This document shows positions 1 to 64,000 of a stretch of 64,000 bases of DNA, piece after piece (within the stretch, counting starts at the first letter, position 1; every line of letters starts with the position of its first letter). Origin of the DNA: Amphiscolops sp. MND2022. Its lineage: Eukaryota. The notes beneath the pieces were generated by a model. That model did no database searches and had not been told where the DNA came from. It saw nothing but the letters and a program-made list of their open reading frames with translations. The translations under genes were made by a program, and so were the position numbers. Location: assembly GCA_964187785.1 (NCBI GenBank), contig OZ076409.1, positions 56,670,001-56,734,000 of the forward strand, given 5' to 3'.

Positions 1-681
1 CTATATCTCTGTCAGTTTTATTCCAAACGAGGGGGGAAACATCTCGCTCGAACGAAAAGTAGCAAATTTCAACCGGATCAGTATAAGACTGAGCAGCGAC
101 AGAATGAACATCTTCATGGACGGAAGGCTGACGTGGGGTGACTGCGACAGAAATCCAGGACTTGGGACTATGAATTCTTCTCATTCGACAGCAACAGTAA
201 AAGAAATAGAACTGAGAGAAAAGACATCGGGAGCTACTTCAGTTACAATTTGGCCGAGGTTGGTAGCCAAGATGGTGGAAACGGAAGGCGACGTTGTTGT
301 GCCGGACGGACGAAACACGTCCGAAATCCCAAAAGGAACAACTGCCGAAGTGTCAGGTTGAGGTACTGAAAATCAAGATCTGGATTCAGACGCGTCAGGT
401 AATCGGGTAGGACTCAAAGGCTGATCACCAAAACAATAGTCCAACAACCCATGGAAGTCAGAAAGATTTTACCAACCTGAAGCAACGAGCGCAATTTCCA
501 CCTCCGAGAGTGCAACGTCATCGTCGGAGTAGTTGTAGTTTATCCCGTTTCCACTAACAAAGCTTGCCACATGAACAGCAGTAGAACGAACAATTTCGGC
601 GTCTCCCATTGAAAACAGCAGAAGTTTCTTCGAAACAACATAAAAGAAAAGAACAACTGAAAGAAAAATCAAGAAAAGCAC
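1..681 (-). pseudogene. Degraded reading frame of unknown, probably mobile-element origin, running off the window start
   Basis: The minus-strand frame MGDAEIVRS...SGW*NLSDFHGLLDYCFGDQPLSPTRLPDASESRS*FSVPQPDTS... continues through several stops. GC is higher than the flanks. No recognisable domain. Confidence 0.3.
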
Positions 682-1218
682 TTTGAAAACTGTGACGTCA
701 CATCGACGTAATTGCTTCGGAAAGGATTGACAACGTCATAACGACGTAGCTGAAGAAGAAACGGAGAAAGAAAATCAAAAAATTGTTTAATCACATTTCG
801 GCCAATAACAACGCAGACGGAAGCAAAACGCTTTCAAAAATTCAGGTGAACCGCAACGAAGGTAGAAAATCAACAAATAGGAATTCTGTGAAAGTACTGA
901 ACCCAAAAGACTACGAATATCAGTCGGAAATTGAGAAACCTCGCTGACGTAAGAAGAAGTGAAACGACAAAAACCCGCATGTCGTCTTCTTTCCTTCCCG
1001 AGTGGTCCTGTCACAGCCCGCTCCCGGCTGTTTTCGCTTTAAACGCGATTGTTTTGGTTGAATATACTGGTGTGAACTAATTGGAATGCTTTTTGTGACG
1101 TCATCGACACTGCTACGCTAGCAGTACGTTATTATTTGGAATGATTTTGTGACTCACTAATTAGACAATTGGAAAGATTTTCTAATGCGCAACGTAACGT
1201 CTCGGTAAACCGCTGGTC

Positions 1219-1384
1219 AGCTATAGCTAATTTTATTACGTACGGAGCGCTTACGGAGCAAATTGTAAAATTCTATAGCTATACTTAATCCTAATACGTA
1301 CGGAGCGCTTACGGAGCAAATTGTAAAACTGTAAAGCTATACCTAATTTTAATACGTACGGACCGCTTACGGAGCAGTTGTAAG
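1219..1384. repeat. Tandem repeat, about 3 x 58 bp
   Basis: The core TACGTACGGA(G/C)CGCTTACGGAGCA recurs at 1237, 1295 and 1353 (period 58). Confidence 0.9.
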
Positions 1385-2650
1385 ATTTTAATTATCAAAT
1401 TAGGTTCTTAAAAACAATTTAGTAGGAAATTTCCTCAGGAATTGATGAATTTCAAAGATTTTGTGAATAGAATGCAACGTAAGGGCAACCTCATATTATT
1501 GGATGTTTTCTTTTGAATGAAGCTTATACTAATATTTTCATTGAGTGTTCTGCATTTATACTATGAAATCGAAATTGTCAATCGAAGTAATAACGTGTTA
1601 ATGTCACCAATTGATGTTCTGATTGGCGTTTTCTCAAGTGTGGAATTTGTTGTTGACCGAATGGTCTCCGTTGTTTTAGTATTTATGTGATTGTATGTTT
1701 AGCTTAAAGATATTTACGTCGTTTTATGTTCGTGCTAATAATAATGGCAATAACTTGAAACTGTTATTTCGGTATCATTTTATTCCTTTTCATCAAGATT
1801 CAAATGTTTCCGCTCTCAAAATTATTTGCTCCGTTTTAGTTGCGTTGCCATTTTTGCTAGTCATACTTTTATCTTGAATATTTGTATTCCCAACTTGGAA
1901 ATTGACTAATTAATCACGCCGGCGTGCCTCCGTTTTTGAAAATATCAAGCAGGCTCTCATTTTGCCGCCATTTTAACGCTGAAACAGGAAGTGTATCGTT
2001 CGAACAGAAATGATTTCAACAAATATTACGGAAAGTTGACGCGACTAGGAATTTCGATACCTGATTTAGTGACGCGGGACTGAAATAATATGAATCAACT
2101 GGGTTTTTGCATGAACAAACCCGATTTTTATGATACCTAGGAATTTTTAGGTGAGGAACAAATGATGCTAGGAAAGTATAAATATGTTGGTTTTGTAAAT
2201 TAAATCAGAGAAAGTTGTTTGTAATCTTTGTTACACTGTTACGTTGCTAAACCGATTCTTCTTGAAAAATTCAAATCTCTTTGAAACATATTGTTTCTTC
2301 TCAAAAAGACAGCTCGAGGTCAGAAATGCCTAAAAACACATTCATTGCATCTACATCAATCCCTATAAACAATTAAAACGACTACCCAAAATAACACTCC
2401 GTTAGGTAGTCGTAACACCAGCCATTGTTTGTTTTTCTGTTTTAAAGCATTATTTTGCTATACTCACAAAAAAAGCTCCTAAAAAGATCTCAATACAGCT
2501 TCGGCGTCGATACGGCGTCTAGTAGCAAAGTTTTTTTGCTCCAAAATTAAAAAAGTGTCAGTTCAGAGGATTCGGCACAAGCCATTCATATCTATGCGCT
2601 TTTCATTCAAATCATTTTAGATCGAGCGCTTTTGTCTGTACACGATGACA

Positions 2651-2734
2651 GAAAGTTTTTCCGGCTTTCCGGAAATAATATCTTGATAACCATGGTTATC
2701 AAGATACTATTCCCGGAAAGCCGGAAAAACTTTC
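2651..2734. repeat. 84-bp spacer-less palindrome (2 mismatches)
   Basis: GAAAGTTTTTCCGGCTTTCC...AACCATGGTT...GGAAAGCCGGAAAAACTTTC, centre at 2692/2693. Confidence 0.95.
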
Positions 2735-4626
2735 GGTGGAAAATTTCGGCGAAAAACATTCGGCAGAGAATTCCAAAGAGAGAATATTATTGAAAAAGTT
2801 TCCAAGCATTTCAGATTGGATTGACCAAAAAAACATTTCAAATATGTCTTCACTCCCTAATTATGTGAGCATGTTTTTTTCCATCGCATGGTTTATATTT
2901 CTGCACTTCTGAAGGCTTGGCTAGTGTAACTGGAGATTGAAGTGCATATAGGTGAAGTATATTGTAAATATAGGAGGGGAGTTACTGTAATGCGTACAGT
3001 TATAGGGGGTGGGGCAATCCATTAAGTATTGTTTTTTTAGTTAATACGATTTTGTCCATCCACAAGGAGGCCATTCCCTGAAGAATGGTGACGCTCTGGC
3101 CCAACATTAATATTTGATATCTGTGGCAATAGTTTGGTTTCCATAATCATCACAAAATTCAAGCGAATCATTCTGAAAAACAATTCGAACCTATAAAATG
3201 CATGAGCTTTTCTTAGAATTTAAAAATTAATCGTCGTTCCTTCTCTGGTCCGCTGTGAGTAGGAACAGGCGTGTGACACAAAAATAGAAGCACTCCGAAG
3301 GACAGGAAACAGTGTGATTTAAGAGAAGAAATATTAACGAGAAGAAAACATTTAAGAATTAGATGGAAGAGTGAAAAAAAAACGAAAAAAGGTATTGCTG
3401 AAAAAATGAAAAAGAACTATAAATGAAAGAAAAATCAAGATGAAACGAGACAATTTAGATGCGTTTATTTATCCTGAACGGAAACAATCAATGACCCAAA
3501 CACATACATATGATTGATAGATTTGAGATGATTTTGATTGGAATTTGAAATCATGAATATTTTGATAAGAACCTTCGGCCAAAAATACGTGTTTTACGCT
3601 TATTAGGCACAGAAAGTTCCACTTAATACATACATTGAGAATGAAGCCTGTCTTCTCAAGAGCGCCCTCAAATTCGGAAAGCTTTGCTCTGCTAGGGGAG
3701 ACACTATTTGACAGCAAACACTTTTGCTCGAAAAGTTTTTGAATTATTAATCAAGATTCCAGTTTCAATTTGATTCTTGCTTTTCTGGAAAACGACCAGT
3801 AGTCAATCTATTGAAGAACCCGCCTTTTGTTCTTTTTCAACAAACCGCTGTTTCTGAAAATTGGATACATAGACATCTTCAGACCCTGAGTGACGAATAT
3901 TCTCTGTTCCATTCTATCCATTTTTTCGGGGCGGGGCTCAAATAATTGTGAATCCAGTATTCGGGGTACGGGCGGAGTTTGTTTGTCACTGATCAAACAA
4001 ACCCAAATCCAAATTTTATGATAGTAGGTGGTGGCAGGTAGTACATTTATCACATTACTTGTCAATTGGGAAGATTAAATCAGGTTTGTAAATAAACGTC
4101 TGATTAGATTCTAGTCGAGATAATGTTTGAAGAAAATGTTTGAAGAAAAATCAGCGAACTCAGTGGGCAAAAGAAGTCAGCGAAGTTTAGAAAATAATTT
4201 CGCTTTCGATAATTACTCTTTTTTGCATTGATAAAATAGGCATACAAAGATTGGAAAATGCGCACAATTGAAAGCAGCTTGACTTAAGGAAATAAACACA
4301 AACATAACTGATGAAATAAATTGGCTAATTTTATTCTTTTTTCTAAATTTGTTTTCGAAAACTCCTTCAATTCTTCCAAAAAGTGATATTCTCACCGAAG
4401 AAGCCAAAACTCTAAATCTGAAAATTGCTGTTACAGCATCATGAGTTTAGTTTGAATGATCATTGCTTCTCAAAATGGCAGATACAACCAACAACTGCTT
4501 TGTATCAGCTTTTTGTATGTTACGTTGCTTTCGGTAGTTTCTCTACAGCTTGTAGTTTCTGTTTAGCCGATACTTTCACTTGTAATTTCCGTCCATATTC
4601 AACATGAGAAACAAAAATTGTTTCAT

Positions 4627-5516
4627 TTTTAGTCGGCGTTTTTCGTCAGTTTTTTTTCGATATATCAGGAACTAGCCAAAATAGTTCTACCAAAAGTCCC
4701 TCAAATAAGGAATATTTTCTGAATGCAACTTGGCGTAGAGGCTACCCCGGATTTCTGAGAAAGTTTGAAACGAGGTCCGAGAAGCAGGGGTACGTGGGTT
4801 CGAGTATCGCACTAAACCAAAAGTTTTATATGTTTGCAAAAATTAGGGAGACCAAAGAGTCTCCTTTTCAGAAATTTCCAGCACTATGAGACTTTTGTTT
4901 CAAGTTGTCTAAAACCTAAACTCCCTCCTTCAATTCTCGGCAAAAACCAAGCGTTTTCCGAGCAAAGGTGGCCACTTTTAGTTTTTTCGCACTATGCGAC
5001 TTACCAAAGTAAATAATTTTAAAAAAACACTTGAAAAGTTTATTCACAAATTTTGTTTTTTTTTTTGAGGTTTTCATGTTTCCCTCTCCCTAGTCTTGAG
5101 GGTTACTTCTCTGTTACCTTTTGATCCTTTGGAACTGATGAGTTTTCCTAATGATTGTGATAAAGGCCTCTTTTAAGCTATTTTTTGGTTCTGTGCGTCT
5201 TTTTTTCCAAAAATTTATTTATCAAAGGGTAACCCCTTTCGTAAGTAATTTTACCGGCTTAACGCTCCTTTTTCGGCACTATGTTAGTTTTTCAAAAAAA
5301 AGTTCGACTCAAAACAACTTTTAAAATTTGATTTTTGTGTTTCGACTTGGGGGAAAAGTGGTTTTCTAGTCTAATGCGTAAATCTTGGGTTTTATTCTGC
5401 ACTGAGAAACCGAAGAATGGGTAAAAACCGAAGAAAAAATAGTGTCCTTTGAACATTTAAGAACTTGGTTTTTGAAACTTGAGAGGTGCGCCTCCTTGGG
5501 CAGTTCCCGGCTTGTT
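4627..5516 (+). mobile_element. Non-autonomous Helentron-associated element (HINE/DINE-1-like), degenerate copy
   Basis: Starts TTTTAGTCGGCG and ends GCGCC...CCCGGCTTGTT. The same termini and internal GGCACT(A)TGAGAC-type motifs occur in the copies at 5545-6837, 32175-32646 and 59887-61040. Confidence 0.6.
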
Positions 5517-5544
5517 CTACTCGAAAAAGGCAAAATCATAACTC

Positions 5545-6837
5545 AACAAGAGGAGAACGTCTGAAGTCGCCGCTATGCCAAAAGCTCAAAAAGCGCAAAT
5601 TTTGAAAATATGCTCAACAAAATTATGAAAAACTCACAAACAACTTCGAAACACCAAAAGGGGGCATTTCGTGCTCGGAAAACGCTTCAGAAGTTCGAAT
5701 ATAGCGTGCTCAGACAAACCGGAGAGCTTTGCCTAATTTTGAACTTCCGCCTCCTCCTTAGTGAAATGCAATATAGTCCGGAAATAACGTCAAAAATACG
5801 GATATAGCGCATCACTGCGGATAATAAGTCGAATAGTCTGATAGTTTTGAAAAATTTATTGGTGGATATTTATTAAGGAAACCTAATATCAGACGAAAAA
5901 TGCCAATTTTGAACAGTCTCATAGTGCTCAAAAATCTAAAAAAAGGGGTCCCTTCGGGAATTTTTAACATCCATTCTGTTAAAAAATATCAAAATCCAAA
6001 GGAGACCCTTTGGTGACATTGCAAATTTTTTGGAAAAAAAGTCTCACAAAGTCTCATACTGCCGCAAAAAAACGGAAAGGAGCCAATTGACAAAACAAGC
6101 CGGGTCGGCGCCTATCTAAGACTCAACAAATGATGTGAAATTTCTGAATAAAAAATTAGAAAAAAATTGGGGAAAATGAAAATGTTATATCCGAACTTTG
6201 AAATCGTTATATCCGAACTTTGAACACTATATGTCCAACTTTGAAAACGTTAAATTCGTACTTTAACTTTGAAAACGTTATATTTGAACTTTGAAACGTT
6301 ATATCCAAACTGAAATCCGGGTTGACCTCTCGGGTAAAGGTTGAACAACTGAACTAAAAAAGTGGACCATTCAGCGTGAACTGATAAAACTACCCACTGT
6401 AATAGTCGTGCTTTTTGCCTTAAGGGAAAAAGCGCCGGTCAAAAATGAGAATTTTGAACAGTCTCATAGTGCCGAAAAATGTAAAAGGGGGACTCTTTGA
6501 GATTTTAAACATCCGTTCGGTTGCAAAATATGAAAAAAACTAAAGAGGGACCCTTTGGAGACATTGAAAACTTTCGAAAAAAGTCTGACAGTTCCGAAAA
6601 AAATCGAAGGACCCTTTAGTCTCGTTCGGTTTTGTATGTGACGTTAAAAAATGAGAGGAGGGACCCTTTGCACTACAGTAGATTCGTTTTCGCTGGCCAG
6701 ACTTGGCCGGTACAGTATTTTAGTAGTTTTAGTAGTTTCTGTAAAAAGTGTCCACTACGCATACATTCTGATATCTGATGAAAAAAATTAGTCACTGTAA
6801 TGCTGGGCTCATTTTGTTAAATTGTGCCGACTAAAAA
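5545..6837 (-). mobile_element. HINE/DINE-1-like element with a second copy nested at about 6094-6445
   Basis: AACAAG...GTCG(G/C)CGC ends at 5545 and 6094, GCGCCGGTCAAAAA at 6445 and GCCGACTAAAAA at 6837. Internal GAACAGTCTCATAGTGCCGAAAA and GGGACCCTTT repeats, plus a degenerate 22-bp tandem array at about 6184-6310. Confidence 0.6.
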
Positions 6838-8294
6838 TGGCCAATCTATGTGCTGAGAAAAGTTGTCAGTTGTTCATTTGCTTTCAAATTTGAATTTGGT
6901 TCATGCATCAAGGTAAATATCAAGTGCTTAACGAATCCTTAGAAATTAAATTCATAGAGTTGAGCCAATTTTAGCAAAAATCTGCCTCGAAACTTTGGAT
7001 TAGAGAAACGTCCTCTAGATTACCGGTGGTGTATGTTTTATTGCCCGAAACAGTCTCTTTGATATAAAAGAATTGGCCTAGTTTCGTCCACACAATTCAA
7101 AAACTTAGGTTCGTAGCTATGCATTAGTACCGAATTTTTTTCTGTAAAAATTTCGTACTAAAAATTGAAACAAAGCTCAAAATCCATGAAACCTCGAAAA
7201 GAGCATTTGCGTTTTTTGACCATTTATGCAATTTTCGTACAAATTTTGAAGATTTCTGCGGGAATTATCTTTCACATATTTCAATGACAAAACAAATGGC
7301 TGCATAACATTTTACCGAGAAATCCGAAGTTTTGTACCATCAATTTCAAAAAACAATATCGTGGAAACTTATATGGAACGAGAAATCACGTAACCATTTT
7401 TCCCCGTTCGATGGAATTGAATTATCTGAATTGTATATTGATTGAATGATCAAGACCATGTCGCAAACTAGTAAACCAACGCTAAGTGTTTTTTCAATAA
7501 TTTTTAGCAAGCTAGCAAATTCATTGATTATAAAAGCATCTTTTGTTTTGGGGTTTATGAAAAGAATAAAAAAACTTAATGTTTGTAATCGTTGCCTGGT
7601 TATTTGAAATTTTTTTTCACAACGAATCAAAAACGTTATTTTTTTCTATTTCTTGGCAGTTCTTGATCTTGAAACCTCAGCAATCACGAAGCTTTAAAGC
7701 TCACTTAAAGCTAGAAGAGTTCTAATAGGATGTTCAAAGTTATGTCTTTCTCAATAATGGATCTACTTTCCACTTCAGAAGATCCATGGTCTCTTGTTTT
7801 CTCATGGAAAGCGGGAGGAGTCTGTGCTGGTTTTCATATCATTTTTGTGACTGTCAATCAAGACCAGCAGTGGGTTAAAACTTTCCCCCGAAAGTAATTT
7901 AAAAATTTATGCATCATCGATAGAGGCTGTAATGACGAATAAACGAAACCATAGAAGTTCGGGGAATTTTCAGACCTTCGAACCTTAGCAGTTTCTCAGA
8001 TACCTTCGTTGTCAGCATATAAATTTCATCTAAATTTGGGGAAAGAGCTGGCTTCTCAAGACAACGACACAGTATGCAGAGATGCGTAAGAAAGTCAAGA
8101 TCAAAAACGCATATATGAAGCTCTCAAACATCTAGTCACAGATTCGGTTTTTACCTTTTTGATTTTCAATTCCAGAAAAGCATAGTGTATAAAATCAAAA
8201 CATTGGTTGAAACAGCGATGAAAAACCTAAAGACTCAAAAAAAATTGCAATTTACATTTCAAAGTTTTCATCCCTTGTCTTGCTTAACTGGCCA

Positions 8295-8382
8295 TGAAGC
8301 GAGAAAAGTTTGAATTGTGCTTTGAATACAATTGGTCATGACCAATTGTATTCAAAGCACAATTCAAACTTTTCTCGCTTCA
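8295..8382. repeat. 88-bp perfect spacer-less palindrome
   Basis: TGAAGCGAGAAAAG...TGGTCATGACCA...CTTTTCTCGCTTCA, centre at 8338/8339. Confidence 0.95.
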
Positions 8383-8572
8383 ACGAGTTTGCACTGAATT
8401 ATCATTCGACGAGTTAATTTTCGACGAGTTTTCCGCATACCGATATTTTCATTTCCACCAATGCAAGTTTCATTGCAATGAAACTTGCATTGGTGGAAAT
8501 GAAAATATCGGTATGCGGAAAACTCGTCGAAAATTAACTCGTCGAATGATAATTCAGTGCAAACTCGTTGAA
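8379..8572. repeat. 194-bp perfect spacer-less palindrome
   Basis: TTCAACGAGTTTGCAC...TTCATTGCAATGAA...GTGCAAACTCGTTGAA, centre at 8475/8476. Overlaps the previous palindrome by TTCA. Confidence 0.95.
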
Positions 8573-8931
8573 TAATTACAGATTACAAACAGGGATTATC
8601 CAGTGCTAATTATGGATTAATTTTCCTTAGTTCATGCGTGAACTTTTCAGGTTTACGCATAATATAGCCTTTTTGTTCAATAATTGCTTGAAATATTTCA
8701 CTTTTATAGTTTACAGTATAATACTTCATATTAAGTTAGAACTTGATAACACAGTACGATGACTAAGTTAGCGCTATATTTGTCTCAGATTATTATCTGT
8801 TCTTGCGACGAGTTTTCCACCGGAGCATTTTCGACGAGTTGCTTTTCGACGAGTTTTCCTCGTATTTTCGACTAGTATTTTCGACCAGTTGTTTTCTGCG
8901 AGTTGTTTTCGACGAGTTATCCTAGATTCGA

Positions 8932-9049
8932 AAATATCCTGTCCATTGCCATGAGAATTTCCCAACTTCGTGCATTGCCATGAATGGACCGGTCCATTCA
9001 TGGCAATGCACGAAGTTGGGAAATTCTCATGGCAATGGACAGGATATTT
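8932..9049. repeat. 118-bp perfect spacer-less palindrome
   Basis: AAATATCCTGTCC...TGGACCGGTCCA...GGACAGGATATTT, centre at 8990/8991. Confidence 0.95.
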
Positions 9050-10533
9050 GACAGGACATGGCCATGTCTATTCTCAGATCCCATGCTGACTCACAGAAGC
9101 TTTCCGTTGGCATCGAAAATATTAGAAAGTTTTGCTTATTTCAAAAAAATCTCTTCAGCCTACATCTGATTTTACCATATTTGTGATATTTAAGCCAAAC
9201 AAGGTTTAATTTTCGATTTTATTTTTAATTTTGAATTTGGATGCCAAATTTTCTTGATCTCGAGATTCGATGTAGAAGTAGCAGCATAATCCTTTTTAAA
9301 GAACTATGAAAGATTATATAGTTTTTCCATACAGTCTCAGCTGCATTTTACTTTCAAAATTACCATTTCTGGTTTAGATTGTGGTTACATAGGGTCGCAG
9401 CATGACTAATGGGGCATCATTCCAAAAATGAATGACGCTTCAAGGTCAAAGCACATGTTTGTTTTCTACTTTAGGTACTTTAGGGCAGCATTCAGTACTC
9501 GCAGAAGATAAAATTTCTGCTTATTGATTATAAATCACTGGTATGGATAGTTTTGTATAAATGTCCATCTTTTACGAACCAATAGTGCCCCTTGAATATG
9601 TTTTTATTACTCATCATAAAATCTGCAGACAAGAATCCTAATTTCAACTACAAAAAAGTTGGACATTTAGAAAGACAACATCTGTGTCTTGTAAATAGGC
9701 ATTAGTGCTTAATATACCTACAATAATATCTGTTTACCCTGGTGCAAATAGGGGGCATCATTCTCTATTGATTGCTCATACGGTGTTCCGGGCATGGCAT
9801 GTATATTGTTCCGCAAAAAATAATTTTCACCTGAGCTCAATTTGATATTTATGACTTCTAATTTTGTGATTAGTAAGGAAAAACCAATTTCATTTATTTG
9901 CTGTGCAATACATACATTTCTAATACAGCGAGCAAACAATTTTGAAAAGTAGGATAGTATTGAGACGCCTTTTTGCATACACTAAGGAAAAATACGACAA
10001 GAAAATATTGTCTACATGCAAGGGAGGCGCCCAATATACTGCTTGTCAAATCTAGTTACATAATTGCAATCGATAAAATGTGAAACAATGACGTATTTCG
10101 GGAATACAAAATATGACAGTTCTATATTTTTATTCACAACAATTTGTATTTCATTCATTATTCAAACATGACTGAAGGCTTCAGCGAATTGATTGACTGC
10201 TTTGTTCCAAATATGGTTTTTGGAAATCCTGAAATTTCAAGGTCGCTTTATTCTCAATTAAATTTTAAAAGCCATCCATAAATTTTCATTGAAAAAGTTT
10301 TTTTGAAAAAATGAAAATGGTTATTTTTAAAAATTTTCTCAATTCCCATAAAGTAATACTGGTATCATAAACTGTGGTGGAGAAATGGTACGGTTGAGAG
10401 GAGTAAAAAAGTCAAAAACTTCCCAAACGGGCGCAATGGTATTTAAGTTTCAACCGTATGCTTACTCTCGAATTTCAGAAGAAAACACATGTGAGCTTTT
10501 ATCGTGTGTCCAAATTGAATGCGAGGCACAGCG

Positions 10534-10724
10534 TGTTGTATTCTATGAGAATATTTCAATTGAAAACGTTGTGTGAAATAACGATGTTTTTTGTAGCTCA
10601 ATAAGTATCATAATGAGGTCGAGCTTTAATTACAGAACTAAATGTATGTTAGTAAATAAGAACATAAAATAGCAACAGATTGTTTATCATGTTTGTCAAC
10701 AGGTCTCATTTCTGTTACTCTTCA
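10534..10724 (-). repeat. 3' LTR of gypsy element 1
   Basis: Direct repeat of 16279-16469, preceded on the minus strand by a polypurine tract. Confidence 0.96.
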
Positions 10725-10735
10725 TTTCCCCCTCT
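10725..10735 (-). promoter_or_regulatory. Polypurine tract of element 1
   Basis: AGAGGGGGAAA abuts the 3' LTR. Confidence 0.85.
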
Positions 10736-10803
10736 GCAATTGGATGAGAGATATCCAATTGGGTTCCGTTGCCGTCCAGATTGTTGCTGTGGTCGGTATA
10801 CCG

Positions 10804-13800
10804 TCAACGTCTTGATGTTGTAATATCCGGGTTTCCGAGATACGCATGATTGGTTTCCGTAGGCTGGTTCGTTTGAGGTTGTAAGTGGAATATTGGTTTT
10901 CCTCGCTGTACCGCTCCAGCGTTTCTTCTGATGTCTCCAGTAGTGGTGACAGGTTTAGTCGTTTTGCGGTGTTTCCTGTAATCAGATTGGTTAACTGGAT
11001 TATTTAATCTAAGAACTGGGTTCGTTTTTGATAGACATTTTGACCGGCGTAGGTTAGTCTCTTGAAGGTTTTCTGTTTCCTTATCAATTTCAGTGCTAGA
11101 ACAAAGGTTACTTGCTGAATCGAGGTCTGAGTCGATAGTATTAAATACCTTACCGTTTATGTCTTTAATATGTAGGTATTGTCCTGATTGTTGAGTGTCG
11201 CTGATGATCTGTTCTATGTCGGATTCCGACATTTGTTCGGCGTTGTCTGTGAGGGGCCCCATTGTTTTGTTTTTGCCTGTTCCCGGCTGTTTCTCTGGTG
11301 AAGCTGGTTGTCCCCGGTTTCTTATCAATTTTGGCTTTCCCCTACCAAAAACTCCGTTTTTTCGGTTGCTTGGTGGTTCTGGGCTGGTGTCCAATTGCTC
11401 TTCTTGTGACTGGGATGGGTCCGATTTGGTTGGTGTTTTGTCTTCTTTGCGGGCGAATTGTCCATCCGGTCCTCTTGGTCCGGTTCCTCTGTTGGAAGGT
11501 TCCTGTTCAAATGGTGTAATTGGTTCACTGATTTATTTACGGTGAATGATTTTATTATAAGCTCTGATTACGGTATGGTTTGTACCTTTTACCGCTGTTT
11601 GTAGTTGGTCGGAGTAAGACTTTCGAATTTTGATTTTGTGTTTTTCCGTTCAAAGAACTGAAACGGGTATTTACTAACAGTCTATGTTGATTTTCTCTTT
11701 TGCTTCAGGGTAGATGGTCGGAACTACCGCCTTCTCCACTGAATGTGCAAACCTGTAAGGTTTCTGACATTGCTGAAACGGAAAAGTTATTTGTTAGTTT
11801 TTTAATTTCTCTTAATTTTAACATATTACTCAGCTCCGTATTCGGTTTTCTACCGAAGTGTAATTCGAATGCCGATTTTTAAAGTCTAGTATGTGGGGTC
11901 GTTCGCATTACTCCTAGTGCCAAGTCGAGCGCTTTTCCAAAAGAATCGCCCGCTTTGATGTTAGTTAATAGGTTTTCTTTTAGCGTTCTCACCCCTCGTT
12001 CGGCTAGACCGGTGGGGGTGTGAATACACGGTGTCCCATATACTAGTGAGATGTAATTCTTATTGCAGAATTCTCTAAAGCAGTGGCCCGTAAACGCTGA
12101 CGCTTTATCGGTTCTTATCGTTTCCGTTTTTCCGTCTGTTGATTTACATAGACTGGCTGCCCGCAGTTTAATATACCGGTCCATGGAGAGTAAAATGTAA
12201 AATCTACGGTTCTCTTCCGTGATTGGTCCGATGAAATCCAATTGGATTTCTTCGTTTGGTGAGCTTAATGGTGGTAAGCGATTTTGTTCCGTTTTAGATA
12301 TGTCTGGTTTAAGATTCTTACCGGAAAGTTTGCGCGGTAAGCAGATGTCGCATTTTCTTTGTATTGCTTCTGCGAGTGTCGGCCACCAGAAGTGTTTTGC
12401 CGCCATTGTCGTTTTGTTTATGGCGGGGTGGCCCTTGTGAAGAAGCGTGATGACATTCGTCCGTAGTTTTGTAGGGACGATAATTTTCTCCTCGAAGAAA
12501 ACTAGTCCGTATCTTGTGGATACTTTCCATTTGTACTGGTTGTATTCTTCTGGGATACTGTCATATTGTTTCCTTTCTAGGCAGACGAGAGTTTTTAGCA
12601 GTTTGGGGTCATTAGTTGTCTCCGTCATTAGTAGTTGGAGATCCGCTGCAAATTCCTATTCGGTCTCTCTGACGTTGTTTTCGTGATTCCAGTTATTTGG
12701 CTCCAATACTTGTATTCTCGGGGCGTGTCCCATTTTGATGTATTGAACACTTTTTACTCCGAAGTAGTTCGCCCACTTAATTGTAGGTACTTCCACTACC
12801 GACGTTGCCATTTCTGAGTCACTGGAAATCTCTCCCTTTTCCATCGGTGTTTCGTCCGGTGTGTGGCTTGTTGTCAGACGTGCTTGTGAAGTGCCAGCGT
12901 TGTTGTCTTCTTGAGGAATGAATCCTCCTCGAGAGTTTCTGGTTTCTTTGAATTGCCAGTCAGGGAAGTAGTCTGCTTGTTGTTGTTGCCGGTTTCTGAT
13001 CTCTACGGCTGGGCTCTCCAGTCGTCTAATCATTTCTGATAGTTTCTCTTCGATAACTCTTCTCTCGCCTCGGAGAAATTTTGGCTCACAGTGTTTTTTC
13101 CATTTGTCGTTCGATAGTCGGTAAATTCCCGGCTTTACTTTAGTTCGCCATCTTTCAATTGATTTTGCTGTCTCTTGGGACGAATCAATTTTCTCGAGGT
13201 TATCGATTGTTTTGGCGTCCATTGTCGGTAAATTACCGTCACTATTTGAAATGCGATTGAGGCTATGAATGGCGTTATGTTCACGTGCGTTGTCCGATAA
13301 CCGGTATTTGTTTGCTTGTCAAATTTGCTGCTCCGCTCTCTGAATGTGATTGGTTGAAATGGTTGCTAAGGCAACCGAATTTTGAAACAAATCCGTAGTG
13401 CGGTGCTATGCTGTTAATGACATATTCTTCTTCGTATACGTCACCATTTTGCGCCAGTGCGGTAGGATTTCTACTCAAGTAATTGGTAAGCGATAAATGT
13501 TTTCCAGCGATATGGTTTACATTCATTGTAAAGAATGCTAGGCGATCAAGCCAACGCGTTAAGCGCGCGCTGTATGCTTTGTTAGAACGAACGTTGCGTT
13601 TTTTTAGTGGTTCTAGAGCTTGATGATCCGTCAATAATTTGACGAGTTTTCCGTAGATGTATAAGCAAAAATGTTCTAGACCCCGAACAACCGCTAGTAA
13701 TGCCAACTCGTTTATCGCAAATTTTTTTCTGTGTCTGATAGAAATCTGCTTGCAGATGCTATCGGTTTTAAATCTCCGATGTCTTGTTCTTGCCAGAGAG

Positions 13801-16234
13801 TTGCGCCTAAGCCTTTTGTACTGGCGTCTGTTGCTATGGTGTTCGGTCGAACGGAGCTATAATGAGCGAGGCACGGTATTTCCGTGATTTTGCGTTTTAA
13901 TTAGTTAAATGCTTCGGAGTGTTCCGTTGTCCAGTTCCAGTAGTTTTTCTTTTTTAACAACTGTCTCAATGAGTCTGTCTGTGCTGGCAGATTTTCAATG
14001 TATTTTGACAAATACTGGATTGCGCCTAGGAAGTTATTAAGTTCCTTCTCATTTTTTGATTCTTTCAATTCTTGTATTGCTTTCACTTTGTCTTGCAACG
14101 GTCTGATACAGTTTTGGTCAATTTCATGACCTACCCACTCTATTTCGGATTTGCAAAATTCTGACTTGTTTTCGCTGAGTCTATAACCTGCATTTTCTAG
14201 TTTAGTTAATACCTCGGTTAACTCACGTTTGTGTTGTTCTTTTGTCCCTTTTGTGACAATTAGTATGTCGCCTAACCACGCCGGTTGTTTGTTCTCCAGT
14301 GTTTGGTCAATCTTTTCTTGAAAAATGGTTTCTTGCCAATGCATAGAATCTTTTTAGGAACCTATAGTATCCGGTGAAATTGCCTCCACTTATTGCGAAT
14401 ATACACAAGTCCATCTTGATATCTGCATTGATAGTGTTTTGATAGCTGCATTTGGCCGTATGTATAGTACAGATCCAGTTTTGATATGCAGATTAGGTCG
14501 GTTTCTCCGTCTGCTATATTCCCTGATATTCGAGATATCTATTCCTTCATATTTGGCATTTGCGACTTGCTTTTCACGGTTATTTCGTTTAATTTCCGTG
14601 AGTCTAGGGCAATTTTAACCGTTTTGTCTTTCTTAACGGAATTACTGCTGAGCTTACAAAACAGTTTTCGTCTATGTTTGTTGCTCTTTCTATATGCCCG
14701 TCTTTCTTCAACTTCTCTATTTCTTTACCGACTGCTGGTTGTAATTGTATCGGTATTGGTCGGCCTTTCTGTTGTATCAGCTTTGCATCCGGTTTTAGCT
14801 GAATGTCTACCTCTATTCCCTTTACCATTTTATTTTCATGGAATAGTTTTGTACACTTTCTTTTCAGCTCTGTTACGTCCGGACTTTCTTGGATATTTTG
14901 TATTTTCAGGTTAAATTTTTCTGTATCTAATTTGATTCCCAATTGGTTCATTCAGTCCAGGCCGAGGAGAGGATTTGTTCTTTTTGTTGTTATTAGTAGT
15001 TCTAGGTTTTTTGTTTCTCCGTTGTTTTCTACTTTCGCCATTGTTTTTCCTTCGAACTTTATTTTGTTGTTGTCAACGTCCCTGTACTCCGTGTGTAGTG
15101 ACTGTATAGGTGTGGTATGGTTGAATAATTGTTTTGGTACCAGTGTGACCGGCGATCCGCTATCACTTATAAATTTGATTGGTCGGTTATTAACCAATAC
15201 TGTTGTAGTGAAGAATGGTTGTTCGTCTTTGGTGTTCTGTTTTGTTGAATGGACCATTCTTGTAATGAGATGTATTCTGCTTGGTGACCATTCGTCTTCT
15301 TCTGCACTGGATGCCTCCGATTCCGGGTAGATGTGTTTTGTTTTTCGGTCTGTCTTTTGTTTAGTTCTACACAATTTCGCGTAGTGACCAATTTTTCCGC
15401 AGTTTAAAAATTTCGTTTGCCGGACAATCGTGAAGTTTGCTCCAGTTCAGTGCACCGCATCTGATACAATTGACTTTTCTTAATTTGTTTGGCTTTTCTT
15501 TTTAGGGTTTTTGATAACAAGTTTTCTATCCACGTGTTTTATTTTGGTTTCTTCTTCTGAATCTCGTGATTCGTTCATTTTTTTGTACATATAATCGTGA
15601 ATTGTGTCGGTAATTGTTTCCACCGACATATCTTGTTTTTGATTTTCTTTTTGAGTTCGTTGTCTCCGGTTGTTTTTCCGATGACTGAAAGGAATTATGA
15701 GGCTAGCAGTTCTGCTGCTGTTATTTCTTCGAATTCGCAGTTTTTTCCTATCTCCAGAATTCGTTTCCAGGTTTCAGCTGCCGTTTCTCCCGGTTCTCTT
15801 TTCAGGTTGAAAAAATTGGCCCTGCTATGATGTTTTTTACGTTCCGGAATAAAATGTAGCCTGAATAGTGCATATAGACGGTATAATGGTAGGGGAGTTG
15901 GTTCCTTTTCTCTTATCGTCTTCGTCATTTCTGTTAGTGCTGACTGTCCAATCGCCAAGATAAAGACGTCTTGTATTTCCACTTCTAGTTGGTCTCTGTA
16001 TTGTGGCAACACTTCTTTGGAGTTTGTCATTTTTGATAGATCCAACTCTCGAGTCATTTTTATGTACTGGATACATTTTCTCCACCAGAGTTTTGCACTG
16101 GTGTGGTCATTTTTCTCCAGGAACGGAATGGGTAACTTCTGTGTAGCCGTCCGTTCAACCAATCGTGTGGTAGTGTTGTTCGGTAGTGAGCGGTTGCTCG
16201 TTTCTCCCATGGAGTTGTTTAGTTCGTCTTCCAT
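10804..16234 (-). pseudogene. Fragmented gag-pol of element 1
   Basis: Gag 15695-16234. Protease 14952-15374 (ISDSGSPVTL...LLGLD). RT 14604-14951 and 13901-14344 (WLGDIL, decayed xDD motif). RNase H 13281-13706 (LLTDHQAL, RLTRW). Integrase 11879-12628 (HKGH...CDIC, QLDF, RTD, GLAER). Low-complexity tail 10804-11528. Many stops and frameshifts. Confidence 0.93.
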
Positions 16235-16264
16235 TGTAGTGAAGATTTTTCTGATAGTTCAGAA

Positions 16265-16278
16265 TGCTGACTGCGCCA
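16265..16278 (-). promoter_or_regulatory. Primer-binding site, tRNA-Ser type
   Basis: TGGCGCAGTCAGCA directly follows the 5' LTR and is complementary to the 3' end (...UGCUGACUGCGCCA) of invertebrate tRNA-Ser. Confidence 0.8.
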
Positions 16279-16469
16279 TGTTGTATTCTATGAGAATATC
16301 TCAATTGAAAACGTTGTGTAAAATTACGATGTTTTTTGTAGCTCAATAAGTATCATAATGAGGTCGAGCTTTAATTACAGAACTAAATGTATGTTGGTAA
16401 ATAAGAACATAAAATGGCAACAGATTGTTTATCATGTTTGTCAACAGGTCTCATTTCTGTTACTCTTCA
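16279..16469 (-). repeat. 5' LTR of gypsy element 1
   Basis: Direct repeat of 10534-10724. Confidence 0.96.
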
Positions 16470-16879
16470 CAGCGTCATTGCGATATTTTTCGTAAACGGT
16501 TAGGAATCTATTGAAATACTGTTAAAGAAAAATTCACGCCTCAGTTCTTCGAAAGATAAACATTCGAAAAATAAACAATCTCATCCAAAATGCCTCCGCA
16601 GATCTCAAGACTAATAAACCGTAAAAGGTTCCAAAATGGTCGTTCAAGAACTGGTAATTTTACTGACTTCCGCTTACCAAGGCCTAATCGGAAAAAAATC
16701 AGAAACTTGTTCACACAACACCTTCATTGTTATATGCGCTACGCCAGAAAACAGAATTATTGAAAGTCAATTCGAAAAAAATACAAAAATTTAATAACAG
16801 TGAAACGCGAACCCCGCCTTCATCATGGCAAGACATAATATTGAGAGAAGAGAAGTTGATTTCCCCAAAACCGCGGGGT

Positions 16880-17207
16880 GGACGCAGAATAAGCAGTCTG
16901 CTTTTCTAAGTCGGTACCATATTTACAACCAAGTGGTCAAGCAATGATGGGCTTGAAGCTGTGGTTTCAAAGTGACTTGCTAAAAGCCAAAAAGGTCTGA
17001 CTGCTTCCCGTTGCTCTTTTTGTTTTGCTTTGCTCCGCCAAATGCGTTATTTTTTGTCATCGACCATACCACTAAGCTAGGTATGAAGGACTTGCTTAAG
17101 GACCAACAATGGTGAGTTGAGAACCAACAATGGTGGTCTCAATTGAGAGATTCGAACCTGATACCGCCCATTACAGGCCGAATGCTCTCACCACTACGCC
17201 ATGCTCC
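16880..17207 (-). mobile_element. tRNA-derived SINE, possibly CORE-like (3' end approximate)
   Basis: The minus-strand head GGAGCATGGCGTAGTGG...GGTTCGAATC has A and B boxes but no complete cloverleaf. It is followed by GTCCTTAAGCAAGTCCTT and TGTAAATATGGTACC, which resemble conserved SINE core motifs. Confidence 0.55.
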
Positions 17208-17904
17208 TTAATAATAATTCGGAAATAACGTCAATCATTCGGATGAGCAGTATTGTAGTTTAATTAGAAACGATACGGAAGTTCGACACTGACTAAATGC
17301 GAACTACTGCCTACTACATACCGGTAAGTTGTAGAATGAACACTGGAATAAACGTCAACGATTCGGATATAGCGCAAACCCGACGTTATATCCAATAATG
17401 TTTCTTACTTACTTCAAATTGAAAAAAAATGAAAATTATGAGGGAAAGCTATTTAGTGGAATTTTCACATATTTCAAACGTTTCTATTGGAGCAAGGGGA
17501 AAATTCACGAGCTGGAAAAATCTAGTGCAACTGCTACGAACTTTCGCAGGAATTTATTAGGAAAGCTCTTATACGACAACAGTAATATGTGATTTAGTTG
17601 CTGAAGAAAGGAATTATCATGGATCACAGTTGGACATAAATATCAAAATTGATGGAAAATGGTATCAATAGCGTAATATTTTCAGCACAAAAAGAAAATT
17701 GCCTGAGTAAAAATACATTTCAGATTTTTTGCGTTGTTTCAGCCTCTATTTCCGGAAAAAAAACCGTAAAAATTACAACATTGGAAACATTGAAATACAG
17801 CAACATCTCTGACTTAAAAAATCTTACATCCTCAATTTCACGAGGCAGAGGAAAAATTATAACTGATCCACGTTTTCCCGAAAGTTGACCTGTTCAATTG
17901 TCAA

Positions 17905-17948
17905 AAAAACTCTTCCACTTGGGTATATACCCAAGTGGAAGAGTTTTT
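17905..17948. repeat. 44-bp perfect palindrome
   Basis: AAAAACTCTTCCACTTGGGTATATACCCAAGTGGAAGAGTTTTT. Confidence 0.95.
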
Positions 17949-19458
17949 CCAGTGGAAAATAACTGACATACACTTAGTTTCGTGCAATATGTATTTTCGG
18001 ACTTTTTTGTTATAACCGTGACGACCACGAAAACATTGCAAAAAAATCAAAATTTTCATTTTCAATCTTTGAAAACATTTTTGTACTTTTGAAACATTCG
18101 TGTGTTAGAAAGACCAAAAAGTTCCAATATTGAATAAACAGGCTCCTTCCGATGCTTTAAGACTTACACTCAAAAAGTCTCGTCTCAAACAACTAATCAT
18201 TACAAAAACGTTTGTCGCTAAACCCTTAAGTCAGCTTTTTTGGAAAATTTGGACGTTGCGAACGAAAAGACCAACCTTGAGAACTCAACAACTGTAACGG
18301 AACCCACTGGTACAGCAAAATCAACCGATTTTGAAGATTTGACATGTGTGACGTGGCACTGAGCATGTGATTGCTCTTTTCGCTGTTTTCGCCATTTTCA
18401 ATGCAGAACAAGGACCGAGCAGTACCGAGCGGGAACACGGAATGTGAAGCCTGAGCGCTTAAAAAACTCATAGATAGAATCTTTTTGAGGTGCTAACCCC
18501 GGTTTTTACCGATTTCTAAGGAAGCTAAAATGAGCTGGTGTCATGGTGGTTTGTCCCGGACCATATCCGTGGTACCAGTTCCTCCACTCTATCGTCATGT
18601 CACAAACGTTTACCCTAGTTGCAAGTGCCCGAAAGTTTTACATGCTTTTATAGGTTGCAAGGCTAATTTATTAGGATTTTGGGAGCTGCTTAGAGAAGTT
18701 TTCATGCTCAATATTTTCATGCTGCGTCACTAATTTTTCAGGTATTTATCAAGATTTATTTACAATTTAGCGGGTTTTCAGAGTAACATCAAGGAAATTA
18801 AAGACAAATTCCCCGCGAAAATTTGTAGGTTTTCGTGGGCAAGGCCTCGAATTTTGTAAGCACAGACGCTACAATATGACGTAAACAAATAGTCAACCAG
18901 TGCCCGTGTGGCAAACAAATTCGTATTACTGGAACTTTTTTCAGTGGAAAAATTCTTTTTTGCATGGAAACTGTTGAAATAGGCAATATTTATCACTTTT
19001 CGGAATAAAAAAAACAAACTCATTTTCATATAGAAGTTCTACACAATTTTTTCAGGGACTACTTTAGAACGGAATATCAAAATAAGACTGTTTCCATTGG
19101 TCCAAAATTCAAATTTTTCCAAACATTTTTCAGCGCCAAAATACATGAAAAAACCTTGGAAACTATTGGAAAGGCTTATTCTGGGTTTTTACAATCATGT
19201 TTGCTGGAGTTTGTCTCATGAATTGAAAAATTTGTCGATTTTTATCAAAAAAAGTCAACAAAAATTTTGAAAATGAAAAATTCTAATCCAAAAAATCTTG
19301 TCAAAATTTTTGGATATTGTATTTCATTTCTCATCTGATTACCTTTAAAATGGGGAAACGGAAATCGGACTAAAGAAATAGAACTAATGGAATTAGGACT
19401 AACATGCTCAACATTTCTGAAACGTTCATGTGAAATAGAACTAATTTCGTATATGCTC

Positions 19459-19584
19459 AAACAGGAATTAGAACTAATTTGTTACGGGAATTGGAACTAA
19501 AAACAGGAATTAGAACTAATTTGTTACGGGAATTGGAACTAAAAACAGGAATTAGAACTAATTTGTTACAGGAATTGGAACTAA
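19459..19584. repeat. Tandem repeat, 3 x 42 bp
   Basis: AAACAGGAATTAGAACTAATTTGTTAC(G/A)GGAATTGGAACTAA, three copies. Confidence 0.95.
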
Positions 19585-19740
19585 AAAAAGTTGGAATAAG
19601 ACCTAAAATGCGGAATGGGACCCAAGGGAAGATCGGAATAGTATCTAAAGGAATAATATCCAAAGTTTTTCAAAGTATAAAACGTGCCCTTGATATTCCC
19701 CATTTCCTCTAGTGCCCCGCGGCCCCTTGGGGTTCCTTTG

Positions 19741-20470
19741 AGTAGTGATTTTTCTGTTCAAAACGTCATTTTGGTCTTTTTTATTTGCTGCCGAACTACC
19801 TGAATGAAAGATCTTCAGGACGTTTCGAAGTTCGAGAACAGTTTTTAGTTCGATAAGATCTGTTTTGGAGTTTTTTAATCTGTAATTCAGAGAGTATTGA
19901 TCGTATGTTTTTGTTTCAGACCCTGTCAACTCGATGTTTTTGTGGAGTGGCTGATGTGTGATGACGTGTTGGGTGAATCATCCGAGTTGACAGCTTCAGC
20001 TGTAGTGTTGCACGTGGAAGACGATAGCGATGCTTTCTAACATCTTTGGACATGCGTTCACAGACGTTTTCGGTATGTCTTTCAAGTTTTGTCGTAATTT
20101 GATGTAGATTTTTTTCTGATGTTTTTTGCTTTCGCTTTTTCGAAAACTTCGTGTTCGGAACAATCATAGCTGGTGTTTTTGCTGCTTGTGTTTCGCACGA
20201 AACATTCCGTTTTTCCAAGGTTTTTTCAGTAGTGATTTTTCTTCCCAAAATTTCCATTTGGCCTTGTTTATTTGTGCCCGAACTACTTGAATGAAAGGCC
20301 TTCAGGACATTTCGAAGTTCGAGAACAGTTTTTTGTTCGATAAAATGTGCCCTGGAGTTTTTTTCCTGAGATCCAGAGAGTATTGATTGTATGTTTTTGT
20401 TTCAGACCCTGTCAACTTGATGTTTTTGTGGAGTGGCTGATGTGCGTGATGACGTGTTGGGTGAATCATC
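19741..20470. repeat. Diverged direct duplication of about 240 bp (19741-19982 and 20228-20470)
   Basis: Shared AGTAGTGATTTT...TTCGAAGTTCGAGAACAG...TTTCAGACCCTGTCAAC...GTTGGGTGAATCATC, period about 487 bp. Confidence 0.85.
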
Positions 20471-20669
20471 TGAATTGAAAAAAGATTGGGACAGAAAAGA
20501 GCCAATAATTTTGTATATTGTGACTCAATTTTGTATATTTTGATTGAATTTAATTCAGTTTTATTCTTATTGATTTTTTTACAAGATTATTAGAAATGAA
20601 GAAATTAGACTTCGTCAGAATGAGAATTGAGTTCAAAATGAAAGGTCGTTTTCAGAGTTTTTTGTCGAG

Positions 20670-20918
20670 TTTTTTGAGTAAAACTACATGGATTTTTTTA
20701 AAATTGTTTTATAGGTTGCAGGGAAATTTTTTAAAAACACCTTGAAATGCTGCCAGCATTTTCCAAGTTGCCTGGTAATTTTACAAAAATTTTACAAGTT
20801 ACCTGTTAATTTTACTAAATTTTTCCAGGCATGATCCCTGAATTTTCCATGTTTTATAAAAAATTAGCCGGCATTTTTTGAAGGTGCATGTAAAACTTCG
20901 CGGCAACTTCGACCAGGG
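20670..20918. mobile_element. Partial copy of the CCCT-ended MITE family
   Basis: Ends ...CATGTAAAAC...TTCGACCAGGG, like the TIR of the 55895-56442 element. Confidence 0.5.
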
Positions 20919-21059
20919 TAGCTCTTGCCGTTACAAACTAACCCGTTGGCTAATCCGTTTGATGGTGCGGAGAGAAAATTGATGTTCTTCGATCGATAAA
21001 TGTTCAAACCTATTGCAAACAACTAGAAAACAAGTTTTCTGAAACTCCTACTGGAGTAT

Positions 21060-21720
21060 AGTAAGAAACTAGAGAATGAAGAAAGGGATTTGGTCAGCCC
21101 TTGTGCCATTTCCAGGTAGGCAAATATCCTTTTGGTGAAATTGAAAACCAAGAGTTCCAGAGATTTCAACTCTGCCATTTGCAGAACGTTGTAGGCTTGT
21201 TAGCAGACCATCTTCTTGTCTGCGAGATGATGATGAGCCGTGTGAAACAGCGTGCTGACCGAAAGGACTTTGGCAGATCAACAAATAATCGAAGACGTCC
21301 TTTTGACGTTCCCGAGGCAACGATGAGGCTCGCAAACGATGAAGCTCTTTTCACGGCTGTCACCATGTTGTAACCTCCATGTATGGTTACATTTGTAGTT
21401 TAGTATATTTCGAAATATGGACTTAAGTGAAATGTCTCTGCTAGGAAAGAACAAGAAGCGTCAGTATTCATTCCTGAACAGAAGACAACTTTCGATGACT
21501 AAGAGTCCATCAGTTTGGGAATCGCCATCTGATTTTGAAATCTGTCTTTTAACATTTTCGAAACCCTGTTTTCTATGTTATTTGTTATATCAATGAACTT
21601 TTTGTCGTGAGATTTAATGTCTCTTCCGAGGGACTGTTCTGGTTTCTGGTCCCTCGTTCCTACTTTATAGAGAGTCTCTTCGTAATTTTTTCTATGCGTC
21701 TTTTCTGGCACACGATTGGA
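21060..21720 (-). pseudogene. Highly degenerate gypsy protease/RT fragment
   Basis: Minus-strand frames give KGRLRLFVDLPK and QAYNVLQMAELKSLELLVFNFTKRIFAYLEMAQGLTKSLSSFSSFL (RT motifs), preceded by a possible protease remnant GMNTDASCSF. Confidence 0.65.
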
Positions 21721-22819
21721 AAAGAGAAGTTTTGTGCAGAAGTTTTAAATAGTCTTTTGTATCAGGGATGAATACATTACGCTGGGAGCTACGGTAAAGA
21801 TCCCGCATGTACACTTCCCATCTTAATCAGCCCAGCGCTCCTCCAAGACAGACAATCCTATTCAGGCACGCTTAAGATTCAAATTTTCAGTTGGATCACA
21901 CTTCCCGAAAGAAGGCAAACTTCAAAATCCTGCTTGAGTATCAATTTAGCTTCCGTTCCTCTTCAATTCCTGCCTTTCAATGAAACTGAAATCAAACTTG
22001 ACTAGTATATCAACCTAGCCAACTGACGCAGAAAAAAAACATTGAAGTTACGAATTGAAGTTAAACAGAAAAATCATGATGAACGTTAGTTATGAACAAT
22101 AACCCACCGCACTTTTTATTGATTCAAATCAGCGCAGCAGAGTGCTGTTATGAGGGTCAACATGTGCATCAGAACCATGAAATAAAAATTCATATTCCAT
22201 GATTCCTCCCCATTCGCATAACGAGATTCGTTGGTACATCTCTTGCTACAAATAAGCGCAACCTAGACTTTAAATCAAATAATTTTCAATCGTATTATCT
22301 CCAAAAAACTGCAGACAAAACTAGGATGGATTGTATTCATTTTTTACTATTTTCTTATTCGAAGCTGTTTTAGTATATACTATTTCAGTACATATTTCAT
22401 ACATCTATAATAACAAAGTAAGATAAAATTCCAGACGGGCTACTCGGAATCTTTCACTATGCACGAGCTAGACAAAATAAAGTTGCATTTGCAAATTCCA
22501 GTGCTATTCATGACTTGAATATTTTGATCTGGGATGAAACACTTTCAAACAAAGTCATTCAACTAAGTACTTATAGTGTTTTTTTTCGAAGTCCTAGGCT
22601 GTTGACTCAGTAAATTGTTACTGGCTTGCTGCCTGACTATATTATTATTTTCCGCCTGTCGTAGTAAGTTTCGCTTTGATGGGAATCTATTGAGTTTTCC
22701 CTAGTTAAATTGCGTTGATCACATGAAGTTAGATTTGATTCTGGAAGATTACCCCAAGTTTTCTTGAGATTTCTAACTTCGGCGGTCCTGTTTAGTCTAC
22801 TAGACCTGTGGTCCGCATT

Positions 22820-23250
22820 TCACTCAAACCTTCGACTGCCAATGGTATTTTGAAATGCAGGAAGTACCTTTTCACTTAATGCTAGGTTTAGTGAATCTAA
22901 TATCTGTGTACTTAAGTCTCTTTTCAGCTCAATCAGTTTCCCAGAACCTTGGGTTGTAATCTCAAGATTCATTAGCATTGCAGTTTCAATGATATTTTAC
23001 TGTTCTTTGTGCTGTTTGTATTCAATAGTAATCTAAATTCTTCGATTTTTTGAATCATCGCCTACCTAGGTCTATCAGACTCATGGTCCACCTCGTTATT
23101 CCCATCTTCGAGGTTACTCTGTATTTCATGCCTTGGAAACAACCTAACAATGCGTCCATATCCTCTATATCAGGTATGACGTCCGATTGCTTAGAGCGAT
23201 TCTCTCTGGCTTTTGTTTCCTGATTGAAGGCCTTGAGGAAGTGATTGCTC
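22820..23250 (-). pseudogene. Relic ORF, family copy 1 of 3 (probable Gag N-terminus)
   Basis: KARENRSKQSDVIPDIEDMDALLG...STQILDSLNLALSEKVLPAFQN is homologous to the relics at 59024-59320 and 62112-62561. It lies upstream of, and on the same strand as, the RT relic. Confidence 0.5.
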
Positions 23251-26245
23251 AATAAAACTTTTTTATCGCACCAGTTTTGTATCAACCAATTTGCGGAATT
23301 ATAATAATTCAAACAAAACGAACAGATTGAGAAACTAAGTGCAGTGTCTTGCAGATCAGTATAAAATTGCAGTTCCGCAGAACATTAGGATTGCCTCCCT
23401 TGGACTACTGGGCGCTTGTATTTATTTTATCTGCACCATGATGTCAAAATCATCGTATAAAATTAGCATCAAAGACCTGACGTCATAGTGAAATCCTCCT
23501 AAGTAACAATAAAATAGCAACGAGACCCGAGATGTAATATGTAAAAAGATATGAGAAAAGAGGGGGAGGCAGTACGCCTTTCAAGTCCAAATAGCTCCAC
23601 TACTTTGTAACAGGTATTTGTTTACATCTTTGACTGGTGTTACGTAATTTTCACATTGAGGACATACAGTCCAATCGACTAAATGAGACTAAATGAAGGA
23701 ACGAATGAATGAATGATTGAATGAAAAATGCTAAAAGCTGATTGGTTACATAAGTATAGCACCACGCGTCGAATTGACGTGCACATGATTCAATTCGAAC
23801 GCGTTACCTTTTACCTCGCAATTTGTCTACATTGATTAACTATATTCATTACTTCTAAATACAGCTGATTTCACTGGTTTTTATGACATTTGATATGTAT
23901 TTCTCCTGATAAAAAGAATAAGACAAAAGAGGACAAAATGCTGAAGTTCAAAATGATTACTTCGCATAAGAAAGAGTTTGTAGTTTTTGGGACTGGTGGT
24001 TCGTTTGACCTGACCTATAGATGCAAAGTTACAGGTAGAGTGGGAAAGGTAATGTTATTGTCATACGTCACTTGGTAATGGTTGCCATCGCAGGCGGCAG
24101 GCTGCGACACTGCCCACCATTTTTTTGTGTATGGGGAAAAAATCATAATCTGTGTTGCGTTTTTGTCCAATATTTGCCAAATCTCCACTTCTTACTGCAT
24201 TTTATATTTAATGATGCGTTTTAGGAAGAGGAGGCTGGTGTTCAAAGAGAAGCGCTCCCATTTGTCCCAGCACGCTACATCCGAACTTTTGACGTTGTAT
24301 CCGAAGTAAATTGCCTTTCACAAAGGAGAAGGTAAAATTGCGATCATGTGTCTTTTGTTAGCTAATTGAAGACGCTGAAATTATCCCGATGCATTGAGGG
24401 CGTCTTGTTCAAAAAGGAAAGTTTTGTGTCTCCCACATATACGAATAAATTTTGTTTTTAGTCGGTGAGTTTTCTAAAAGAAAACGCTCAACTCTTACAG
24501 AGTGTAGTTTTTCAGTTCACTTTGAATGGTACATTCAAGTTTGGTTCATAGTTTCAGGTCATGGTAACACTTGTTAGTGCTATCTAATGATGAGTTGATA
24601 GCATCATTGCCGGAATAATGAAAGATCGGGGACATCGAAAACTTGACAAGATCGCCAATTTGTTGGGCCGTGTTGTTATTTTGAGCTTTCGTATCCGATA
24701 ATTTCGCGCACACCAATATTTGATTGTGAATTTCATTGTTAACTTCTATATGGCCCTAACTCATTTGCCTTGCCTTTTGGTTATGGTTCACGAGATCTCA
24801 GCACTGTCCATTCAGCGAATTTCGTTAAAAGAAAATCTAAATCTCAATGTGTGGGTTTGCTTCCGAAATTGAAATAAACAGGGTCAACAATCTCCATATC
24901 CCGGTTGTCCGTTCATGGATTTCCCCGCATGATTTTATTCGAAATTCATGGCATGCGATGCCACGATCCATGTTATCACGAAAAGGAATTCATGAAACAT
25001 CCATGAAACTTTGATGGGAATCCAGGGAACATCTATGAATCATGGATGGCAACCCGTAGAACATCCATGAATCATGGATGATAATCCATCACATCAACTC
25101 TTGTTAATATAATAACACATCAAAGTGACTAAATGCTTGATGTTAGACTGTCTACAAACTAACATCATTTCATTGAACGCTAACAGCGTCATTAATTTAA
25201 AAGTTCACTCACAAGAAAGAAAGAACTAAAAAGAATTTCAATGGTCGATTTTCAATGAAAACAAGACTTAATATATCTTTTTCAGGTAAAAATATGTAAG
25301 ATAAAGTTGAACTGATAATTAATTTCCAACAAACTTCAGGTTGATTTTTGAGCACAGAATTCGAATTCGAAGCCATGGAACGCTTGCCGTGATCATGGTT
25401 AATCTTTCTAAATCATGGTTAGCAACGGTAGCCTTGTCAAATCATGGCAAATCATGATACATGGAATGCTTGTCAAGTTCTTAGTAAGATCATGGCTAGA
25501 TTACTATGGTACGACATGTAAGCTGCTTTCAATTTCATAATTTATTCTTCTCACCAAAACTTCCTTTCGTCTCCAAGTTCCCAATTAGCGGTTGTCATAA
25601 GTTCGGACATAACCTTGACTTATTGAAAAGAGTTTTTAAAACTGAAAAGCATCCATAACTTCGGAATAATTTGCACCTATTGACCTAGTTTTGGTACTTG
25701 AGAGCACGGCATTGTGACTACTAAAATAATTTATCAAGTTATTGCTACTTGCGGGTTTGCGATATTGGTGTGAAAACCACTTTTTCTAACCATGATTTGA
25801 TAATTTTGCTAATACTTCAGCGATTGAGGTGACGGGCTGAAATTACTGAAATTCGAGAATGCAATAGAAAATATGCAATAAAAACAAATAGAAGTTGAAA
25901 ATAAGAGCTCTGAATTATCCGAATTTTTTGCTAATGGTACCATAGATTCCTTGCCAAAATCATGGTTACCCTTTACGCGATCTTGCATGGTCATGGAAGC
26001 CTTACCAAGATCATGGAAAGATCTTGGCAAGGCTTGCTAGTAACTTGCCATGAATCATGCCAAGGGTGCCATTGCTTCGAACACTCGGTACCCATGATAA
26101 TTTATCCTCTGGTTTTTCGTCCTATAGTTTTTTGTCCTCTCGTATTTTGTCCTAGGGTTTTTCGGCTCTGGTATTCTGTCCTGAAACCATTATTTACATG
26201 CGTTTGTTTATGTGGTCTCCTATTTAAAACTGCGGGTCATATGTT

Positions 26246-26794
26246 CCCTAGTTGAGACAGCAGTAACTTTTTACATGCTGCAGGCCTGCATGCAGGGTAA
26301 TTTTTTATAAAACCCAGAAAATTCAGTGACATTTCAGGCGGTAAATCTTGTAGAATTACACTGCATTTTCCACTACTGCAATTAAATTTGAAAATAAATA
26401 CAACATCATCACCGACACGACCACTTTGTATTTACACTTTGTTTTCTCAACAACTCATCAGATGTGATCACCGCTTTTCAAATAGGACGCTAAACGTGAC
26501 GCTACTTTGCAGTATATTACGTGACTGAAGTTATTATGCATTAAAATGGCTGTTGACCTAGAGCAATTTATTTGCTTTTAAAATTAGATTAGCTTCTTTA
26601 AGAAACCTGCAAAACTTCAAGGACTAAAATTGCCGTCAAAACTTTGATGAATCTTTCAAGCAGCTTGATAAAAGTCGAATACAACAGGTAAATATTTTCG
26701 CATTAAAGTTTCCGTAAGAGTTTTAGAAAATCATAATAAAAGTTGCTGGCAACATTAAAGTACATGCAAAAAGTTCAAGAAGTTTCAACAAGGG
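26246..26794. mobile_element. 549-bp MITE with CCCT...AGGG ends and 2-bp TSD (TT), CMC/CACTA-like
   Basis: Imperfect long TIRs. The internal sequence is homologous to 55895-56442 (ATCACCG...GACGCTACTTTG...GTGACTGAA). Confidence 0.7.
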
Positions 26795-28491
26795 TTTCCA
26801 TGCATGAAAGCTTTAGGGATTCACATTTGGAAGACATTTGAGTAAATGTTGACCTAGATATTGAAAAATCAAAAGGAAATATATCATTTTATTTTCGAAC
26901 TCAACTTGGGGGGGGTATTGCGTAAAATACGTCTACTTTGAGACAAAAATTCAATATATATGTATGAGATTATGTCCACTGAAATATTTTTAATTCGATA
27001 TTTCATTCGGTGACGCCAAATTTCTCAAGATACAAAGTTGTCGTTGCAATTTTTCATGAGGTGGCCATAAATGCAGCTGAGTTTTCATCTGCAGTGCACT
27101 GTTGGCAACCTTAGCGATCTTAGCTTAATGATAGATCTGTCCATGATCATGATATTCCACTTGCTATATCGCAATTTTACAAAAAAATGTGCCCAAAAAA
27201 TACGCACAAATTGAAAGTTTGATTATAAGTGACTGGTACTCATTCTGAGGTTTTTCAAAAATCCAAAGAAACTGCCAATCAATGCATTTTGATCTGATCG
27301 AAAATGTTATTGTTTACTTTCATAAAATTTTGAACTATCAGCAGTGATTATATACGCACACTTTAAGCAAATGCGATACCTTGTCGTACCAAAAGCTTGA
27401 TTCCTTGTTGAATATACATGAATTGAGTGGTTTATGTATGCAAAATTGAACTAGAAACACTTCTCTTCATGTCGCCATACAGAATGTAAAGGTTATGGTC
27501 AACATTGTACAAACCCTGAGATTAGAGTGCACCGAACAGGAAAATTTCCGTCCGGTCGGACATCCGGACACAACTAAATAAAGCCGTACCGAAATTTATT
27601 CTCTACTATAAGCGATAAAAGACTGGTTTCAAAATGGGCAATGAGTATGATGAAAAACAAAGTGAAAGTTTGCTTCAGAGTAGTCACAATTTTTCTTCCA
27701 TTTTTTGTTCAGCATCAAAATGCCGGAAATTGTTGAAAAATATTGGCGAAAAGTGGCAATGAATGCAAGAGTATCAAAATGAAAAGGCAAAAATTTTGAT
27801 CCAATTTCTTTGGCAGTTATTCCAATCGAAAGTGACCACCTTTAGATTAATGTTGAGCCGAACTTTGAGACTGTGTTTGAAGGCGAGAAATTTCATCGAC
27901 AATACCAAAAGATGCCAATTTTTGACCAATTTATGGTTTTTTTAATGGCTGCTGTCGTTTCCTTTCAAATGAAGCTTGCTCTTTGTTGAAGGAATCAATT
28001 GAACTAGTTTTCACTCAACGTTTCATGACATCTAGTTCCTTCATGAAACTGAATTTTCATAAAGTTCCTGCTGTGAATTTTTCCATGCCGCTTTTAATCA
28101 TGCAATGCTTATTTTTTTTTACAAAATGTTAAAAATTCCGAAAGCCTTCTTGGAAACATTTTGTAGGATTACAAGGCAGAGTACATCGATTGAATCAAAA
28201 CAAAAAAATATTTGTAGCATGCTTCTTTTAGGCAGCTTGATAAAATTCAATTGAAACTGTGACTTTTCAATGCAAAAAGTTTCCGTGAGAGTTCTGTAAA
28301 AGCATGGGAAATTAGCTTGGCACCAAAACCTTTTCAGCTAGTGTCAATAATTGGATTTAAACTGAAATTTTGGCTGTTTTAAACCGCTCTGAGTTGAGAT
28401 ATGTGTTCATCTGCTGAAATATTTGCCCAGCCGGATTCTGTGAAAAGTCCGGCTGGATACCGGACCTGAAATTTTTCTGAAATCCGACAGG

Positions 28492-29760
28492 GGCATACCG
28501 ACAACTCATATCAAGCGACAACTCATATCAAGCGACAACTCATGTCAAAACGAGAAGGCGACAACTCATATCAAGCGACAACTCATATCAATTGTGAAAA
28601 AGCGACAACTAATATCAATATTGAATTCAAACACAAACGATGTCTAATTAGGTAACTAGAAAGAACAAAGGCAGTTCAAAATTCAAAATTGTTCGCTAGA
28701 CCTTCTAGGAATTAGAGAGTGCGGTTGTTCTGATATTTTCTCAACATGGATTTGAGCCATTCGTTGGATTCAACAAACTTTGCGTATTTGCCCGGCTGTT
28801 CTCCAGCTTGTATTCGAGAAATTTTCACTTCTGTCAAGTTTTGTTCCTTCCTTAGGAACGACAGAAATTTGCCCAATGTACGATGGGGAATGATGGAATG
28901 CTGTGTGCCATAAATCCAAGGCTTTCTCGTACTGGTCCCATAATGGTAAATCAAACAAAGTCTTGGTTCGCCGTCCCAACCTCCCACATGCTCCCAGCCA
29001 GGTGTTCTCGTAATACTCGAGGAACGGCATCAAAGGGGTATCAGGGGGTAGCGTTTCCGGAGTTTTACAAAAGGCGCGGCGATGAACATCCTCGGATGGG
29101 ATTAAAGCGAGAGCCACCAAACTTTTCACTACTTTTCTGATCTCGTCATTTTCCTTGTAAAGGCCGGCAAGTCCAAGATCCTGAATCTTCATCCAAATTG
29201 CTTGTGCGAAATGGAGGAAACAATCTTTAACTTCTGTTGTGGGAAATTTTTTCGGAAGGAATTAATTGCAGCCAGCTCGAAATCTGTTATCACTCTCATT
29301 GGGGATAAATCCGGATTAAGTTTTTTGAGTGCTGTGAACGCCTTTTCATATATAGATGCGCTCTTAAATGTCAGCAAATTTATTTCAATAGTTCGCAACG
29401 ATTTATTTTTGGAAAGATAAAATTAGAATGGCTTCAGAAAAATGGAGCAGGCAATATATATACACCTCGCTAATTTTCTACCTGTTCGAGCAATTACCAC
29501 TTCCGGATTTTGATACAGGTTAGTTAATTCAACGTCCATTTGGTCCATTAGTGTTAATAGCCACTAATGTGTGATCAAATTGACTGAAACGCTCTTTGAG
29601 CGATGAGTTAATCGATTGCAAATTAGCATCAGTTAGCACCTGATATGAGTTTTCTATTTCAATATAGGATATGAGTTGTCGCTTGATATGAGCTGTCGCT
29701 TTTGCAAATTGAGTTGTAGCCTGATATGAGTTGTCGCTTGATATGAGTTGTCGCCGTACG
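28492..29760 (-). mobile_element. Internally deleted Mutator-like element (MULE)
   Basis: 9-bp TSD TCCGACAGG at 28483-28491 and 29761-29769. Inverted terminal arrays of the 17-mer GCGACAACTCATATCAA. Transposase remnant inside. Confidence 0.9.
28712..29398 (-). pseudogene. MULE transposase fragment, frameshifted
   Basis: YEKAFTALK...RVITDFELAAINSFRKNFP, then after a frameshift CFLHFAQAIWMKIQDLGL...LALIP...FLEYYENTWLG, typical of MULE transposases. Confidence 0.88.
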
Positions 29761-32174
29761 TCCGACAGGATACCGGACCGGACTTGATATCCAGTACGCC
29801 CCCAACTGATACCATTACCAGTGACAAGATAACTGACCGTCCGATACTGATTAGGATTCTTGTGAACTTTGCTATAGCTCAGCTAAGTTAATGATACTCC
29901 TCCAACATACGAGAAAACTATTCAACTTCGTAATTAAATCAAATGACGTTTACATTGACAATAAGCTATTTACAAGCAAAACTGGGCAATGAAAGAATTG
30001 CCAAAAAGACAGAGAAGGTGCACTTTTGAATATTAGAGCAAAAACTAAATAATTGTCAGTATCAAAAAAGTATTTGGAAACTTGAAACTTACCTTGAGAT
30101 GCTGAATTGAAAAAAGTTACAGCGCGGATTTTTGAAAGAACAACTTTTTTGGTGGCAAATGTGGCAAAGTAAAAGTTGGAAGCTACCAGCGATCATGCAT
30201 TTCAAATTATGGGTTGTATATATTGTTCGAAGAGTATTTATATTGAAGGTGAGAATGATTGCTACTTTTGATTGATTACTGATACCATGCAACATATTCG
30301 AAAGAAATAATAAAGAATTCAAATCCAGAAAGAACAAGTTTTTGATGACAAGGATATGAAAAAATCTACATGTCTTTGATATTGAAGAAAAATGAACATA
30401 AAACATAATTGCAAAGATGTTATTGACGGATAAATTGAGAGAAGCTGAGCGTCAGCCTAGATGAGCTAAATTATGAGTGAAAGAGTTTGATCAAGGGGTT
30501 TAAACTCAACTCACCACTATTGGTTCCCTGTTGTCAAATCACTGTGATTTTCTGCCAAGTTGTTCAGCATATCTTCTTAGAACTCAACTGAGCTGAAACC
30601 AAACACAAGTGAGCAAAATTACTTTTAAAAACTTAATATACTCGATATTTTAGTTCGGTTGGTCTCTGGCAATGAATGTTACTGTTGAGGAAGAAACTGG
30701 GTAGATGATGACTCAATGTGCCATGGAGCAGTCATATGTTGGCTCATCTGCTGCAGCCAGACAATCATCCAATCGAACTCGCAGTTTGAGTTGCACCTAA
30801 AACAAAAATTCCATTTTTCATTCGAAAAAACAACTCATGGATCAATCCTGTCAATAAGCAAACCTATTCCAAAGAGTAGAAATGACATTTGTTGGTCTCT
30901 TCATTTGATTTCTTTGTTATTCAGAAATATAAAGTAAAAAAATGTATTGAAAATTCTCTGATACCAATTTCTGATGACCCAACAAGGGTTTTCGTTCAGC
31001 CACAATATTTCCTCGAACGGAGGATCACTTTTTCTATTTAAATGTCGTTCATACATGGGACCAGTGCCTCCAATCAGCATGAATGGAATGGCATGGGAGT
31101 AGAGGGTTCTATTAAAACAAGCATGGGAATATAGGGCTCTAATAATGACAATTTGTTGTCTTCATGAGTTCAAACTTATCAGATAATGGGTTGCAATCGT
31201 AAAAATCGATATGCAACCGAACAAAAATGATCAGTGGATCACATCTAAATAATTCAAAGATGCATCTACCCAAAAAGATGCAAATATGGAAATCGAAACG
31301 TTGGTTTACGTTTCTCCTGAAAACAACAAGCAGTGATAAACGAGAAATCAGTTTCCTTAATTGAGGCTTCATGCATGGATTTGCATGGAACATAGTTGAT
31401 CATTTGCTTAATACAAGAGTTCATTCAAAAATTGAGTAACGAGAAATTAATTTTGTCGGCAGAAAAATGTTGTCGGGAAACTAGTGAAAGCCTAGTGCAA
31501 CATCAGAATGCTCTGTTGAAGTTTTTTGGGATGATCAATTTTGAAATGATTTATTCTAAAATCACAATTTTATCTACATCTTTCAATAAACAGTCCTGTC
31601 AGAAAATCATTCAACATAACTCGTGAATCAATTTTGAAGTTATCTTAGTTTTGGATTTAGTTGGAAAACACTGGAGCTAATTCGAGAAAATGATTTTTTG
31701 CTTTTATTGTTGGTGTTGATGGATGTCAATATTAAAACTTTGTATTAATTGAAACAGGCTGTTGATGATAAAATACGATGAAACTTCCTCACGGTGATGA
31801 AAATTCTGACAGCGAATTAGCGCAATTCGCTTATACGGCCAATTTTCTGACGACAAATTTTCCCAGCAATCGTATCCACCTGAGTTTAATTTTTGTCAAC
31901 TTTTTTTGTTTTTTTTTGTCGAATTTCAACTTGCCGAATTTTTTGAGCAAACATTTGAAATAACAACGAGAAGCTTGTGTTTAGCAATTTTATTAATGGC
32001 GACCTATTTTAGAAACTATTGGGTTGATCAAAAAGACTTACTTAAGGTTCTAGTTTTATACTTCAACTCCAGAAGTTTTTGAAAATCCAACCTTGAAACA
32101 TCTCAAATGCAGGTCAAATAGATGAAGCAGGTTTATTAATTGGTTCAATTATATACTGGAAGTCAGTTTGTCAG

Positions 32175-32646
32175 TTTATAGTCGGCGCTTCATGAAGAGA
32201 AACGCGACTATTATAGTGAGTCTTTTTTCAATTCACGCGAACACACCAAAATAGTTCTTGTAAGTTCTACAAAATTTTATCGTCCCAAATTGATCATTTG
32301 GCCTAGCGAACTGAACACAAAAGGTTTTTCCTCTTTTTCCGCGTAACATACCATACCGGGAGAGACTAAAAGTCTCCCCCTTTCAGTTTTGGCATTGTGA
32401 GACTTCTTTTCGGAAATTTTTTCACCAATTTTTTTTCACCCTTCTATTTTTTGATGCTTAGCAACAATGGATGTTAAAAATGCAAACGAATCCCCCTTTT
32501 AGCGCGCCAGTTCCGTCGTTTGGTTTTTTCGCGAGTTTGATACTCTTTTTGTGAGTTTGATACTTTGAGATCTTTGACACTTTCATGTCCTTTTGCTATT
32601 TTTGAGCTTTAGATATGGCGCCGATTTATGCCGTCCCCGGCTTGTT
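32175..32646 (+). mobile_element. HINE/DINE-1-like element
   Basis: 5' TAGTCGGCGC...CGCGACTA hairpin. 3' GGCGCCGAT sub-terminal inverted repeat, GCCG-TCCC-CGGC stem-loop and terminal TTGTT. Confidence 0.7.
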
Positions 32647-32857
32647 GTTGAACTTCATAATAAACCGTGCTTCATAATAAATATCATGTAATGATACCCC
32701 TGGCATACTAGCAATTGACCAGAATCTATGTAGACCAGTGACAGAGCAGCTGAGAAATACTGATTGCAAAATCCCGTCATTTGCAAAATGGGAGCCCGGG
32801 TTGACCCTCTTACTAGCATCTTGGCTGTCTTGGCAAGATCTTGCCAAATTCTTACTA

Positions 32858-33577
32858 TGTAACGTCAAGCTAGCAGCTACATTCCAGAACTGGGACAATG
32901 CTCAGGTTGCCTTAACAAGAGACCAATGTCTTATAACTACCTAAACATTAGTTTTTGATCCCAAGTGGTCTCTGCAGGGACTTTTCCAAGACGCCGAGGA
33001 GACTCCTCATATTAGAGCTCCGTGGCGACGTGCCGGCACACTCAAAGTCCGGACACGTCCCACAAGCACGTAAAAACAGTCCTAAAGGCTTCCCGCGATC
33101 CTACATATCTCCGAGGTCCGAAAACAGGGGTTTAGGCAAGGCTCATTTCAATTATGTGAATAACGTCTAAAATCAACAGTACGAGGATCTGGCAGATTCA
33201 ACATCACCATATATCTGCAAATAGTAATCAAAAACAACATAACTAATCAAATTAGGCTTTTCCAGCGCTTCTGTACTGATTTTGCAGTTTTCTTCATCTT
33301 CTTCTGATATGGGACATCTGGATCGAAGGCCATTTCTAGTACAATATACAATTTTCTGGGGAGATGACACAATTTCCGCGATCTTCTTGTCTCCTCATAC
33401 CGTGTGGATGTTCTTTCTTCTCTTCTGGGTCGGGGGGGGGGTTGTCTTTTTCGTTGTGTGTGCTTCTCTTTTTTTGATTTCAACGACCTGCTAGGTCGGC
33501 CATTTTGGATTCGCACATTTTCGACTTTTTCAACGAATTTTTGGTGCAAACTGGTATGTCGATTGGTGGACGTTACA
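32858..33577 (-). repeat. 3' LTR of the giant element
   Basis: Direct repeat of 51259-51978, with a 9-bp terminal inverted repeat TGTAACGTC. Confidence 0.97.
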
Positions 33578-33585
33578 TCCTCCCC
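33578..33585 (-). promoter_or_regulatory. Short polypurine tract
   Basis: GGGGAGGA abuts the 3' LTR. Confidence 0.7.
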
Positions 33586-34052
33586 GGGCCACTGTTTGTC
33601 GTCCTCGGCAAACGGAGAAGGGCGTACCACTACTTACAAATGGTGTTAGCAACATCATTTCCAGTTTTTGTTCTTTTTTTGATCTTACTGCTTCAAAATC
33701 TCGATTTAGCACATTTTTGTCAATTAAGGGACATTAAAAACCAGTTACTTTAAAACTCTTTTCATTTGTTCGACTCAGTTTAAAACTTCTTTTTCTAGGG
33801 TGGTTGCACTTTTGCGACAGCTAGCCAGTAAAACAAAGAATAGATCTCTTTTACTAAAACTTCAATTGCACTGTGTTTAAGCAAGCAGGCAGGTACCAAG
33901 CTGGGACCAACCCGCTGGGTAGTTACACTCACAAAACTATGTTAGTACTTTGTTAACTAAAATTTAGCACTTATGTTCTATAATTGCCAAGGTTTCAGAT
34001 GTTTTAGTTAGTTTGGTTTGGTTTGTGATAGCATCAAAGTTCAGTTTCCATC

Positions 34053-34601
34053 TCACTTGTTGCTAGCGGCATCCATGACAGTGTCCTCTTCCTGCAACCC
34101 TTCATTTAGTGATACTGCTAATGCTTCTGACGATGATGGCTCTTGCTGATTCAAGTCTGGTAACCCACTGAGTTCAAGTTCAATATCAGCTGCCTGTAGC
34201 CTTGATAAAGTCACAGATGTGTCCTCCGCTACGTCTAGTGACACTGCTTGGTCATCTGAAGTAGTAGTTGTGATACTGTGCGTGGGTTGGTTGGCTTGTG
34301 CAGGATGTGAAATGAATACATCAGTATTTGCTGCTGCGGCTGGTGTGGTATTTGAATGACTCATAATTGACACTGCGGAAGTTGGATTGCCAGCGGCAGA
34401 AGTCTCCTCGTGCCCTGCTGCCCGTCCTGTCGAGGTAGAGCCCGCTGGGCATGCTTCTGGCAGCTGGTTTGCGAGGTCCTGGCGTCCGTAACTGGTGAAG
34501 ACTTCCCTGTAGGTCCCTACTGCATTTAGGTAACTGGTATAGACAGAATTGCTCTCTCCTCTCTGTTTGGCAATCAGGCTCATGAAGATCTCCATGGCCA
34601 T
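34053..34601 (-). CDS. Probable true C-terminus of ORF2, separated by a 1-nt frameshift
   Basis: Removing one base at 34603-34605 joins ...EEIMKKQSK to MAMEIFMSLIAKQ...DAASNK, giving a protein of about 1389 aa from ATG 38223. Confidence 0.65.
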   Translation of the reverse strand: MAMEIFMSLIAKQRGESNSVYTSYLNAVGTYREVFTSYGRQDLANQLPEACPAGSTSTGRAAGHEETSAAGNPTSAVSIMSHSNTTPAAAANTDVFISHPAQANQPTHSITTTTSDDQAVSLDVAEDTSVTLSRLQAADIELELSGLPDLNQQEPSSSEALAVSLNEGLQEEDTVMDAASNK

Positions 34602-37600
34602 CTTTGGATTGTTTCTTCATTATTTCTTCATTTAGAGGCAAAGGTTTTCGATTGGGTTCCTTGGCGATCTTTGGGACTGTTGCTTTCAATGCTTGATATC
34701 CTTGGTAGATCATCCTGTCTACTATTGGTGGATCAGCCCAATGTGTGGTTCTCGATAGAATATTGGCTGTGTCGGCTCGCGGTTCCGCTCGTGGGTTATA
34801 CATCCGGGACATATCGATCACTACTCGATGTTGGAGCGTCTCTGGCGTGGAGCCTTTTCTTCTTCCACCCAAACGTTGCACTGCATTGGATAGTACTCTA
34901 AGGATTCCAGGTTCATCCCAGCCAGTGAAGTGTTGCAGGGCCCCAGTACTAGGCTCAACGGGAGCGTGCAGCCATTCCACAGGGTGAAGTTCTAAGGGCA
35001 TGGGGATAGCGCACCGCGCTCTGGCTCGGATCAAGGCACCAAAGTTGTACTCTACCTGCTTCTTGTCCTTGATTATAGTAAACGCCATTGGTGGTCGGAA
35101 ATTGGTAAAGTTACGTACTAGCGCATGGAAGTCTGGCGGCCTGGCGTCGTCTTCCGGGTCTACGAAATGCAGGATTGACAGTGTGGGTGCGCTAGCGGCG
35201 ACCCTAAGTGGCTGCGTGGGGTACCTCAGAGCCATTACTGAGCCAAATATTGGCCAGATGATAGGAGCGATTAAGGGGATTAAGTCTTCCGTTTCCACCA
35301 ACATTAGACTGGCGACTTGTGATGGGAATAGAAAACCTGGCAGGTTTTTATCATTGCGTCTCTGACTGTGTGGGTCGTCCAAGGTGCTCATCATACCGGA
35401 GACATTGACCCAGGCTGAATAAATCCAAGCTAACATTGTCTCTACATTCTCGGTTAGCTGGGCGCGCAACTTTAAAGCGCCTGCGGGGTCCAGTGTATTC
35501 AAAATGGCGTTGATCCAACTTCTCCGGTTCTTTGCAAAGATAAGGAAGCTCAGCAGACTGGAGTTAGTCTTGCCTAGGATTAGCCCCTGCACTAAATGCA
35601 CAGGGCCTTTGTAGACGGCGCTTAGGCCGACGGCCATCAGGTAAGCCAAGATCTCTGCGATTGTGGCTCGCTGCATTGCTTCTATATATAATTTTGTCTG
35701 TTGTTCGTCTAAACTACTCTCGCTTGATACCATGGTCGGCACCCAAAATGGTGAAATATTGTAAAGAAATATGGGGAAGGGAATTCCATGGCTTTCCGCC
35801 ACTTCCACTAGAGTTCTCTGCAATGTTTCATGCCATGACTGGTAGGAGTGCTCTGGGTTCGCACGGTTTTCTTTTGCCGTCCTTTGCGCCAACACCACCA
35901 GCAGCACTAGGGTGGGCGAGACCATGTTGGGCTTTGAATCAATTGCCTGCATTGCTACTGGGAATACTGTTGTTTCTGTTCTGTTTTGCTTGATCTTTTC
36001 GGTCTCCCTGAAGAGGGCTAACAGCTCTTTGTGGAATTTTGCTTCATGGGTTTTCTCATCCAGTGTCGATTCATCTCTTCTCTCAAACCATCCGTTGTCG
36101 ATCATGTTAGTGCGTTCCTTTCCGTTCGGCTCTTTGACTTGGCGTACCCCGTTTTCATCGAAGGTACGGTGCGCCATTTGCATTCCAAAGTCGAAGGCAG
36201 TGGCATCATCGGCAAGTAATTGGGAGTTGCCCGAGTATCCTGTACAAGCCTGCAAGGCTTTCGAAATTTCTGCCAGGAATGCAGAGTAGGAATTTTCGCA
36301 TGGACGCCAGGTTGTGGCGCTTACTCTCAGGTTCGGTGCCACGATATGAAAGGATAATTTTTGGGCGTAGGCTGCTTCCGATATGAGATATAACAACTGT
36401 TGGAGTGGCCTGGGCAGATACACATATCCTGGGGGAGATACAAAGACTACCCCTACAGCGGGTTTCTTTTGTTGTGCCCGCCTGATAACGTTTCTCATCG
36501 TTTCAATGTACGCTGTCACTTCAGCCGTCATCACTTCCTCCGTTAGGTTACGGTTGCTCTCTGCGAAATACCTTAGAGTTCCTCGAAGAGCCAGGTGGTC
36601 AATCACGTTGCCGTAGATCAATAGCGGGGGAAATGGGATGGTTTCTGCATGATTAGCAGCAGGGCCAAAGACCTTGCAGGTCACTTCGGCCATTTCTTCT
36701 AATGAAGTACAGGGTAGGTTCATTACGCGAACATCCATCAGGGTGTTGTTCATGTTCGCAGTTGCCTTCATTGTAGAATCCATGAACAAGGCAATTCTCG
36801 TCTTTTGTAGCATTTCTTTGCCCATGGGGAGCAAAGTCGTCACATCTCTCATGAAATCGCGACTTCTCATCAACTGTTCGTCATATCTGGCTGGTCGTTG
36901 TACGGCTAGTTTCACCTTTGATGGCAATGGTTTCACTAACGACGACCTGTCTCTGTGGAGATCCTCTCTTACTCTTTCAAACCATGGAGGAATACGGTCC
37001 AATAGGAGTGTCGGATTCTTTACTGGTCTCAGATAGTGTATTCCAATGGATGCTCTTTCAAGGTTCCTTACATCCTCTGGGTTTCCTTTGCTGCTGGCCG
37101 TTTCAAATTTCTGGATATCCAGCCCTGAGTCCGGATTCCCCGACCTTGCTTCTTTCTGCAGACGCACAGCGTCTCTTGCAGCTATGTCGTACTGCCGGGC
37201 TTCCGTCTGTGATAGGAGCTCAGAGAATCGCACTCGCCTAGCTTCCGGCTGTTGCACTGGTGAGGGGTTCGGGCTGGAGTTTGTGGCTTCGGAATTGGCC
37301 AATTCTCTTGCTCTTTTCTTTTGAACCAATTGTTCAATCTTGTTTTGTTCTTTACGATTCAGGATATCTCGCAGATCAATAGGAGCCTTTGCTGCTCGTC
37401 TCTCCGTTTGCTCCTGTTCTTTTTGTTGTTCCTGTTTGTCTGGATCAGCCTGAAAACCTATTAGGTGCTGTGGATCCGTTGGTGTCATAGGCGTCAAGGC
37501 ATCATACGAGTCTGGTACCCCAATCACGTCTCTCATGATGGGTACGTCAAGCGGATTTCGCATCATGACTGTTCTTGGTTTCTGGCTGCTAGTTTCATCG

Positions 37601-38349
37601 GTGGTATGCGCACTAGTGTGCATTTCCTCCACCCCTTCCCCCCTGAAAGAGGAAGGGCGCATGAGTTCAGGGTCGCCCTCCGCTAATCGCCGGACGCTGA
37701 TGGAGGCGGACGGTGGGGGTGGTGTCAATACTGGTGGCGGTACTGGGGGTAGTAGGCATGTGATCTGTTGGAATGACGGTGTATGTCGAGATTGGTTGTT
37801 GTGGGCAGGTTGGAGTTGTTCCATGGGAAGCCTAGCAGGCTCATCATACCTCATGCTGGACCTGTGGTCGTCAAAGTGGTGGGTCAGATCATGACCGCGC
37901 CATGTACCATTGTGGAGTTCTGCTGTCCTGCGGTATGAACCGATTCCAACAGATATGGATAGGGTGAAGTCTGGGTGCATCTCCAGAGACTGCATTTGTG
38001 CAATCAGCATAGTCATCCCCGTTACCAGTGTCGGAAGGGCGCCTTCTTGAAGAGTTGATTGGACTAGACCAAGCTGGTCTATTGTGGCTTGGGCCCCATC
38101 TACGGGCAGCGAGGGCACGGGAGCTAGAGGTGTGGCTGACTGATTTTGGCTAGATTGGGAGGTGCTCGGCTGCGAGCTTGTTGTTGAAGGAGCTGGCAGG
38201 CGCGTTCTTGCCGACTGATCCATTATATGAATAGGTAGCACCTTAGACAAAAGATTACGTTGAGTGTACTGCAAATATGGTGATATGCGGCTGGCTGTGT
38301 CAAGTGCGTAGGAATTGACAGGACTGAACTGAAAAACAACAGACATCAA
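34321..38349 (-). CDS. ORF2 of the giant element (env position): large protein with a putative SGNH/GDSL-hydrolase-fold domain, likely start ATG 38223
   Basis: 1342-codon ORF. Disordered S/Q/P-rich N-terminus. SGNH-like blocks IALFMDST / NLPCTSLEEM / PPLLIYGNVIDHL / VVFVSPPG / TWRPCENSYSAFLAEISKAL at about 36250-36804. Hydrophobic helical C-terminal region. Confidence 0.85.
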   Translation of the reverse strand: MMSVVFQFSPVNSYALDTASRISPYLQYTQRNLLSKVLPIHIMDQSARTRLPAPSTTSSQPSTSQSSQNQSATPLAPVPSLPVDGAQATIDQLGLVQSTLQEGALPTLVTGMTMLIAQMQSLEMHPDFTLSISVGIGSYRRTAELHNGTWRGHDLTHHFDDHRSSMRYDEPARLPMEQLQPAHNNQSRHTPSFQQITCLLPPVPPPVLTPPPPSASISVRRLAEGDPELMRPSSFRGEGVEEMHTSAHTTDETSSQKPRTVMMRNPLDVPIMRDVIGVPDSYDALTPMTPTDPQHLIGFQADPDKQEQQKEQEQTERRAAKAPIDLRDILNRKEQNKIEQLVQKKRARELANSEATNSSPNPSPVQQPEARRVRFSELLSQTEARQYDIAARDAVRLQKEARSGNPDSGLDIQKFETASSKGNPEDVRNLERASIGIHYLRPVKNPTLLLDRIPPWFERVREDLHRDRSSLVKPLPSKVKLAVQRPARYDEQLMRSRDFMRDVTTLLPMGKEMLQKTRIALFMDSTMKATANMNNTLMDVRVMNLPCTSLEEMAEVTCKVFGPAANHAETIPFPPLLIYGNVIDHLALRGTLRYFAESNRNLTEEVMTAEVTAYIETMRNVIRRAQQKKPAVGVVFVSPPGYVYLPRPLQQLLYLISEAAYAQKLSFHIVAPNLRVSATTWRPCENSYSAFLAEISKALQACTGYSGNSQLLADDATAFDFGMQMAHRTFDENGVRQVKEPNGKERTNMIDNGWFERRDESTLDEKTHEAKFHKELLALFRETEKIKQNRTETTVFPVAMQAIDSKPNMVSPTLVLLVVLAQRTAKENRANPEHSYQSWHETLQRTLVEVAESHGIPFPIFLYNISPFWVPTMVSSESSLDEQQTKLYIEAMQRATIAEILAYLMAVGLSAVYKGPVHLVQGLILGKTNSSLLSFLIFAKNRRSWINAILNTLDPAGALKLRAQLTENVETMLAWIYSAWVNVSGMMSTLDDPHSQRRNDKNLPGFLFPSQVASLMLVETEDLIPLIAPIIWPIFGSVMALRYPTQPLRVAASAPTLSILHFVDPEDDARPPDFHALVRNFTNFRPPMAFTIIKDKKQVEYNFGALIRARARCAIPMPLELHPVEWLHAPVEPSTGALQHFTGWDEPGILRVLSNAVQRLGGRRKGSTPETLQHRVVIDMSRMYNPRAEPRADTANILSRTTHWADPPIVDRMIYQGYQALKATVPKIAKEPNRKPLPLNEEIMKKQSKDGHGDLHEPDCQTERREQFCLYQLPKCSRDLQGSLHQLRTPGPRKPAARSMPSGLYLDRTGSRARGDFCRWQSNFRSVNYESFKYHTSRSSKY

Positions 38350-38528
38350 TTTGGGCTAAAAGAACGTTCTTGACAAGTACAATTAGGCTACAGTCGAAGT
38401 TAAGAGACACATGATTAAAATAGAGTCGGTCATAATTAAAACCCAATTCGGCGATTGACTAAAACAATACAGGCGTTACAAGTTATGAGTGGGTTTCATT
38501 GTAATTACCCTGAACGTGCCACTGTAAT

Positions 38529-41500
38529 TCAATCAAGCTTAGACTTTCCATGATCAAGGCGTGTCTCAATTGAAGCAATGGACACATACACTCTGTCGTG
38601 TAAGACAACGTCAATATTGGAATCGATGAAATGGTCCCTCAACATTGAATACCAAGCTGGTAGCATGTTGATGGATCTTTCAGGGTCGTAGATGGGCAAA
38701 TGGATTTGGGTAGCGTGTGCTCGCATCAGCTTCTGTATTAGGTCTACTAGGCATAGATGTAGCACATCATGGAGGATGGGGTGTTTATTAGAGGCTCTCG
38801 TGATTAACAATATGATCTCGTTATTCCATGGCGCTGTTGTTGATTTCGGGAGGCGTATGGCCTTCCCCACAGCTGGGCGTAGCCGGAAGATTTCTTCTTG
38901 GCCGTATTCTCGAACAACATAGCGGGCCATTGCTGAGTACGCCAATAGGTCTGCTGGACAACAGATCGCCACAGTTCCTCGGGCTTGCAAAATGTCAGTT
39001 TCTTCGTAGGAAATCCATGACAAGTAATTCGGTTTGAATTTTGGGTGGGTCGTTAATAGCCTCCCAGTGATGGTGCTGTGATCGTTTTGGCCAAGTGAAA
39101 GATGAGCTAGAATGGCTTTATGATCTTGCCAGACTGTTCTACGCAAAGGCCTCGCTCCCATATTCGTGCAAGACCAATCATGAACTACGGATAGTGCTTC
39201 TAGCACGGTCACTGGATTTTCAAAAGTATACGTGTACTTGTCTAGTAGGTGTATTTTAGCTTGACGACAGAAAGTGATAGCTAGTAGCTGTAACCAATGT
39301 TGACTAAGGAATTTTCCACGATAAATGTCTGCTAGATGGAAGCACAGGGTGTCCTCAAACTCTACTAGTGTACGCAAGTTTTCTAGGCAGGTCAGTAGAG
39401 TTCCTGGGTTAACCGGTGATGATTCGTCCAAGGTGGTGACTAGTAACCACCAACCTGTCGTTGGGTGATATACGTCTCCCGGTGGTAAAGTCACACCATA
39501 TTGTTGCCATAGCTTCTGAGCTGTGATACAGCGTACCATTGCTATTTTCATGTCCTTCGGATCTAATTCGCCAAACACAATCGATGGTGGGAGTGGGGGA
39601 ATATTTGCTGCTAACGTGAATTCTAATCCACTTTTGTCATGCCACGTCCATTCCTTAAATCGATAGGTGGGGCTATCTGAGGGCGATGTTTCATGCATGG
39701 CTTTCAGCGTGGTTTCCAAGGGTGGGACCACACCTGGTCCGATGCTCGAATATGTCTTTTCCACAGTAATTACAATGTGATACACCCGTGAAATGTCTTG
39801 GTCATGGGTTTGTACGTGTCGAATTGTGTGTTGCATATGGTCTTCCGTCGTTTCAATGACAGCTAGGTCTGGGGCAGGAGCGGCTACTCCCCGGGCCAAT
39901 CGGTTGTCCGGTGATTTCCCTTCGACCAGGTTGACGCAGCTACAGTTGCGAGAACCACAGTTTCCACACCGATACTTGGGTGCTCTGTTGCGTCGTAGCA
40001 AATATGGTGGGGCTTGTGAAGGCGTTAGTCGTTCCGCTTCTGGTTGTTCCGGTGATACGCTTTCTGCAATGTTGGGCAATGTCATTGCACGTTCCAATGC
40101 TCGTGATTGTGCTCTGGTTTGTACTCTGTCTCTCGATTTAGTGCCTGGTCTGTTTGTTCTTGTGAGTGCTCTACTTGATGAGCTGGTACTTCCTCTTCTA
40201 CGCCCTGGAGGTCTACCTCTTGGTCTGCCTCTTCTAGTTGCAGTTCTCCCTGATGTGGGTGGTGCTTCTATGCTTTGACCCGGTTTTAGAATCTCCCTGT
40301 CAGTTGCTTCTTGGGGTTCGGCTTCCTCAACAGGTTCTGGTCCTACCGAGCTACCAGCTCGGGAACTGAACAGTGGGAAATTACTCAATGTATCGGTTAA
40401 TGCTGGGTTCGATAGCAATGGTGCGGAGGTTCCCGACGGTGAAGGTATCAGATTCTGTGCTGGTTCAGGTAAGATTTCTTCCTGATCAGAGAACAATGGT
40501 TCTAGGTCATCGATGTCAGGAAAAACTACTGGTTGCTGGGTTTCTTCGATGGGTTGTTCTATTGGTTCTGGATCAGATTCTGATTCGGATGGATATCCAA
40601 AGTGACTAAACCGTCTACGTGGGATTCCTTGTTCCAAAGCAGATTGAGTGCGTGTCTGAATCGTGCGGGGGGGGACGGGCGCAGTTGGTTCCATTTCAAA
40701 TGATGCCTCCGGCAGTTGTTCTGGAAGAAACGAATCTCGTGAAATATCAGAGGTAATTTCCTCATTACTTTCCTCCACATACGGGTCTGCCATGATGGCT
40801 ATATTCTGGTCTAAGCCGAAGGGTTGATGTGCTGCCCATTCCCAGGGCGCTGGCACATGTTTCTTCAAGCGCTCGAAATGAACTTTTTGGCCCGTGTCTA
40901 ACACGTAGAGTCGTCCATCTTGTAATACATCTGTGACCTTGTGAGGTCCACGCCAGGCACGAAGGAGTTTACGGGTGCCACCCTTGGGAATTATGTGGCA
41001 AAAAACCCAAACAGCGTCACCCACAGCATGAGCTTTTGCTTTCAAATGCCTGTCGAACTTCTGTTTTTGTCGTACTTGCGCCTGATGAGTGTTTCGGCGA
41101 ACAAGCTCGTGGATTTCTTGTTGTCTAGCAAGTAAGTGCTCTACAAATTCTTCTTTGGACCCAAACTCTCGCGCGGCAAATTCTGGGTATATGAACGAGA
41201 GCGGAATGGATTTTTCCGCGCCATGTTGGAGCATGTACGGGGAGAATCCCGTCGTCGCGTGTCTGGTTGAATTGTAGGCACCCAAGACTCCGTCTATGTG
41301 CTCATCCCAATCTGACATCCTGCGTGACGTATAGACTCTGAGCAAGGTGAGCAACGTTCGGTTCTGACGTTCAACTAAACCGTTGCCTCTAGGATGAGCT
41401 GGAGTAGATGTTACTTTAGTTACTTGCGAAGCTTTCATCAATTCTTGAGCAATCTCAGCAGTGAAGTTAGTGGCATTGTCCGACTGCATCCTGGCAGGAG

Positions 41501-44500
41501 TGCCATGTCTTGCAAACCATTTGTTCAGGATAATCTTTGCAGTCGTTTGAGCGTCGTACTCATCATGCGCACATGGGATTGCTTCTGCAAACTTGGTGAA
41601 GTGGTCGATGATAACTAACAATCCGTTATTTCCTGATGTTGTCTTGCACAACTTCAATTGGTCAAACTGCACCAAGTCGTTGAAATTGCTACTGTTGGTA
41701 CTTTGGAAGGGATAACAGGGATTCCCAGCGGGATGCTTTGTCTGTTGGCATGTTAAGCAGTGCTTAATATGATTGACAACATCGCGTTTGATGCCTGGCC
41801 AGGTGTGGCGTTCTTGTATTCTCGCCAACACTTTGCCAACGCCTTGGTGTCCTGATTCATCATGCGCTCTGTACAAGATTTCATGCTGGTAGAGTTGGGG
41901 CATGACAATCATGCATGGTCGTACGTGCATCGCGCGTTGCTGTGGAATGTAGTTGACACACAAGATGTCATTCTGATTCAAGAACAGTAAATCTTTCTTT
42001 TGATGGAAGTACCGTTTGGCGAAGTCCTGCACGTCCTCAGGGAACAGAGTGTCTTCCAATGGTTCGTTCTTCATGAGTTTCCTCAGTGCGAGAAGGTGGA
42101 CATCCCTGTTTTGAGCTAGATGTAGATCTTTCAATCCCCGCAGTGTCGATTGGTGTTCGTGCAGCTCAGTACCAGCTAGCCTAAGGACATCGGCTTGTTC
42201 TTGGCACTGCGTTGGCAATCTACGCAACGCTGGGTCCCGTTGGGTGGTATCGAGACGTGCCGCTGGCACTTTGGTCGTTACGCTAAGGATACAATTTGGC
42301 CTGTCGTCTTCAGTCGATGTGGGAGTTGTTTCCCATTGCACTTGTGGGTACCATGGTATGGAATTCGAAGAGGAATCTGAGGTCAGCTTCTCCTTTGGTG
42401 GCTTCTTCAAAATGTATAGCACAGGGAGTTGTGCTCGAGCTTCTGGTGGAAGCTCCGGATGGTCCGGAATGAATTTGCCATGTTTGTCGATATATGGCAC
42501 AGTTGGGAGTTCTTCGTAATCTTTCTGGGACATAAAGCTGAATCCCTTGCTCACTTCTGGTAGAGCTTCCACAATCTTCTCTCGATGCACGTAATCGTTG
42601 GTCCTTTTGCTAAGACCGTCCGCATTTCGGTGTTGCGTGCGTGGTCTGTGGATCGTCTTGAAGTGATATTGGTCAAGGCGCGCAATCCAGCGTCCAATCA
42701 TGGCTTGGTCCATTGAATACGTCTTCAGCCACGAGAGAGCCTGGTTGTCCACGCGCAGCGTGAATTCCCGACCCGCAAGGTAGGAATGGAATTTCTCGAT
42801 GAAATAGAATACCGCATACATTTCCAGCTTCGGGGCGCCATAATTCAATTGTGTTCGAGTCAGTGACTTGCTACCATAAACGATGGGACGGAGAATGGTT
42901 TTCCCCTTGTATTCTTGTTCCTGGTGCAGTATGCCGGCTATAGCAACTCCACTGGCATCTGTATCCAAAACAAAACGTCCTTCATCATTCGGGGCTGCCA
43001 AAGCTGTGGCATCAGCTAGTGCCTGTTTCACTGAATCAAACGCTTCTTGATGTTTTTCTTTCCAGTGGAAGTGTTGGTTCTTCTTTAACAACTCCTGCAT
43101 AGGCTGTACTTTGGCGGCGTGGAAAGGAATGAAGTCTCGGTAGTAGTTCGCGAATCCAAGGAAGCTTTGTAGCTCTTCTCTATTTCTTGGGGGCATCCAC
43201 TCTTGGATTTTGCTTACGGCAGCCGGGTCTGGCTTTATGCCTTCGGCAGAGACTACTCTTCCAAGGTATTTGGTTTCAGTGCGCATGAAATCACATTTCT
43301 CGGCTCGCATCTTGAAACCGGCCTCTCTGAGACATTCGAATACTTCTTTGATTCTCTCCAAATGATCTTCAATGGTCTCTGTAGCGATTACTATGTCGTC
43401 AATGTATGCCATGACAACACTTCCATGCCGTTGCTGGATTCTTTGCAGAGCTCGAGTGAAGGATCGCTGAAAGGTGGCCGATGCATTGCATAGCCCGAAG
43501 GGCATGCGTCGCCATTCAAACAGGCCAAGCTCACATGCGAAGGCGGTTTTTCTACGATCGCGCTTCTTCAGCGGGATCTGCCAAAAGGCCCACGCTAAGT
43601 CAATGCTCGTGAAGATTTTTGCATTCCCAATTCTTGAGAGGCTTTCGTCAATCCTGGGCAATGGAAATGCGTCCTTTACTGTTACATCGTTTAGCGGGCG
43701 GAAGTCACAGCAAAAGCGAAGCTCGCCTGTTTTCTTTTTTACCATGACTATGCCACTGGCCCACGGAGAATAGGAGGGTTGTATCAGTCCAAGGGCCAAC
43801 AAATTTTGCACTTCCTGATTGGCTTTCGCTGCCTTATCAGGGGACATTCGCCTTGTTCCTTCTCGGTGTGGTATAGCCTCCGGCTCTAGCTCTATCCTGT
43901 GCTTTGCAATCTTACACCTACCTATGTCAGACTTATTTTTCATGAATAGATCTTCGTACTCATTTAAAATAGTCTCTAACTTATCTCTCGCCTCTTCCCC
44001 CCATGAAGAAAGGACGGAAGAGAGGTCAGGGCCTGGGATTGCTTTTAGCAGTTGAGGATCTGTTCGCTTTCGCTTTTCACTCTCTGACAAATCTAACTCA
44101 GACGGTTCAGTCGAAGACAAGAAGTTTTGGGCAAAGGAACTAAATTCAGAACTGGTGTCCATATCAACATTCTGTTGTATTTGATGTACATGTTCGGCAA
44201 AAAGCTTCGAAGCTTCACCATTATTTTGCAAAGGAATTGAGTTCAATACAAAAGTGGTAAGCGCCGCTTTGCCAACAACAGTTTGTGCTTTAACCCTTAC
44301 CCGTTCTTTGTCAGTTTGATTACGTAGGGCTACGAATATTATGCCCTCTTCTCCCACGGAGGTTAGTGTATCTTCTGAAACAAAGACTGAGCGAGATTTG
44401 ATGCTACATGAATGGACCATTACATTACGAAATAGGAAATCATTTGGTTGTTGTGTGATGATCTTTGCGCGTACTACTTTTCTTTCAAATGGACCTAGCA

Positions 44501-47500
44501 CGACCTCATCAGTGGAGATAACAAACGATGGCTCTTGGTCACTTACCTCATGTACGGTTTTGAAGATTCGAGGTGTTTTGGGGTCCCTGATAGTAACTTT
44601 CATTGCCGTCAAATCCACCAACACGTTGTATGTACGCAAGAAGTTGCGACCCAGGAGGAAATCTTCTGAACCAATGTTATCCGCTATTACTACGAAATTG
44701 GTCTTCAGAGTGTATCCGCCAAGCTGAAAGCTTACGTCTTCAGCTATGCCAACAGTGGTGATGTTCTTGCCATTGGCAGCGAAGAGTTCAATGTCATGTG
44801 GTGTCAGGCTCAGCGCATGTTGGGAGGCAATCTTTTTGTATGCGCTCAAAGATAGAATTGAGACTCCCGAACCGGTGTCAATCATGCCGAAGAGTGGTAT
44901 CGGCTTTTGCAGAGGGGTTCCGAATGCCACAACTAGCGAAGCTCGTTCATCAATCTGAGCTTCCCCTTGTGCATCCTGTACTCCGATGTTATAACAACGC
45001 AGTTCTTGCCTGCCTAGATAGAGGCCTTGCGGAAAGTGTCCTTCCAGGACAACAATCGCATCAGACCTAACGTCCACGCCGTCAACCGTGATCGCTATGG
45101 GGACTGGCGCTATTGTCTTCACTCTCTGGACTTGAGCTAGTTTAGTCTCATCTGTTCTGGTGAAATGGGGTAATGGCCTGGAAGCTATCGTCAAGTTGGT
45201 ATTGCGGCAGAGTTCTTCCTTCAATTGCGCCAAGGTTAGGTTTGGGCGCGCCTTCTGCTCTGCCGAGAGTAACAAATGAATGGATATTAGCGTCTCAGTG
45301 CAGTCGGGCGCTGGGGCTTCAAGCGTCGTCAAGATTTGCTTTTCACCACAAGTCACGACCACCGGGCGTGAGGGGCCGCCATCTTCCGAAGTCGAAATCA
45401 CCCTTATTTGATCCTCTGAATCACGGTAGTCCCTGGAGTTCGTGACAGGGGCGTACCACGCCGTCCTTACCTGTTCTTCTGTCGCTGCATTGTCGGGTAT
45501 CGTACAGTCTGATGCCACGTGGCCGGAGCGACCGCAATTGACACAAAAAGCTGATGTGCTTTGTTCTGGTAGGGATGCGGGCACCAAGTCGTCATTCATG
45601 CCGCGCGGGTTTGATGGACATGTCCATTCTCCAGCTACGTTCGTGCGACACGAGTTAACTATTTGTTGCATTGGCTTCCTCGCTCGGTCCTTCAATGGGC
45701 AATCAGCTACAAAGTGTGAAGGGTCTCCACAGTTGAAGCATGCACGCTGCGGTTGCTGTCTGAAAGGCGCAGACGGTTGTTGGGGTTGCTGGGCGTTGGG
45801 CGGTTGAGGGGCTGGCGCCTGCGGTTGGTTTTGTTGATTTGCGGCAGCAGGAGGAAATTGCTGCTGATGTTGCTGGGGTGTGGGATAACTTTCAGATCGG
45901 GCCGCACCTCGCATGCGTAGGTATTGTTGCACGGTGAATCGTAGGGCCTCCACAGTTGGAGGTGTATCAACATACTGTTCCTGCGCGTACATGAGTGCAA
46001 GGTTTCGTTTCAGTTCGAAGCTACGTACTCCCTCGATGAATTTTTGCATGATTTCATAGCGTCTCACCGCCACTTCTTCGTTGGGGAAGCCTTGACTGCG
46101 TAAACCTTCCAATGCGTCCAGATATTGCATGTAATCCTCGTCGGGGGACTGATTTCGAGTGCGGAACTGTTGCTGAATTTGGATTTTGTTGGATCCCGTT
46201 CCAAACCTTCGTGCTAGTAGCGCGAAGACTTTTTCTTCAGTATCACGTTCCGCTTCTGATTTGTTCGTTATGTAGTCACGTGCCTCGTTTTCCAGAAATT
46301 CTACTATGGTCCATGCTTTATCCAGGGGGGTGTCCTTGGCGTGAGCTTTTCCCAGGTAGCGTTTCATTAACATCAGCCAACCATCCACTATCCCGTCGCG
46401 TGTGCCGCGGTATTTGGGCGGTTTGTTCTTGGTCTCTTTTGCGGCAAGTAACGGTTCCAGACCTTTAGACATCGCGGTGGTTATTGCTTCTGCCAACGTC
46501 TGACTGGGTATGGCATTCGGAGGGTTGTTGTTAGCAGTCCCGTTCACTGTTGCTGTATTCAAGTTCCTTTTGGTATTTGTCCTTCTCTGCGTGCTAGAGG
46601 CCAATGGCCGTGGTTGGGAACTATCGTAAGTAAAGGCTAAATGTTTCGCGCCCAGGACTGAAGAGGTGGCCGTGTGATATTCAGTGTTTCCCGTAACGGT
46701 GTTCATGTCACTGGGCATTTGGCCACTAGTCGCCGAATAGTAATCTCCCGTCGTCGAAGCACCTCTCGCATATGGGTCGAATGAAGGAGGGCCGGAAATC
46801 TCACAATATTGCGCTTCAGTTTGGTTTGCCGTTGAGGCATGGGTCTTCGCCGGCCTCTTTTGGTATGTTGCTGGGGGTTGCAACTTTGGTTGTTTCGTGT
46901 GATCAGATTTCATCACATTTTGACGTTGGGCAACTTCCCGATACGTAGGCCGCTGAGTCGGGAGCGCACTTGTGGATGGAGCATCTGCAGGGGCAAGTGC
47001 CACCGGCACAGGTGAGGGGCGGCTTGGTATCGTTGCTATCACGGTCTTCACCCCTAGGGTCAAGTCCTGGACCGTGGTCATAAGGTCCACCATGCGTTTA
47101 TCAACATCTAGGTCTCTGCGATATATCATCTCAGACATATTCTTGTGACGCTCCTCTGCTAATTGGTCTCTTTGCGCCATTATGGCTGTCATTTCTGATA
47201 TTCGCTTCTCCGTCAGGTCTTTAACTGTTGTCACGGATGTTTCGATTTTGCCTTGATTGGCGCGTCCTTCCATTTTTATTTCGGCTACTTCTTTTCTCAG
47301 CTCTTCCATTTTCATTTCCAGGACTCCTGCCCGTTGGATATGATCATTGTTTTCTTGGGCTAGCTTTACCTGGACCCGTTTCAATTGCTCCATGCTATGT
47401 CCAAAGTCTTCCTTTATTGCCTCGGTCTCTTTGATACCTCGGGTGATTGTTGAATTAGGGGAGGCTGCGCTGCCAGCATTAGAGTGTTGGGATATTGCTG

Positions 47501-48137
47501 TGCGCTCTAACCGCAAGACACTGGGGTCCAACACTGGTGGTGTGGCAAAGGCATAACTTTGTTGAGTCCAGTCTTTCCTGGTTTTCCGTTTTCCCAGTTG
47601 GCTTCCTGAGGGGATCATCGCGGTATTACCCAACGTGTCCCTACTGACTTCGAATACTGGTGTACCGGAATTCGGTGGGTCCGCACTCGTGCCCACATGT
47701 GGAGTAATATCTCCCAAAGTCATTCCCACCTTTGCATTCCCTACCCACTCGCTGATGTCCGAGCTAGTAGCTGCTTTTCTATTCGAGTTTGGCCAGTCCC
47801 CGGTAGCAATCACGGAAGCGTTTAAGGGAGGCCACACGTTGGTGCGGTTCATGGGAGTCCCAATTTCAATCTCAGCGCTATCCGGTGACGCCTGCGATGA
47901 ACTTGATTGGCTTGCTTGCGCAATTTGTGAGTTTTGCATCGTGTTTGGTACGTTGTCTGACATGACGTCGTCTAAAAACAGGTCGGCGGTCATATTCAGA
48001 GATGCCATTCCAGCTTGTATGCTCAGCGTGTGCAACCCTTCTATATCATTCGCGAATGGGTTGGTGGCATGAAAACCACGGTACTCGTCAGACGTTTCAC
48101 TCGATGATCTTAAGTACTCCCACTCGCTCAAACTCAT
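38529..48137 (-). CDS. Gag-Pol polyprotein, 3202 aa, single reading frame
   Basis: Coiled coil and capsid-like region (PPKYRGTRDG...). Two CCHC knuckles (45699-45740, 45504-45545). Protease IDTGSG (44871-44879). RT YIDD (43395-43406). RNase H LDTDAS...VDNQAL...NADGLS. Integrase HHCC, D,D,E and GPH motif (about 40860-41900). C-terminal extension of about 770 aa. Confidence 0.97.
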   Translation of the reverse strand: MSLSEWEYLRSSSETSDEYRGFHATNPFANDIEGLHTLSIQAGMASLNMTADLFLDDVMSDNVPNTMQNSQIAQASQSSSSQASPDSAEIEIGTPMNRTNVWPPLNASVIATGDWPNSNRKAATSSDISEWVGNAKVGMTLGDITPHVGTSADPPNSGTPVFEVSRDTLGNTAMIPSGSQLGKRKTRKDWTQQSYAFATPPVLDPSVLRLERTAISQHSNAGSAASPNSTITRGIKETEAIKEDFGHSMEQLKRVQVKLAQENNDHIQRAGVLEMKMEELRKEVAEIKMEGRANQGKIETSVTTVKDLTEKRISEMTAIMAQRDQLAEERHKNMSEMIYRRDLDVDKRMVDLMTTVQDLTLGVKTVIATIPSRPSPVPVALAPADAPSTSALPTQRPTYREVAQRQNVMKSDHTKQPKLQPPATYQKRPAKTHASTANQTEAQYCEISGPPSFDPYARGASTTGDYYSATSGQMPSDMNTVTGNTEYHTATSSVLGAKHLAFTYDSSQPRPLASSTQRRTNTKRNLNTATVNGTANNNPPNAIPSQTLAEAITTAMSKGLEPLLAAKETKNKPPKYRGTRDGIVDGWLMLMKRYLGKAHAKDTPLDKAWTIVEFLENEARDYITNKSEAERDTEEKVFALLARRFGTGSNKIQIQQQFRTRNQSPDEDYMQYLDALEGLRSQGFPNEEVAVRRYEIMQKFIEGVRSFELKRNLALMYAQEQYVDTPPTVEALRFTVQQYLRMRGAARSESYPTPQQHQQQFPPAAANQQNQPQAPAPQPPNAQQPQQPSAPFRQQPQRACFNCGDPSHFVADCPLKDRARKPMQQIVNSCRTNVAGEWTCPSNPRGMNDDLVPASLPEQSTSAFCVNCGRSGHVASDCTIPDNAATEEQVRTAWYAPVTNSRDYRDSEDQIRVISTSEDGGPSRPVVVTCGEKQILTTLEAPAPDCTETLISIHLLLSAEQKARPNLTLAQLKEELCRNTNLTIASRPLPHFTRTDETKLAQVQRVKTIAPVPIAITVDGVDVRSDAIVVLEGHFPQGLYLGRQELRCYNIGVQDAQGEAQIDERASLVVAFGTPLQKPIPLFGMIDTGSGVSILSLSAYKKIASQHALSLTPHDIELFAANGKNITTVGIAEDVSFQLGGYTLKTNFVVIADNIGSEDFLLGRNFLRTYNVLVDLTAMKVTIRDPKTPRIFKTVHEVSDQEPSFVISTDEVVLGPFERKVVRAKIITQQPNDFLFRNVMVHSCSIKSRSVFVSEDTLTSVGEEGIIFVALRNQTDKERVRVKAQTVVGKAALTTFVLNSIPLQNNGEASKLFAEHVHQIQQNVDMDTSSEFSSFAQNFLSSTEPSELDLSESEKRKRTDPQLLKAIPGPDLSSVLSSWGEEARDKLETILNEYEDLFMKNKSDIGRCKIAKHRIELEPEAIPHREGTRRMSPDKAAKANQEVQNLLALGLIQPSYSPWASGIVMVKKKTGELRFCCDFRPLNDVTVKDAFPLPRIDESLSRIGNAKIFTSIDLAWAFWQIPLKKRDRRKTAFACELGLFEWRRMPFGLCNASATFQRSFTRALQRIQQRHGSVVMAYIDDIVIATETIEDHLERIKEVFECLREAGFKMRAEKCDFMRTETKYLGRVVSAEGIKPDPAAVSKIQEWMPPRNREELQSFLGFANYYRDFIPFHAAKVQPMQELLKKNQHFHWKEKHQEAFDSVKQALADATALAAPNDEGRFVLDTDASGVAIAGILHQEQEYKGKTILRPIVYGSKSLTRTQLNYGAPKLEMYAVFYFIEKFHSYLAGREFTLRVDNQALSWLKTYSMDQAMIGRWIARLDQYHFKTIHRPRTQHRNADGLSKRTNDYVHREKIVEALPEVSKGFSFMSQKDYEELPTVPYIDKHGKFIPDHPELPPEARAQLPVLYILKKPPKEKLTSDSSSNSIPWYPQVQWETTPTSTEDDRPNCILSVTTKVPAARLDTTQRDPALRRLPTQCQEQADVLRLAGTELHEHQSTLRGLKDLHLAQNRDVHLLALRKLMKNEPLEDTLFPEDVQDFAKRYFHQKKDLLFLNQNDILCVNYIPQQRAMHVRPCMIVMPQLYQHEILYRAHDESGHQGVGKVLARIQERHTWPGIKRDVVNHIKHCLTCQQTKHPAGNPCYPFQSTNSSNFNDLVQFDQLKLCKTTSGNNGLLVIIDHFTKFAEAIPCAHDEYDAQTTAKIILNKWFARHGTPARMQSDNATNFTAEIAQELMKASQVTKVTSTPAHPRGNGLVERQNRTLLTLLRVYTSRRMSDWDEHIDGVLGAYNSTRHATTGFSPYMLQHGAEKSIPLSFIYPEFAAREFGSKEEFVEHLLARQQEIHELVRRNTHQAQVRQKQKFDRHLKAKAHAVGDAVWVFCHIIPKGGTRKLLRAWRGPHKVTDVLQDGRLYVLDTGQKVHFERLKKHVPAPWEWAAHQPFGLDQNIAIMADPYVEESNEEITSDISRDSFLPEQLPEASFEMEPTAPVPPRTIQTRTQSALEQGIPRRRFSHFGYPSESESDPEPIEQPIEETQQPVVFPDIDDLEPLFSDQEEILPEPAQNLIPSPSGTSAPLLSNPALTDTLSNFPLFSSRAGSSVGPEPVEEAEPQEATDREILKPGQSIEAPPTSGRTATRRGRPRGRPPGRRRGSTSSSSRALTRTNRPGTKSRDRVQTRAQSRALERAMTLPNIAESVSPEQPEAERLTPSQAPPYLLRRNRAPKYRCGNCGSRNCSCVNLVEGKSPDNRLARGVAAPAPDLAVIETTEDHMQHTIRHVQTHDQDISRVYHIVITVEKTYSSIGPGVVPPLETTLKAMHETSPSDSPTYRFKEWTWHDKSGLEFTLAANIPPLPPSIVFGELDPKDMKIAMVRCITAQKLWQQYGVTLPPGDVYHPTTGWWLLVTTLDESSPVNPGTLLTCLENLRTLVEFEDTLCFHLADIYRGKFLSQHWLQLLAITFCRQAKIHLLDKYTYTFENPVTVLEALSVVHDWSCTNMGARPLRRTVWQDHKAILAHLSLGQNDHSTITGRLLTTHPKFKPNYLSWISYEETDILQARGTVAICCPADLLAYSAMARYVVREYGQEEIFRLRPAVGKAIRLPKSTTAPWNNEIILLITRASNKHPILHDVLHLCLVDLIQKLMRAHATQIHLPIYDPERSINMLPAWYSMLRDHFIDSNIDVVLHDRVYVSIASIETRLDHGKSKLD

Positions 48138-51100
48138 TTTCGCTCACTCAATCTCAGTTTTCCACTAATTGATGCGGCAAAAACTTTTTCTCTTTCTGTC
48201 TTACTCTCACTCCTTCCCTTCAACAAACGAAATTAAGGCAACTCGAATTGGAAGTATTAATATCCCTTCCTCCGATTGTCTAACTAAACTGTTATACTAT
48301 TTTGTTCTGGAGCTTGTAGCTCGCGATTGCCTTCTGGGTTCTAAGTCAAGATCAGCTGGCTTTCATGAACACAATACTATTAATTACATGCACTAACTCA
48401 AGATTACATGCACTGGTGCTAATCACCACTAATCTGAACAGAAAGGTTTGCTTCCCCACTAACTGGAGATAGTTATCCTATTAAAAGTTAAAGTTAAGCC
48501 TTTTAAAAAAAATTTTTTTTTGAGGTACTTTGACAAGCTACTTGCACTAAACTACGCTTGATCCAGCCACAGGCTATGCGGTTGGAGCGAACAAAAAGGT
48601 TTTGGCACGCTAGTAGGGTTTTACGGAGGTTTATTCAAGAAATCACCGTACTTTGCTTCACAAACGTGCTTTATGTTACTCGCATTGCCCTTTAATAAGA
48701 GAGCACACGAGGGATTACTACAAAAAGGGGAATTGGGGAATAGACCTTGGGGGTGAGCAAGTGTCAGAACACCTTAGAACGAGAGGATTTTCCCAATCTG
48801 ATCGTAGCACGGTCAATAGAAATACAGATCTTCACTATTTCAAATGCTATTACACTCAATTTCCTGTCTCGAGACGCACCGCGTCCGAAGTCTAAGTCTC
48901 CTAGAAAACTCCTAGATGCGTTCTAGCTTTCTCACGTCACTTCTCAGTCGAGGCCAACGTGGCTATAGCTATTAGCTCGCACTTAGGTGACTTCGGTGGC
49001 CGTTAGTAGAGAAAACACGTTTTTTGTGTTTTTCACTCCTATGTCTCGTCAACAGTTTTCTAATGAACCCAAGATCTTAGGGTTGAGCTAGCTCTATTCT
49101 GATTGCCTCAACAGGACGTGCTATGGGTGGCTAGGGTAGAACTAGGGTTGTTTGAGCCCTCACTTGCTACTACACCTACGAAATGTATGCTATTTTTCGC
49201 AAAATTTCTCAAAATCAGCAATTTTTTCACCAAGGTGCACGCCTGGAACAGGTGAAAATCACTTCTAGAGCTAGTAGCGACCTGAAAATTTAACACGGTA
49301 TACTACAGTGGCTAAATCGTGGGAAACTAACCGCCGATTGCGCCAAAATTGTTTCCTCGTGACTCAGGGTCGCTCACCAATGTTACTTGAAAAATCGACT
49401 ATGTTGCAAAATTCACACAAGTTTGTCAAACTCGCCTTCCAGGCTTCCTAGCTACTTGAAATTTTGTATGCGAGCGTGTATTATGCCCACGTAACAGAAA
49501 AACAATATAGCGGGGTTCCCAGGTCGATATTCAGCAATCCGAGTTGACAAAACTATGCTGTACTCTATATGTCACTTTCAAGGGTCAAAATTCACAAAAT
49601 TGTCAATTTCTCTAAGTTGGCCAGTAGCAGGCTGCTCAAAATGCACAAATCGTCGGGATCTAGTGCCGTATGTACGAAAATGCAAGAATTTTAGTGCTGG
49701 GATACCTGCAAGGTATTGCACTATGCTCAACTAAAATTCAATTTTTTCGACATTTTCGGATCATTTTTGAGCAAAACTGCGGCTAAGATTTCTCGATCAC
49801 TAGTAATGGTAGCGCTACGAAACTTACACCACTAACGTAACTTTTTGCGGTCTACACGATGGTGCAATCCGTTTTGGGCTACTCCTGCTAGGAGAGATTT
49901 CGACTTGTCTTGGAAACACTACTCCAATGTTCCGATAATGTCGCAAAAATAGCACGTCTTAGGCTATTTCTCAACAACCACTGGTTGGAATCACTCGCGG
50001 TTTTCGGCGTTAGTAATCTAGTACTCTCTACTAACAGAAAATAGGCGAGCAAAACCTGGCAGGTTCCAAATAAGGTCTCTCAAAATTGATTTTAGGTTAC
50101 ACCTTGGACACTCTGGGAACACCTATGAAAAACACGTATTTTCCCTAGGAACTTTTTATTTTTCGGTTCCCAGAGGTTCGGGATGGTTTTAACAGTACAG
50201 TAGGAAGGTGTAACTACTTTATTTAGGGGACTGGGGTTCTTTCAATTATTACTTTTGATGTTATACCTCTCAGGTCTATGGGGTCCTGTACTCAGATCTA
50301 TATATATTGAAAGAAACAAGCTGTTAAAGTTTCAATTTTAATAGGGGAGCCTTAAAAAACAACTTGGTAGTAGTGTCTTGTACTACCAAGCTAGGGAACA
50401 AGGTTTTTGGGCTGATCTGAAAGCTTTGGGTCAAGTGCCCAAGACTTTGCCCTCGTCAAATTTGGTCTTTTTGGCCAATTTCGACTTTTTCTCAATAAAA
50501 TTCACACAATTTCTCGATTTTACACCAAGTTGGCCCAACAAATTTTTCTGTTCCTGACCTAGCAGGTCTGATGGAACGTTTTTCCCGTATTCCCAGTGGC
50601 CGTATCCTTTTTCACAAATTTTCACCCTTCAAAATCCGTAAAATCGCTATTTGAGCTATATAGGGTGTTGTTTTCAAGGTTTTCACGCTCAAATTTTTAA
50701 TCAACTGGTTCAAACACCCTCAGGGTATTTTTCCCAGTTAGTTTTAGTGGGGATAGGCCTGGGAATATGCTTTTTGGGCCGATTATTAGCAAGAATTGGC
50801 AATATAACCCGATTGTCGTGGGTATTCGGCAACTAGAGAGGTACTGGAGGTGTGACGTCTGAGGTGCTCACACACTGTCGTCAGCTAGCTGGGGCCTTCA
50901 GCACTCGTCCTCTCGGTCCTCATACATTGCCAATTTACTGAAATAGAGCTGCAAAACCCTTTAAAACCAGTTCCGGATAGGCCGGATTCACTTTTTCAAC
51001 AGATATTATCGAAATACAGGGGGTACACTGTCTGAAATCGCCGATTTTCGGTTCCAGACCTCGGAAATACGCTGGAAACGCAGGAAAAACACTAATACAA

Positions 51101-51224
51101 GGCCCACAGGGCTAGAATAAGGCAATAAAAACAATCTAGGACCCACCAGAAGAATTTCCTAGATCCGGACCTAGCAGGGCCGGAAAGCAGGAAAAACTCC
51201 AATTATGGCGAAAAGATGGAAAAT

Positions 51225-51242
51225 GTCCCTTGTGGGGCGCCA
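51225..51242 (-). promoter_or_regulatory. Primer-binding site, tRNA-Lys-like, 16 nt inside the 5' LTR boundary
   Basis: TGGCGCCCCACAAGGGAC matches 15/18 positions of the tRNA-Lys3 PBS TGGCGCCCGAACAGGGAC. Confidence 0.7.
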
Positions 51243-51258
51243 TAAAAACTATCCTAGA

Positions 51259-51978
51259 TGTAACGTCAAGCTAGCAGTTACATTCCAGAACTGGGACAAT
51301 GCTCAGGTTGCCTTAACAAGAGACCAATGTCTTATAACTACCTAAACATTAGTTTTTGATCCCAAGTGGTCTCTGCAGGGACTTTTCCAAGACGCCGAGG
51401 AGACTCCTCATATTAGAGCTCCGTGGCGACGTGCCGGCACACTCAAAGTCCGGACACGTCCCACAAGCACGTAAAAACAGTCCTAAAGGCTTCCCGCGAT
51501 CCTACATATCTCCGAGGTCCGAAAACAGGGGTTTAGGCAAGGCTCATTTCAATTATGTGAATAACGTCTAAAATCAACAGTACGAGGATCTGGCAGATTC
51601 AACATCACCATATATCTACAAATAGTAATCAAAAACAACATAACTAATCAAATTAGGCTTTTCCAGCGCTTCTGTACTGATTTTGCAGTTTTCTTCATCT
51701 TCTTCTGATATGGGACATCTGGATCGAAGGCCATTTCTAGTACAATATACAATTTTCTGGGGAGATGACACAATTTCCGCGATCTTCTTGTCTCCTCATA
51801 CCGTGTGGATGTTCTTTCTTCTCTTCTGGGTCGGGGGGGGGGTTGTCCTTTTCGTTGTGTGTGCTTCTTTTTTTTTGATTTCAACGACCTGCTAGGTCGG
51901 CCATTTTGGATTCGCACATTTTCGACTTTTTCAACGAATTTTTGGTGCAAACTGGTATGTCGATTGGTGGACGTTACA
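51259..51978 (-). repeat. 5' LTR of the giant element
   Basis: Direct repeat of 32858-33577. Confidence 0.97.
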
Positions 51979-52745
51979 CTACATCTTGGCAACCATGGAT
52001 CCCATGGCAAAATTCTTATTAAGATCTTACTAAGATAATACTTATTCCAAGATCGTATCTTATCACGATGCACAAAATTTTAAGATTATAAAAAAACACT
52101 ATACCTTCGGTACAAGCAGCCGAGATTCAATCTAAAGGCTCATTTCACCCAACAACGATTATTTCTACTCGTTTTCATAATCGAAATGCTTAAACCTGCT
52201 GAAAATATTTTGCATGCAAAAAGGCGTGAAAATGACGATAACGTATTCTGGCTTCCGAAAATTTGACGAGAATCCTAATAACTCCTCACCTGTTTAAGTC
52301 TGAAAAATGTCGAATGTACCAAATGAAAGGTCTATTCATGGGCTTTCCAAAACTTGTAATTTATCACCACTCATGTCGATTTCAGAGACGGAGAAATATG
52401 CTCTCAAACGTCCAGACCCACTATCGGAAAGTTACAAAGGAAAGACTTTTTGAAATCCGGGAATTTTTGTAAAAATCATATTTTCAGCTTTCTTAGAGCC
52501 TGTTTAAGCAGCCTTGTTACTGCTAGAAACGGCGGTCATTGCACCAATTTGGCTAATGATTCAGCTCGAAGCTTTTCTGACGCCGTTGTTGGCGACAGTT
52601 TTGCAATTGAAAGAAAGATATCGAAATCAAAATGGTTGTAAAAATCATTGAGTAATTTTGTTTAAAGTGATGTCTAGATTAACTCTTAATGTAATGGTTT
52701 TCTGATTCTACTTTTTCTCGATATCGAGCAGTTCGTAGCAATTGT

Positions 52746-52848
52746 TTTCTTGCCATATTCGGCTTCTTAGTTAGATTTTTCTTGCCATATTGGGCTTCTT
52801 AGTAAGATTTTTCTTGCCATATTGGGCTTCTTAGTAAGATTTTTCTTG
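52746..52848. repeat. Tandem repeat, about 3 x 32 bp, inside the MITE
   Basis: TTTTTCTTGCCATATTGGGCTTCTTAGTAAGA units, period 32. Confidence 0.9.
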
Positions 52849-54236
52849 GAAACATGGCTCTCTTGATAAGATCTTACGATAGTATCTTGCAATTCTTGGC
52901 AATATCTTGTCACGATCTTAGCTAAGATTTTTCCAAGATCTTGCCAAGATCTTACTAAGATATCCATGGAGGGTCGACCCGGGAGAATAGAAAAAGGAGC
53001 AAGATACCTTGTACGGAGAAGAGGACGATAAAAAATACTCGGAAAAGTCTCAATTAGCCAGTGCTAATAACACCTTCAATGCAGTCCATTGAAATATTGA
53101 CAAGTTTTAGTTTTATCAAAAGCTATATCGTGTAGTGAATACTGTACAATTGGGCCAGTTTGCGTAGTTATTGTCTTTCGGTGCATGGAGCCCCGGCTTG
53201 CAAACCTGCGTGGCCAGCCATTCTGTGCCTTCTTAATGATTTTCAAATACTGTTTTTGTTGAGCTCGTGAGCTACTATTTAAAATCTACACAGTATTCCT
53301 TTGTGTTACTAATCGTTTACAGAGGAAATTAAAGCGCTTTTTCTAGGTACGAATTTTGAGGTGCAATGGAACGGTGGTTCTGGATAGGCAAAATCCTGTT
53401 AGCAGTACACTAGAATCGATCGAAGGACATTCTACGGTACAAAGCTACCAAAGAAAGCAAAATGAATCTATTGGTTGGTGGAAGCCGTCCAGTGCATCGA
53501 AGTTCCACTCTCGTAGGCTTCTCCAAGCTCGCAATGGCAAGCTTGTTGAAGCTTGTCGTTACATCACGTTTCAACTCAACAAAAATTGTAAATCCAGGTT
53601 GACCCTTCATGCAAAATAAAGTTCGATCGAACGACTTACAGCAATCGCGGCTACATCACACCAAATTCTTGTTCGTGATCGTTCCACGATTTGTGCTTTG
53701 ATTCACGCGCTGTCGTCAATATCATGAAAAGCCATATATTGCGATGTATGAAAATAGTTGTTATACAACTACCATTCAAAAGAAAAAACATTCAAATCAG
53801 ACAATTACTATAAAATGGTCTTTTTCTGGAACAAATGTTTTCAATACATGACAAATTAGCATTACGTAGTCAGTCAAAACTCACGTTGATGCACTTGATG
53901 GCTATCTTGAACTATAAATTCTATGTACAACGAGTCGAGTCAACATCACCAATTCATTAATTTCTGCCGTCCAATACTGATTTATTCAGTTTTGCGTTGG
54001 CACAAAATTCCATGAAAAGTAAGTATCTCTGTACCAAAAGTTACCGCTAAGGTAGGAAACAGTTTGGTAATGATTGCCTATGCAAAGATCTTCAATTATT
54101 CGTATACGATACAAGAGGTCAAGATGGAGTGATCTCCAGTTCCACTTTAGCTTTACACAGCTGAAGGGCATTACTATTCGAAACCTTTCTTTGAGATAAT
54201 TTCAGTTCTACTAAATCTTTTTGCGGGAAATATGCA

Positions 54237-54954
54237 TGTAACGTCAGGCAAAAGTCGTTGCATAAGTTTTTGAAAATTTCAATCAAAAATTCGAAATGTG
54301 CGGTATCAAACAAGCACATTCAAGATGGCCAACCCGGCAGGTACGAAAACCGTAGAGGAAGCAAAAATAAAGGCAAAACACACCCAATACCCCCACCACC
54401 ACCCAGGAACGTGAATATCCGACATGTCATCACCCAGAAGGCGAGAGAATCAGGAATTGTGCCATCTGACAGCAAAAAGACAGGGTTTCGGCAGAAAAAT
54501 GCCAAATGAGACCATTGTGCCCCGAAGATGAGGAATGATGCCAGAGGCCAGACTGACGACCAACCCTGAACTGTAATGTTATTGGGGCTTATCACCGTGT
54601 TTTATCACCGTTTACAGACTGTTTGGATGATATTTGACCTACTAGGTCTCCATTTTAGTCCTCATTTCCAAATATAATGTATTTCAGTTAGATACCTATT
54701 TTGGACCTCGGAAGTATGCAGGGGTTGCGAGAACACGCTAGAAACCTTAGGATTCGTTTTTACACGCTTGTGGGACTTTGAGAGCCTCGGAGCTCTAACT
54801 AGAGGAGCCTCCTTTGAGGAAAGAAAAGTCCCCCTAGGAGACCATTTTGGGAATAAAAGCTAGTGTTTAGGGATTTAGTAAGACAACGGTCTCCTGTTTA
54901 AGCACCCTAGGCATTTTCCCTCTTCCTAGATGTGCGCCGCTAGCCAAACATTTA
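54237..54954 (+). mobile_element. Solo LTR of a family related to the giant element (3' end approximate)
   Basis: Starts TGTAACGTC and shares collinear blocks with the reverse complement of the 720-bp LTR: CAA(G/A)ATGGCC, AATTGTG(C/T)CATCT, GGACCTCGGA, GCTTGTGGGAC, CGGAGCTCTAA, GAAAAGTCCC, TGTTTAGG, GGTCTC. Confidence 0.85.
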
Positions 54955-55427
54955 GTTCTTACAGAGATCAATTTAAAAATTATTTAATTTTTAAAATGAC
55001 CATTTATTTTAAAATTTTTGTTAGAGCTTGACAATAAAAGGTTTTTCAATCACATGAACTTGTTTTAGTATCATACTACGAAAGTATGATGGAGTTCAAA
55101 AACACGCCGGAAACAAATTTCAATTTCCAGCAAAATAAGATCACTGTCCTAATTATCTTGCAACGTAGCTGTACGGTTTACAAACAAATCAATTAGAAAA
55201 TCAGCGAGAAGATTAAGTCACATATCGAAGCTACTAGCCCTAGAAGAGCTTGGCTGCTCGCTAAATCATTGCAACTCTCGCCGCCGTACTGTCAAGTATC
55301 AAAATTGTGAAACAAATCTTCAGATGATCTCGCCATTTTGTAATTTTTGAATGCTATGCCGAAGTCACTGAAAACGATTTTGTCAAAATAGAAGGCCAAC
55401 CTAAAATGCTGTGGAAATTTGAATTAT

Positions 55428-55853
55428 CCCGGATCCAAATTCATAGGGCTTACATGCAATTCCATGTATGATCAGTATGATTCCATACAATTCCATGCAT
55501 GGAACCATATGATTCCATACATGGAAGTGCATGGAACCATATGATTCCATGCATGGAAAGGTATGGAACGAAAAGCAAAAATTTGAAATTCCCAAAATTT
55601 CAAATTTTCGTTCTACTTGCATGTCACTTTCCGGAAACAACTTGAAAACAACTGGATTTGATTTGATTTGAACTGGAAAACGGAAAACGATACAATAAAA
55701 CCGGAAAATTGGAGTGCTTCCTTCCAAACTGTTAGGTATAAGGACTTGTGTTTTCAGCTTCTGCAAACTATGGAAACGGCATGAAATCATCGTATGGAAC
55801 CATATGGTTCCATGCATGGAATCGCATGGAAGACTTATGAATTTGGATCCAGG
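55428..55853. mobile_element. 426-bp MITE with CCC ends and 2-bp TSD (AT)
   Basis: TIR CCCGGATCCAAATTCATA and TATGAATTTGGATCCAGG, with CATGGAA-rich sub-terminal repeats. A more degenerate relative lies at about 57990-58783. Confidence 0.8.
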
Positions 55854-55894
55854 ATGCCATTCTTTTATTTTTGTTTACTGTTTGATAAGCCTTA

Positions 55895-56442
55895 CCCTAG
55901 TCGATATTGCTTGAACTTTTTATATGCTGCATGGAAACATGCAGGCTAATTTTTTATAAAACATGGAAATTTCCGGGACCGTGCATGGAAACATTTTTAT
56001 AGGAATACAATGCAGCCTTCACCATTTGAATTAAAACTGAAAACAATTCCACTTCTTCGCCGCAGCGATCACTTTGTTTTCACGCGTAAGTTTCTCATGT
56101 AAGTACCTTATGTAATCACCGTTAGCCAATTAGCACGCAGAATATGACGCTACTTTGAAACTTATAATGTGACTGAAATTTGTTTGCATTGAAAGCAATA
56201 AAATTGATTAGGGTCTCAGCTGCTTTCAAAATTAGAACGGCGTCTTTATGAAACCTGCAAAACGTCGCGGCGCAGAATTGCCGCCAAATTTAAGATGCAT
56301 TTTATAGGCAGCTTGATAAAATTAAATCGAATCAGTGAAGATTTAATGCATGGACATTTCTTTGAGAATTTTATAAAATCATGGAAAACTAGCTTGGTAA
56401 CCTACAAAAACATGTAAAAAGTTCAAGCAGTTCCAACCAGGG
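55895..56442. mobile_element. 548-bp MITE with CCCT...AGGG ends and 2-bp TSD (TA)
   Basis: TIR CCCTAGTCGATATTGCTTGAACTTTTTATATG versus the reverse complement of CATGTAAAAAGTTCAAGCAGTTCCAACCAGGG. Homologous to 26246-26794. Confidence 0.8.
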
Positions 56443-59023
56443 TAGAAAACGTGCACTCAGTATTACGATTCGTAGCATTACATCCCTGATTGATACAATC
56501 TTGCTACAATCTTACTTTGATAAGCTACCACAGAAACTTTTTCGTACAGAAACTCACCAAATCTCGGAACTTTTCATTTTTGGCAATGGAGAACAGGTTG
56601 AACTCATCTATTAGTAAACAAAACTGATGAATACCAGCTAACCTGTACCTCACTCAAAAACAAACACCAAAAAATGGCTAAAAACTTGAACAAAAATATC
56701 AAAAAAAACTAACCAATTTTTTATTGTATTCATTTTTCCTCATAAAAAGCCTTTGAGCTTCTCAGATTTCGTTTCAGGGGCTTCATATTATATTTTTTAC
56801 TGAATATTCCAAGTTAGAGTCCATTTTATTGTACTATCCTCTGATAAATTAAATTATTGTTGTTATTTTTATTATAGGAGTGATGGGGCTGTGCCATTCA
56901 AACTGGGAATCTGATCGACGACCAACTCCATTTTAATCCTCTAACCATAATTTTGTTCGATGGCATGTTTTTATTGAATGTCTTGAGCAGAAACGAAATT
57001 TTTTTATTTTTTTTAGAAAAAAAGCACAATAATTTCAGCCCAGATTTGAGGTAAATCAGGATGTGCCAGTTTGTCTGTGCCGCTCCAACATTTATACGCC
57101 GTGCATTGTTCGTGCTATGAATCCGTCAAACTAAAATTGCGTTGTGTATGGCAATGGGATTAACTGTATGATGACACACCCAATTTGCTGTTTGGATTAT
57201 AACCCTTTTTAGTGTTTGAAACGGTAGTGCTTTATTGTTAAGCCAAACAGTAAAACGCTCAGTTCAGATTTCAAAGACTATTGCCGAACAAAAGACACTA
57301 ATGAATTTTCCACCGGTTTTGTTGATCCAATGAGATTCAAAACTCTGAGAAAGGAGTTGTGAGGTTGCTTTACCTGGAAGTGGTAAAAACATTAGACTGT
57401 GAAATTTATGTGACATTTCAGAGCAAGTGGAAAATCGCATAGAATGCGAACAAAGCTAGCTTTGAAGGTGGTAAAGATTTAAACCTTTTTGGAACCTGCA
57501 GCCCATTGTGTTGGCTCAAAAAGGCATTAAACATTCTTTGAAGAGACTTTAAAGCTGTCAAAAAGTTGAACACTTAGGAAAGGAGAAAGAAAAAATAAAG
57601 ACTTACTATCTTAAAGACAAAAACTACCAACCAAAATGACATTTTGAGCAAAACGCTTTCAAACCACATTTTTTTCACTTCGGACTCAAAATAAAAGTCT
57701 TTGAGATTTAAAAGAAAAGATGACAGCGAACGATGCTTTTTTCAAAGCTACTAATCGTCAAGATTAAGATGCTTTATTTTTACAAATTTAATTAGCTCTG
57801 CATTGGTCTGTTAAATCCAAAATGCGACTGTGATTTGTTCTTCTCATCGACTTGTGAAATGATTTCTTCACCTCTTCACAAGTCTGACTGAAGCACGTCC
57901 CAAAGAATTTAAACCTTTCGTTTCCTCAATGAAAAATTTCAGAGTTCTTGTTTTTTCTCGAGGACTTGAAGTGAGTAGGATGGATGGCTACCGGAATCTG
58001 AATTCATGAGGCTTCCTTGCGGTTCCATGCATGAAACTATATTATCAACACAATTCCATGCGTGGAAACGTATGGAACCATATGATTTTTTCGTATTAGA
58101 CTCATATGAACTTAATGCAATCTTAAGATAAGAGTTATGATAACGTTATTTAAATGCGAACAGCTTCACCAATTGCCAAAAATGACGATTTTTTTTTTCG
58201 TTTTTGTCAGGTTGTGTTCCAAAAAAAAGTACAAGTATGATCAATTTAGGTTCGTGAGGCTCAGTTTGATAACCTTCATATGTAAATAATACGTAAATAA
58301 TATGAGTGGGTCATTTGTTTTTCAATGAACATCGAACTATTTTCTCAATTGTGAGCTCACTTATACAAAGAAAAAGTTATTAGGTCACTTCACTAAATCA
58401 CACTTCTGGATGTATTACTTATTCTAGAGATTTTCTTTCTCAGGTTCTTCCCAATCCAAGAAGTGAGACTATCTATCTAGTCATTTTATTTAGATCAATT
58501 AATTATTGACGAAACTGAGGTTACAGAAACAAGATTTTTGCTTATAAGAATCTTCTTGTTAATCTAAACCTTTCTCGTACAATCGAAGTTCAATTTATGT
58601 AAGCATTGGGACCTTTTCACTCTCTGGATTAAATTGTTAGTTTATTTTGCATTTATACCTGGAAAAAAAACTATAAATTGTGTCATCATTCTATGCAATT
58701 TCCAATTCCATACATGAAAACGGCATGGAATTATTGTATGAAACTGTGGGGTTGCATGAAATTGCATCTGGCTTTGGTTCCGTGTTGATGTTTGGATTCA
58801 GAGCGTTGCCTTGGAGCGTTTTTGATATAACATAATGAGTTAATTTACCTTATATAAAGCGTGAAATACTTTCCCGTTTTTGTCATTTGCCAAGCAGCAC
58901 TTCAATGTACGATTTCTTTACAAACAAATTTTTATAATTTTGTTATAATTCCTTTGTGATAACGTGATTGGTCGTACGCTTGGTCAGTGATATCGTCTTG
59001 TGGATGATTGCGGCCAAACTCAC

Positions 59024-59320
59024 CTATAGAGTTACTCCTAAATCTCTCATCGCAGCTATCTTTGGAAATGTATTCCGGTCTCTCAGCCGGAACGTTCCAT
59101 CAATTCTGTGTCGTTTGTCCCGATCCGGCTTAAGGACATTTTGGATCTGAGGCAATACTTGACTATTTATTGCATCACTTATTGCCCCTAAAATTTGAAC
59201 ATTAACACTATTCATCATCTAGTCCATTTCCCTAGATATCCTAGAGTTTAATTCACTTGACAGTCTATTGATCTCAGCACTAGAGTTAGCACTTGTAGAG
59301 TTTTGGCCAAGACCGGCATT
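59024..59320 (-). pseudogene. Relic ORF, family copy 2 of 3
   Basis: INRLSSELNSRISREMD*MMNSVNVQILGAISDAINSQVLPQIQNVL. Confidence 0.5.
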
Positions 59321-59753
59321 TTAAATAACAATTAGTTGGATGGCCTGATTCGGCCATTTACCTAATGTCCAAACAGAAAAGCACGCATTATTGTCATATC
59401 CGGCCAATTAGATTGAAAATAGGAATAGCACTGCGGAACAGAGAGATTTGATTGGATGTTACGGTGAGCTCAAGTGACGTCTCCGGTGTAGGAGTTTCGT
59501 TCGCTTGAACTCGTTTCCGTTAAGCTACATACTTGCACGTTATATCTGATGTATTGCTCACAACACTTATCTTGTATTACTGTAACTTTAATACATCAAG
59601 GATTTCAAATCGCAACTTTCAATGTGAACATTAACAGACTAATACTGGAAAATACTAATATTGCACAGAACATATTGAATATCATAGTTTAAGCGGAAAA
59701 TAGTTTTGATTGTAGAATTCAGTACAGTGTGTAAAGTGCCGGGCATTACTTTT

Positions 59754-60487
59754 TGTCCAATCGAGGTCGTAATTCTTGTGCCGTCACAGGCGGCATCCTG
59801 CGACAGCGTCTAACACATGAATTCGAATGAAACGTTAACATATCACTTATAGCTTTAGCATAAATCAACGGGAAGTTGACAGGATTACCAAGACGGGAAT
59901 GTTTAAAGTCGGCGCTATATCTGAGGCTCAAAAAGCGCAAAGTTTTTAAACCTGTAAAAGGGGGGGACCCTCTGGGTTTTTTGAAAATCCAGTTTGTTGC
60001 AAAAAATTGGAGGGGGACCCTTTCGAGACAAAACGCTTCCGACAGTCTTTTTAATTTCCGAAAAAAAACGAAAAATGAGAATTTTGAACTGTCTATAGTG
60101 CCGAAAAACATAAAAGGGAATTACATACAAGGGAAATACATACAAGACCCTTTGGGTTTTTTGGCACTTCAGTTTGCTGCAAAATATCAAAAATACCTTG
60201 AAGGTGGGACCCTTTGAAGGCAAAAAAATCAAAAAAAAGTCGCACAGTGCCGAAAAAAATTGCTCGACAAAGTTTCTGGCTAAAGCAAGGACTCGAACCC
60301 GTGACCGCTGTCCAATCGAGGTCGTAATTCTTGTGCCGTCACAGGCGGCATCCTGCGACAGCGTCTAACACATGAATTCGAATGAAACGTTAACATATCA
60401 CTTATAGCTTTAGCATAAATCAACGGGAAGTTGACAGGATTACCAAGACGGGAATGTTTAAAGTCGGCGCTATATCTGAGGCTCAAA
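59754..60487. repeat. Identical 179-bp direct repeat (59754-59932 and 60309-60487)
   Basis: TGTCCAATCGAGG...CTGAGGCTCAAA is identical in both copies. It spans about 133 bp of flank plus the HINE terminus. Confidence 0.92.
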
Positions 60488-61040
60488 GAGCGCAGTTTTT
60501 AAACCTGTAAAAGCGGGACCCTTCGGGTTTTTTTTAAAATCCATTTTGTTGCAAAATATCAAATAAAGTAAAGGCGACCGTTTGGAGACAAAAAGAAAGT
60601 CGATTATTTTCCGAGAAAAATTGAAAAAATGAGAATTTTGAACAGTCTCTTAGTGCCAAAACACACAAAAAGGGAGACCCTTTGGGCTTTTTGTCACTTT
60701 AGTTTGCCGCGAAATATCAAAAAAACTTGAAATTGGGACTCTTTGAACTCGAAAAAATTTCGAAAAAAGTCGCACAGTGCCGAAAAAAATTGAAAGAGTC
60801 GCACAGTATCGATAAAAAATTACTCGAAAAAGTTTCTGGCTAAGGCAAGGACTCGAACCCTTGACCGCTGGGTTCACCGTAAACCGAGTAAAGTCTGTAC
60901 TGACGAGTACACGTGAACGAATGAAGACTGTAAAAAGTGGTACATACACGATGAGGCCTGTGATCTGACGAAAAAAAAGAAAAAAAAACTAGCCGCTGTA
61001 ATAGTCGGGCTCTTTTCACGAGAAAAGCGCCGACTAAAAA
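59887..61040 (-). mobile_element. Two HINE/DINE-1-like segments (partial 59887-60308, complete 60442-61040)
   Basis: ACCAAGACGGG...AAGTCGGCGC terminus at one end and the hairpin TAGTCGGGCTCTTTTC-ACGA-GAAAAGCGCCGACTA at the other. Internal B-box GGTTCGAGTCC. Confidence 0.7.
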
Positions 61041-62111
61041 CAAGATGCACGGTGGCACTGCGATGTCTGTCGTATGTTACCAAACACCTACAGTGATAAT
61101 CGAGATTCAGTCGCTCGAAGAAAAAGTCACCGAATAATTTCAGCTAAACATTCAGTATGAATTTTTGAAAGGAAACCCATTAACAATTCAATGCTATTAT
61201 TCAACAAACTAGGAACGTCCGTTGAAACAACGGTCAATACCGTAGGACTCACGTTCTACAACGGTATGAGGTTCCTGAGTTTTTAGAGGAAACAGCTTTA
61301 GATGGATGTCTTTAATTTCAACTATGGACCGATTTCGTACCAGTTGTTTTCTGCAAGTTTCTGAACGCACAAGCTGACCGTATGGTGAAGAACACTTTTG
61401 ATCAAGGTTTTCAGACAATATTACATAGCATTACAAGCCTTTCACGGAGTAGTGACTTGTTGTCTCCGAAGTCAAGAAAACAAGACAAAAAATCAAAAAA
61501 TTGAGCGCATGTTTTTTTTTCAATTTCCGTTTTTGGCCAATGTCCCACGCTGCCGCCTAAGATGGGAATTTGAATTCGATCTCCCATAATTACTAAAGGA
61601 CCTTGTCAGGAACTGTACCCCTCATTTGAAGAGATAAGCAGTACCCAGAAACATTCCGAATTTTTTAATCAAACTTTCTAAATATACTTAACTTATACGT
61701 TAATTTAAAACTATTTGACGCCAATGAACTACTGAGAGGCAGATATGAAACAACTTCAAGTGTCTGCATGTCCAGTACTATCAACGTGGTCGTACAAAGC
61801 CAATCAGAACGCGTGCTGACATATAATACTTATATACAGTACAAGTGCTAGCATTAATGTAAACAGCCGATTACGGCTAATAGACTCAAAACGAATGGCC
61901 TTTGAAACACGTGGTCGGTTACAGCTGTTTCCTTATTAGAAGTACTTTGTAATTATTCTCACTCTCTGATAGAGTAAAGTAGAAGACTTATATTATGATA
62001 ATTTTGCACTGCTATTATTATTCGGAATGAACGTTTCTATAGCAGTGTCTGAAAACCCCCCTTTTGAGAATAAAATATGAAAATAAATGTTATCCCGACA
62101 AAAAAATTTCA

Positions 62112-62222
62112 ATGCCACCAACGAAAAGCCAAAACCCGTGCAAAGCGCTCTACAGTATTGGATGTCTTCTCTGACTGCGATAATATGGAGGTATTGTTAG
62201 GTGAAAGGTTTGGGTAATTCAA

Positions 62223-62253
<31 letters not shown>

Positions 62254-62561
62254 TTAGAAAATAAAATGAACAGACCAGTTTGTCACGAAGACTCTCGGAC
62301 CAATTCTAGTCCTAAGGAAAACTCATCCCGAGAGAATGATATTAGAAACAAAAAACTGAAAATGTGACCTCTAATCCCGATCGACTCCTAGAGCCGATGG
62401 AAAGATTTTCAGGCGAAATGAATTTAAAGCTCTCGCAGGAGATGGACCCAATGATGAGTATGATGCATGCTCAACTAAATAAGGCATTTTGCTCCGCCAT
62501 AAATGACAGGGTTATTCCAGAGATTCAGAATATATTCAGCAGCTCACCTTTGAGAAAATGA
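62112..62561 (+). pseudogene. Relic ORF, family copy 3 of 3
   Basis: MPPTKSQ..RAKRSTVLDVFSDCDNMEVLLGE...ERFSGEMNLKLSQEMDPMMSMMHAQLNKAFCSAINDRVIPEIQN, with frameshifts. Confidence 0.5.
62226..62253. repeat. (AG)n microsatellite
   Basis: About 14 AG units. Confidence 0.95.
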
Positions 62562-64000
62562 TGTAGGGACGGAAACGTCAACTTCCCATCAGGGTCCTGG
62601 CAATAGGCCGGATCTGTCCGGAATCAATCCATCAAAGAAGGACTATAGATTGCTTGTTGAATGCAATTTAATCGACCTCGGGTCTTTGAAATTTTACTTT
62701 CGTTGAATTCAACCGAAAGTCCAGCGAAAGTCCAGTGGCATTGCAATTATTTCTGTATCTTGAAAATAACAACAGAGAACTTGTAAAAATTGCTGAGCAA
62801 GTTTCGAGCACGAAATCTGGATTTACAGATCCCACTAGTATCGCGATTGGGCCAAAGCGGCCCTAGCATGTTCGTGATAAACCTGCACTGTACGTGAGTA
62901 TTCGGGGGGTAACAGTTTGTTTGGACTATTTGAAAGAAATATTAGATACGTTTTTCATGAGGTGACAAAAATATTGCTTTCATAGAACAACTGTTTTAAA
63001 AATTTTTAGGGTTTTGTTTTTGCAGTCAAAACTTAAATTTTTTTTGTAGTTCGTCTCTTTCACAATATGTGGATAAATTGGATCTCAGCCATCGCAAAGT
63101 TTTTTGTCAGTATGGGAAGTTTTCTAACAGTCTTAATCTTGTGGGTATATCTTTTCTGTGTTGCTTAAACATAGTAATGGCTTCTTCTCTACATATTAGG
63201 TCAATATAAGATCACTATGTTAATAATTCAATACAATCGGAACTAGAAGAAACTATCCGAAAGTATTCACGAATACATGTCATTCCATGTTTTGTTGTTT
63301 ATAATTTAGTCATAAAAAGATTCATGTTGGGAAGTTTTCATGGCAAAACACTACCCTCGGAAGTTGATGAACCATGGTCCCCATTTTATTACTTTTGTGG
63401 CCTTGAGTTCATTATAACCCTGCATCCCAGTACACATGTGACATCAACGGTTCACGTCACTGTGTGGCTTACATTCATATCCATTCTTGCATCTATGCTT
63501 GGTTGAACCTATCGATGCAACATGAATCTTTCTGGCACATTGCATACAAGTGTTCTCTGCACAATCGAAACAGCGGCTTTGTTGAACTGAAGAGTTTCTA
63601 TGACCGATGGGCGAAAAGAAAGAGAGAAATTGATTTTGCTACTTTATTATTCTGAGATTGCGATGAATTATTGAAACAGGATTAATTTACATCTCGTTGC
63701 GATGGGCTGTGTCTTTTCAATTAACAATGTACAACTTAGCTGGCTTGAATTGAAGTAGTCATAAAAGTAACGAACCGCGTACATGATACCCTAGAGAGAC
63801 AAATGGATCCCATATACACACCTCAGGAGTCACCCCCTCCAAGAACTTACAACATTCCCTTGCTTGCATCTATCACACCCCTGTTACCTGGCTACTGGGG
63901 GCATCTGAAAAGTCCTGTCACCCCAACAATTGGTTGAAGGCGATTGCGAATATGTAGCAGAGGTGCTTTTTCCACAAGTTGTCCCAATAGAAGAGAAAAT

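Follow-up and report, generated by a model that had tools for sequence, protein, structure and literature searches.

Whether a giant retroelement with a polyprotein full of accessory domains stands outside the known families is the question raised by a Ty3/gypsy element of 19,121 nt on the minus strand (positions 32858..51978) of a 64,000-nt stretch of contig OZ076409.1 from Amphiscolops sp. MND2022 (hereafter the window). The original prediction of an "undescribed class of element" is overstated, because the core is that of ordinary Metaviridae and because a larger gypsy element (Burro) and dUTPase and SGNH cargo have already been published; what the element apparently belongs to is a lineage not described so far.

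A Ty3-like core with unusual target-site duplications

The element comprises the following features (window coordinates):

51979..51981, minus: target-site duplication, 5' copy, 3 bp (TAG on the element strand)
51259..51978, minus: 5' LTR, 720 nt, TG…CA
51225..51242, minus: candidate primer-binding site, offset from the LTR end by 16 nt
48138..51258, minus: non-coding leader from the 5' LTR to the ORF1 ATG, 3121 nt
49690..50140, minus: conserved non-coding leader block, common to five families (nhmmer)
38529..48137, minus: ORF1, Gag-Pol, 3202 aa, uninterrupted
45888..46502, minus: capsid-like region (aa 546-750), from a weak Pfam PNMA match (E 0.07) and conservation
45504..45740, minus: two zinc knuckles, CX2CX4HX4C
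44970..45404, minus: pseudo-protease (aa 912-1056), a tandem duplication of the protease with EAP in place of DTG
44583..44942, minus: retropepsin, DTG intact (D1087)
44223..44555, minus: dUTPase-like domain without the motif-3 aspartate (PDB profile matches)
43068..44015, minus: reverse transcriptase, YIDD at aa 1578
42588..43067, minus: RNase H
40848..41900, minus: integrase with HHCC, D-D35-E, and GPY/F-like WRGPH motif
39213..39581, minus: macrodomain 1, TARG1-type, diverged and of reduced length
38583..39038, minus: macrodomain 2, TARG1/DarG (ALC1-class) fold
34321..38346, minus: ORF2, not Env-like, 1341 aa here, frameshifted near 34,620-34,650
36127..36816, minus: ORF2 alpha/beta domain, perhaps a degenerate form of the SGNH fold, dN/dS 0.063
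33578..33590, minus: polypurine tract adjoining the 3' LTR
32858..33577, minus: 3' LTR, 720 nt
32855..32857, minus: target-site duplication, 3' copy, 3 bp

The LTRs align without gaps and with 4 mismatches over 720 nt; their coordinates, the leader of 3.1 kb, and the open Gag-Pol frame had all been described correctly. With Ty3 and other Metaviridae, the element shares the layout LTR-PBS-gag-pol-PPT-LTR, homologous LTRs with TG…CA ends, a tRNA-complementary primer-binding site (here at a 16-nt offset), and the pol order PR-RT-RH-IN, in which the DTG, YIDD, HHCC, and DDE motifs are all intact. The reverse transcriptase is nearest to that of Ty3, which is also the best solved relative in a similarity ranking, as distinct from a tree (E 3e-107), followed by weaker matches to a caulimovirus polyprotein (2e-49), foamy virus (4e-36), and an MLV-type reverse transcriptase (2e-28). 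Judged by its sequence, the core of the element is that of an ordinary member of Metaviridae. It differs from Ty3 in its 17.7-kb internal region, a 3-bp target-site duplication, a primer-binding site 15-16 nt from the LTR, a tandem pseudo-protease, two macrodomains, and a 1.4-kaa non-Env ORF2.

The capsid-like region is strongly conserved (dN/dS 0.015), and one relative has two such stretches, with a PNMA match at E 3e-8. The primer-binding site of family A, to which the window copy belongs, is a variant of the one in families B, D, and G, where the site complements the 3' end of the host tRNA-Arg(TCG); the offset from the LTR end is 15-16 nt across families. The leader block has counterparts in family D (nhmmer E 6e-16) and family G (5e-6) and a folding z of -3.6; a structure common to the families was looked for in this block, but not demonstrated.

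The length of a target-site duplication reflects the geometry of the intasome and is used in classifying and detecting LTR elements. The most diagnostic trait of this element is its 3-bp duplication, which is present in 27 of the 29 evaluable insertions of five families in this genome, as read from their flanks rather than from empty sites; two insertions lack it, and duplications of 4, 5, or 6 bp occur in none of the 29. Among mismatched flank pairs, which served as a control, 24 of 812 show a 3-bp match, and a 5-bp duplication flanks an ordinary 5.9-kb element of this window. The element thus departs from the rule, stated in a Repbase-based paper of 2025, that, Troyka apart, LTR elements generate duplications of 4-6 bp (PMC12440569), a length that is not an ICTV criterion.

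Accessory modules of the polyprotein and ORF2

Purifying selection is evident for every accessory module, with dN/dS values between families A and C of 0.03-0.14 (upper 95% bounds <=0.25); the per-module calculation, proposed with the original prediction, therefore did not yield the values near 1 that had been named there as evidence against it. The pseudo-protease (dN/dS 0.032) aligns with the element's own protease (hhalign probability 92, E 6e-7; controls <=0.45), which supports its earlier assignment; its profile retrieved no protease from the PDB. For the dUTPase-like module (0.139), the predicted resemblance is weakly supported: dUTPases make up 15 of 20 PDB matches, the best E being 0.021, and three of ten members match Pfam Herpes_ORF11 (best E 4e-4).

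Both predicted macrodomains hold up, the second by its fold and the first by homology. Macrodomain 2 (dN/dS 0.053) superimposes on TARG1/DarG with Z 15.5 and an rmsd of 3.9 over 141 residues (Foldseek E 5e-8), and its structural matches include RNA-virus replicases. The fold of macrodomain 1 (0.065) is assigned solely by its homology to macrodomain 2 (probability 88, E 3e-6). Although the fold is that of TARG1/OARD1 and DarG, the macrodomains are arranged here in tandem and fused behind the integrase, and macrodomain 2 has Arg at the position of the catalytic lysine (Lys84 of TARG1) and an altered loop in place of GCG. Arg and a DPER-like loop characterize the macrodomain of all crown families, whereas the basal lineage and P0357 retain Lys and the GCG loop.

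ORF2 of the window copy leaves the family frame near window position 34,620-34,650, and because it measures 1424-1429 aa in open sister copies (1341 aa here), the earlier estimate of about 1390 aa must have missed this break. Its alpha/beta domain may be related to SGNH hydrolases, with an hhalign E of 0.033 in an alignment that places blocks I-III in register but is outscored by 1 of 20 column shuffles, and with structural matches of Z 4.8-5.3 for a poor model (pLDDT 41). A 'DS' motif is invariant across five families. In the basal lineage, SGNH motifs (SDS/ADS, GTND, and DGLHP/DSVHP) are intact in the downstream ORF, the homology of which to ORF2 is not significant (E 0.05-0.4).

An errantivirus-like Env was rejected for ORF2, which lacks signal peptide, surface, and C-terminal transmembrane features by hydropathy, cysteines, Pfam, and PDB. 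In family A, ORF2 has six cysteines, one main internal hydrophobic stretch, and, by hydropathy, no N-terminal hydrophobic segment; it has no Pfam match, and its PDB matches to fusion proteins do not exceed chance (E 0.7). In families A, C, and D, the start codon of ORF2 is preceded within a few bases by the sequence TTTTAG, which resembles a splice acceptor; families B and G have no such site at this position.

Families, relatives, and rival explanations

At least five families, whose elements measure 18.9-19.2 kb and have a common layout and LTRs of 710-734 nt, have been recently active in this 1.07-Gb genome. The LTR pairs within copies differ by 0-4 substitutions, several families have copies with identical LTRs, and the 40 LTR matches scored of 3482 candidates, all with 99-100% identity, include 15 pairs spaced 18.0-18.4 kb, which substantiates the recent activity that had been predicted. 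Among six other copies of family A, ORF1 is open in one and ORF2 in three. In an RT-RH tree, 12 giant-type proteins form one clade (support 100/100, stem length 0.78) among unnamed outgroups; since GyDB reference clades lie outside this tree, the element may belong to a named clade. The relatives match this genome with an identity of only 35-55% and must therefore come from other genomes. This wider clade, the 3-bp duplication, and the primer-binding site set 15-16 nt from the LTR end had escaped the original prediction.

Viral macrodomains remove host ADP-ribose marks as a counter-defence, and the accessory domains could be active enzymes with changed chemistry, the macrodomains, for example, stripping host ADP-ribose from cDNA, RNA, or proteins of the element. 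The full TARG1/DarG fold (at high confidence), the matches to RNA-virus replicases, the strong purifying selection, the Lys and GCG loop of the basal lineage, and the invariant 'DS' motif of ORF2 would fit such a role. According to the available part of one source, ALC1-class enzymes differ in mechanism, and loss of Lys and acid residues is no proof of a dead macrodomain, because neither is present in SCO6735, a hydrolase of the ALC1 class (PMC7050489). However, the replacement of Lys by Arg and the remodelled phosphate loop in crown macrodomains, the shortening of macrodomain 1, the absence of the motif-3 aspartate from the dUTPase-like domain, and the absence of DTG from the pseudo-protease make this explanation quite unlikely. 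The element might also be a giant Ty3/gypsy already catalogued (a 'Gypsy-N' of Repbase/Dfam or a relative of Burro), so that only its fine annotation is new. Repbase, Dfam, and GyDB entries lay outside the comparison, so that a catalogued match is possible, and ICTV permits internal regions >15 kb. Burro of planarians is likewise a giant animal gypsy (>30 kb) with one huge Gag-Pol (4,873 aa), a dUTPase-like domain that separates PR from RT, and accessory ORFs, as far as the available part of its description goes (PMC6431247); the same limit applies to Juno, Vesta, and TelKA of bdelloid rotifers, which share the PR-RT dUTPase and a downstream non-Env ORF with a GDSL/SGNH esterase (PMC5408684). 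By contrast, the cargo given for Burro in that part comprises MATH, BCL2, BIR, ankyrin, SUMO-like, and Env domains, and neither 'Macro' nor 'SGNH' occurs in the text of the review (PMC6431247); MATH, BCL2, BIR, ankyrin, and Env domains are absent from this polyprotein by Pfam at E 0.1, which sets Burro apart by its published description, not by sequence comparison. The rotifer esterase is encoded by ORF3 with intact residues, and the available text describes neither macrodomain nor pseudo-protease (PMC5408684). Macrodomain ORFs of fish endogenous retroviruses, in the part of the paper at hand, provide a precedent for capture by retroelements (PMC4977317). Since the 3-bp duplications also contradict the 4-6 bp stated for non-Troyka elements (PMC12440569) and no close relative in the protein collections bears a name (a search outside Repbase, Dfam, and GyDB), a catalogued identity is unlikely. 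Giant animal gypsy elements, dUTPase cargo, and SGNH cargo each have precedents; the combination seen in this element was not found in the literature consulted (Repbase, Dfam, and GyDB unsearched).

The 3-bp duplication is a hallmark of Troyka elements (Kuafuortervirus), the one group described with it in the literature consulted, which also have animal hosts (PMC12440569, PMC11673190), and ORF2 lies in the position of env. Nevertheless, a Troyka element, or an infectious enveloped virus with ORF2 as its envelope, is extremely improbable. Troyka elements have CG…CG ends, LTRs of 100-400 nt, an internal part of <=7.7 kb, the knuckle CX2CX8-10HX4C, I/V/LADD in the reverse transcriptase, and no GPF/Y motif (PMC12440569, PMC11673190). 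The present element differs in all six, and its TG…CA ends, LTRs of 710-734 nt (720 nt in the window), two CX2CX4HX4C knuckles, YIDD, and WRGPH led to the rejection of a Troyka identity; the cysteines, hydropathy, and chance-level matches of ORF2 speak against an envelope.

Proposed history of the lineage and its implications

The explanation favoured here, with a probability of about 0.7, is an old, apparently undescribed giant Ty3/gypsy lineage with a 3-nt-stagger integrase and captured, now non-catalytic enzymes that is currently expanding in this genome. It would replicate by the standard route of Metaviridae, parts of which are visible in the sequence, with an LTR transcript, a single Gag-Pol, tRNA-primed reverse transcription, a PPT-primed plus strand, and DDE integration. 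As the duplications suggest, the integrase would insert both DNA ends into the target with a stagger of 3 nt and hence generate 3-bp duplications, a trait that would have arisen separately from Troyka. The enzymes captured by the lineage would be a TARG1-type macrodomain, a dUTPase, and, probably, an SGNH hydrolase, and the pseudo-protease would stem from a duplication of the lineage's own protease; in the crown families, where these modules lack catalytic residues and are under selection, they would have lost their activity and been kept as binding or structural parts.

Somewhat more likely than not, ORF2 is translated from spliced RNA and serves as an intracellular accessory protein rather than an envelope. 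Tentatively, the pseudo-protease may pair in cis with the active protease and hold it off until particle maturation. Just as tentatively, and by analogy with the chromodomain of chromoviruses, the two macrodomains that follow the integrase may bind chromatin factors of the host, whether ADP-ribosylated or not. Rather doubtful is an undescribed genus-level branch of Ortervirales in which the 3-bp stagger evolved independently with retention of the TG…CA ends and in which integrase-fused pseudo-macrodomains read ADP-ribose to steer or shield integration; if true, they would be the ADP-ribose counterpart of the chromovirus chromodomain, and the polyprotein would have been built by repeated capture, duplication, and inactivation of enzymes.

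With 3-bp duplications in a second lineage, one whose ends are of the usual TG…CA type, the published 4-6-bp rule no longer holds. Annotation tools have defaults for duplication size and element length, and runs that require 4-6-bp duplications or limit element length would overlook this abundant element. The tandem dead protease, kept at a dN/dS of 0.03, suggests an unreported way of timing retropepsin activation. The clade also holds a gradient of macrodomains from intact-looking to degenerate, so that the reason why retroelements capture ADP-ribose enzymes becomes testable with single domains, and the joint expansion of at least five families in one animal genome bears on the size of that genome.

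Structure and recent spread of the giant element

The giant Ty3/gypsy element is a well-supported, real finding. Its parts are as follows.

32858–51978, minus strand: whole element (19,121 nt)
Both ends of the element: long terminal repeats (LTRs) of 720 nt each, with TG…CA ends, 4 mismatches and no gaps
38529–48137, minus strand: ORF1 (Gag-Pol), an uninterrupted frame of 3202 aa
34321–38346, minus strand: ORF2, 1341 aa, with the family frame lost near 34,620–34,650

The near-identical 720-bp LTRs and the uninterrupted 3202-aa Gag-Pol of the original prediction are thus borne out, by an ungapped alignment with 4 mismatches and by the open frame at 38529–48137. A second ORF is also present, but its predicted length of about 1390 aa needs correction, because frame loss has shortened it to 1341 aa in this copy, and it measures 1424–1429 aa in sister copies with an open frame. 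The catalytic motifs DTG, YIDD, HHCC and D-D35-E are all intact, and the nearest relative of solved structure is Ty3.

Recent spread is evident across the host genome (1.07 Gb), where the 40 scored of 3482 candidate LTR matches show 99–100% identity and include 15 LTR pairs spaced 18.0–18.4 kb apart. In six other copies of the same family (A), ORF1 is 99.3–99.5% identical; its frame is open in one of the six and that of ORF2 in three. Genome searches with database homologues uncovered four further families, B (19.08 kb), C (19.2 kb), D (18.9 kb) and G (19.2 kb), and all families have the same layout of a long leader, an ORF1 of 3.1–3.3 kaa and an ORF2 of 1.4–1.5 kaa. In family B, the LTRs are identical in all five resolved pairs (of six), and ORF2 is stop-free in 33 of the 34 best-ranked matches. 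The element also forms tandem arrays with a common LTR (host contig G000:C2:4362373-4399836; loci L001–L003 and L007–L009).

The primer-binding site starts 15–16 nt beyond the CA of the LTR in all five families. Its sequence in families B, D and G complements the 3' terminus of the host tRNA-Arg(TCG), and families A and C carry a variant of it. The genes of this tRNA form a tandem array, repeated about every 173 nt (G000:C9:57537788 onwards; L094–L096), which holds 99 of the 100 listed among 255 genome-wide matches to the tRNA-Arg(TCG) pattern. A leader block of 450 nt is conserved in all five families and folds on its own with a z of −3.6. The covariation term of its consensus structure is positive and many pairs are broken, so a single common leader structure is not supported; an Rfam search with the block gave no match. 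The non-coding leaders of families A and B are 79% identical over 2 kb and up to 93% in one block (window 48138–51978 against L047 and L071), unlike the synonymous sites of their ORFs, which are saturated. This likeness reflects either constraint or a leader swap.

Elsewhere in the window are perfect or near-perfect palindromes without spacer (8295–9049 and 2648–2737; arms of 44–97 nt) and a 1.25-kb element (28499–29753). The terminal inverted repeats of the latter consist of short tandem units, and on visual inspection its decayed ORF resembles a transposase, of the MULE type.

Three-base target-site duplications and relatives

Flank comparison revealed a 3-bp target-site duplication (TSD) in 27 of 29 evaluable insertions of the five families (A, 13/13; B, 4/5; C, 5/5; D, 2/3; G, 3/3) and a duplication of 4, 5 or 6 bp in none, against a background of 24 matches among 812 mismatched flank pairs. 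Four of the 33 insertions examined were dropped, because one locus was unresolved, one LTR was truncated and two were tandem arrays; five more single LTRs lacking a retrieved partner were left out of the count. A longer duplication with displaced LTR ends is ruled out, because the outer bases beside the triplet vary. A decayed 5.9-kb Ty3/gypsy relic in the same window (10534–16469; 191-nt LTRs, 97% identical) has a 5-bp TSD, which argues, as a single control, that the 3-bp trait belongs to the lineage and not to the host. The duplications would result from a 3-nt stagger of the integrase cut.

According to Kojima 2025 (PMC12440569), LTR elements give TSDs of 4–6 bp, with the exception of Troyka, a published group of LTR elements with 3-bp TSDs. 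The duplications therefore made Troyka the first lead, but this identity is excluded by termini and motifs: the group is described there as lacking a GPF/Y motif and as having CG…CG ends, LTRs of 100–400 nt and a knuckle of another type, and Gong and Han (PMC11673190) add I/V/LADD as a further trait. The element differs in every one of these features. The literature covered (main texts, with few subscription papers and outside Repbase Reports, Repbase, Dfam and GyDB) describes no TG…CA element with 3-bp TSDs, and no such LTR element appears in the titles or abstract openings of papers on 3-bp target-site duplications and LTRs.

In a midpoint-rooted RT-RH tree of 21 rows, which omits near-identical and several partial matches and includes no named reference clades, the 12 giant-type proteins form one group (support 100/100, stem 0.78). 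The related proteins P0074, P0387 and P0354 match the host genome at only 35%, 49% and 55% (for P0354 after a more stringent initial screen), indicating that kin live in other genomes. Ten metagenome loci contain a basal lineage that encodes gag and, in a different frame, a pol of about 2.6 kaa with a single macrodomain; its third ORF measures 1.5–1.9 kaa. Several families of this lineage, 77% identical, have open frames on metagenome contigs reaching 24 kb. A Pol at greater distance, P0357, which the tree weakly supports as sister of the clade (85/88), carries two C-terminal TARG1-type macrodomains with intact motifs. The viral contigs searched contained no relative of the element.

Accessory modules under purifying selection

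Homology of the accessory modules is graded. The predicted pseudo-protease is supported: hhalign aligns ORF1 aa 912–1056 with the protease that the element itself encodes (probability 92, E 6e-7), placing EAP opposite DTG, and five other regions and 20 shuffles stayed at or below 0.45. The profile of the region alone retrieved no protease from the PDB. The duplicate is present throughout the clade, including the basal lineage, whose separate gag and pol frames exclude that it compensates for a gag-pol fusion. The dUTPase-like assignment of aa 1195–1305 is weakly supported: dUTPases account for 15 of 20 PDB matches of a 10-sequence profile, with a best E of 0.021, and the motif-3 aspartate is absent. 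Three of the ten members match Pfam Herpes_ORF11.

Both predicted macrodomains are supported. The final 443 residues of ORF1 give a well-folded model (pLDDT 82), in which aa ~3034–3184 match both DarG and TARG1, the latter with a Z of 15.5 and an rmsd of 3.9 over 141 aligned residues (Foldseek E 5e-8); macrodomain 1 is a shortened homologue of this second domain (probability 88; shuffles at most 2.5). The position of the TARG1 catalytic lysine, given as Lys84 in the available text of PMC7050489, is occupied by Arg in all seven aligned sequences of the crown (the derived families). The basal lineage and both macrodomains of P0357 retain Lys there along with an intact GCG loop, and the series forms a gradient of decay. 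Since the same text reports an active relative with neither catalytic residue, inactivity of the crown macrodomains is putative. The segment ahead of macrodomain 1 (window 39582–39990; ORF1 aa 2716–2852; dN/dS 0.12) contains a small beta-rich domain as well as a conserved CxxC-x4-CxC motif.

The AlphaFold model of ORF2 is poor (pLDDT 41) and retrieved nothing with Foldseek at E 0.001 or with VIA-align at Z of at least 8. Several GDSL/SGNH enzymes match the alpha/beta region of this pLDDT-41 model at Z 4.8–5.3, interspersed with unrelated folds. The DS motif is invariant, and blocks I–III are in register with an SGNH profile (E 0.033), yet one of 20 shuffles scored higher. Profile searches of PDB and Pfam gave repeat-protein artefacts or no match, and about 500 residues remained without a match in structure and profile searches; ESM Atlas searches also gave none, which bears on neither absence nor novelty. 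ORF2 as an Env is rejected, as its features are not Env-like. Clear SGNH motifs occur in P0354 (Pfam E 9e-7) and in the basal lineage's downstream ORF, whose homology to ORF2 is not significant. In that third ORF (L127, L130, L131), the motifs lie near the start and are accompanied by a small zinc-binding domain, Pfam IBR in two of three (E 8e-4 to 2e-3). Another LTR element of the host (L103 and L104, contig G000:C9) carries, fused behind the integrase C-terminus, an SGNH domain whose GDS, GTND and DGIH motifs are intact.

The Nei-Gojobori comparison used natural copies of both family A and family C, with ORF2 of family A taken from a sister copy.

Table. dN/dS between families A and C
Pseudo-protease: 0.032
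dUTPase-like region: 0.139
Macrodomain 1: 0.065
Macrodomain 2: 0.053
ORF2 alpha/beta domain: 0.063
ORF2 aa 741–1230: about 0.04 (rough in distal ORF2, as dS is near saturation)
Protease (reference): 0.040
Integrase (reference): 0.021
Linkers and N-termini (reference): 0.12–0.25

The accessory modules are under purifying selection and not neutral (0.032–0.139, compared with the value near 1 that would contradict the original prediction). The pairs A-B, D-G and A-G are saturated and give only a dN far below dS. The A-C dS is only 0.11 in RT (window 43068–44015) and 0.25 in RNase H, compared with about 0.5–1.8 elsewhere in ORF1, which suggests recombination between families.

Precedents and putative mechanism

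The size and cargo of the element have precedents. The available parts of the respective reports describe the giant planarian gypsy Burro for size and cargo (PMC6431247), rotifer elements for a dUTPase and a GDSL ORF3 (PMC5408684), and fish endogenous retroviruses for macrodomain ORFs (PMC4977317); those of 10.1101/2021.11.30.470311 and PMC4695847 contribute nothing further. A tandem pseudo-protease, integrase-fused macrodomains or an element of this overall layout are not described in the main texts covered, which include few subscription papers and lie outside Repbase, Dfam and GyDB.

Replication would follow the standard Metaviridae cycle (PMC7879559). An acceptor-like TTTTAG ahead of the ORF2 ATG in families A, C and D suggests that ORF2 may be made from a spliced RNA. 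The dead twin of the protease may inhibit its active partner in cis, a putative role grounded in the dimer chemistry of retropepsins. By analogy with the chromodomain of chromoviruses, the integrase-linked macrodomains of this lineage may serve as binding modules.

Follow-up and report, generated by a model that had tools for sequence, protein, structure and literature searches.

A young Ty3/gypsy-type LTR element of 19.1 kb occupies positions 32857-51978 of the window (the whole stretch of 64,000 nucleotides analyzed here), and downstream of pol it carries a large additional reading frame, ORF2. In the protein encoded by ORF2 we found a domain predicted to adopt an SGNH fold, with an Arg at the position of the usual catalytic His. 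Our data support ORF2 as an accessory gene maintained by the element.

The element lies on the minus strand and measures 19,122 bp as delimited by LTR alignment and flanking sequence, with TG...CA ends and a 3-bp target-site duplication. Its 5' LTR (51258-51978) and 3' LTR (32857-33577, preceded by a purine-rich tract) are both 721 nt long and identical at 717 of 721 positions. LTR lengths were 721 and 734 bp in two families, with an internal part of about 17.7 kb. Pfam and motif scans of the gag-pol frame (38529-48143, minus strand, 3204 aa) identified two CX2CX4HX4C knuckles (45740 and 45545), protease, reverse transcriptase (RT), RNase H (RH) and an integrase whose GPY/F-like motif, near 40950, reads GPH; WRGPH occurred in all four Gag-Pol sequences scanned. 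The top PDB sequence match was Ty3 Gag-Pol (E 1.5e-98). The presence of gag, the PR-RT-RH-IN order and an RT-RH most like that of Ty3 are those of Ty3/gypsy elements (Metaviridae), as are the TG..CA ends, the knuckle type and the GPY/F-type motif, here GPH. A C-terminal extension of gag-pol of ~400 aa is without explanation, and a macrodomain at this place was unsupported when tested. The family is high-copy, with thousands of candidate copies, and every scored copy was of the element type.

Target-site duplications of 3 bp were found at 16 out of 17 scorable sites in the family of the window element and at 11 out of 11 in a second family, both with TG..CA ends; pooled, this amounts to 27 out of 28 sites, with 5 bp at the remaining one. 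The preliminary description had not noticed this feature. LTR finders with a required duplication of 4-6 bp, a usual default, would overlook or mis-trim a very abundant 3-bp family of this kind. In the available part of Kojima 2025 (PMC12440569), 4-6 bp is the length given for Ty3/gypsy, which the present families do not show, and also for LTR elements other than Troyka, the sole LTR group reported with 3-bp duplications among the literature found. Families that duplicate 3 bp yet have ordinary TG..CA ends are at odds with this 2025 statement. According to the portions at hand of the sources on Troyka and Kuafuorterviruses (Kojima 2025; Gong and Han 2024, PMC11673190), Troyka and the present clade have the PR-RT-RH-IN order and the 3-bp duplication in common. 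Troyka differs, however, in its 5'-CG..CG-3' LTR ends (TG..CA in both present families), its LTRs of 100-400 bp (721-734 bp here), its internal part of up to 7.7 kb (17.7 kb here), its CX2CX8-10HX4C knuckle (CX2CX4HX4C here), and in having neither a GPF/Y motif, where a GPH motif is found here, nor an envelope protein, where the present elements have the large ORF2. The CX2CX8-10HX4C form was found in none of the four Gag-Pol sequences scanned, one of which was without its Gag part. Troyka membership was rejected on four features, as all Troyka traits tested except the 3-bp duplication were absent. The 3-bp clade and Troyka are a natural pair for studying the determinants of integrase stagger.

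ORF2 follows the gag-pol frame on the same strand. Its main frame (34321-38355, minus strand) spans 1344 aa from stop to stop, and an acidic, low-complexity tail (34053-34616, minus strand) lies in a different frame in the window copy. The preliminary description had presented 34053-38349 as a single ORF on the strand of pol and downstream of it; strand and position are right, but the stretch consists of two frames, the window copy being frameshifted near 34620. In near-identical siblings of this copy, ORF2 is open over 1432 aa. The ATG common to the other subfamilies lies at 38223 and not at 38346. The seven motifs quoted for the protein do lie in one minus-strand frame, namely at 36795 (IALFMDST), 36717, 36630, 36450, 36312, 35652 and 35283. 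Upstream of ORF2, a pyrimidine tract with AG (38329-38340, minus strand) resembles a splice acceptor. Such a tract was seen by eye at most about 130 nt from the ORF2 ATG in all seven copies examined, with a chance expectation of about 0.10 per copy; an eighth copy was not located by script. Judging from the sequence, the ORF2 product is likely to come from a spliced, env-style subgenomic RNA. An N-terminal module of ~80 aa (37846-38088, minus strand; aa ~90-170) is conserved in a five-family alignment and gave no family match; the next ~270 aa are of low complexity and show little conservation.

The SGNH-fold domain itself is encoded at 36220-36825 on the minus strand (aa 511-712). AlphaFold2 modeled it with a pLDDT of 88.8 and a pTM of 0.87 as a three-layer alpha/beta/alpha structure with five parallel strands, i.e. 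the SGNH architecture, and an independent model of 738 aa gave the same result for the domain. The best VIA-align match was the GDSL-like lipase 3p94 (Z 12.4, rmsd 3.5 A, 168 residues aligned), and the 50 matches listed were of GDSL/SGNH type throughout. The top Foldseek matches were likewise SGNH proteins, and 4c1b, the ZfL2-1 esterase, ranked seventh (E 3e-3). A weak profile-profile match to SGNH was also obtained over 131 columns, with a pairwise E of 2.4e-4 and a probability of 43.6%; in a further comparison the score was 27.2, as against maxima of 21.0 in 100 block shuffles and 19.1 among 22 decoy family profiles. Structure prediction, three fold searches and, weakly, profile-profile comparison thus bear out the SGNH/GDSL-like fold proposed earlier for about 36250-36804, a region for which AlphaFold modeling followed by Foldseek returned SGNH matches. 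At the sequence level, a shallow SGNH profile gave a probability of 4%, and single SGNH sequences scored slightly above decoys (p 0.024). With an HMM of the domain, SGNH ORFs did not rise above decoys (1 of the top 10, against 5 of the top 10 for a control middle region). Pfam scans identified no family in ORF2, one GDSL_2 match (E 0.2) among 16 ORF2 members and an SGNH family in 0 of 37 members. PDB sequence searches with ORF2 gave chance matches only, a designed PPR repeat being dismissed as a repeat artefact, and a phage tblastn search gave no match.

In the model, D526-S527 follow strand 1 (Ser codon 36775-36777), N583-x-x-D586-H587 follow strand 3, and R684-P685 precede the last helix (Arg codon 36304-36306). 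A census reaching relatives down to about 25% identity found, among rows with a residue, D526 in 14/14, S527 in 13/14, N583 and D586 each in 19/19, H587 in 17/19 (replaced by Tyr or Asp in the two relatives furthest removed), R684 in 20/20 and P685 in 19/20, where residues were equated by profile alignment and by their place in the secondary structure rather than by residue-level superposition. The block I nucleophile Ser is present after strand 1 (model strand E11-15). The preliminary description was correct that the catalytic set is altered: the block II Gly occurs in 1 of 18 rows, with Cys, Leu or His in the other 17, and block V lacks its Asp-x-x-His, with Arg at the His position in all 20 relatives and nine different residues at the Asp position, as aligned by global profile and by location before the last helix. 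In block III, normally the GxND block with the oxyanion Asn, which hhalign placed with a gap, the invariant pair N583 and D586 is separated by two residues (NxxD) instead of being adjacent (ND). The Gly of 'GNVIDHL', formerly read as GxND-like, is found in only 2 of 19 rows, so this is not a true GxND, and the conserved motif is NxxDH. The domain showed a dN/dS of 0.051-0.087 in four of six comparisons with the window copy, namely those with unsaturated dS.

Since the usual catalytic His is missing, the domain is likely a lipid-binding helper. The reading we favor, plausible though somewhat short of probable, is that in this clade of Ty3/gypsy-type LTR elements the conserved accessory gene would be expressed from a spliced env-style subgenomic RNA as a cytoplasmic multidomain protein with a predicted SGNH-fold pseudo-esterase. 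The latter would bind an anionic acyl ligand, e.g. a fatty acid or phospholipid, whose carboxylate or phosphate could pair with the invariant Arg, while Ser, Asn and Asp would maintain the pocket. The protein would then tether particles to internal membranes, and would not fuse them; the membrane role is taken solely from the precedent of the ZfL2-1 esterase. It counts against this reading that the domain, unlike that esterase with its pI of 10.8, is not basic.

The near-invariant nucleophile Ser and the His of NxxDH would fit an active but rewired enzyme equally well. Such an enzyme, with Ser527 as nucleophile and His587/Asp586 (or Arg684) as base, could be an acyl-hydrolase or -transferase with a lipid or acylated protein as its substrate. 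The counts for Ser, Asp586 and His587, the domain dN/dS (0.05-0.09) and the existence of SGNH enzymes working without the Asp side chain (available part of PMC10792757) speak for it. Against it stand the Tyr or Asp replacing His587 in the two most distant relatives, the near loss of the block II Gly, and the finding of no Arg-base SGNH enzyme in the partial texts searched; altogether, we consider it possible but rather unlikely.

Somewhat less likely still is an RNA-binding pseudo-SGNH comparable to OSK of Oskar, whose disordered N-terminus would form condensates carrying element RNA to germ-line granules or shielding it from small-RNA silencing. According to the accessible text of PMC10792757, the SGNH fold of OSK binds RNA and has no enzymatic function; OSK was recovered as a structural match (PDB 5A4A; Z 9.3, rank 47, rmsd 4.2 A, 160 aligned), and ORF2 has a low-complexity stretch (aa 176-440) followed by a basic one (aa 441-514; pI 10.3). 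Yet ordinary esterases surpassed OSK by 3 Z units, the Ser kept in ORF2 is an Asp in OSK, the SGNH domain, with a pI of 5.6-8.3 among six copies, is not basic, and a Pfam OSK match was absent at E up to 5.

About 500 conserved residues with no assigned fold follow the SGNH domain, and these may carry the main function of ORF2. They comprise an all-helical domain (35395-35964, minus strand; aa ~798-987; pLDDT mostly 71-94), which holds ILAYLMAVGLSAVY, and a conserved, mostly helical C-terminal region modeled with low confidence (34651-35394, minus strand; aa ~988-1235; dN/dS 0.07-0.15), which holds LIPLIAPIIWPIFGSVMAL. Of the hydrophobic helices previously noted here, both segments are present, but they reach Kyte-Doolittle values of only 1.67 and 1.46 (19 residues), and the first lies inside the confidently modeled helical domain. 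A segment at aa ~1025 has a hydropathy of 2.06-2.28 in three relatives, and the model is of low confidence at this point; a helix inserted into a membrane is therefore possible there. That ORF2 replaces Env, by inserting into the plasma membrane and passing particles between cells, would agree with its env position on the same strand, its env-like acceptor-like site and this one conserved, moderately hydrophobic segment. It is nevertheless improbable: as the preliminary description had held, ORF2 does not look like an Env, since the hydropathy scan gave no indication of a signal peptide, with no N-terminal peak of at least 1.4 (the maximum of 1.67 is internal), and no C-terminal anchor, and its 10 Cys are scattered. 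In the part of PMC5408684 at hand, GDSL ORF3s that have neither TM nor coiled-coil domains are moreover argued to be auxiliary, not env-like. No fusogen was found among the fold matches listed, lists that were filled by the SGNH domain (aa 511-712).

ORF2 was present in every family examined. It follows pol in all six fetched copies of a family with an ORF2 identity of 28%, as compared to 75% between families for RT-RH, and in a third family a 1403-aa frame was open in 33 of the 34 best-scoring copies, a count biased to intact copies as 34 of 5308 candidates were scored. Distant ORF2-related proteins include P0218 and P0228, and no ORF2 relative was found in the JGI metagenomes scanned. SGNH folds are common among cellular proteins, as a captured host gene carried passively would require, but the thousands of candidate copies (of the element type wherever scored), the purifying selection between element subfamilies, the co-divergence with pol and the finding of no named cellular homologue have already largely refuted this, leaving it next to no credence.

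A broader interpretation, on the whole as doubtful as the rewired enzyme, is that of an undescribed giant (19-kb) gypsy-type lineage, extremely abundant in one genome and apparently found in other hosts too, with a 3-bp integrase stagger that evolved independently of Troyka. The spliced gene in its env slot, coding for a rewired SGNH site (Ser kept, Arg for His, NxxDH), would bring new chemistry and lead particles lacking an envelope across membranes, perhaps even from cell to cell.

The presence of an SGNH gene in the place of env is not new, as bdelloid Vesta elements (Rodriguez, Kenefick and Arkhipova 2017; PMC5408684), a precedent overlooked in the preliminary description, are Ty3/gypsy-type, env-less and have an SGNH/GDSL ORF3 with an intact triad downstream of pol. 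According to the available text, S, G, N and H are invariant in Vesta ORF3s, which were found by profile search, whereas here His is replaced by Arg, Gly is lost and the domain is invisible to Pfam. Compared by description only, it also differs in being part of a protein of ~1,400 aa in which three other regions are conserved. For retroelement SGNH domains, roles in RNP assembly and membrane-dependent transport are assumed (PMC5408684; PMC3905857, both in part). The ORF1p esterase of ZfL2-1 (CR1/L2, RTEX, Penelope; PDB 4C1B) is another retroelement SGNH fold, and its block II FPGARV resembles the MPGSTL of the most distant ORF2 relative. In the portion available of Schneider et al. 2013 (PMC3905857), however, it belongs to a non-LTR element, occupies the gag position, and has a conserved active site, a coiled-coil partner and a pI of 10.8, unlike the non-basic domain found here. 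Ordinary ZfL2-1-type esterases are present in the same genome, and ORF2 matches them weakly. Oskar OSK likewise has the fold without the catalytic triad, but it is a host germ-plasm protein with Asp for Ser and not the best structural match (PMC10792757, in part). GDSL derivatives in Athena-L, too, lack catalytic residues, but they come from Penelope-like rather than LTR elements and group with PC-esterases (PMC5408684, same portion). A His-less SGNH domain inside a ~1,400-aa multidomain protein at the env position was without precedent in the literature searched, of which these sources were available in part. Retroelements have captured SGNH domains repeatedly, and to these a His-less form is now added, strongly selected within a large protein of deeply split families, which makes the role of SGNH in retrotransposition, i.e. 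catalysis or binding, directly testable.

On the minus strand at 32857-51978, as delimited by LTR alignment and flanks, the window harbors a Ty3/gypsy-type LTR element of 19,122 bp, one site in a eukaryotic assembly of 1.07 Gb. Its 721-nt LTRs end in TG..CA and are identical to each other at 717 positions. After the integrase, Pol carries a C-terminal extension of ~400 aa (38529-39790, minus strand) with ~40% identity across distant families, behind a conserved CxxCxxxxCxC motif at 39968; there are faint signs that it consists of an internally repeated unit, present twice (pairwise E 0.08, 115 columns), and Pfam and PDB gave no match to it. The leader ahead of gag is about 3.1 kb, and a primer-binding-site-like word, TGGCGCCC (51225-51257, minus), begins 16 nt inward from the boundary of the 5' LTR, the usual spacing from the LTR being 1-3 nt. 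Head-to-tail tandem copies sharing an LTR are suggested where an LTR is followed by the element's own internal sequence (G000:C2 4362373-4399836, L250, L256, i.e. loci in the window's own assembly, C2 being another contig). A second, decayed element (10534-16469, minus) has 191-nt direct repeats 5.7 kb apart with several broken minus-strand frames between them, and a perfect, spacerless palindrome of 97+97 nt lies at 8379-8572.

Downstream of pol on the same strand lies ORF2, as the preliminary description had it, but not as the single ORF reported at 34053..38349: the main frame of the window copy (34321-38355, minus) breaks near 34620 and the tail is in a different frame. Unlike this copy, many near-identical siblings keep a 1432-aa frame open; the ATG common to other subfamilies is at 38223. 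All motifs quoted earlier were found in place. Of the hydrophobic helices, two segments are present, but with a hydropathy of only 1.67 and 1.46 in the window copy; the second reaches 2.06-2.28 in 3/8 relatives scanned. In seven of seven copies inspected by eye, from about five families, a pyrimidine tract that ends in AG lies no more than about 130 nt from the start codon of ORF2 (chance about 0.10 per copy), which suggests an env-style spliced RNA.

The proposed SGNH-like domain (aa 511-712, 36220-36825) was borne out by structure prediction. Sequence-level methods gave no SGNH match or barely a hint. When profiles were compared with those of SGNH domains from bacterial sources and the window's genome, validated against PDB, the result supported it weakly (probability 43.6%, pairwise E 2.4e-4, 131 collinear columns), the score exceeding those of 100 block shuffles, the reversed profile, response-regulator and macrodomain profiles and 22 decoy families. 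The AlphaFold and Foldseek check proposed earlier placed SGNH/GDSL structures on top: for the AlphaFold2 model of aa 511-722 (20 input sequences, pLDDT 88.8), the VIA-align ranking of 48,161 chains is headed by 3p94, a GDSL-like lipase (Z 12.4, rmsd 3.5 A, 168 aligned). The majority of 50 titles were named as GDSL/SGNH-type esterases, and the remainder we take to be SGNH folds too. Foldseek against PDB (best E 3.4e-4, the ZfL2-1 esterase at rank 7) and against viral proteins agrees with this fold. Another model, this one spanning aa 498-1235 (mean pLDDT 69), gave the same SGNH result and confidently predicts an all-helical domain at aa ~798-987; the rest beyond it is helical and poorly modelled. 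Ordinary, triad-intact SGNH esterase ORFs of several families also occur in this genome (39 PF13472 matches, loci L070-L099), apparently from other mobile elements.

In the model, Ser comes after strand 1, NxxDH after strand 3 and Arg-Pro ahead of the last helix. These positions correspond to SGNH blocks I, III and V, which for the ZfL2-1 esterase (4C1B) are listed in PMC10792757 as GDSIV, HVGTND and DxLHPS, with FPGARV as block II. A 20-row alignment, counted over rows with a residue at the site, has D526 in 14/14 and S527 in 13/14, N583 and D586 in 19/19, H587 in 17/19 and P685 in 19/20. The altered catalytic set described earlier is supported: R684 occupies the His position in 20/20, the block-V Asp is variable, and the block-II Gly is kept in 1/18. 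Given this census and the block positions, the canonical triad is gone; conservation in the pocket nevertheless equals that of an active site, which marks the loss as selected change rather than decay.

Purifying constraint is reflected in dN/dS between subfamilies of 0.051-0.087 for the SGNH region and 0.03-0.15 for the remaining core (unsaturated dS comparisons). Searched with a 333-aa piece of ORF2, the genome yields 3204 candidates; the 121 scored are 82-100% identical. More families exist at about 60%, 57% and 28%; in the 28% family, reached via its pol, ORF2 lies downstream of pol in 6/6 fetched copies. Among 1.84 billion representatives searched by profile, 419 proteins matched at E <= 0.001, 150 of them listed, and none of those looked up had an informative name. 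Two long relatives, P0228 and P0218, are likely from other hosts, as their top matches in the window's genome reach only 33% (40 of 3746 candidates scored) and 30% (39 of 3522). Another relative, P0148, and a 79%-identical esterase (L100) are in records labelled bacterial MAGs, which are likely mis-binned eukaryotic DNA.

As the most likely mechanism, albeit a tentative one, we propose a pseudo-esterase, borrowing from the ZfL2-1 precedent: the Ser/Asn/Asp/Arg pocket would hold an anionic acyl ligand, and the SGNH and helical domains would tether the element's particles to internal membranes. That the domain is instead an active enzyme with a rewired site is less likely; the pocket's conservation would suit it. 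An RNA-binding scaffold of Oskar type is somewhat less likely again; in the VIA-align list the Oskar OSK domain stands at rank 47 (Z 9.3). ORF2 as an Env substitute is distinctly unlikely: it has the env position, and the reported non-Env features were reproduced, with no N-terminal peak or C-terminal anchor in the hydropathy scan and 10 scattered Cys. That ORF2 is a passively carried host gene is all but excluded. The preliminary observation is confirmed, and its interpretation, an altered lipid-binding protein replacing Env, is supported in part.

An env-position SGNH domain has precedent. According to PMC5408684, bdelloid Vesta LTR elements have an SGNH ORF3 downstream of pol, as here, but with catalytic residues intact where those of ORF2 are altered; Athena-L elements share with ORF2 a GDSL derivative lacking His, but are Penelope-like. 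No report of the ORF2 clade turned up in the open literature on SGNH/GDSL LTR elements and 3-bp duplications (Repbase, subscription papers and supplements being outside this scope), and a conserved His-to-Arg site inside a large multidomain protein is without precedent there, as is a 3-bp duplication outside Troyka. The window element is flanked by such a duplication, as are 15 of 18 sibling end pairs, one having 5 bp (G000:C7 ~55594181-55613302, L229/L230, the only such copy among those scored) and two being unscorable, with element sequence after the LTR; one further copy is left out of this tally. In the 28% family, flanks show 3 bp in 11/11, the chance match at unrelated sites being 0.043. 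According to Kojima 2025 (PMC12440569), the duplications are 3 bp long in Troyka and 4-6 bp in the other LTR retrotransposons. The ORF2 clade shares this trait with Troyka but differs in LTR ends, LTR length, internal length and knuckle spacing, and has a GPF/Y-type motif, absent in Troyka. These differences speak against Troyka membership, and on this comparison of features the ORF2 clade is likely a second, independent 3-bp case beside Troyka.

Follow-up and report, generated by a model that had tools for sequence, protein, structure and literature searches.

A tandem of predicted TARG1-class pseudo-macrodomains at the end of the Gag-Pol frame of a Ty3/gypsy retrotransposon from Amphiscolops sp. 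MND2022

RESULTS

Organization of the element

We analyzed a window of 64,000 nucleotides of the Amphiscolops sp. MND2022 assembly (contig OZ076409.1, positions 56,670,001 to 56,734,000). It contains a 19-kb LTR element whose single Gag-Pol ORF ends, in frame, with two predicted macrodomains denoted D1 and D2 (Table 1). The element displays the hallmarks of Ty3/gypsy elements, namely LTRs, a primer-binding site, a purine tract and the Pol order protease-RT-RNase H-integrase. Its two LTRs differ at 4 positions over 720 bp. The ORF codes successively for a capsid-like region, two CCHC knuckles, protease, RT, RNase H, integrase and a C-terminal extension. Pfam matches were obtained for RVT_1, RT_RNaseH, Integrase_H2C2, rve, zf-CCHC and Asp_protease_2, and the Pfam scan of this ORF returned no match beyond residue 2294. 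The peptides quoted in the initial annotation of this DNA were found in the minus-strand 3204-aa ORF, with SIVFGEL starting from position 39584 (residue 2854), ISYEETDIL from position 39014 (residue 3044) and NIDVVLH at residue 3176.

Table 1. Features of the element, in positions of the window
Feature	Position	Strand	Details
5' LTR	51259..51978	-	720 bp, TGT...ACA; repeat of 32858-33577
Primer-binding site, tRNA-Lys(TTT)	51225..51242	-	16 nt downstream of LTR end; host tRNA genes match
Single Gag-Pol ORF	38529..48143	-	3204 codons, stop to stop
Integrase (Zn-binding, core, C-terminal part)	40839..41900	-	residues 2082-2435; Pfam
Acidic low-complexity linker	40314..40826	-	residues 2440-2610; net charge -26
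AT-hook-like RGRP motif, within basic stretch	40194..40235	-	motif pattern
Cys cluster YxCGxCGxRxCxC, putative zinc site	39933..39974	-	conservation; putative metal binding
Beta-rich segment ahead of D1	39609..39836	-	41-84% identity across subfamilies
D1, predicted TARG1-class pseudo-macrodomain	39237..39602	-	residues 2848-2969
D1 phosphate loop, D-x-x-R-G	39315-39329	-	
Two-helix connector D1-D2	39033..39218	-	helices predicted in both models
D2, predicted TARG1-class pseudo-macrodomain	38586..39032	-	residues 3038-3186
D2 Arg at K84 position	38796-38798	-	
D2 DPERS at GCGLD position	38673-38687	-	
Second ORF, conserved in family	34321..38355	-	1344 codons; no Pfam match
3' LTR	32858..33577	-	720 bp; purine-rich tract before; 3-bp target duplication flanks element

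Ty3/gypsy elements usually generate target duplications of 4-6 bp. The window family departs from this norm, with duplications of 3 bp at 9/9 loci and at 7/8 loci of a further set. The passage of PMC10741241 that deals with 3-bp target site duplications concerns CACTA elements. The second ORF of the element has a counterpart at the equivalent location in a diverged subfamily, 30% identical to it along 722 aa. Its tentative identification by eye as an SGNH esterase was rejected, given the lack of a Pfam match, an hhalign probability of 0.2% against one GDSL sequence and no match in the ESM Atlas.

The initial annotation described the macrodomains as fused to the integrase C terminus. They do follow the integrase in frame, but about 410 residues lie in between, comprising the acidic linker, an AT-hook-like motif, a Cys cluster and the beta-rich segment. 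The AT-hook-like RGRP motif is present as a pattern in all 27 long proteins of the family (P0001-P0027) and in 29 of the 33 proteins examined, and it gave no profile match. The cluster of four Cys residues is kept in 30 of those 33 proteins, and the acidic linker as a whole has dN/dS ratios of 0.10-0.27. By eye, the sequence that follows this Cys cluster looks similar to that at other borders between Pol domains, and the pair may be cut off from the polyprotein. The Pfam scan of the Gag-Pol ORF yielded no Chromo domain, and both C-terminal domains are predicted to fold as macrodomains.

Profile searches relate D2 to TARG1, and D1 to D2

Neither the window protein nor its parts matched the Pfam Macro family (PF01661) at the curated cut-off, and a single-sequence phmmer search of PDB gave no useful match. 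The ESM Atlas, queried with the single sequence, returned leads that were all below 0.9; a Macro cluster figured among these, ranked 20th. A 16-row family profile, A2, missed TARG1 in PDB. Thus, since the window sequence alone has no Pfam Macro or useful PDB match, the likeness to TARG1 first noted by eye could be established only with profiles. From a 16-row family alignment we collected 357 proteins at E up to 0.001, of which 150 were listed. The 66-row profile A3 was built from 53 selected database fragments and 13 genomic rows, leaving out fragments judged by eye to be frameshifted. Among 177,635 PDB sequences, with E up to 10, A3 matched only five chains, all of human TARG1, with E about 0.002.

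A Pfam Macro search of the genome yielded 24 matches, 3 strong ones of host type and 21 weak ones located mostly in retroelement ORFs. We aligned 18 distinct TARG1-like domains from retroelement ORFs of the same genome as a reference set; one of the TARG1-like domains of this genome, that of family L104, matches human TARG1 with an E of 1e-27. In hhalign comparisons with the reference domains, D2 reached a probability of 97% (E 1.3e-10, 138 columns) and a score of 65.6, compared with a maximum of 16.5 over 30 column shuffles and 11.2 for the reversed profile. The direct match of D1 to TARG1-like profiles was weak (probability 5.6%, E 0.007, score 21.7 versus a shuffle maximum of 16.3), and no sister or unrelated element scored above 5 bits with the D1 HMM. 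D1 matched D2 with a probability of 92% (E 5e-7, 121 columns, score 44 versus a shuffle maximum of 18). As to related proteins, homologue P0165 scored an E of 0.3 against Pfam Macro, and the sister element P0332 passed it at 23.4 bits. At the level of sequence profiles, homology to TARG1 is indicated directly for D2, and for D1 only through D2.

Both domains are predicted to adopt the TARG1 fold

D1 was modeled with AlphaFold2 together with the connector and without D2, from 59 rows, yielding a mean pLDDT of 84. Foldseek placed TARG1 at ranks 1-8 (best E 1.7e-5), and TARG1 was also the top match in VIA (Z 12.6, rmsd 3.1, 118 aligned), followed by BT1257 (Z 12.2) and DarG (Z 11.5). The two-domain model had a mean pLDDT of 62.9. 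D2 taken from this model gave TARG1 at Foldseek ranks 1-7 (TM 0.81, rmsd 2.4), and the wide structure search again returned TARG1 (Z 15.9, rmsd 3.1, 141 aligned), then DarG (Z 14.7) and BT1257 (Z 12.9). Identity to the enzymes in these structure alignments was 14-17%. Human TARG1, also called OARD1 or C6orf130 (PDB 4J5R, 4J5S, 2LGR), is thus the top structural match of both domains and shares their minimal macro fold. The ALC1-like class to which it belongs also includes DarG, BT1257, SCO6735 and Poa1p.

Because the direct TARG1-profile match of D1 remains weak, we assign this domain from its similarity to D2 and from the fold predicted for it. The models assign both D1 and D2 to the TARG1 class of ALC1-like minimal macrodomains. 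The proposal of two macro folds made in the initial annotation is therefore borne out by the profiles as well as by AlphaFold and Foldseek, which put TARG1 first for both domains. Its label "TARG1/Poa1p-like" holds for the TARG1 class; Poa1p scored lower (Z 11.4 versus 15.9 for D2 and 10.6 versus 12.6 for D1).

The pocket residues of TARG1 are substituted

TARG1 uses K84 and D125 and binds the pyrophosphate with its GxG loop, and its signature is TKx(30,35)Px[IL]GxGxD, as described in PMC6397177. We located the equivalent positions by counting along the TARG1 chain, with the column register taken from the HMMER alignment, and scored the A3 rows having a residue at the column, fragments of decayed copies included. 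In D2, the K84 position is occupied by R in 45 of 49 rows; such a highly conserved Arg at a catalytic position weighs against plain loss of binding. In the phosphate loop, D replaces G121 (38/40 rows), E replaces G123 (32/40) and R replaces L124 (37/39), while the D125 position is mostly P, S or G, with no D among the six commonest letters (39 rows). The G43 position is A in 38 of 45 rows. D1 has the same D-x-x-R loop (D in 34/37 rows, R in 35/37); its loop 1 is shorter by about 9 residues, and the position of K84 is not occupied by a basic residue. The TARG1 signature was found in none of the 66 A3 rows, about 40 of which cover the loop, compared with 11 of the 18 reference domains of other families; 6 of the 7 failures in that set belong to one family that deviates at the [IL] position. 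That the glycine loops and the catalytic Lys and Asp are substituted, as the initial annotation had it, is supported by these counts.

In TARG1, the G123E substitution abolishes ADP-ribose binding and catalysis and raises stability, PAR is a poor competitor for the mutant protein, and its RNA binding and nucleolar location are kept, according to PMC5928194. Judging from their own substitutions, the tag-binding pockets of D1 and D2 are predicted to be blocked, with loss of ADP-ribose binding. Since SCO6735, a hydrolase of the ALC1-like class, is active without the Lys/Asp pair, as reported in PMC7050489 and PMC9967889, the absence of the catalytic residues does not prove inactivity. On the basis of sequence, D1-D2 is likely a binding module rather than an enzyme.

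The module is under purifying selection in a large family

Five pairwise comparisons between subfamilies, which are not independent of each other, gave dN/dS ratios of 0.034-0.100 for D1 and 0.054-0.125 for D2, at dS values of 0.5-1.8; RT had ratios of 0.008-0.030. Both domains are under purifying selection. Across subfamilies in which RT is 79% and D1/D2 about 45% identical, the Pol frame stays open through both domains. These data refute the idea that D1/D2 is a decaying remnant devoid of present function, to which the 14-17% identity to enzymes and the lack of a Pfam match might have pointed, unless an overlapping function constrains the same codons; homologues at 30-35% identity, for which no close copy was found in this genome, also argue against it.

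A search of the genome (1.07 Gb) with D2 returned 3483 candidates; the 150 that were scored had 79-100% identity, 13 of them 100%. The window family is large and recently active. Further subfamilies are about 65% and about 43% identical over D1-D2, and many keep the domains in the open frame of Pol. P0165, P0061 and P0065 are homologues at 30-35% identity, and two of them, used to search this genome, gave no match above 36%. As no close copy of these two was found here, the module is likely present in other species.

The initial annotation suggested an analysis of insertion-site bias, and none was detected at chromosome scale, in flank GC or near tRNA genes. We mapped 267 copies (141 of 150 from one search set and 126 of 132 from another), after setting aside 13 copies that lie on unplaced contigs as well as 2 tandem partners. 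Their distribution over 13 chromosomes fits chromosome length (p 0.40), and within chromosomes neither their positions deviate from uniformity (p 0.10) nor their spacings from randomness (p 0.33), so that chromosome-scale clustering was rejected. GC content was 0.382 in 29 flanks and 0.381 in 40 control pieces, and no single repeat was common to the insertion flanks examined. Targeting of tRNA genes was discarded as well, as none of 27 LTR loci had a tRNA gene. These tests address chromosome scale, GC and tRNA genes and are blind to a bias for chromatin state.

Related elements carry single TARG1-like domains

An RT-RNase H search returned 461 long relatives, of which 120 were listed. Among the listed relatives at 53-57% RT identity, P0332, P0333 and P0335 carry at their end a single macrodomain satisfying the TARG1 signature, and P0336 ends in one degenerate macrodomain. 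The terminal domain of P0308 is D2-like, having Arg in place of K84 and a D-x-x-R loop. The segment ahead of it reached 17-19% against D2 and TARG1-like profiles and 0.3% against D1, and a tandem in P0308 is therefore no more than a lead.

In an RT-RNase H tree of 36 rows, a 19-row clade (100/100) unites the window family with P0308, P0336 and P0332/P0333/P0335. In it, P0336 and P0332/P0333/P0335 are sister (98/95) to a group (100/98) formed by the window family, P0308 and a branch in which we saw no macro match. The tree was rooted at the midpoint, and the long-branch warnings touch rows outside this clade. This last branch, which includes P0317, showed no macro match after the integrase, and most of its rows end at or before the integrase; the C-terminal piece of P0317, used as a query, was not found in this genome. 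Because this branch belongs to the same clade, some relatives do without the module. The D2 profile scored 79 bits with P0308, 52 with P0335, 41 with P0332, 35 with P0336 and 25 or less with unrelated families, and within the clade the scores (79, 52, 41, 41 and 35) follow the RT-RNase H tree. In all macro-bearing members of the clade examined, the domain is C-terminal.

In distant gypsy families of the same genome (23-34% identical in RT), a TARG1-like domain follows the integrase in L104 and L106, separates RNase H from integrase in L107 and protease from RT in L105, and comes after a protease-like segment in L108. These single domains, as well as those of P0332, P0333 and P0335, are of the same fold class as D1 and D2, and Pfam Macro detects them.

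The domains are 17-26% identical, and the simplest history would start from one C-terminal TARG1-like domain whose pocket was remodeled and which was then duplicated. Remodeling is placed before duplication because the D-x-x-R loop is common to both copies.

DISCUSSION

In the reading we favor, D1-D2 would be a non-catalytic adaptor within Pol that holds the integration complex on chromatin in a non-site-specific manner through a putative host protein or nucleic acid partner. We give it a probability of roughly 45%. A single active TARG1-like domain would have closed the ancestral Pol, as it appears to do in the sister elements; its GCGL phosphate loop would have become D-x-x-R, closing the pocket, and duplication would have followed the loop change, D1 then shedding part of its loop 1. 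The pocket-closed tandem would bind a host protein or nucleic acid, with the AT-hook-like and Cys motifs acting beside it, the whole forming a long tether between the integration complex and host chromatin that would choose no specific sites. The position at the end of Pol and the neighboring AT-hook-like motif fit a tether. However, since other families have the TARG1-like domain between protease and RT or between RNase H and integrase, it need not act through the integrase. A precedent for a host-derived domain located after the integrase at the end of Pol is the chromodomain of chromoviruses, which in MAGGY targets H3K9me regions, as stated in 10.1101/2021.11.30.470311. D1-D2 differs from it by its fold, its distance of about 410 residues from the integrase and the lack of an insertion bias at chromosome scale or in GC.

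It may be instead that the protease releases the pair as an accessory pseudo-enzyme. Like the coronavirus SUD, it would block a host protein of defense or ADP-ribosylation by contact, or bind the RNA of the element for translation or packaging. We consider this somewhat unlikely. Within this genome, TARG1-like domains are found at three places along Pol, a location-independent pattern that would agree with such a role, but in all macro-bearing members of the clade examined here the domain sits at the C terminus, and cleavage sites were judged by eye only. The RNA binding of TARG1 takes place outside the pocket and persists in the G123E variant (PMC5928194), and SUD-N binds Paip1 (PMC8167360), whereas the net charge of D1-D2 ranges from -10 to +5 in 16 sequences, with no conserved basic character for RNA binding.

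Another explanation, which we regard as unlikely, is that D2 is a remodeled active site whose Arg and D-x-x-R loop handle a different phosphate-bearing ligand, for instance the modified end of a DNA or RNA molecule. The conservation of R at the K84 position in 45/49 rows and of the loop D and R in at least 37/40, down to about 30% identity, would be accounted for, although a conserved D and R can equally form a structural cap. The ALC1-like class is mechanistically diverse, as illustrated by SCO6735, active without both residues (PMC9967889, PMC7050489), and TARG1 itself works on ADP-ribose at nucleic-acid ends (PMC7050489). Nevertheless, the acidic residue at G121 and the Glu at G123 sit where the pyrophosphate binds (PMC6397177, PMC5928194), and D1 lacks both part of loop 1 and a basic residue at the K84 position.

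The initial annotation envisaged a decoy against ADP-ribosylation, in which the pair would still bind ADP-ribose or PAR and thereby shield the element from defense or read PAR-marked chromatin for integration. The descent from a TARG1-like domain and the full signature of the sister elements are in line with this idea, as are the tandem macrodomains of PARP14, a reader module that can be aligned along D1 and D2 together (Z 10.9, rmsd 14.6). It is nonetheless poorly supported and appears improbable, as the pocket bears the equivalent of G123E, which in TARG1 blocks ADP-ribose binding and leaves PAR a poor competitor (PMC5928194). The signature is absent from all 66 A3 rows, about 40 of them covering the loop, and the loss of the glycine stretch in SUD accompanies the loss of binding (PMC2674928).

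SUD, which consists of the Mac2-Mac3 domains of coronavirus nsp3, parallels the proposed adaptor in design in that it comprises tandem macro folds without the glycine loop. It fails to bind ADP-ribose and binds G-quadruplexes, as reported in PMC2674928, and it also binds Paip1 according to PMC8167360. The comparison of D1 with SUD Mac2 gave a Z of 7.9, which is within the common range. None of our tests gave SUD a TARG1 origin; the likeness is one of design by analogy and not of kinship, and for the window pair loss of ADP-ribose binding is predicted. A broader and rather doubtful scenario would set animal gypsy elements against host ADP-ribosylation. Several lineages would have captured a TARG1-type eraser, each at its own place in Pol, and the highly successful lineage of the window would have turned it into a duplicated, pocket-closed adaptor docking the integration complex on a host factor linked to chromatin or PARP. 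If true, the pair would be the equivalent of SUD in a retrotransposon and an integrase tether of a new type, its family being one that generates 3-bp duplications. Together with this pair, the TARG1-like domains found at three Pol positions in distant families suggest that LTR retrotransposons are under pressure from ADP-ribosylation.

Some non-LTR elements also have macrodomains. In fish, macro-domain ORFs are present in some epsilon-like retroviruses, as mentioned in PMC4977317 citing Basta et al. 2009. There, as in the window family, a macrodomain was captured by an LTR retroelement, but as far as that account goes those of the fish viruses are additional ORFs, whereas the window pair is in frame with Pol, tandem and degenerate. 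In a literature search that covered few subscription journals and Repbase-type reports, we found no account of a gypsy Pol with a TARG1 domain, be it tandem or degenerate, nor of TARG1-like or tandem macrodomains in such a Pol. D1-D2 escapes Pfam, and domains of this kind are hence missed.

Compared with TARG1, the window pair consists of two tandem copies set in a retroelement polyprotein and deviates from the signature, with R at K84 of D2, no D125 and D-x-x-R in place of the GxG loop. P0332, P0333 and P0335 belong to the same RT clade and have their domain at the same place, but in a single copy with the signature intact in 3/3. A single retrotransposon clade therefore offers a traceable series, with an ADP-ribose eraser that appears intact at one end and a pseudo-enzyme, duplicated and still under selection, at the other, and its intact and degenerate domains make a ready pair for a comparison of binding and activity.

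Target-site duplications and priming

The window family is flanked by target duplications of 3 bp, found in 9/9 paired or solo LTRs (loci L138-L167), and the diverged subfamily (loci L192-L207) showed a 3-bp duplication in seven of eight elements. The middle base was A or T in all 16 cases from both groups. As the target duplications of LTR elements are usually 4 to 6 bp long, standard LTR-element finders may overlook elements of this type. At 3 of the 30 LTR loci (L140, L147 and L151), one LTR was common to two head-to-tail elements.

The primer-binding site of the window element starts 16 nt past the end of the 5′ LTR (window 51225-51258), and that of the diverged subfamily approximately 15 nt past it, whereas this gap usually amounts to a few bases. 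Such a long gap would require unusual processing of the cDNA end. The primer is tRNA-Lys(TTT), whose pattern gave 664 matches across the genome. On C7 of this genome, from about 5.22 Mb (L171), tRNA-Lys(TTT) genes are repeated in tandem about every 193 bp. The leader is very long, with approximately 3 kb (window 48144-51224) separating the primer-binding site from the Gag-Pol ORF; no ORF of more than 100 codons was found in the portion covered by the ORF listing (48144-50000).

Subfamily divergence and other ORFs

Between subfamilies, dS changes sharply along Pol (residues 1430-1850 of the window-family protein P0001), with for instance 0.12 in RT versus 1.27 in Gag. This unevenness of the synonymous divergence suggests recombination among subfamilies.

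The second ORF of the window element shares 30% identity over 722 aa with its positional counterpart in a diverged subfamily. It had no match in Pfam or Atlas, and its reading as an SGNH-like protein was supported neither by those searches nor by further comparison. The ORF that overlaps its end gave no significant match in a Pfam search.

TARG1-like domains in other families

Other retroelement families of this genome harbor single TARG1-like domains, at differing places in Pol (L104 to L108). The published TARG1 signature was present in 11 of the 18 distinct TARG1-like domains from other families. On the sister branch comprising P0305, P0310 and P0317, no macro match was found downstream of the integrase in P0317, and P0310 contains an in-frame GDSL lipase domain (Pfam E value of 9e-7, with a score short of the cut-off).

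Elsewhere in the window, three perfect or near-perfect palindromes have arms of 44 to 97 nt without a spacer.

Locations of the features described
Feature	Location	Strand
Target duplication, 3 bp, flanking the window element	window 32855-32857 and 51979-51981	
Second ORF, 1344 codons	window 34321-38355	-
187-codon ORF, other frame, overlapping the second ORF at its end	window 34053-34616	-
Palindrome	window 8295-8572	
Palindrome	window 8932-9049	
Palindrome	window 2648-2737	
Single TARG1-like domain, L104	G000 (this genome) C12	
Single TARG1-like domain, L105	G000 C1	
Single TARG1-like domain, L106	G000 C8	
Single TARG1-like domain, L107	G000 C3	
Single TARG1-like domain, L108	G000 C8
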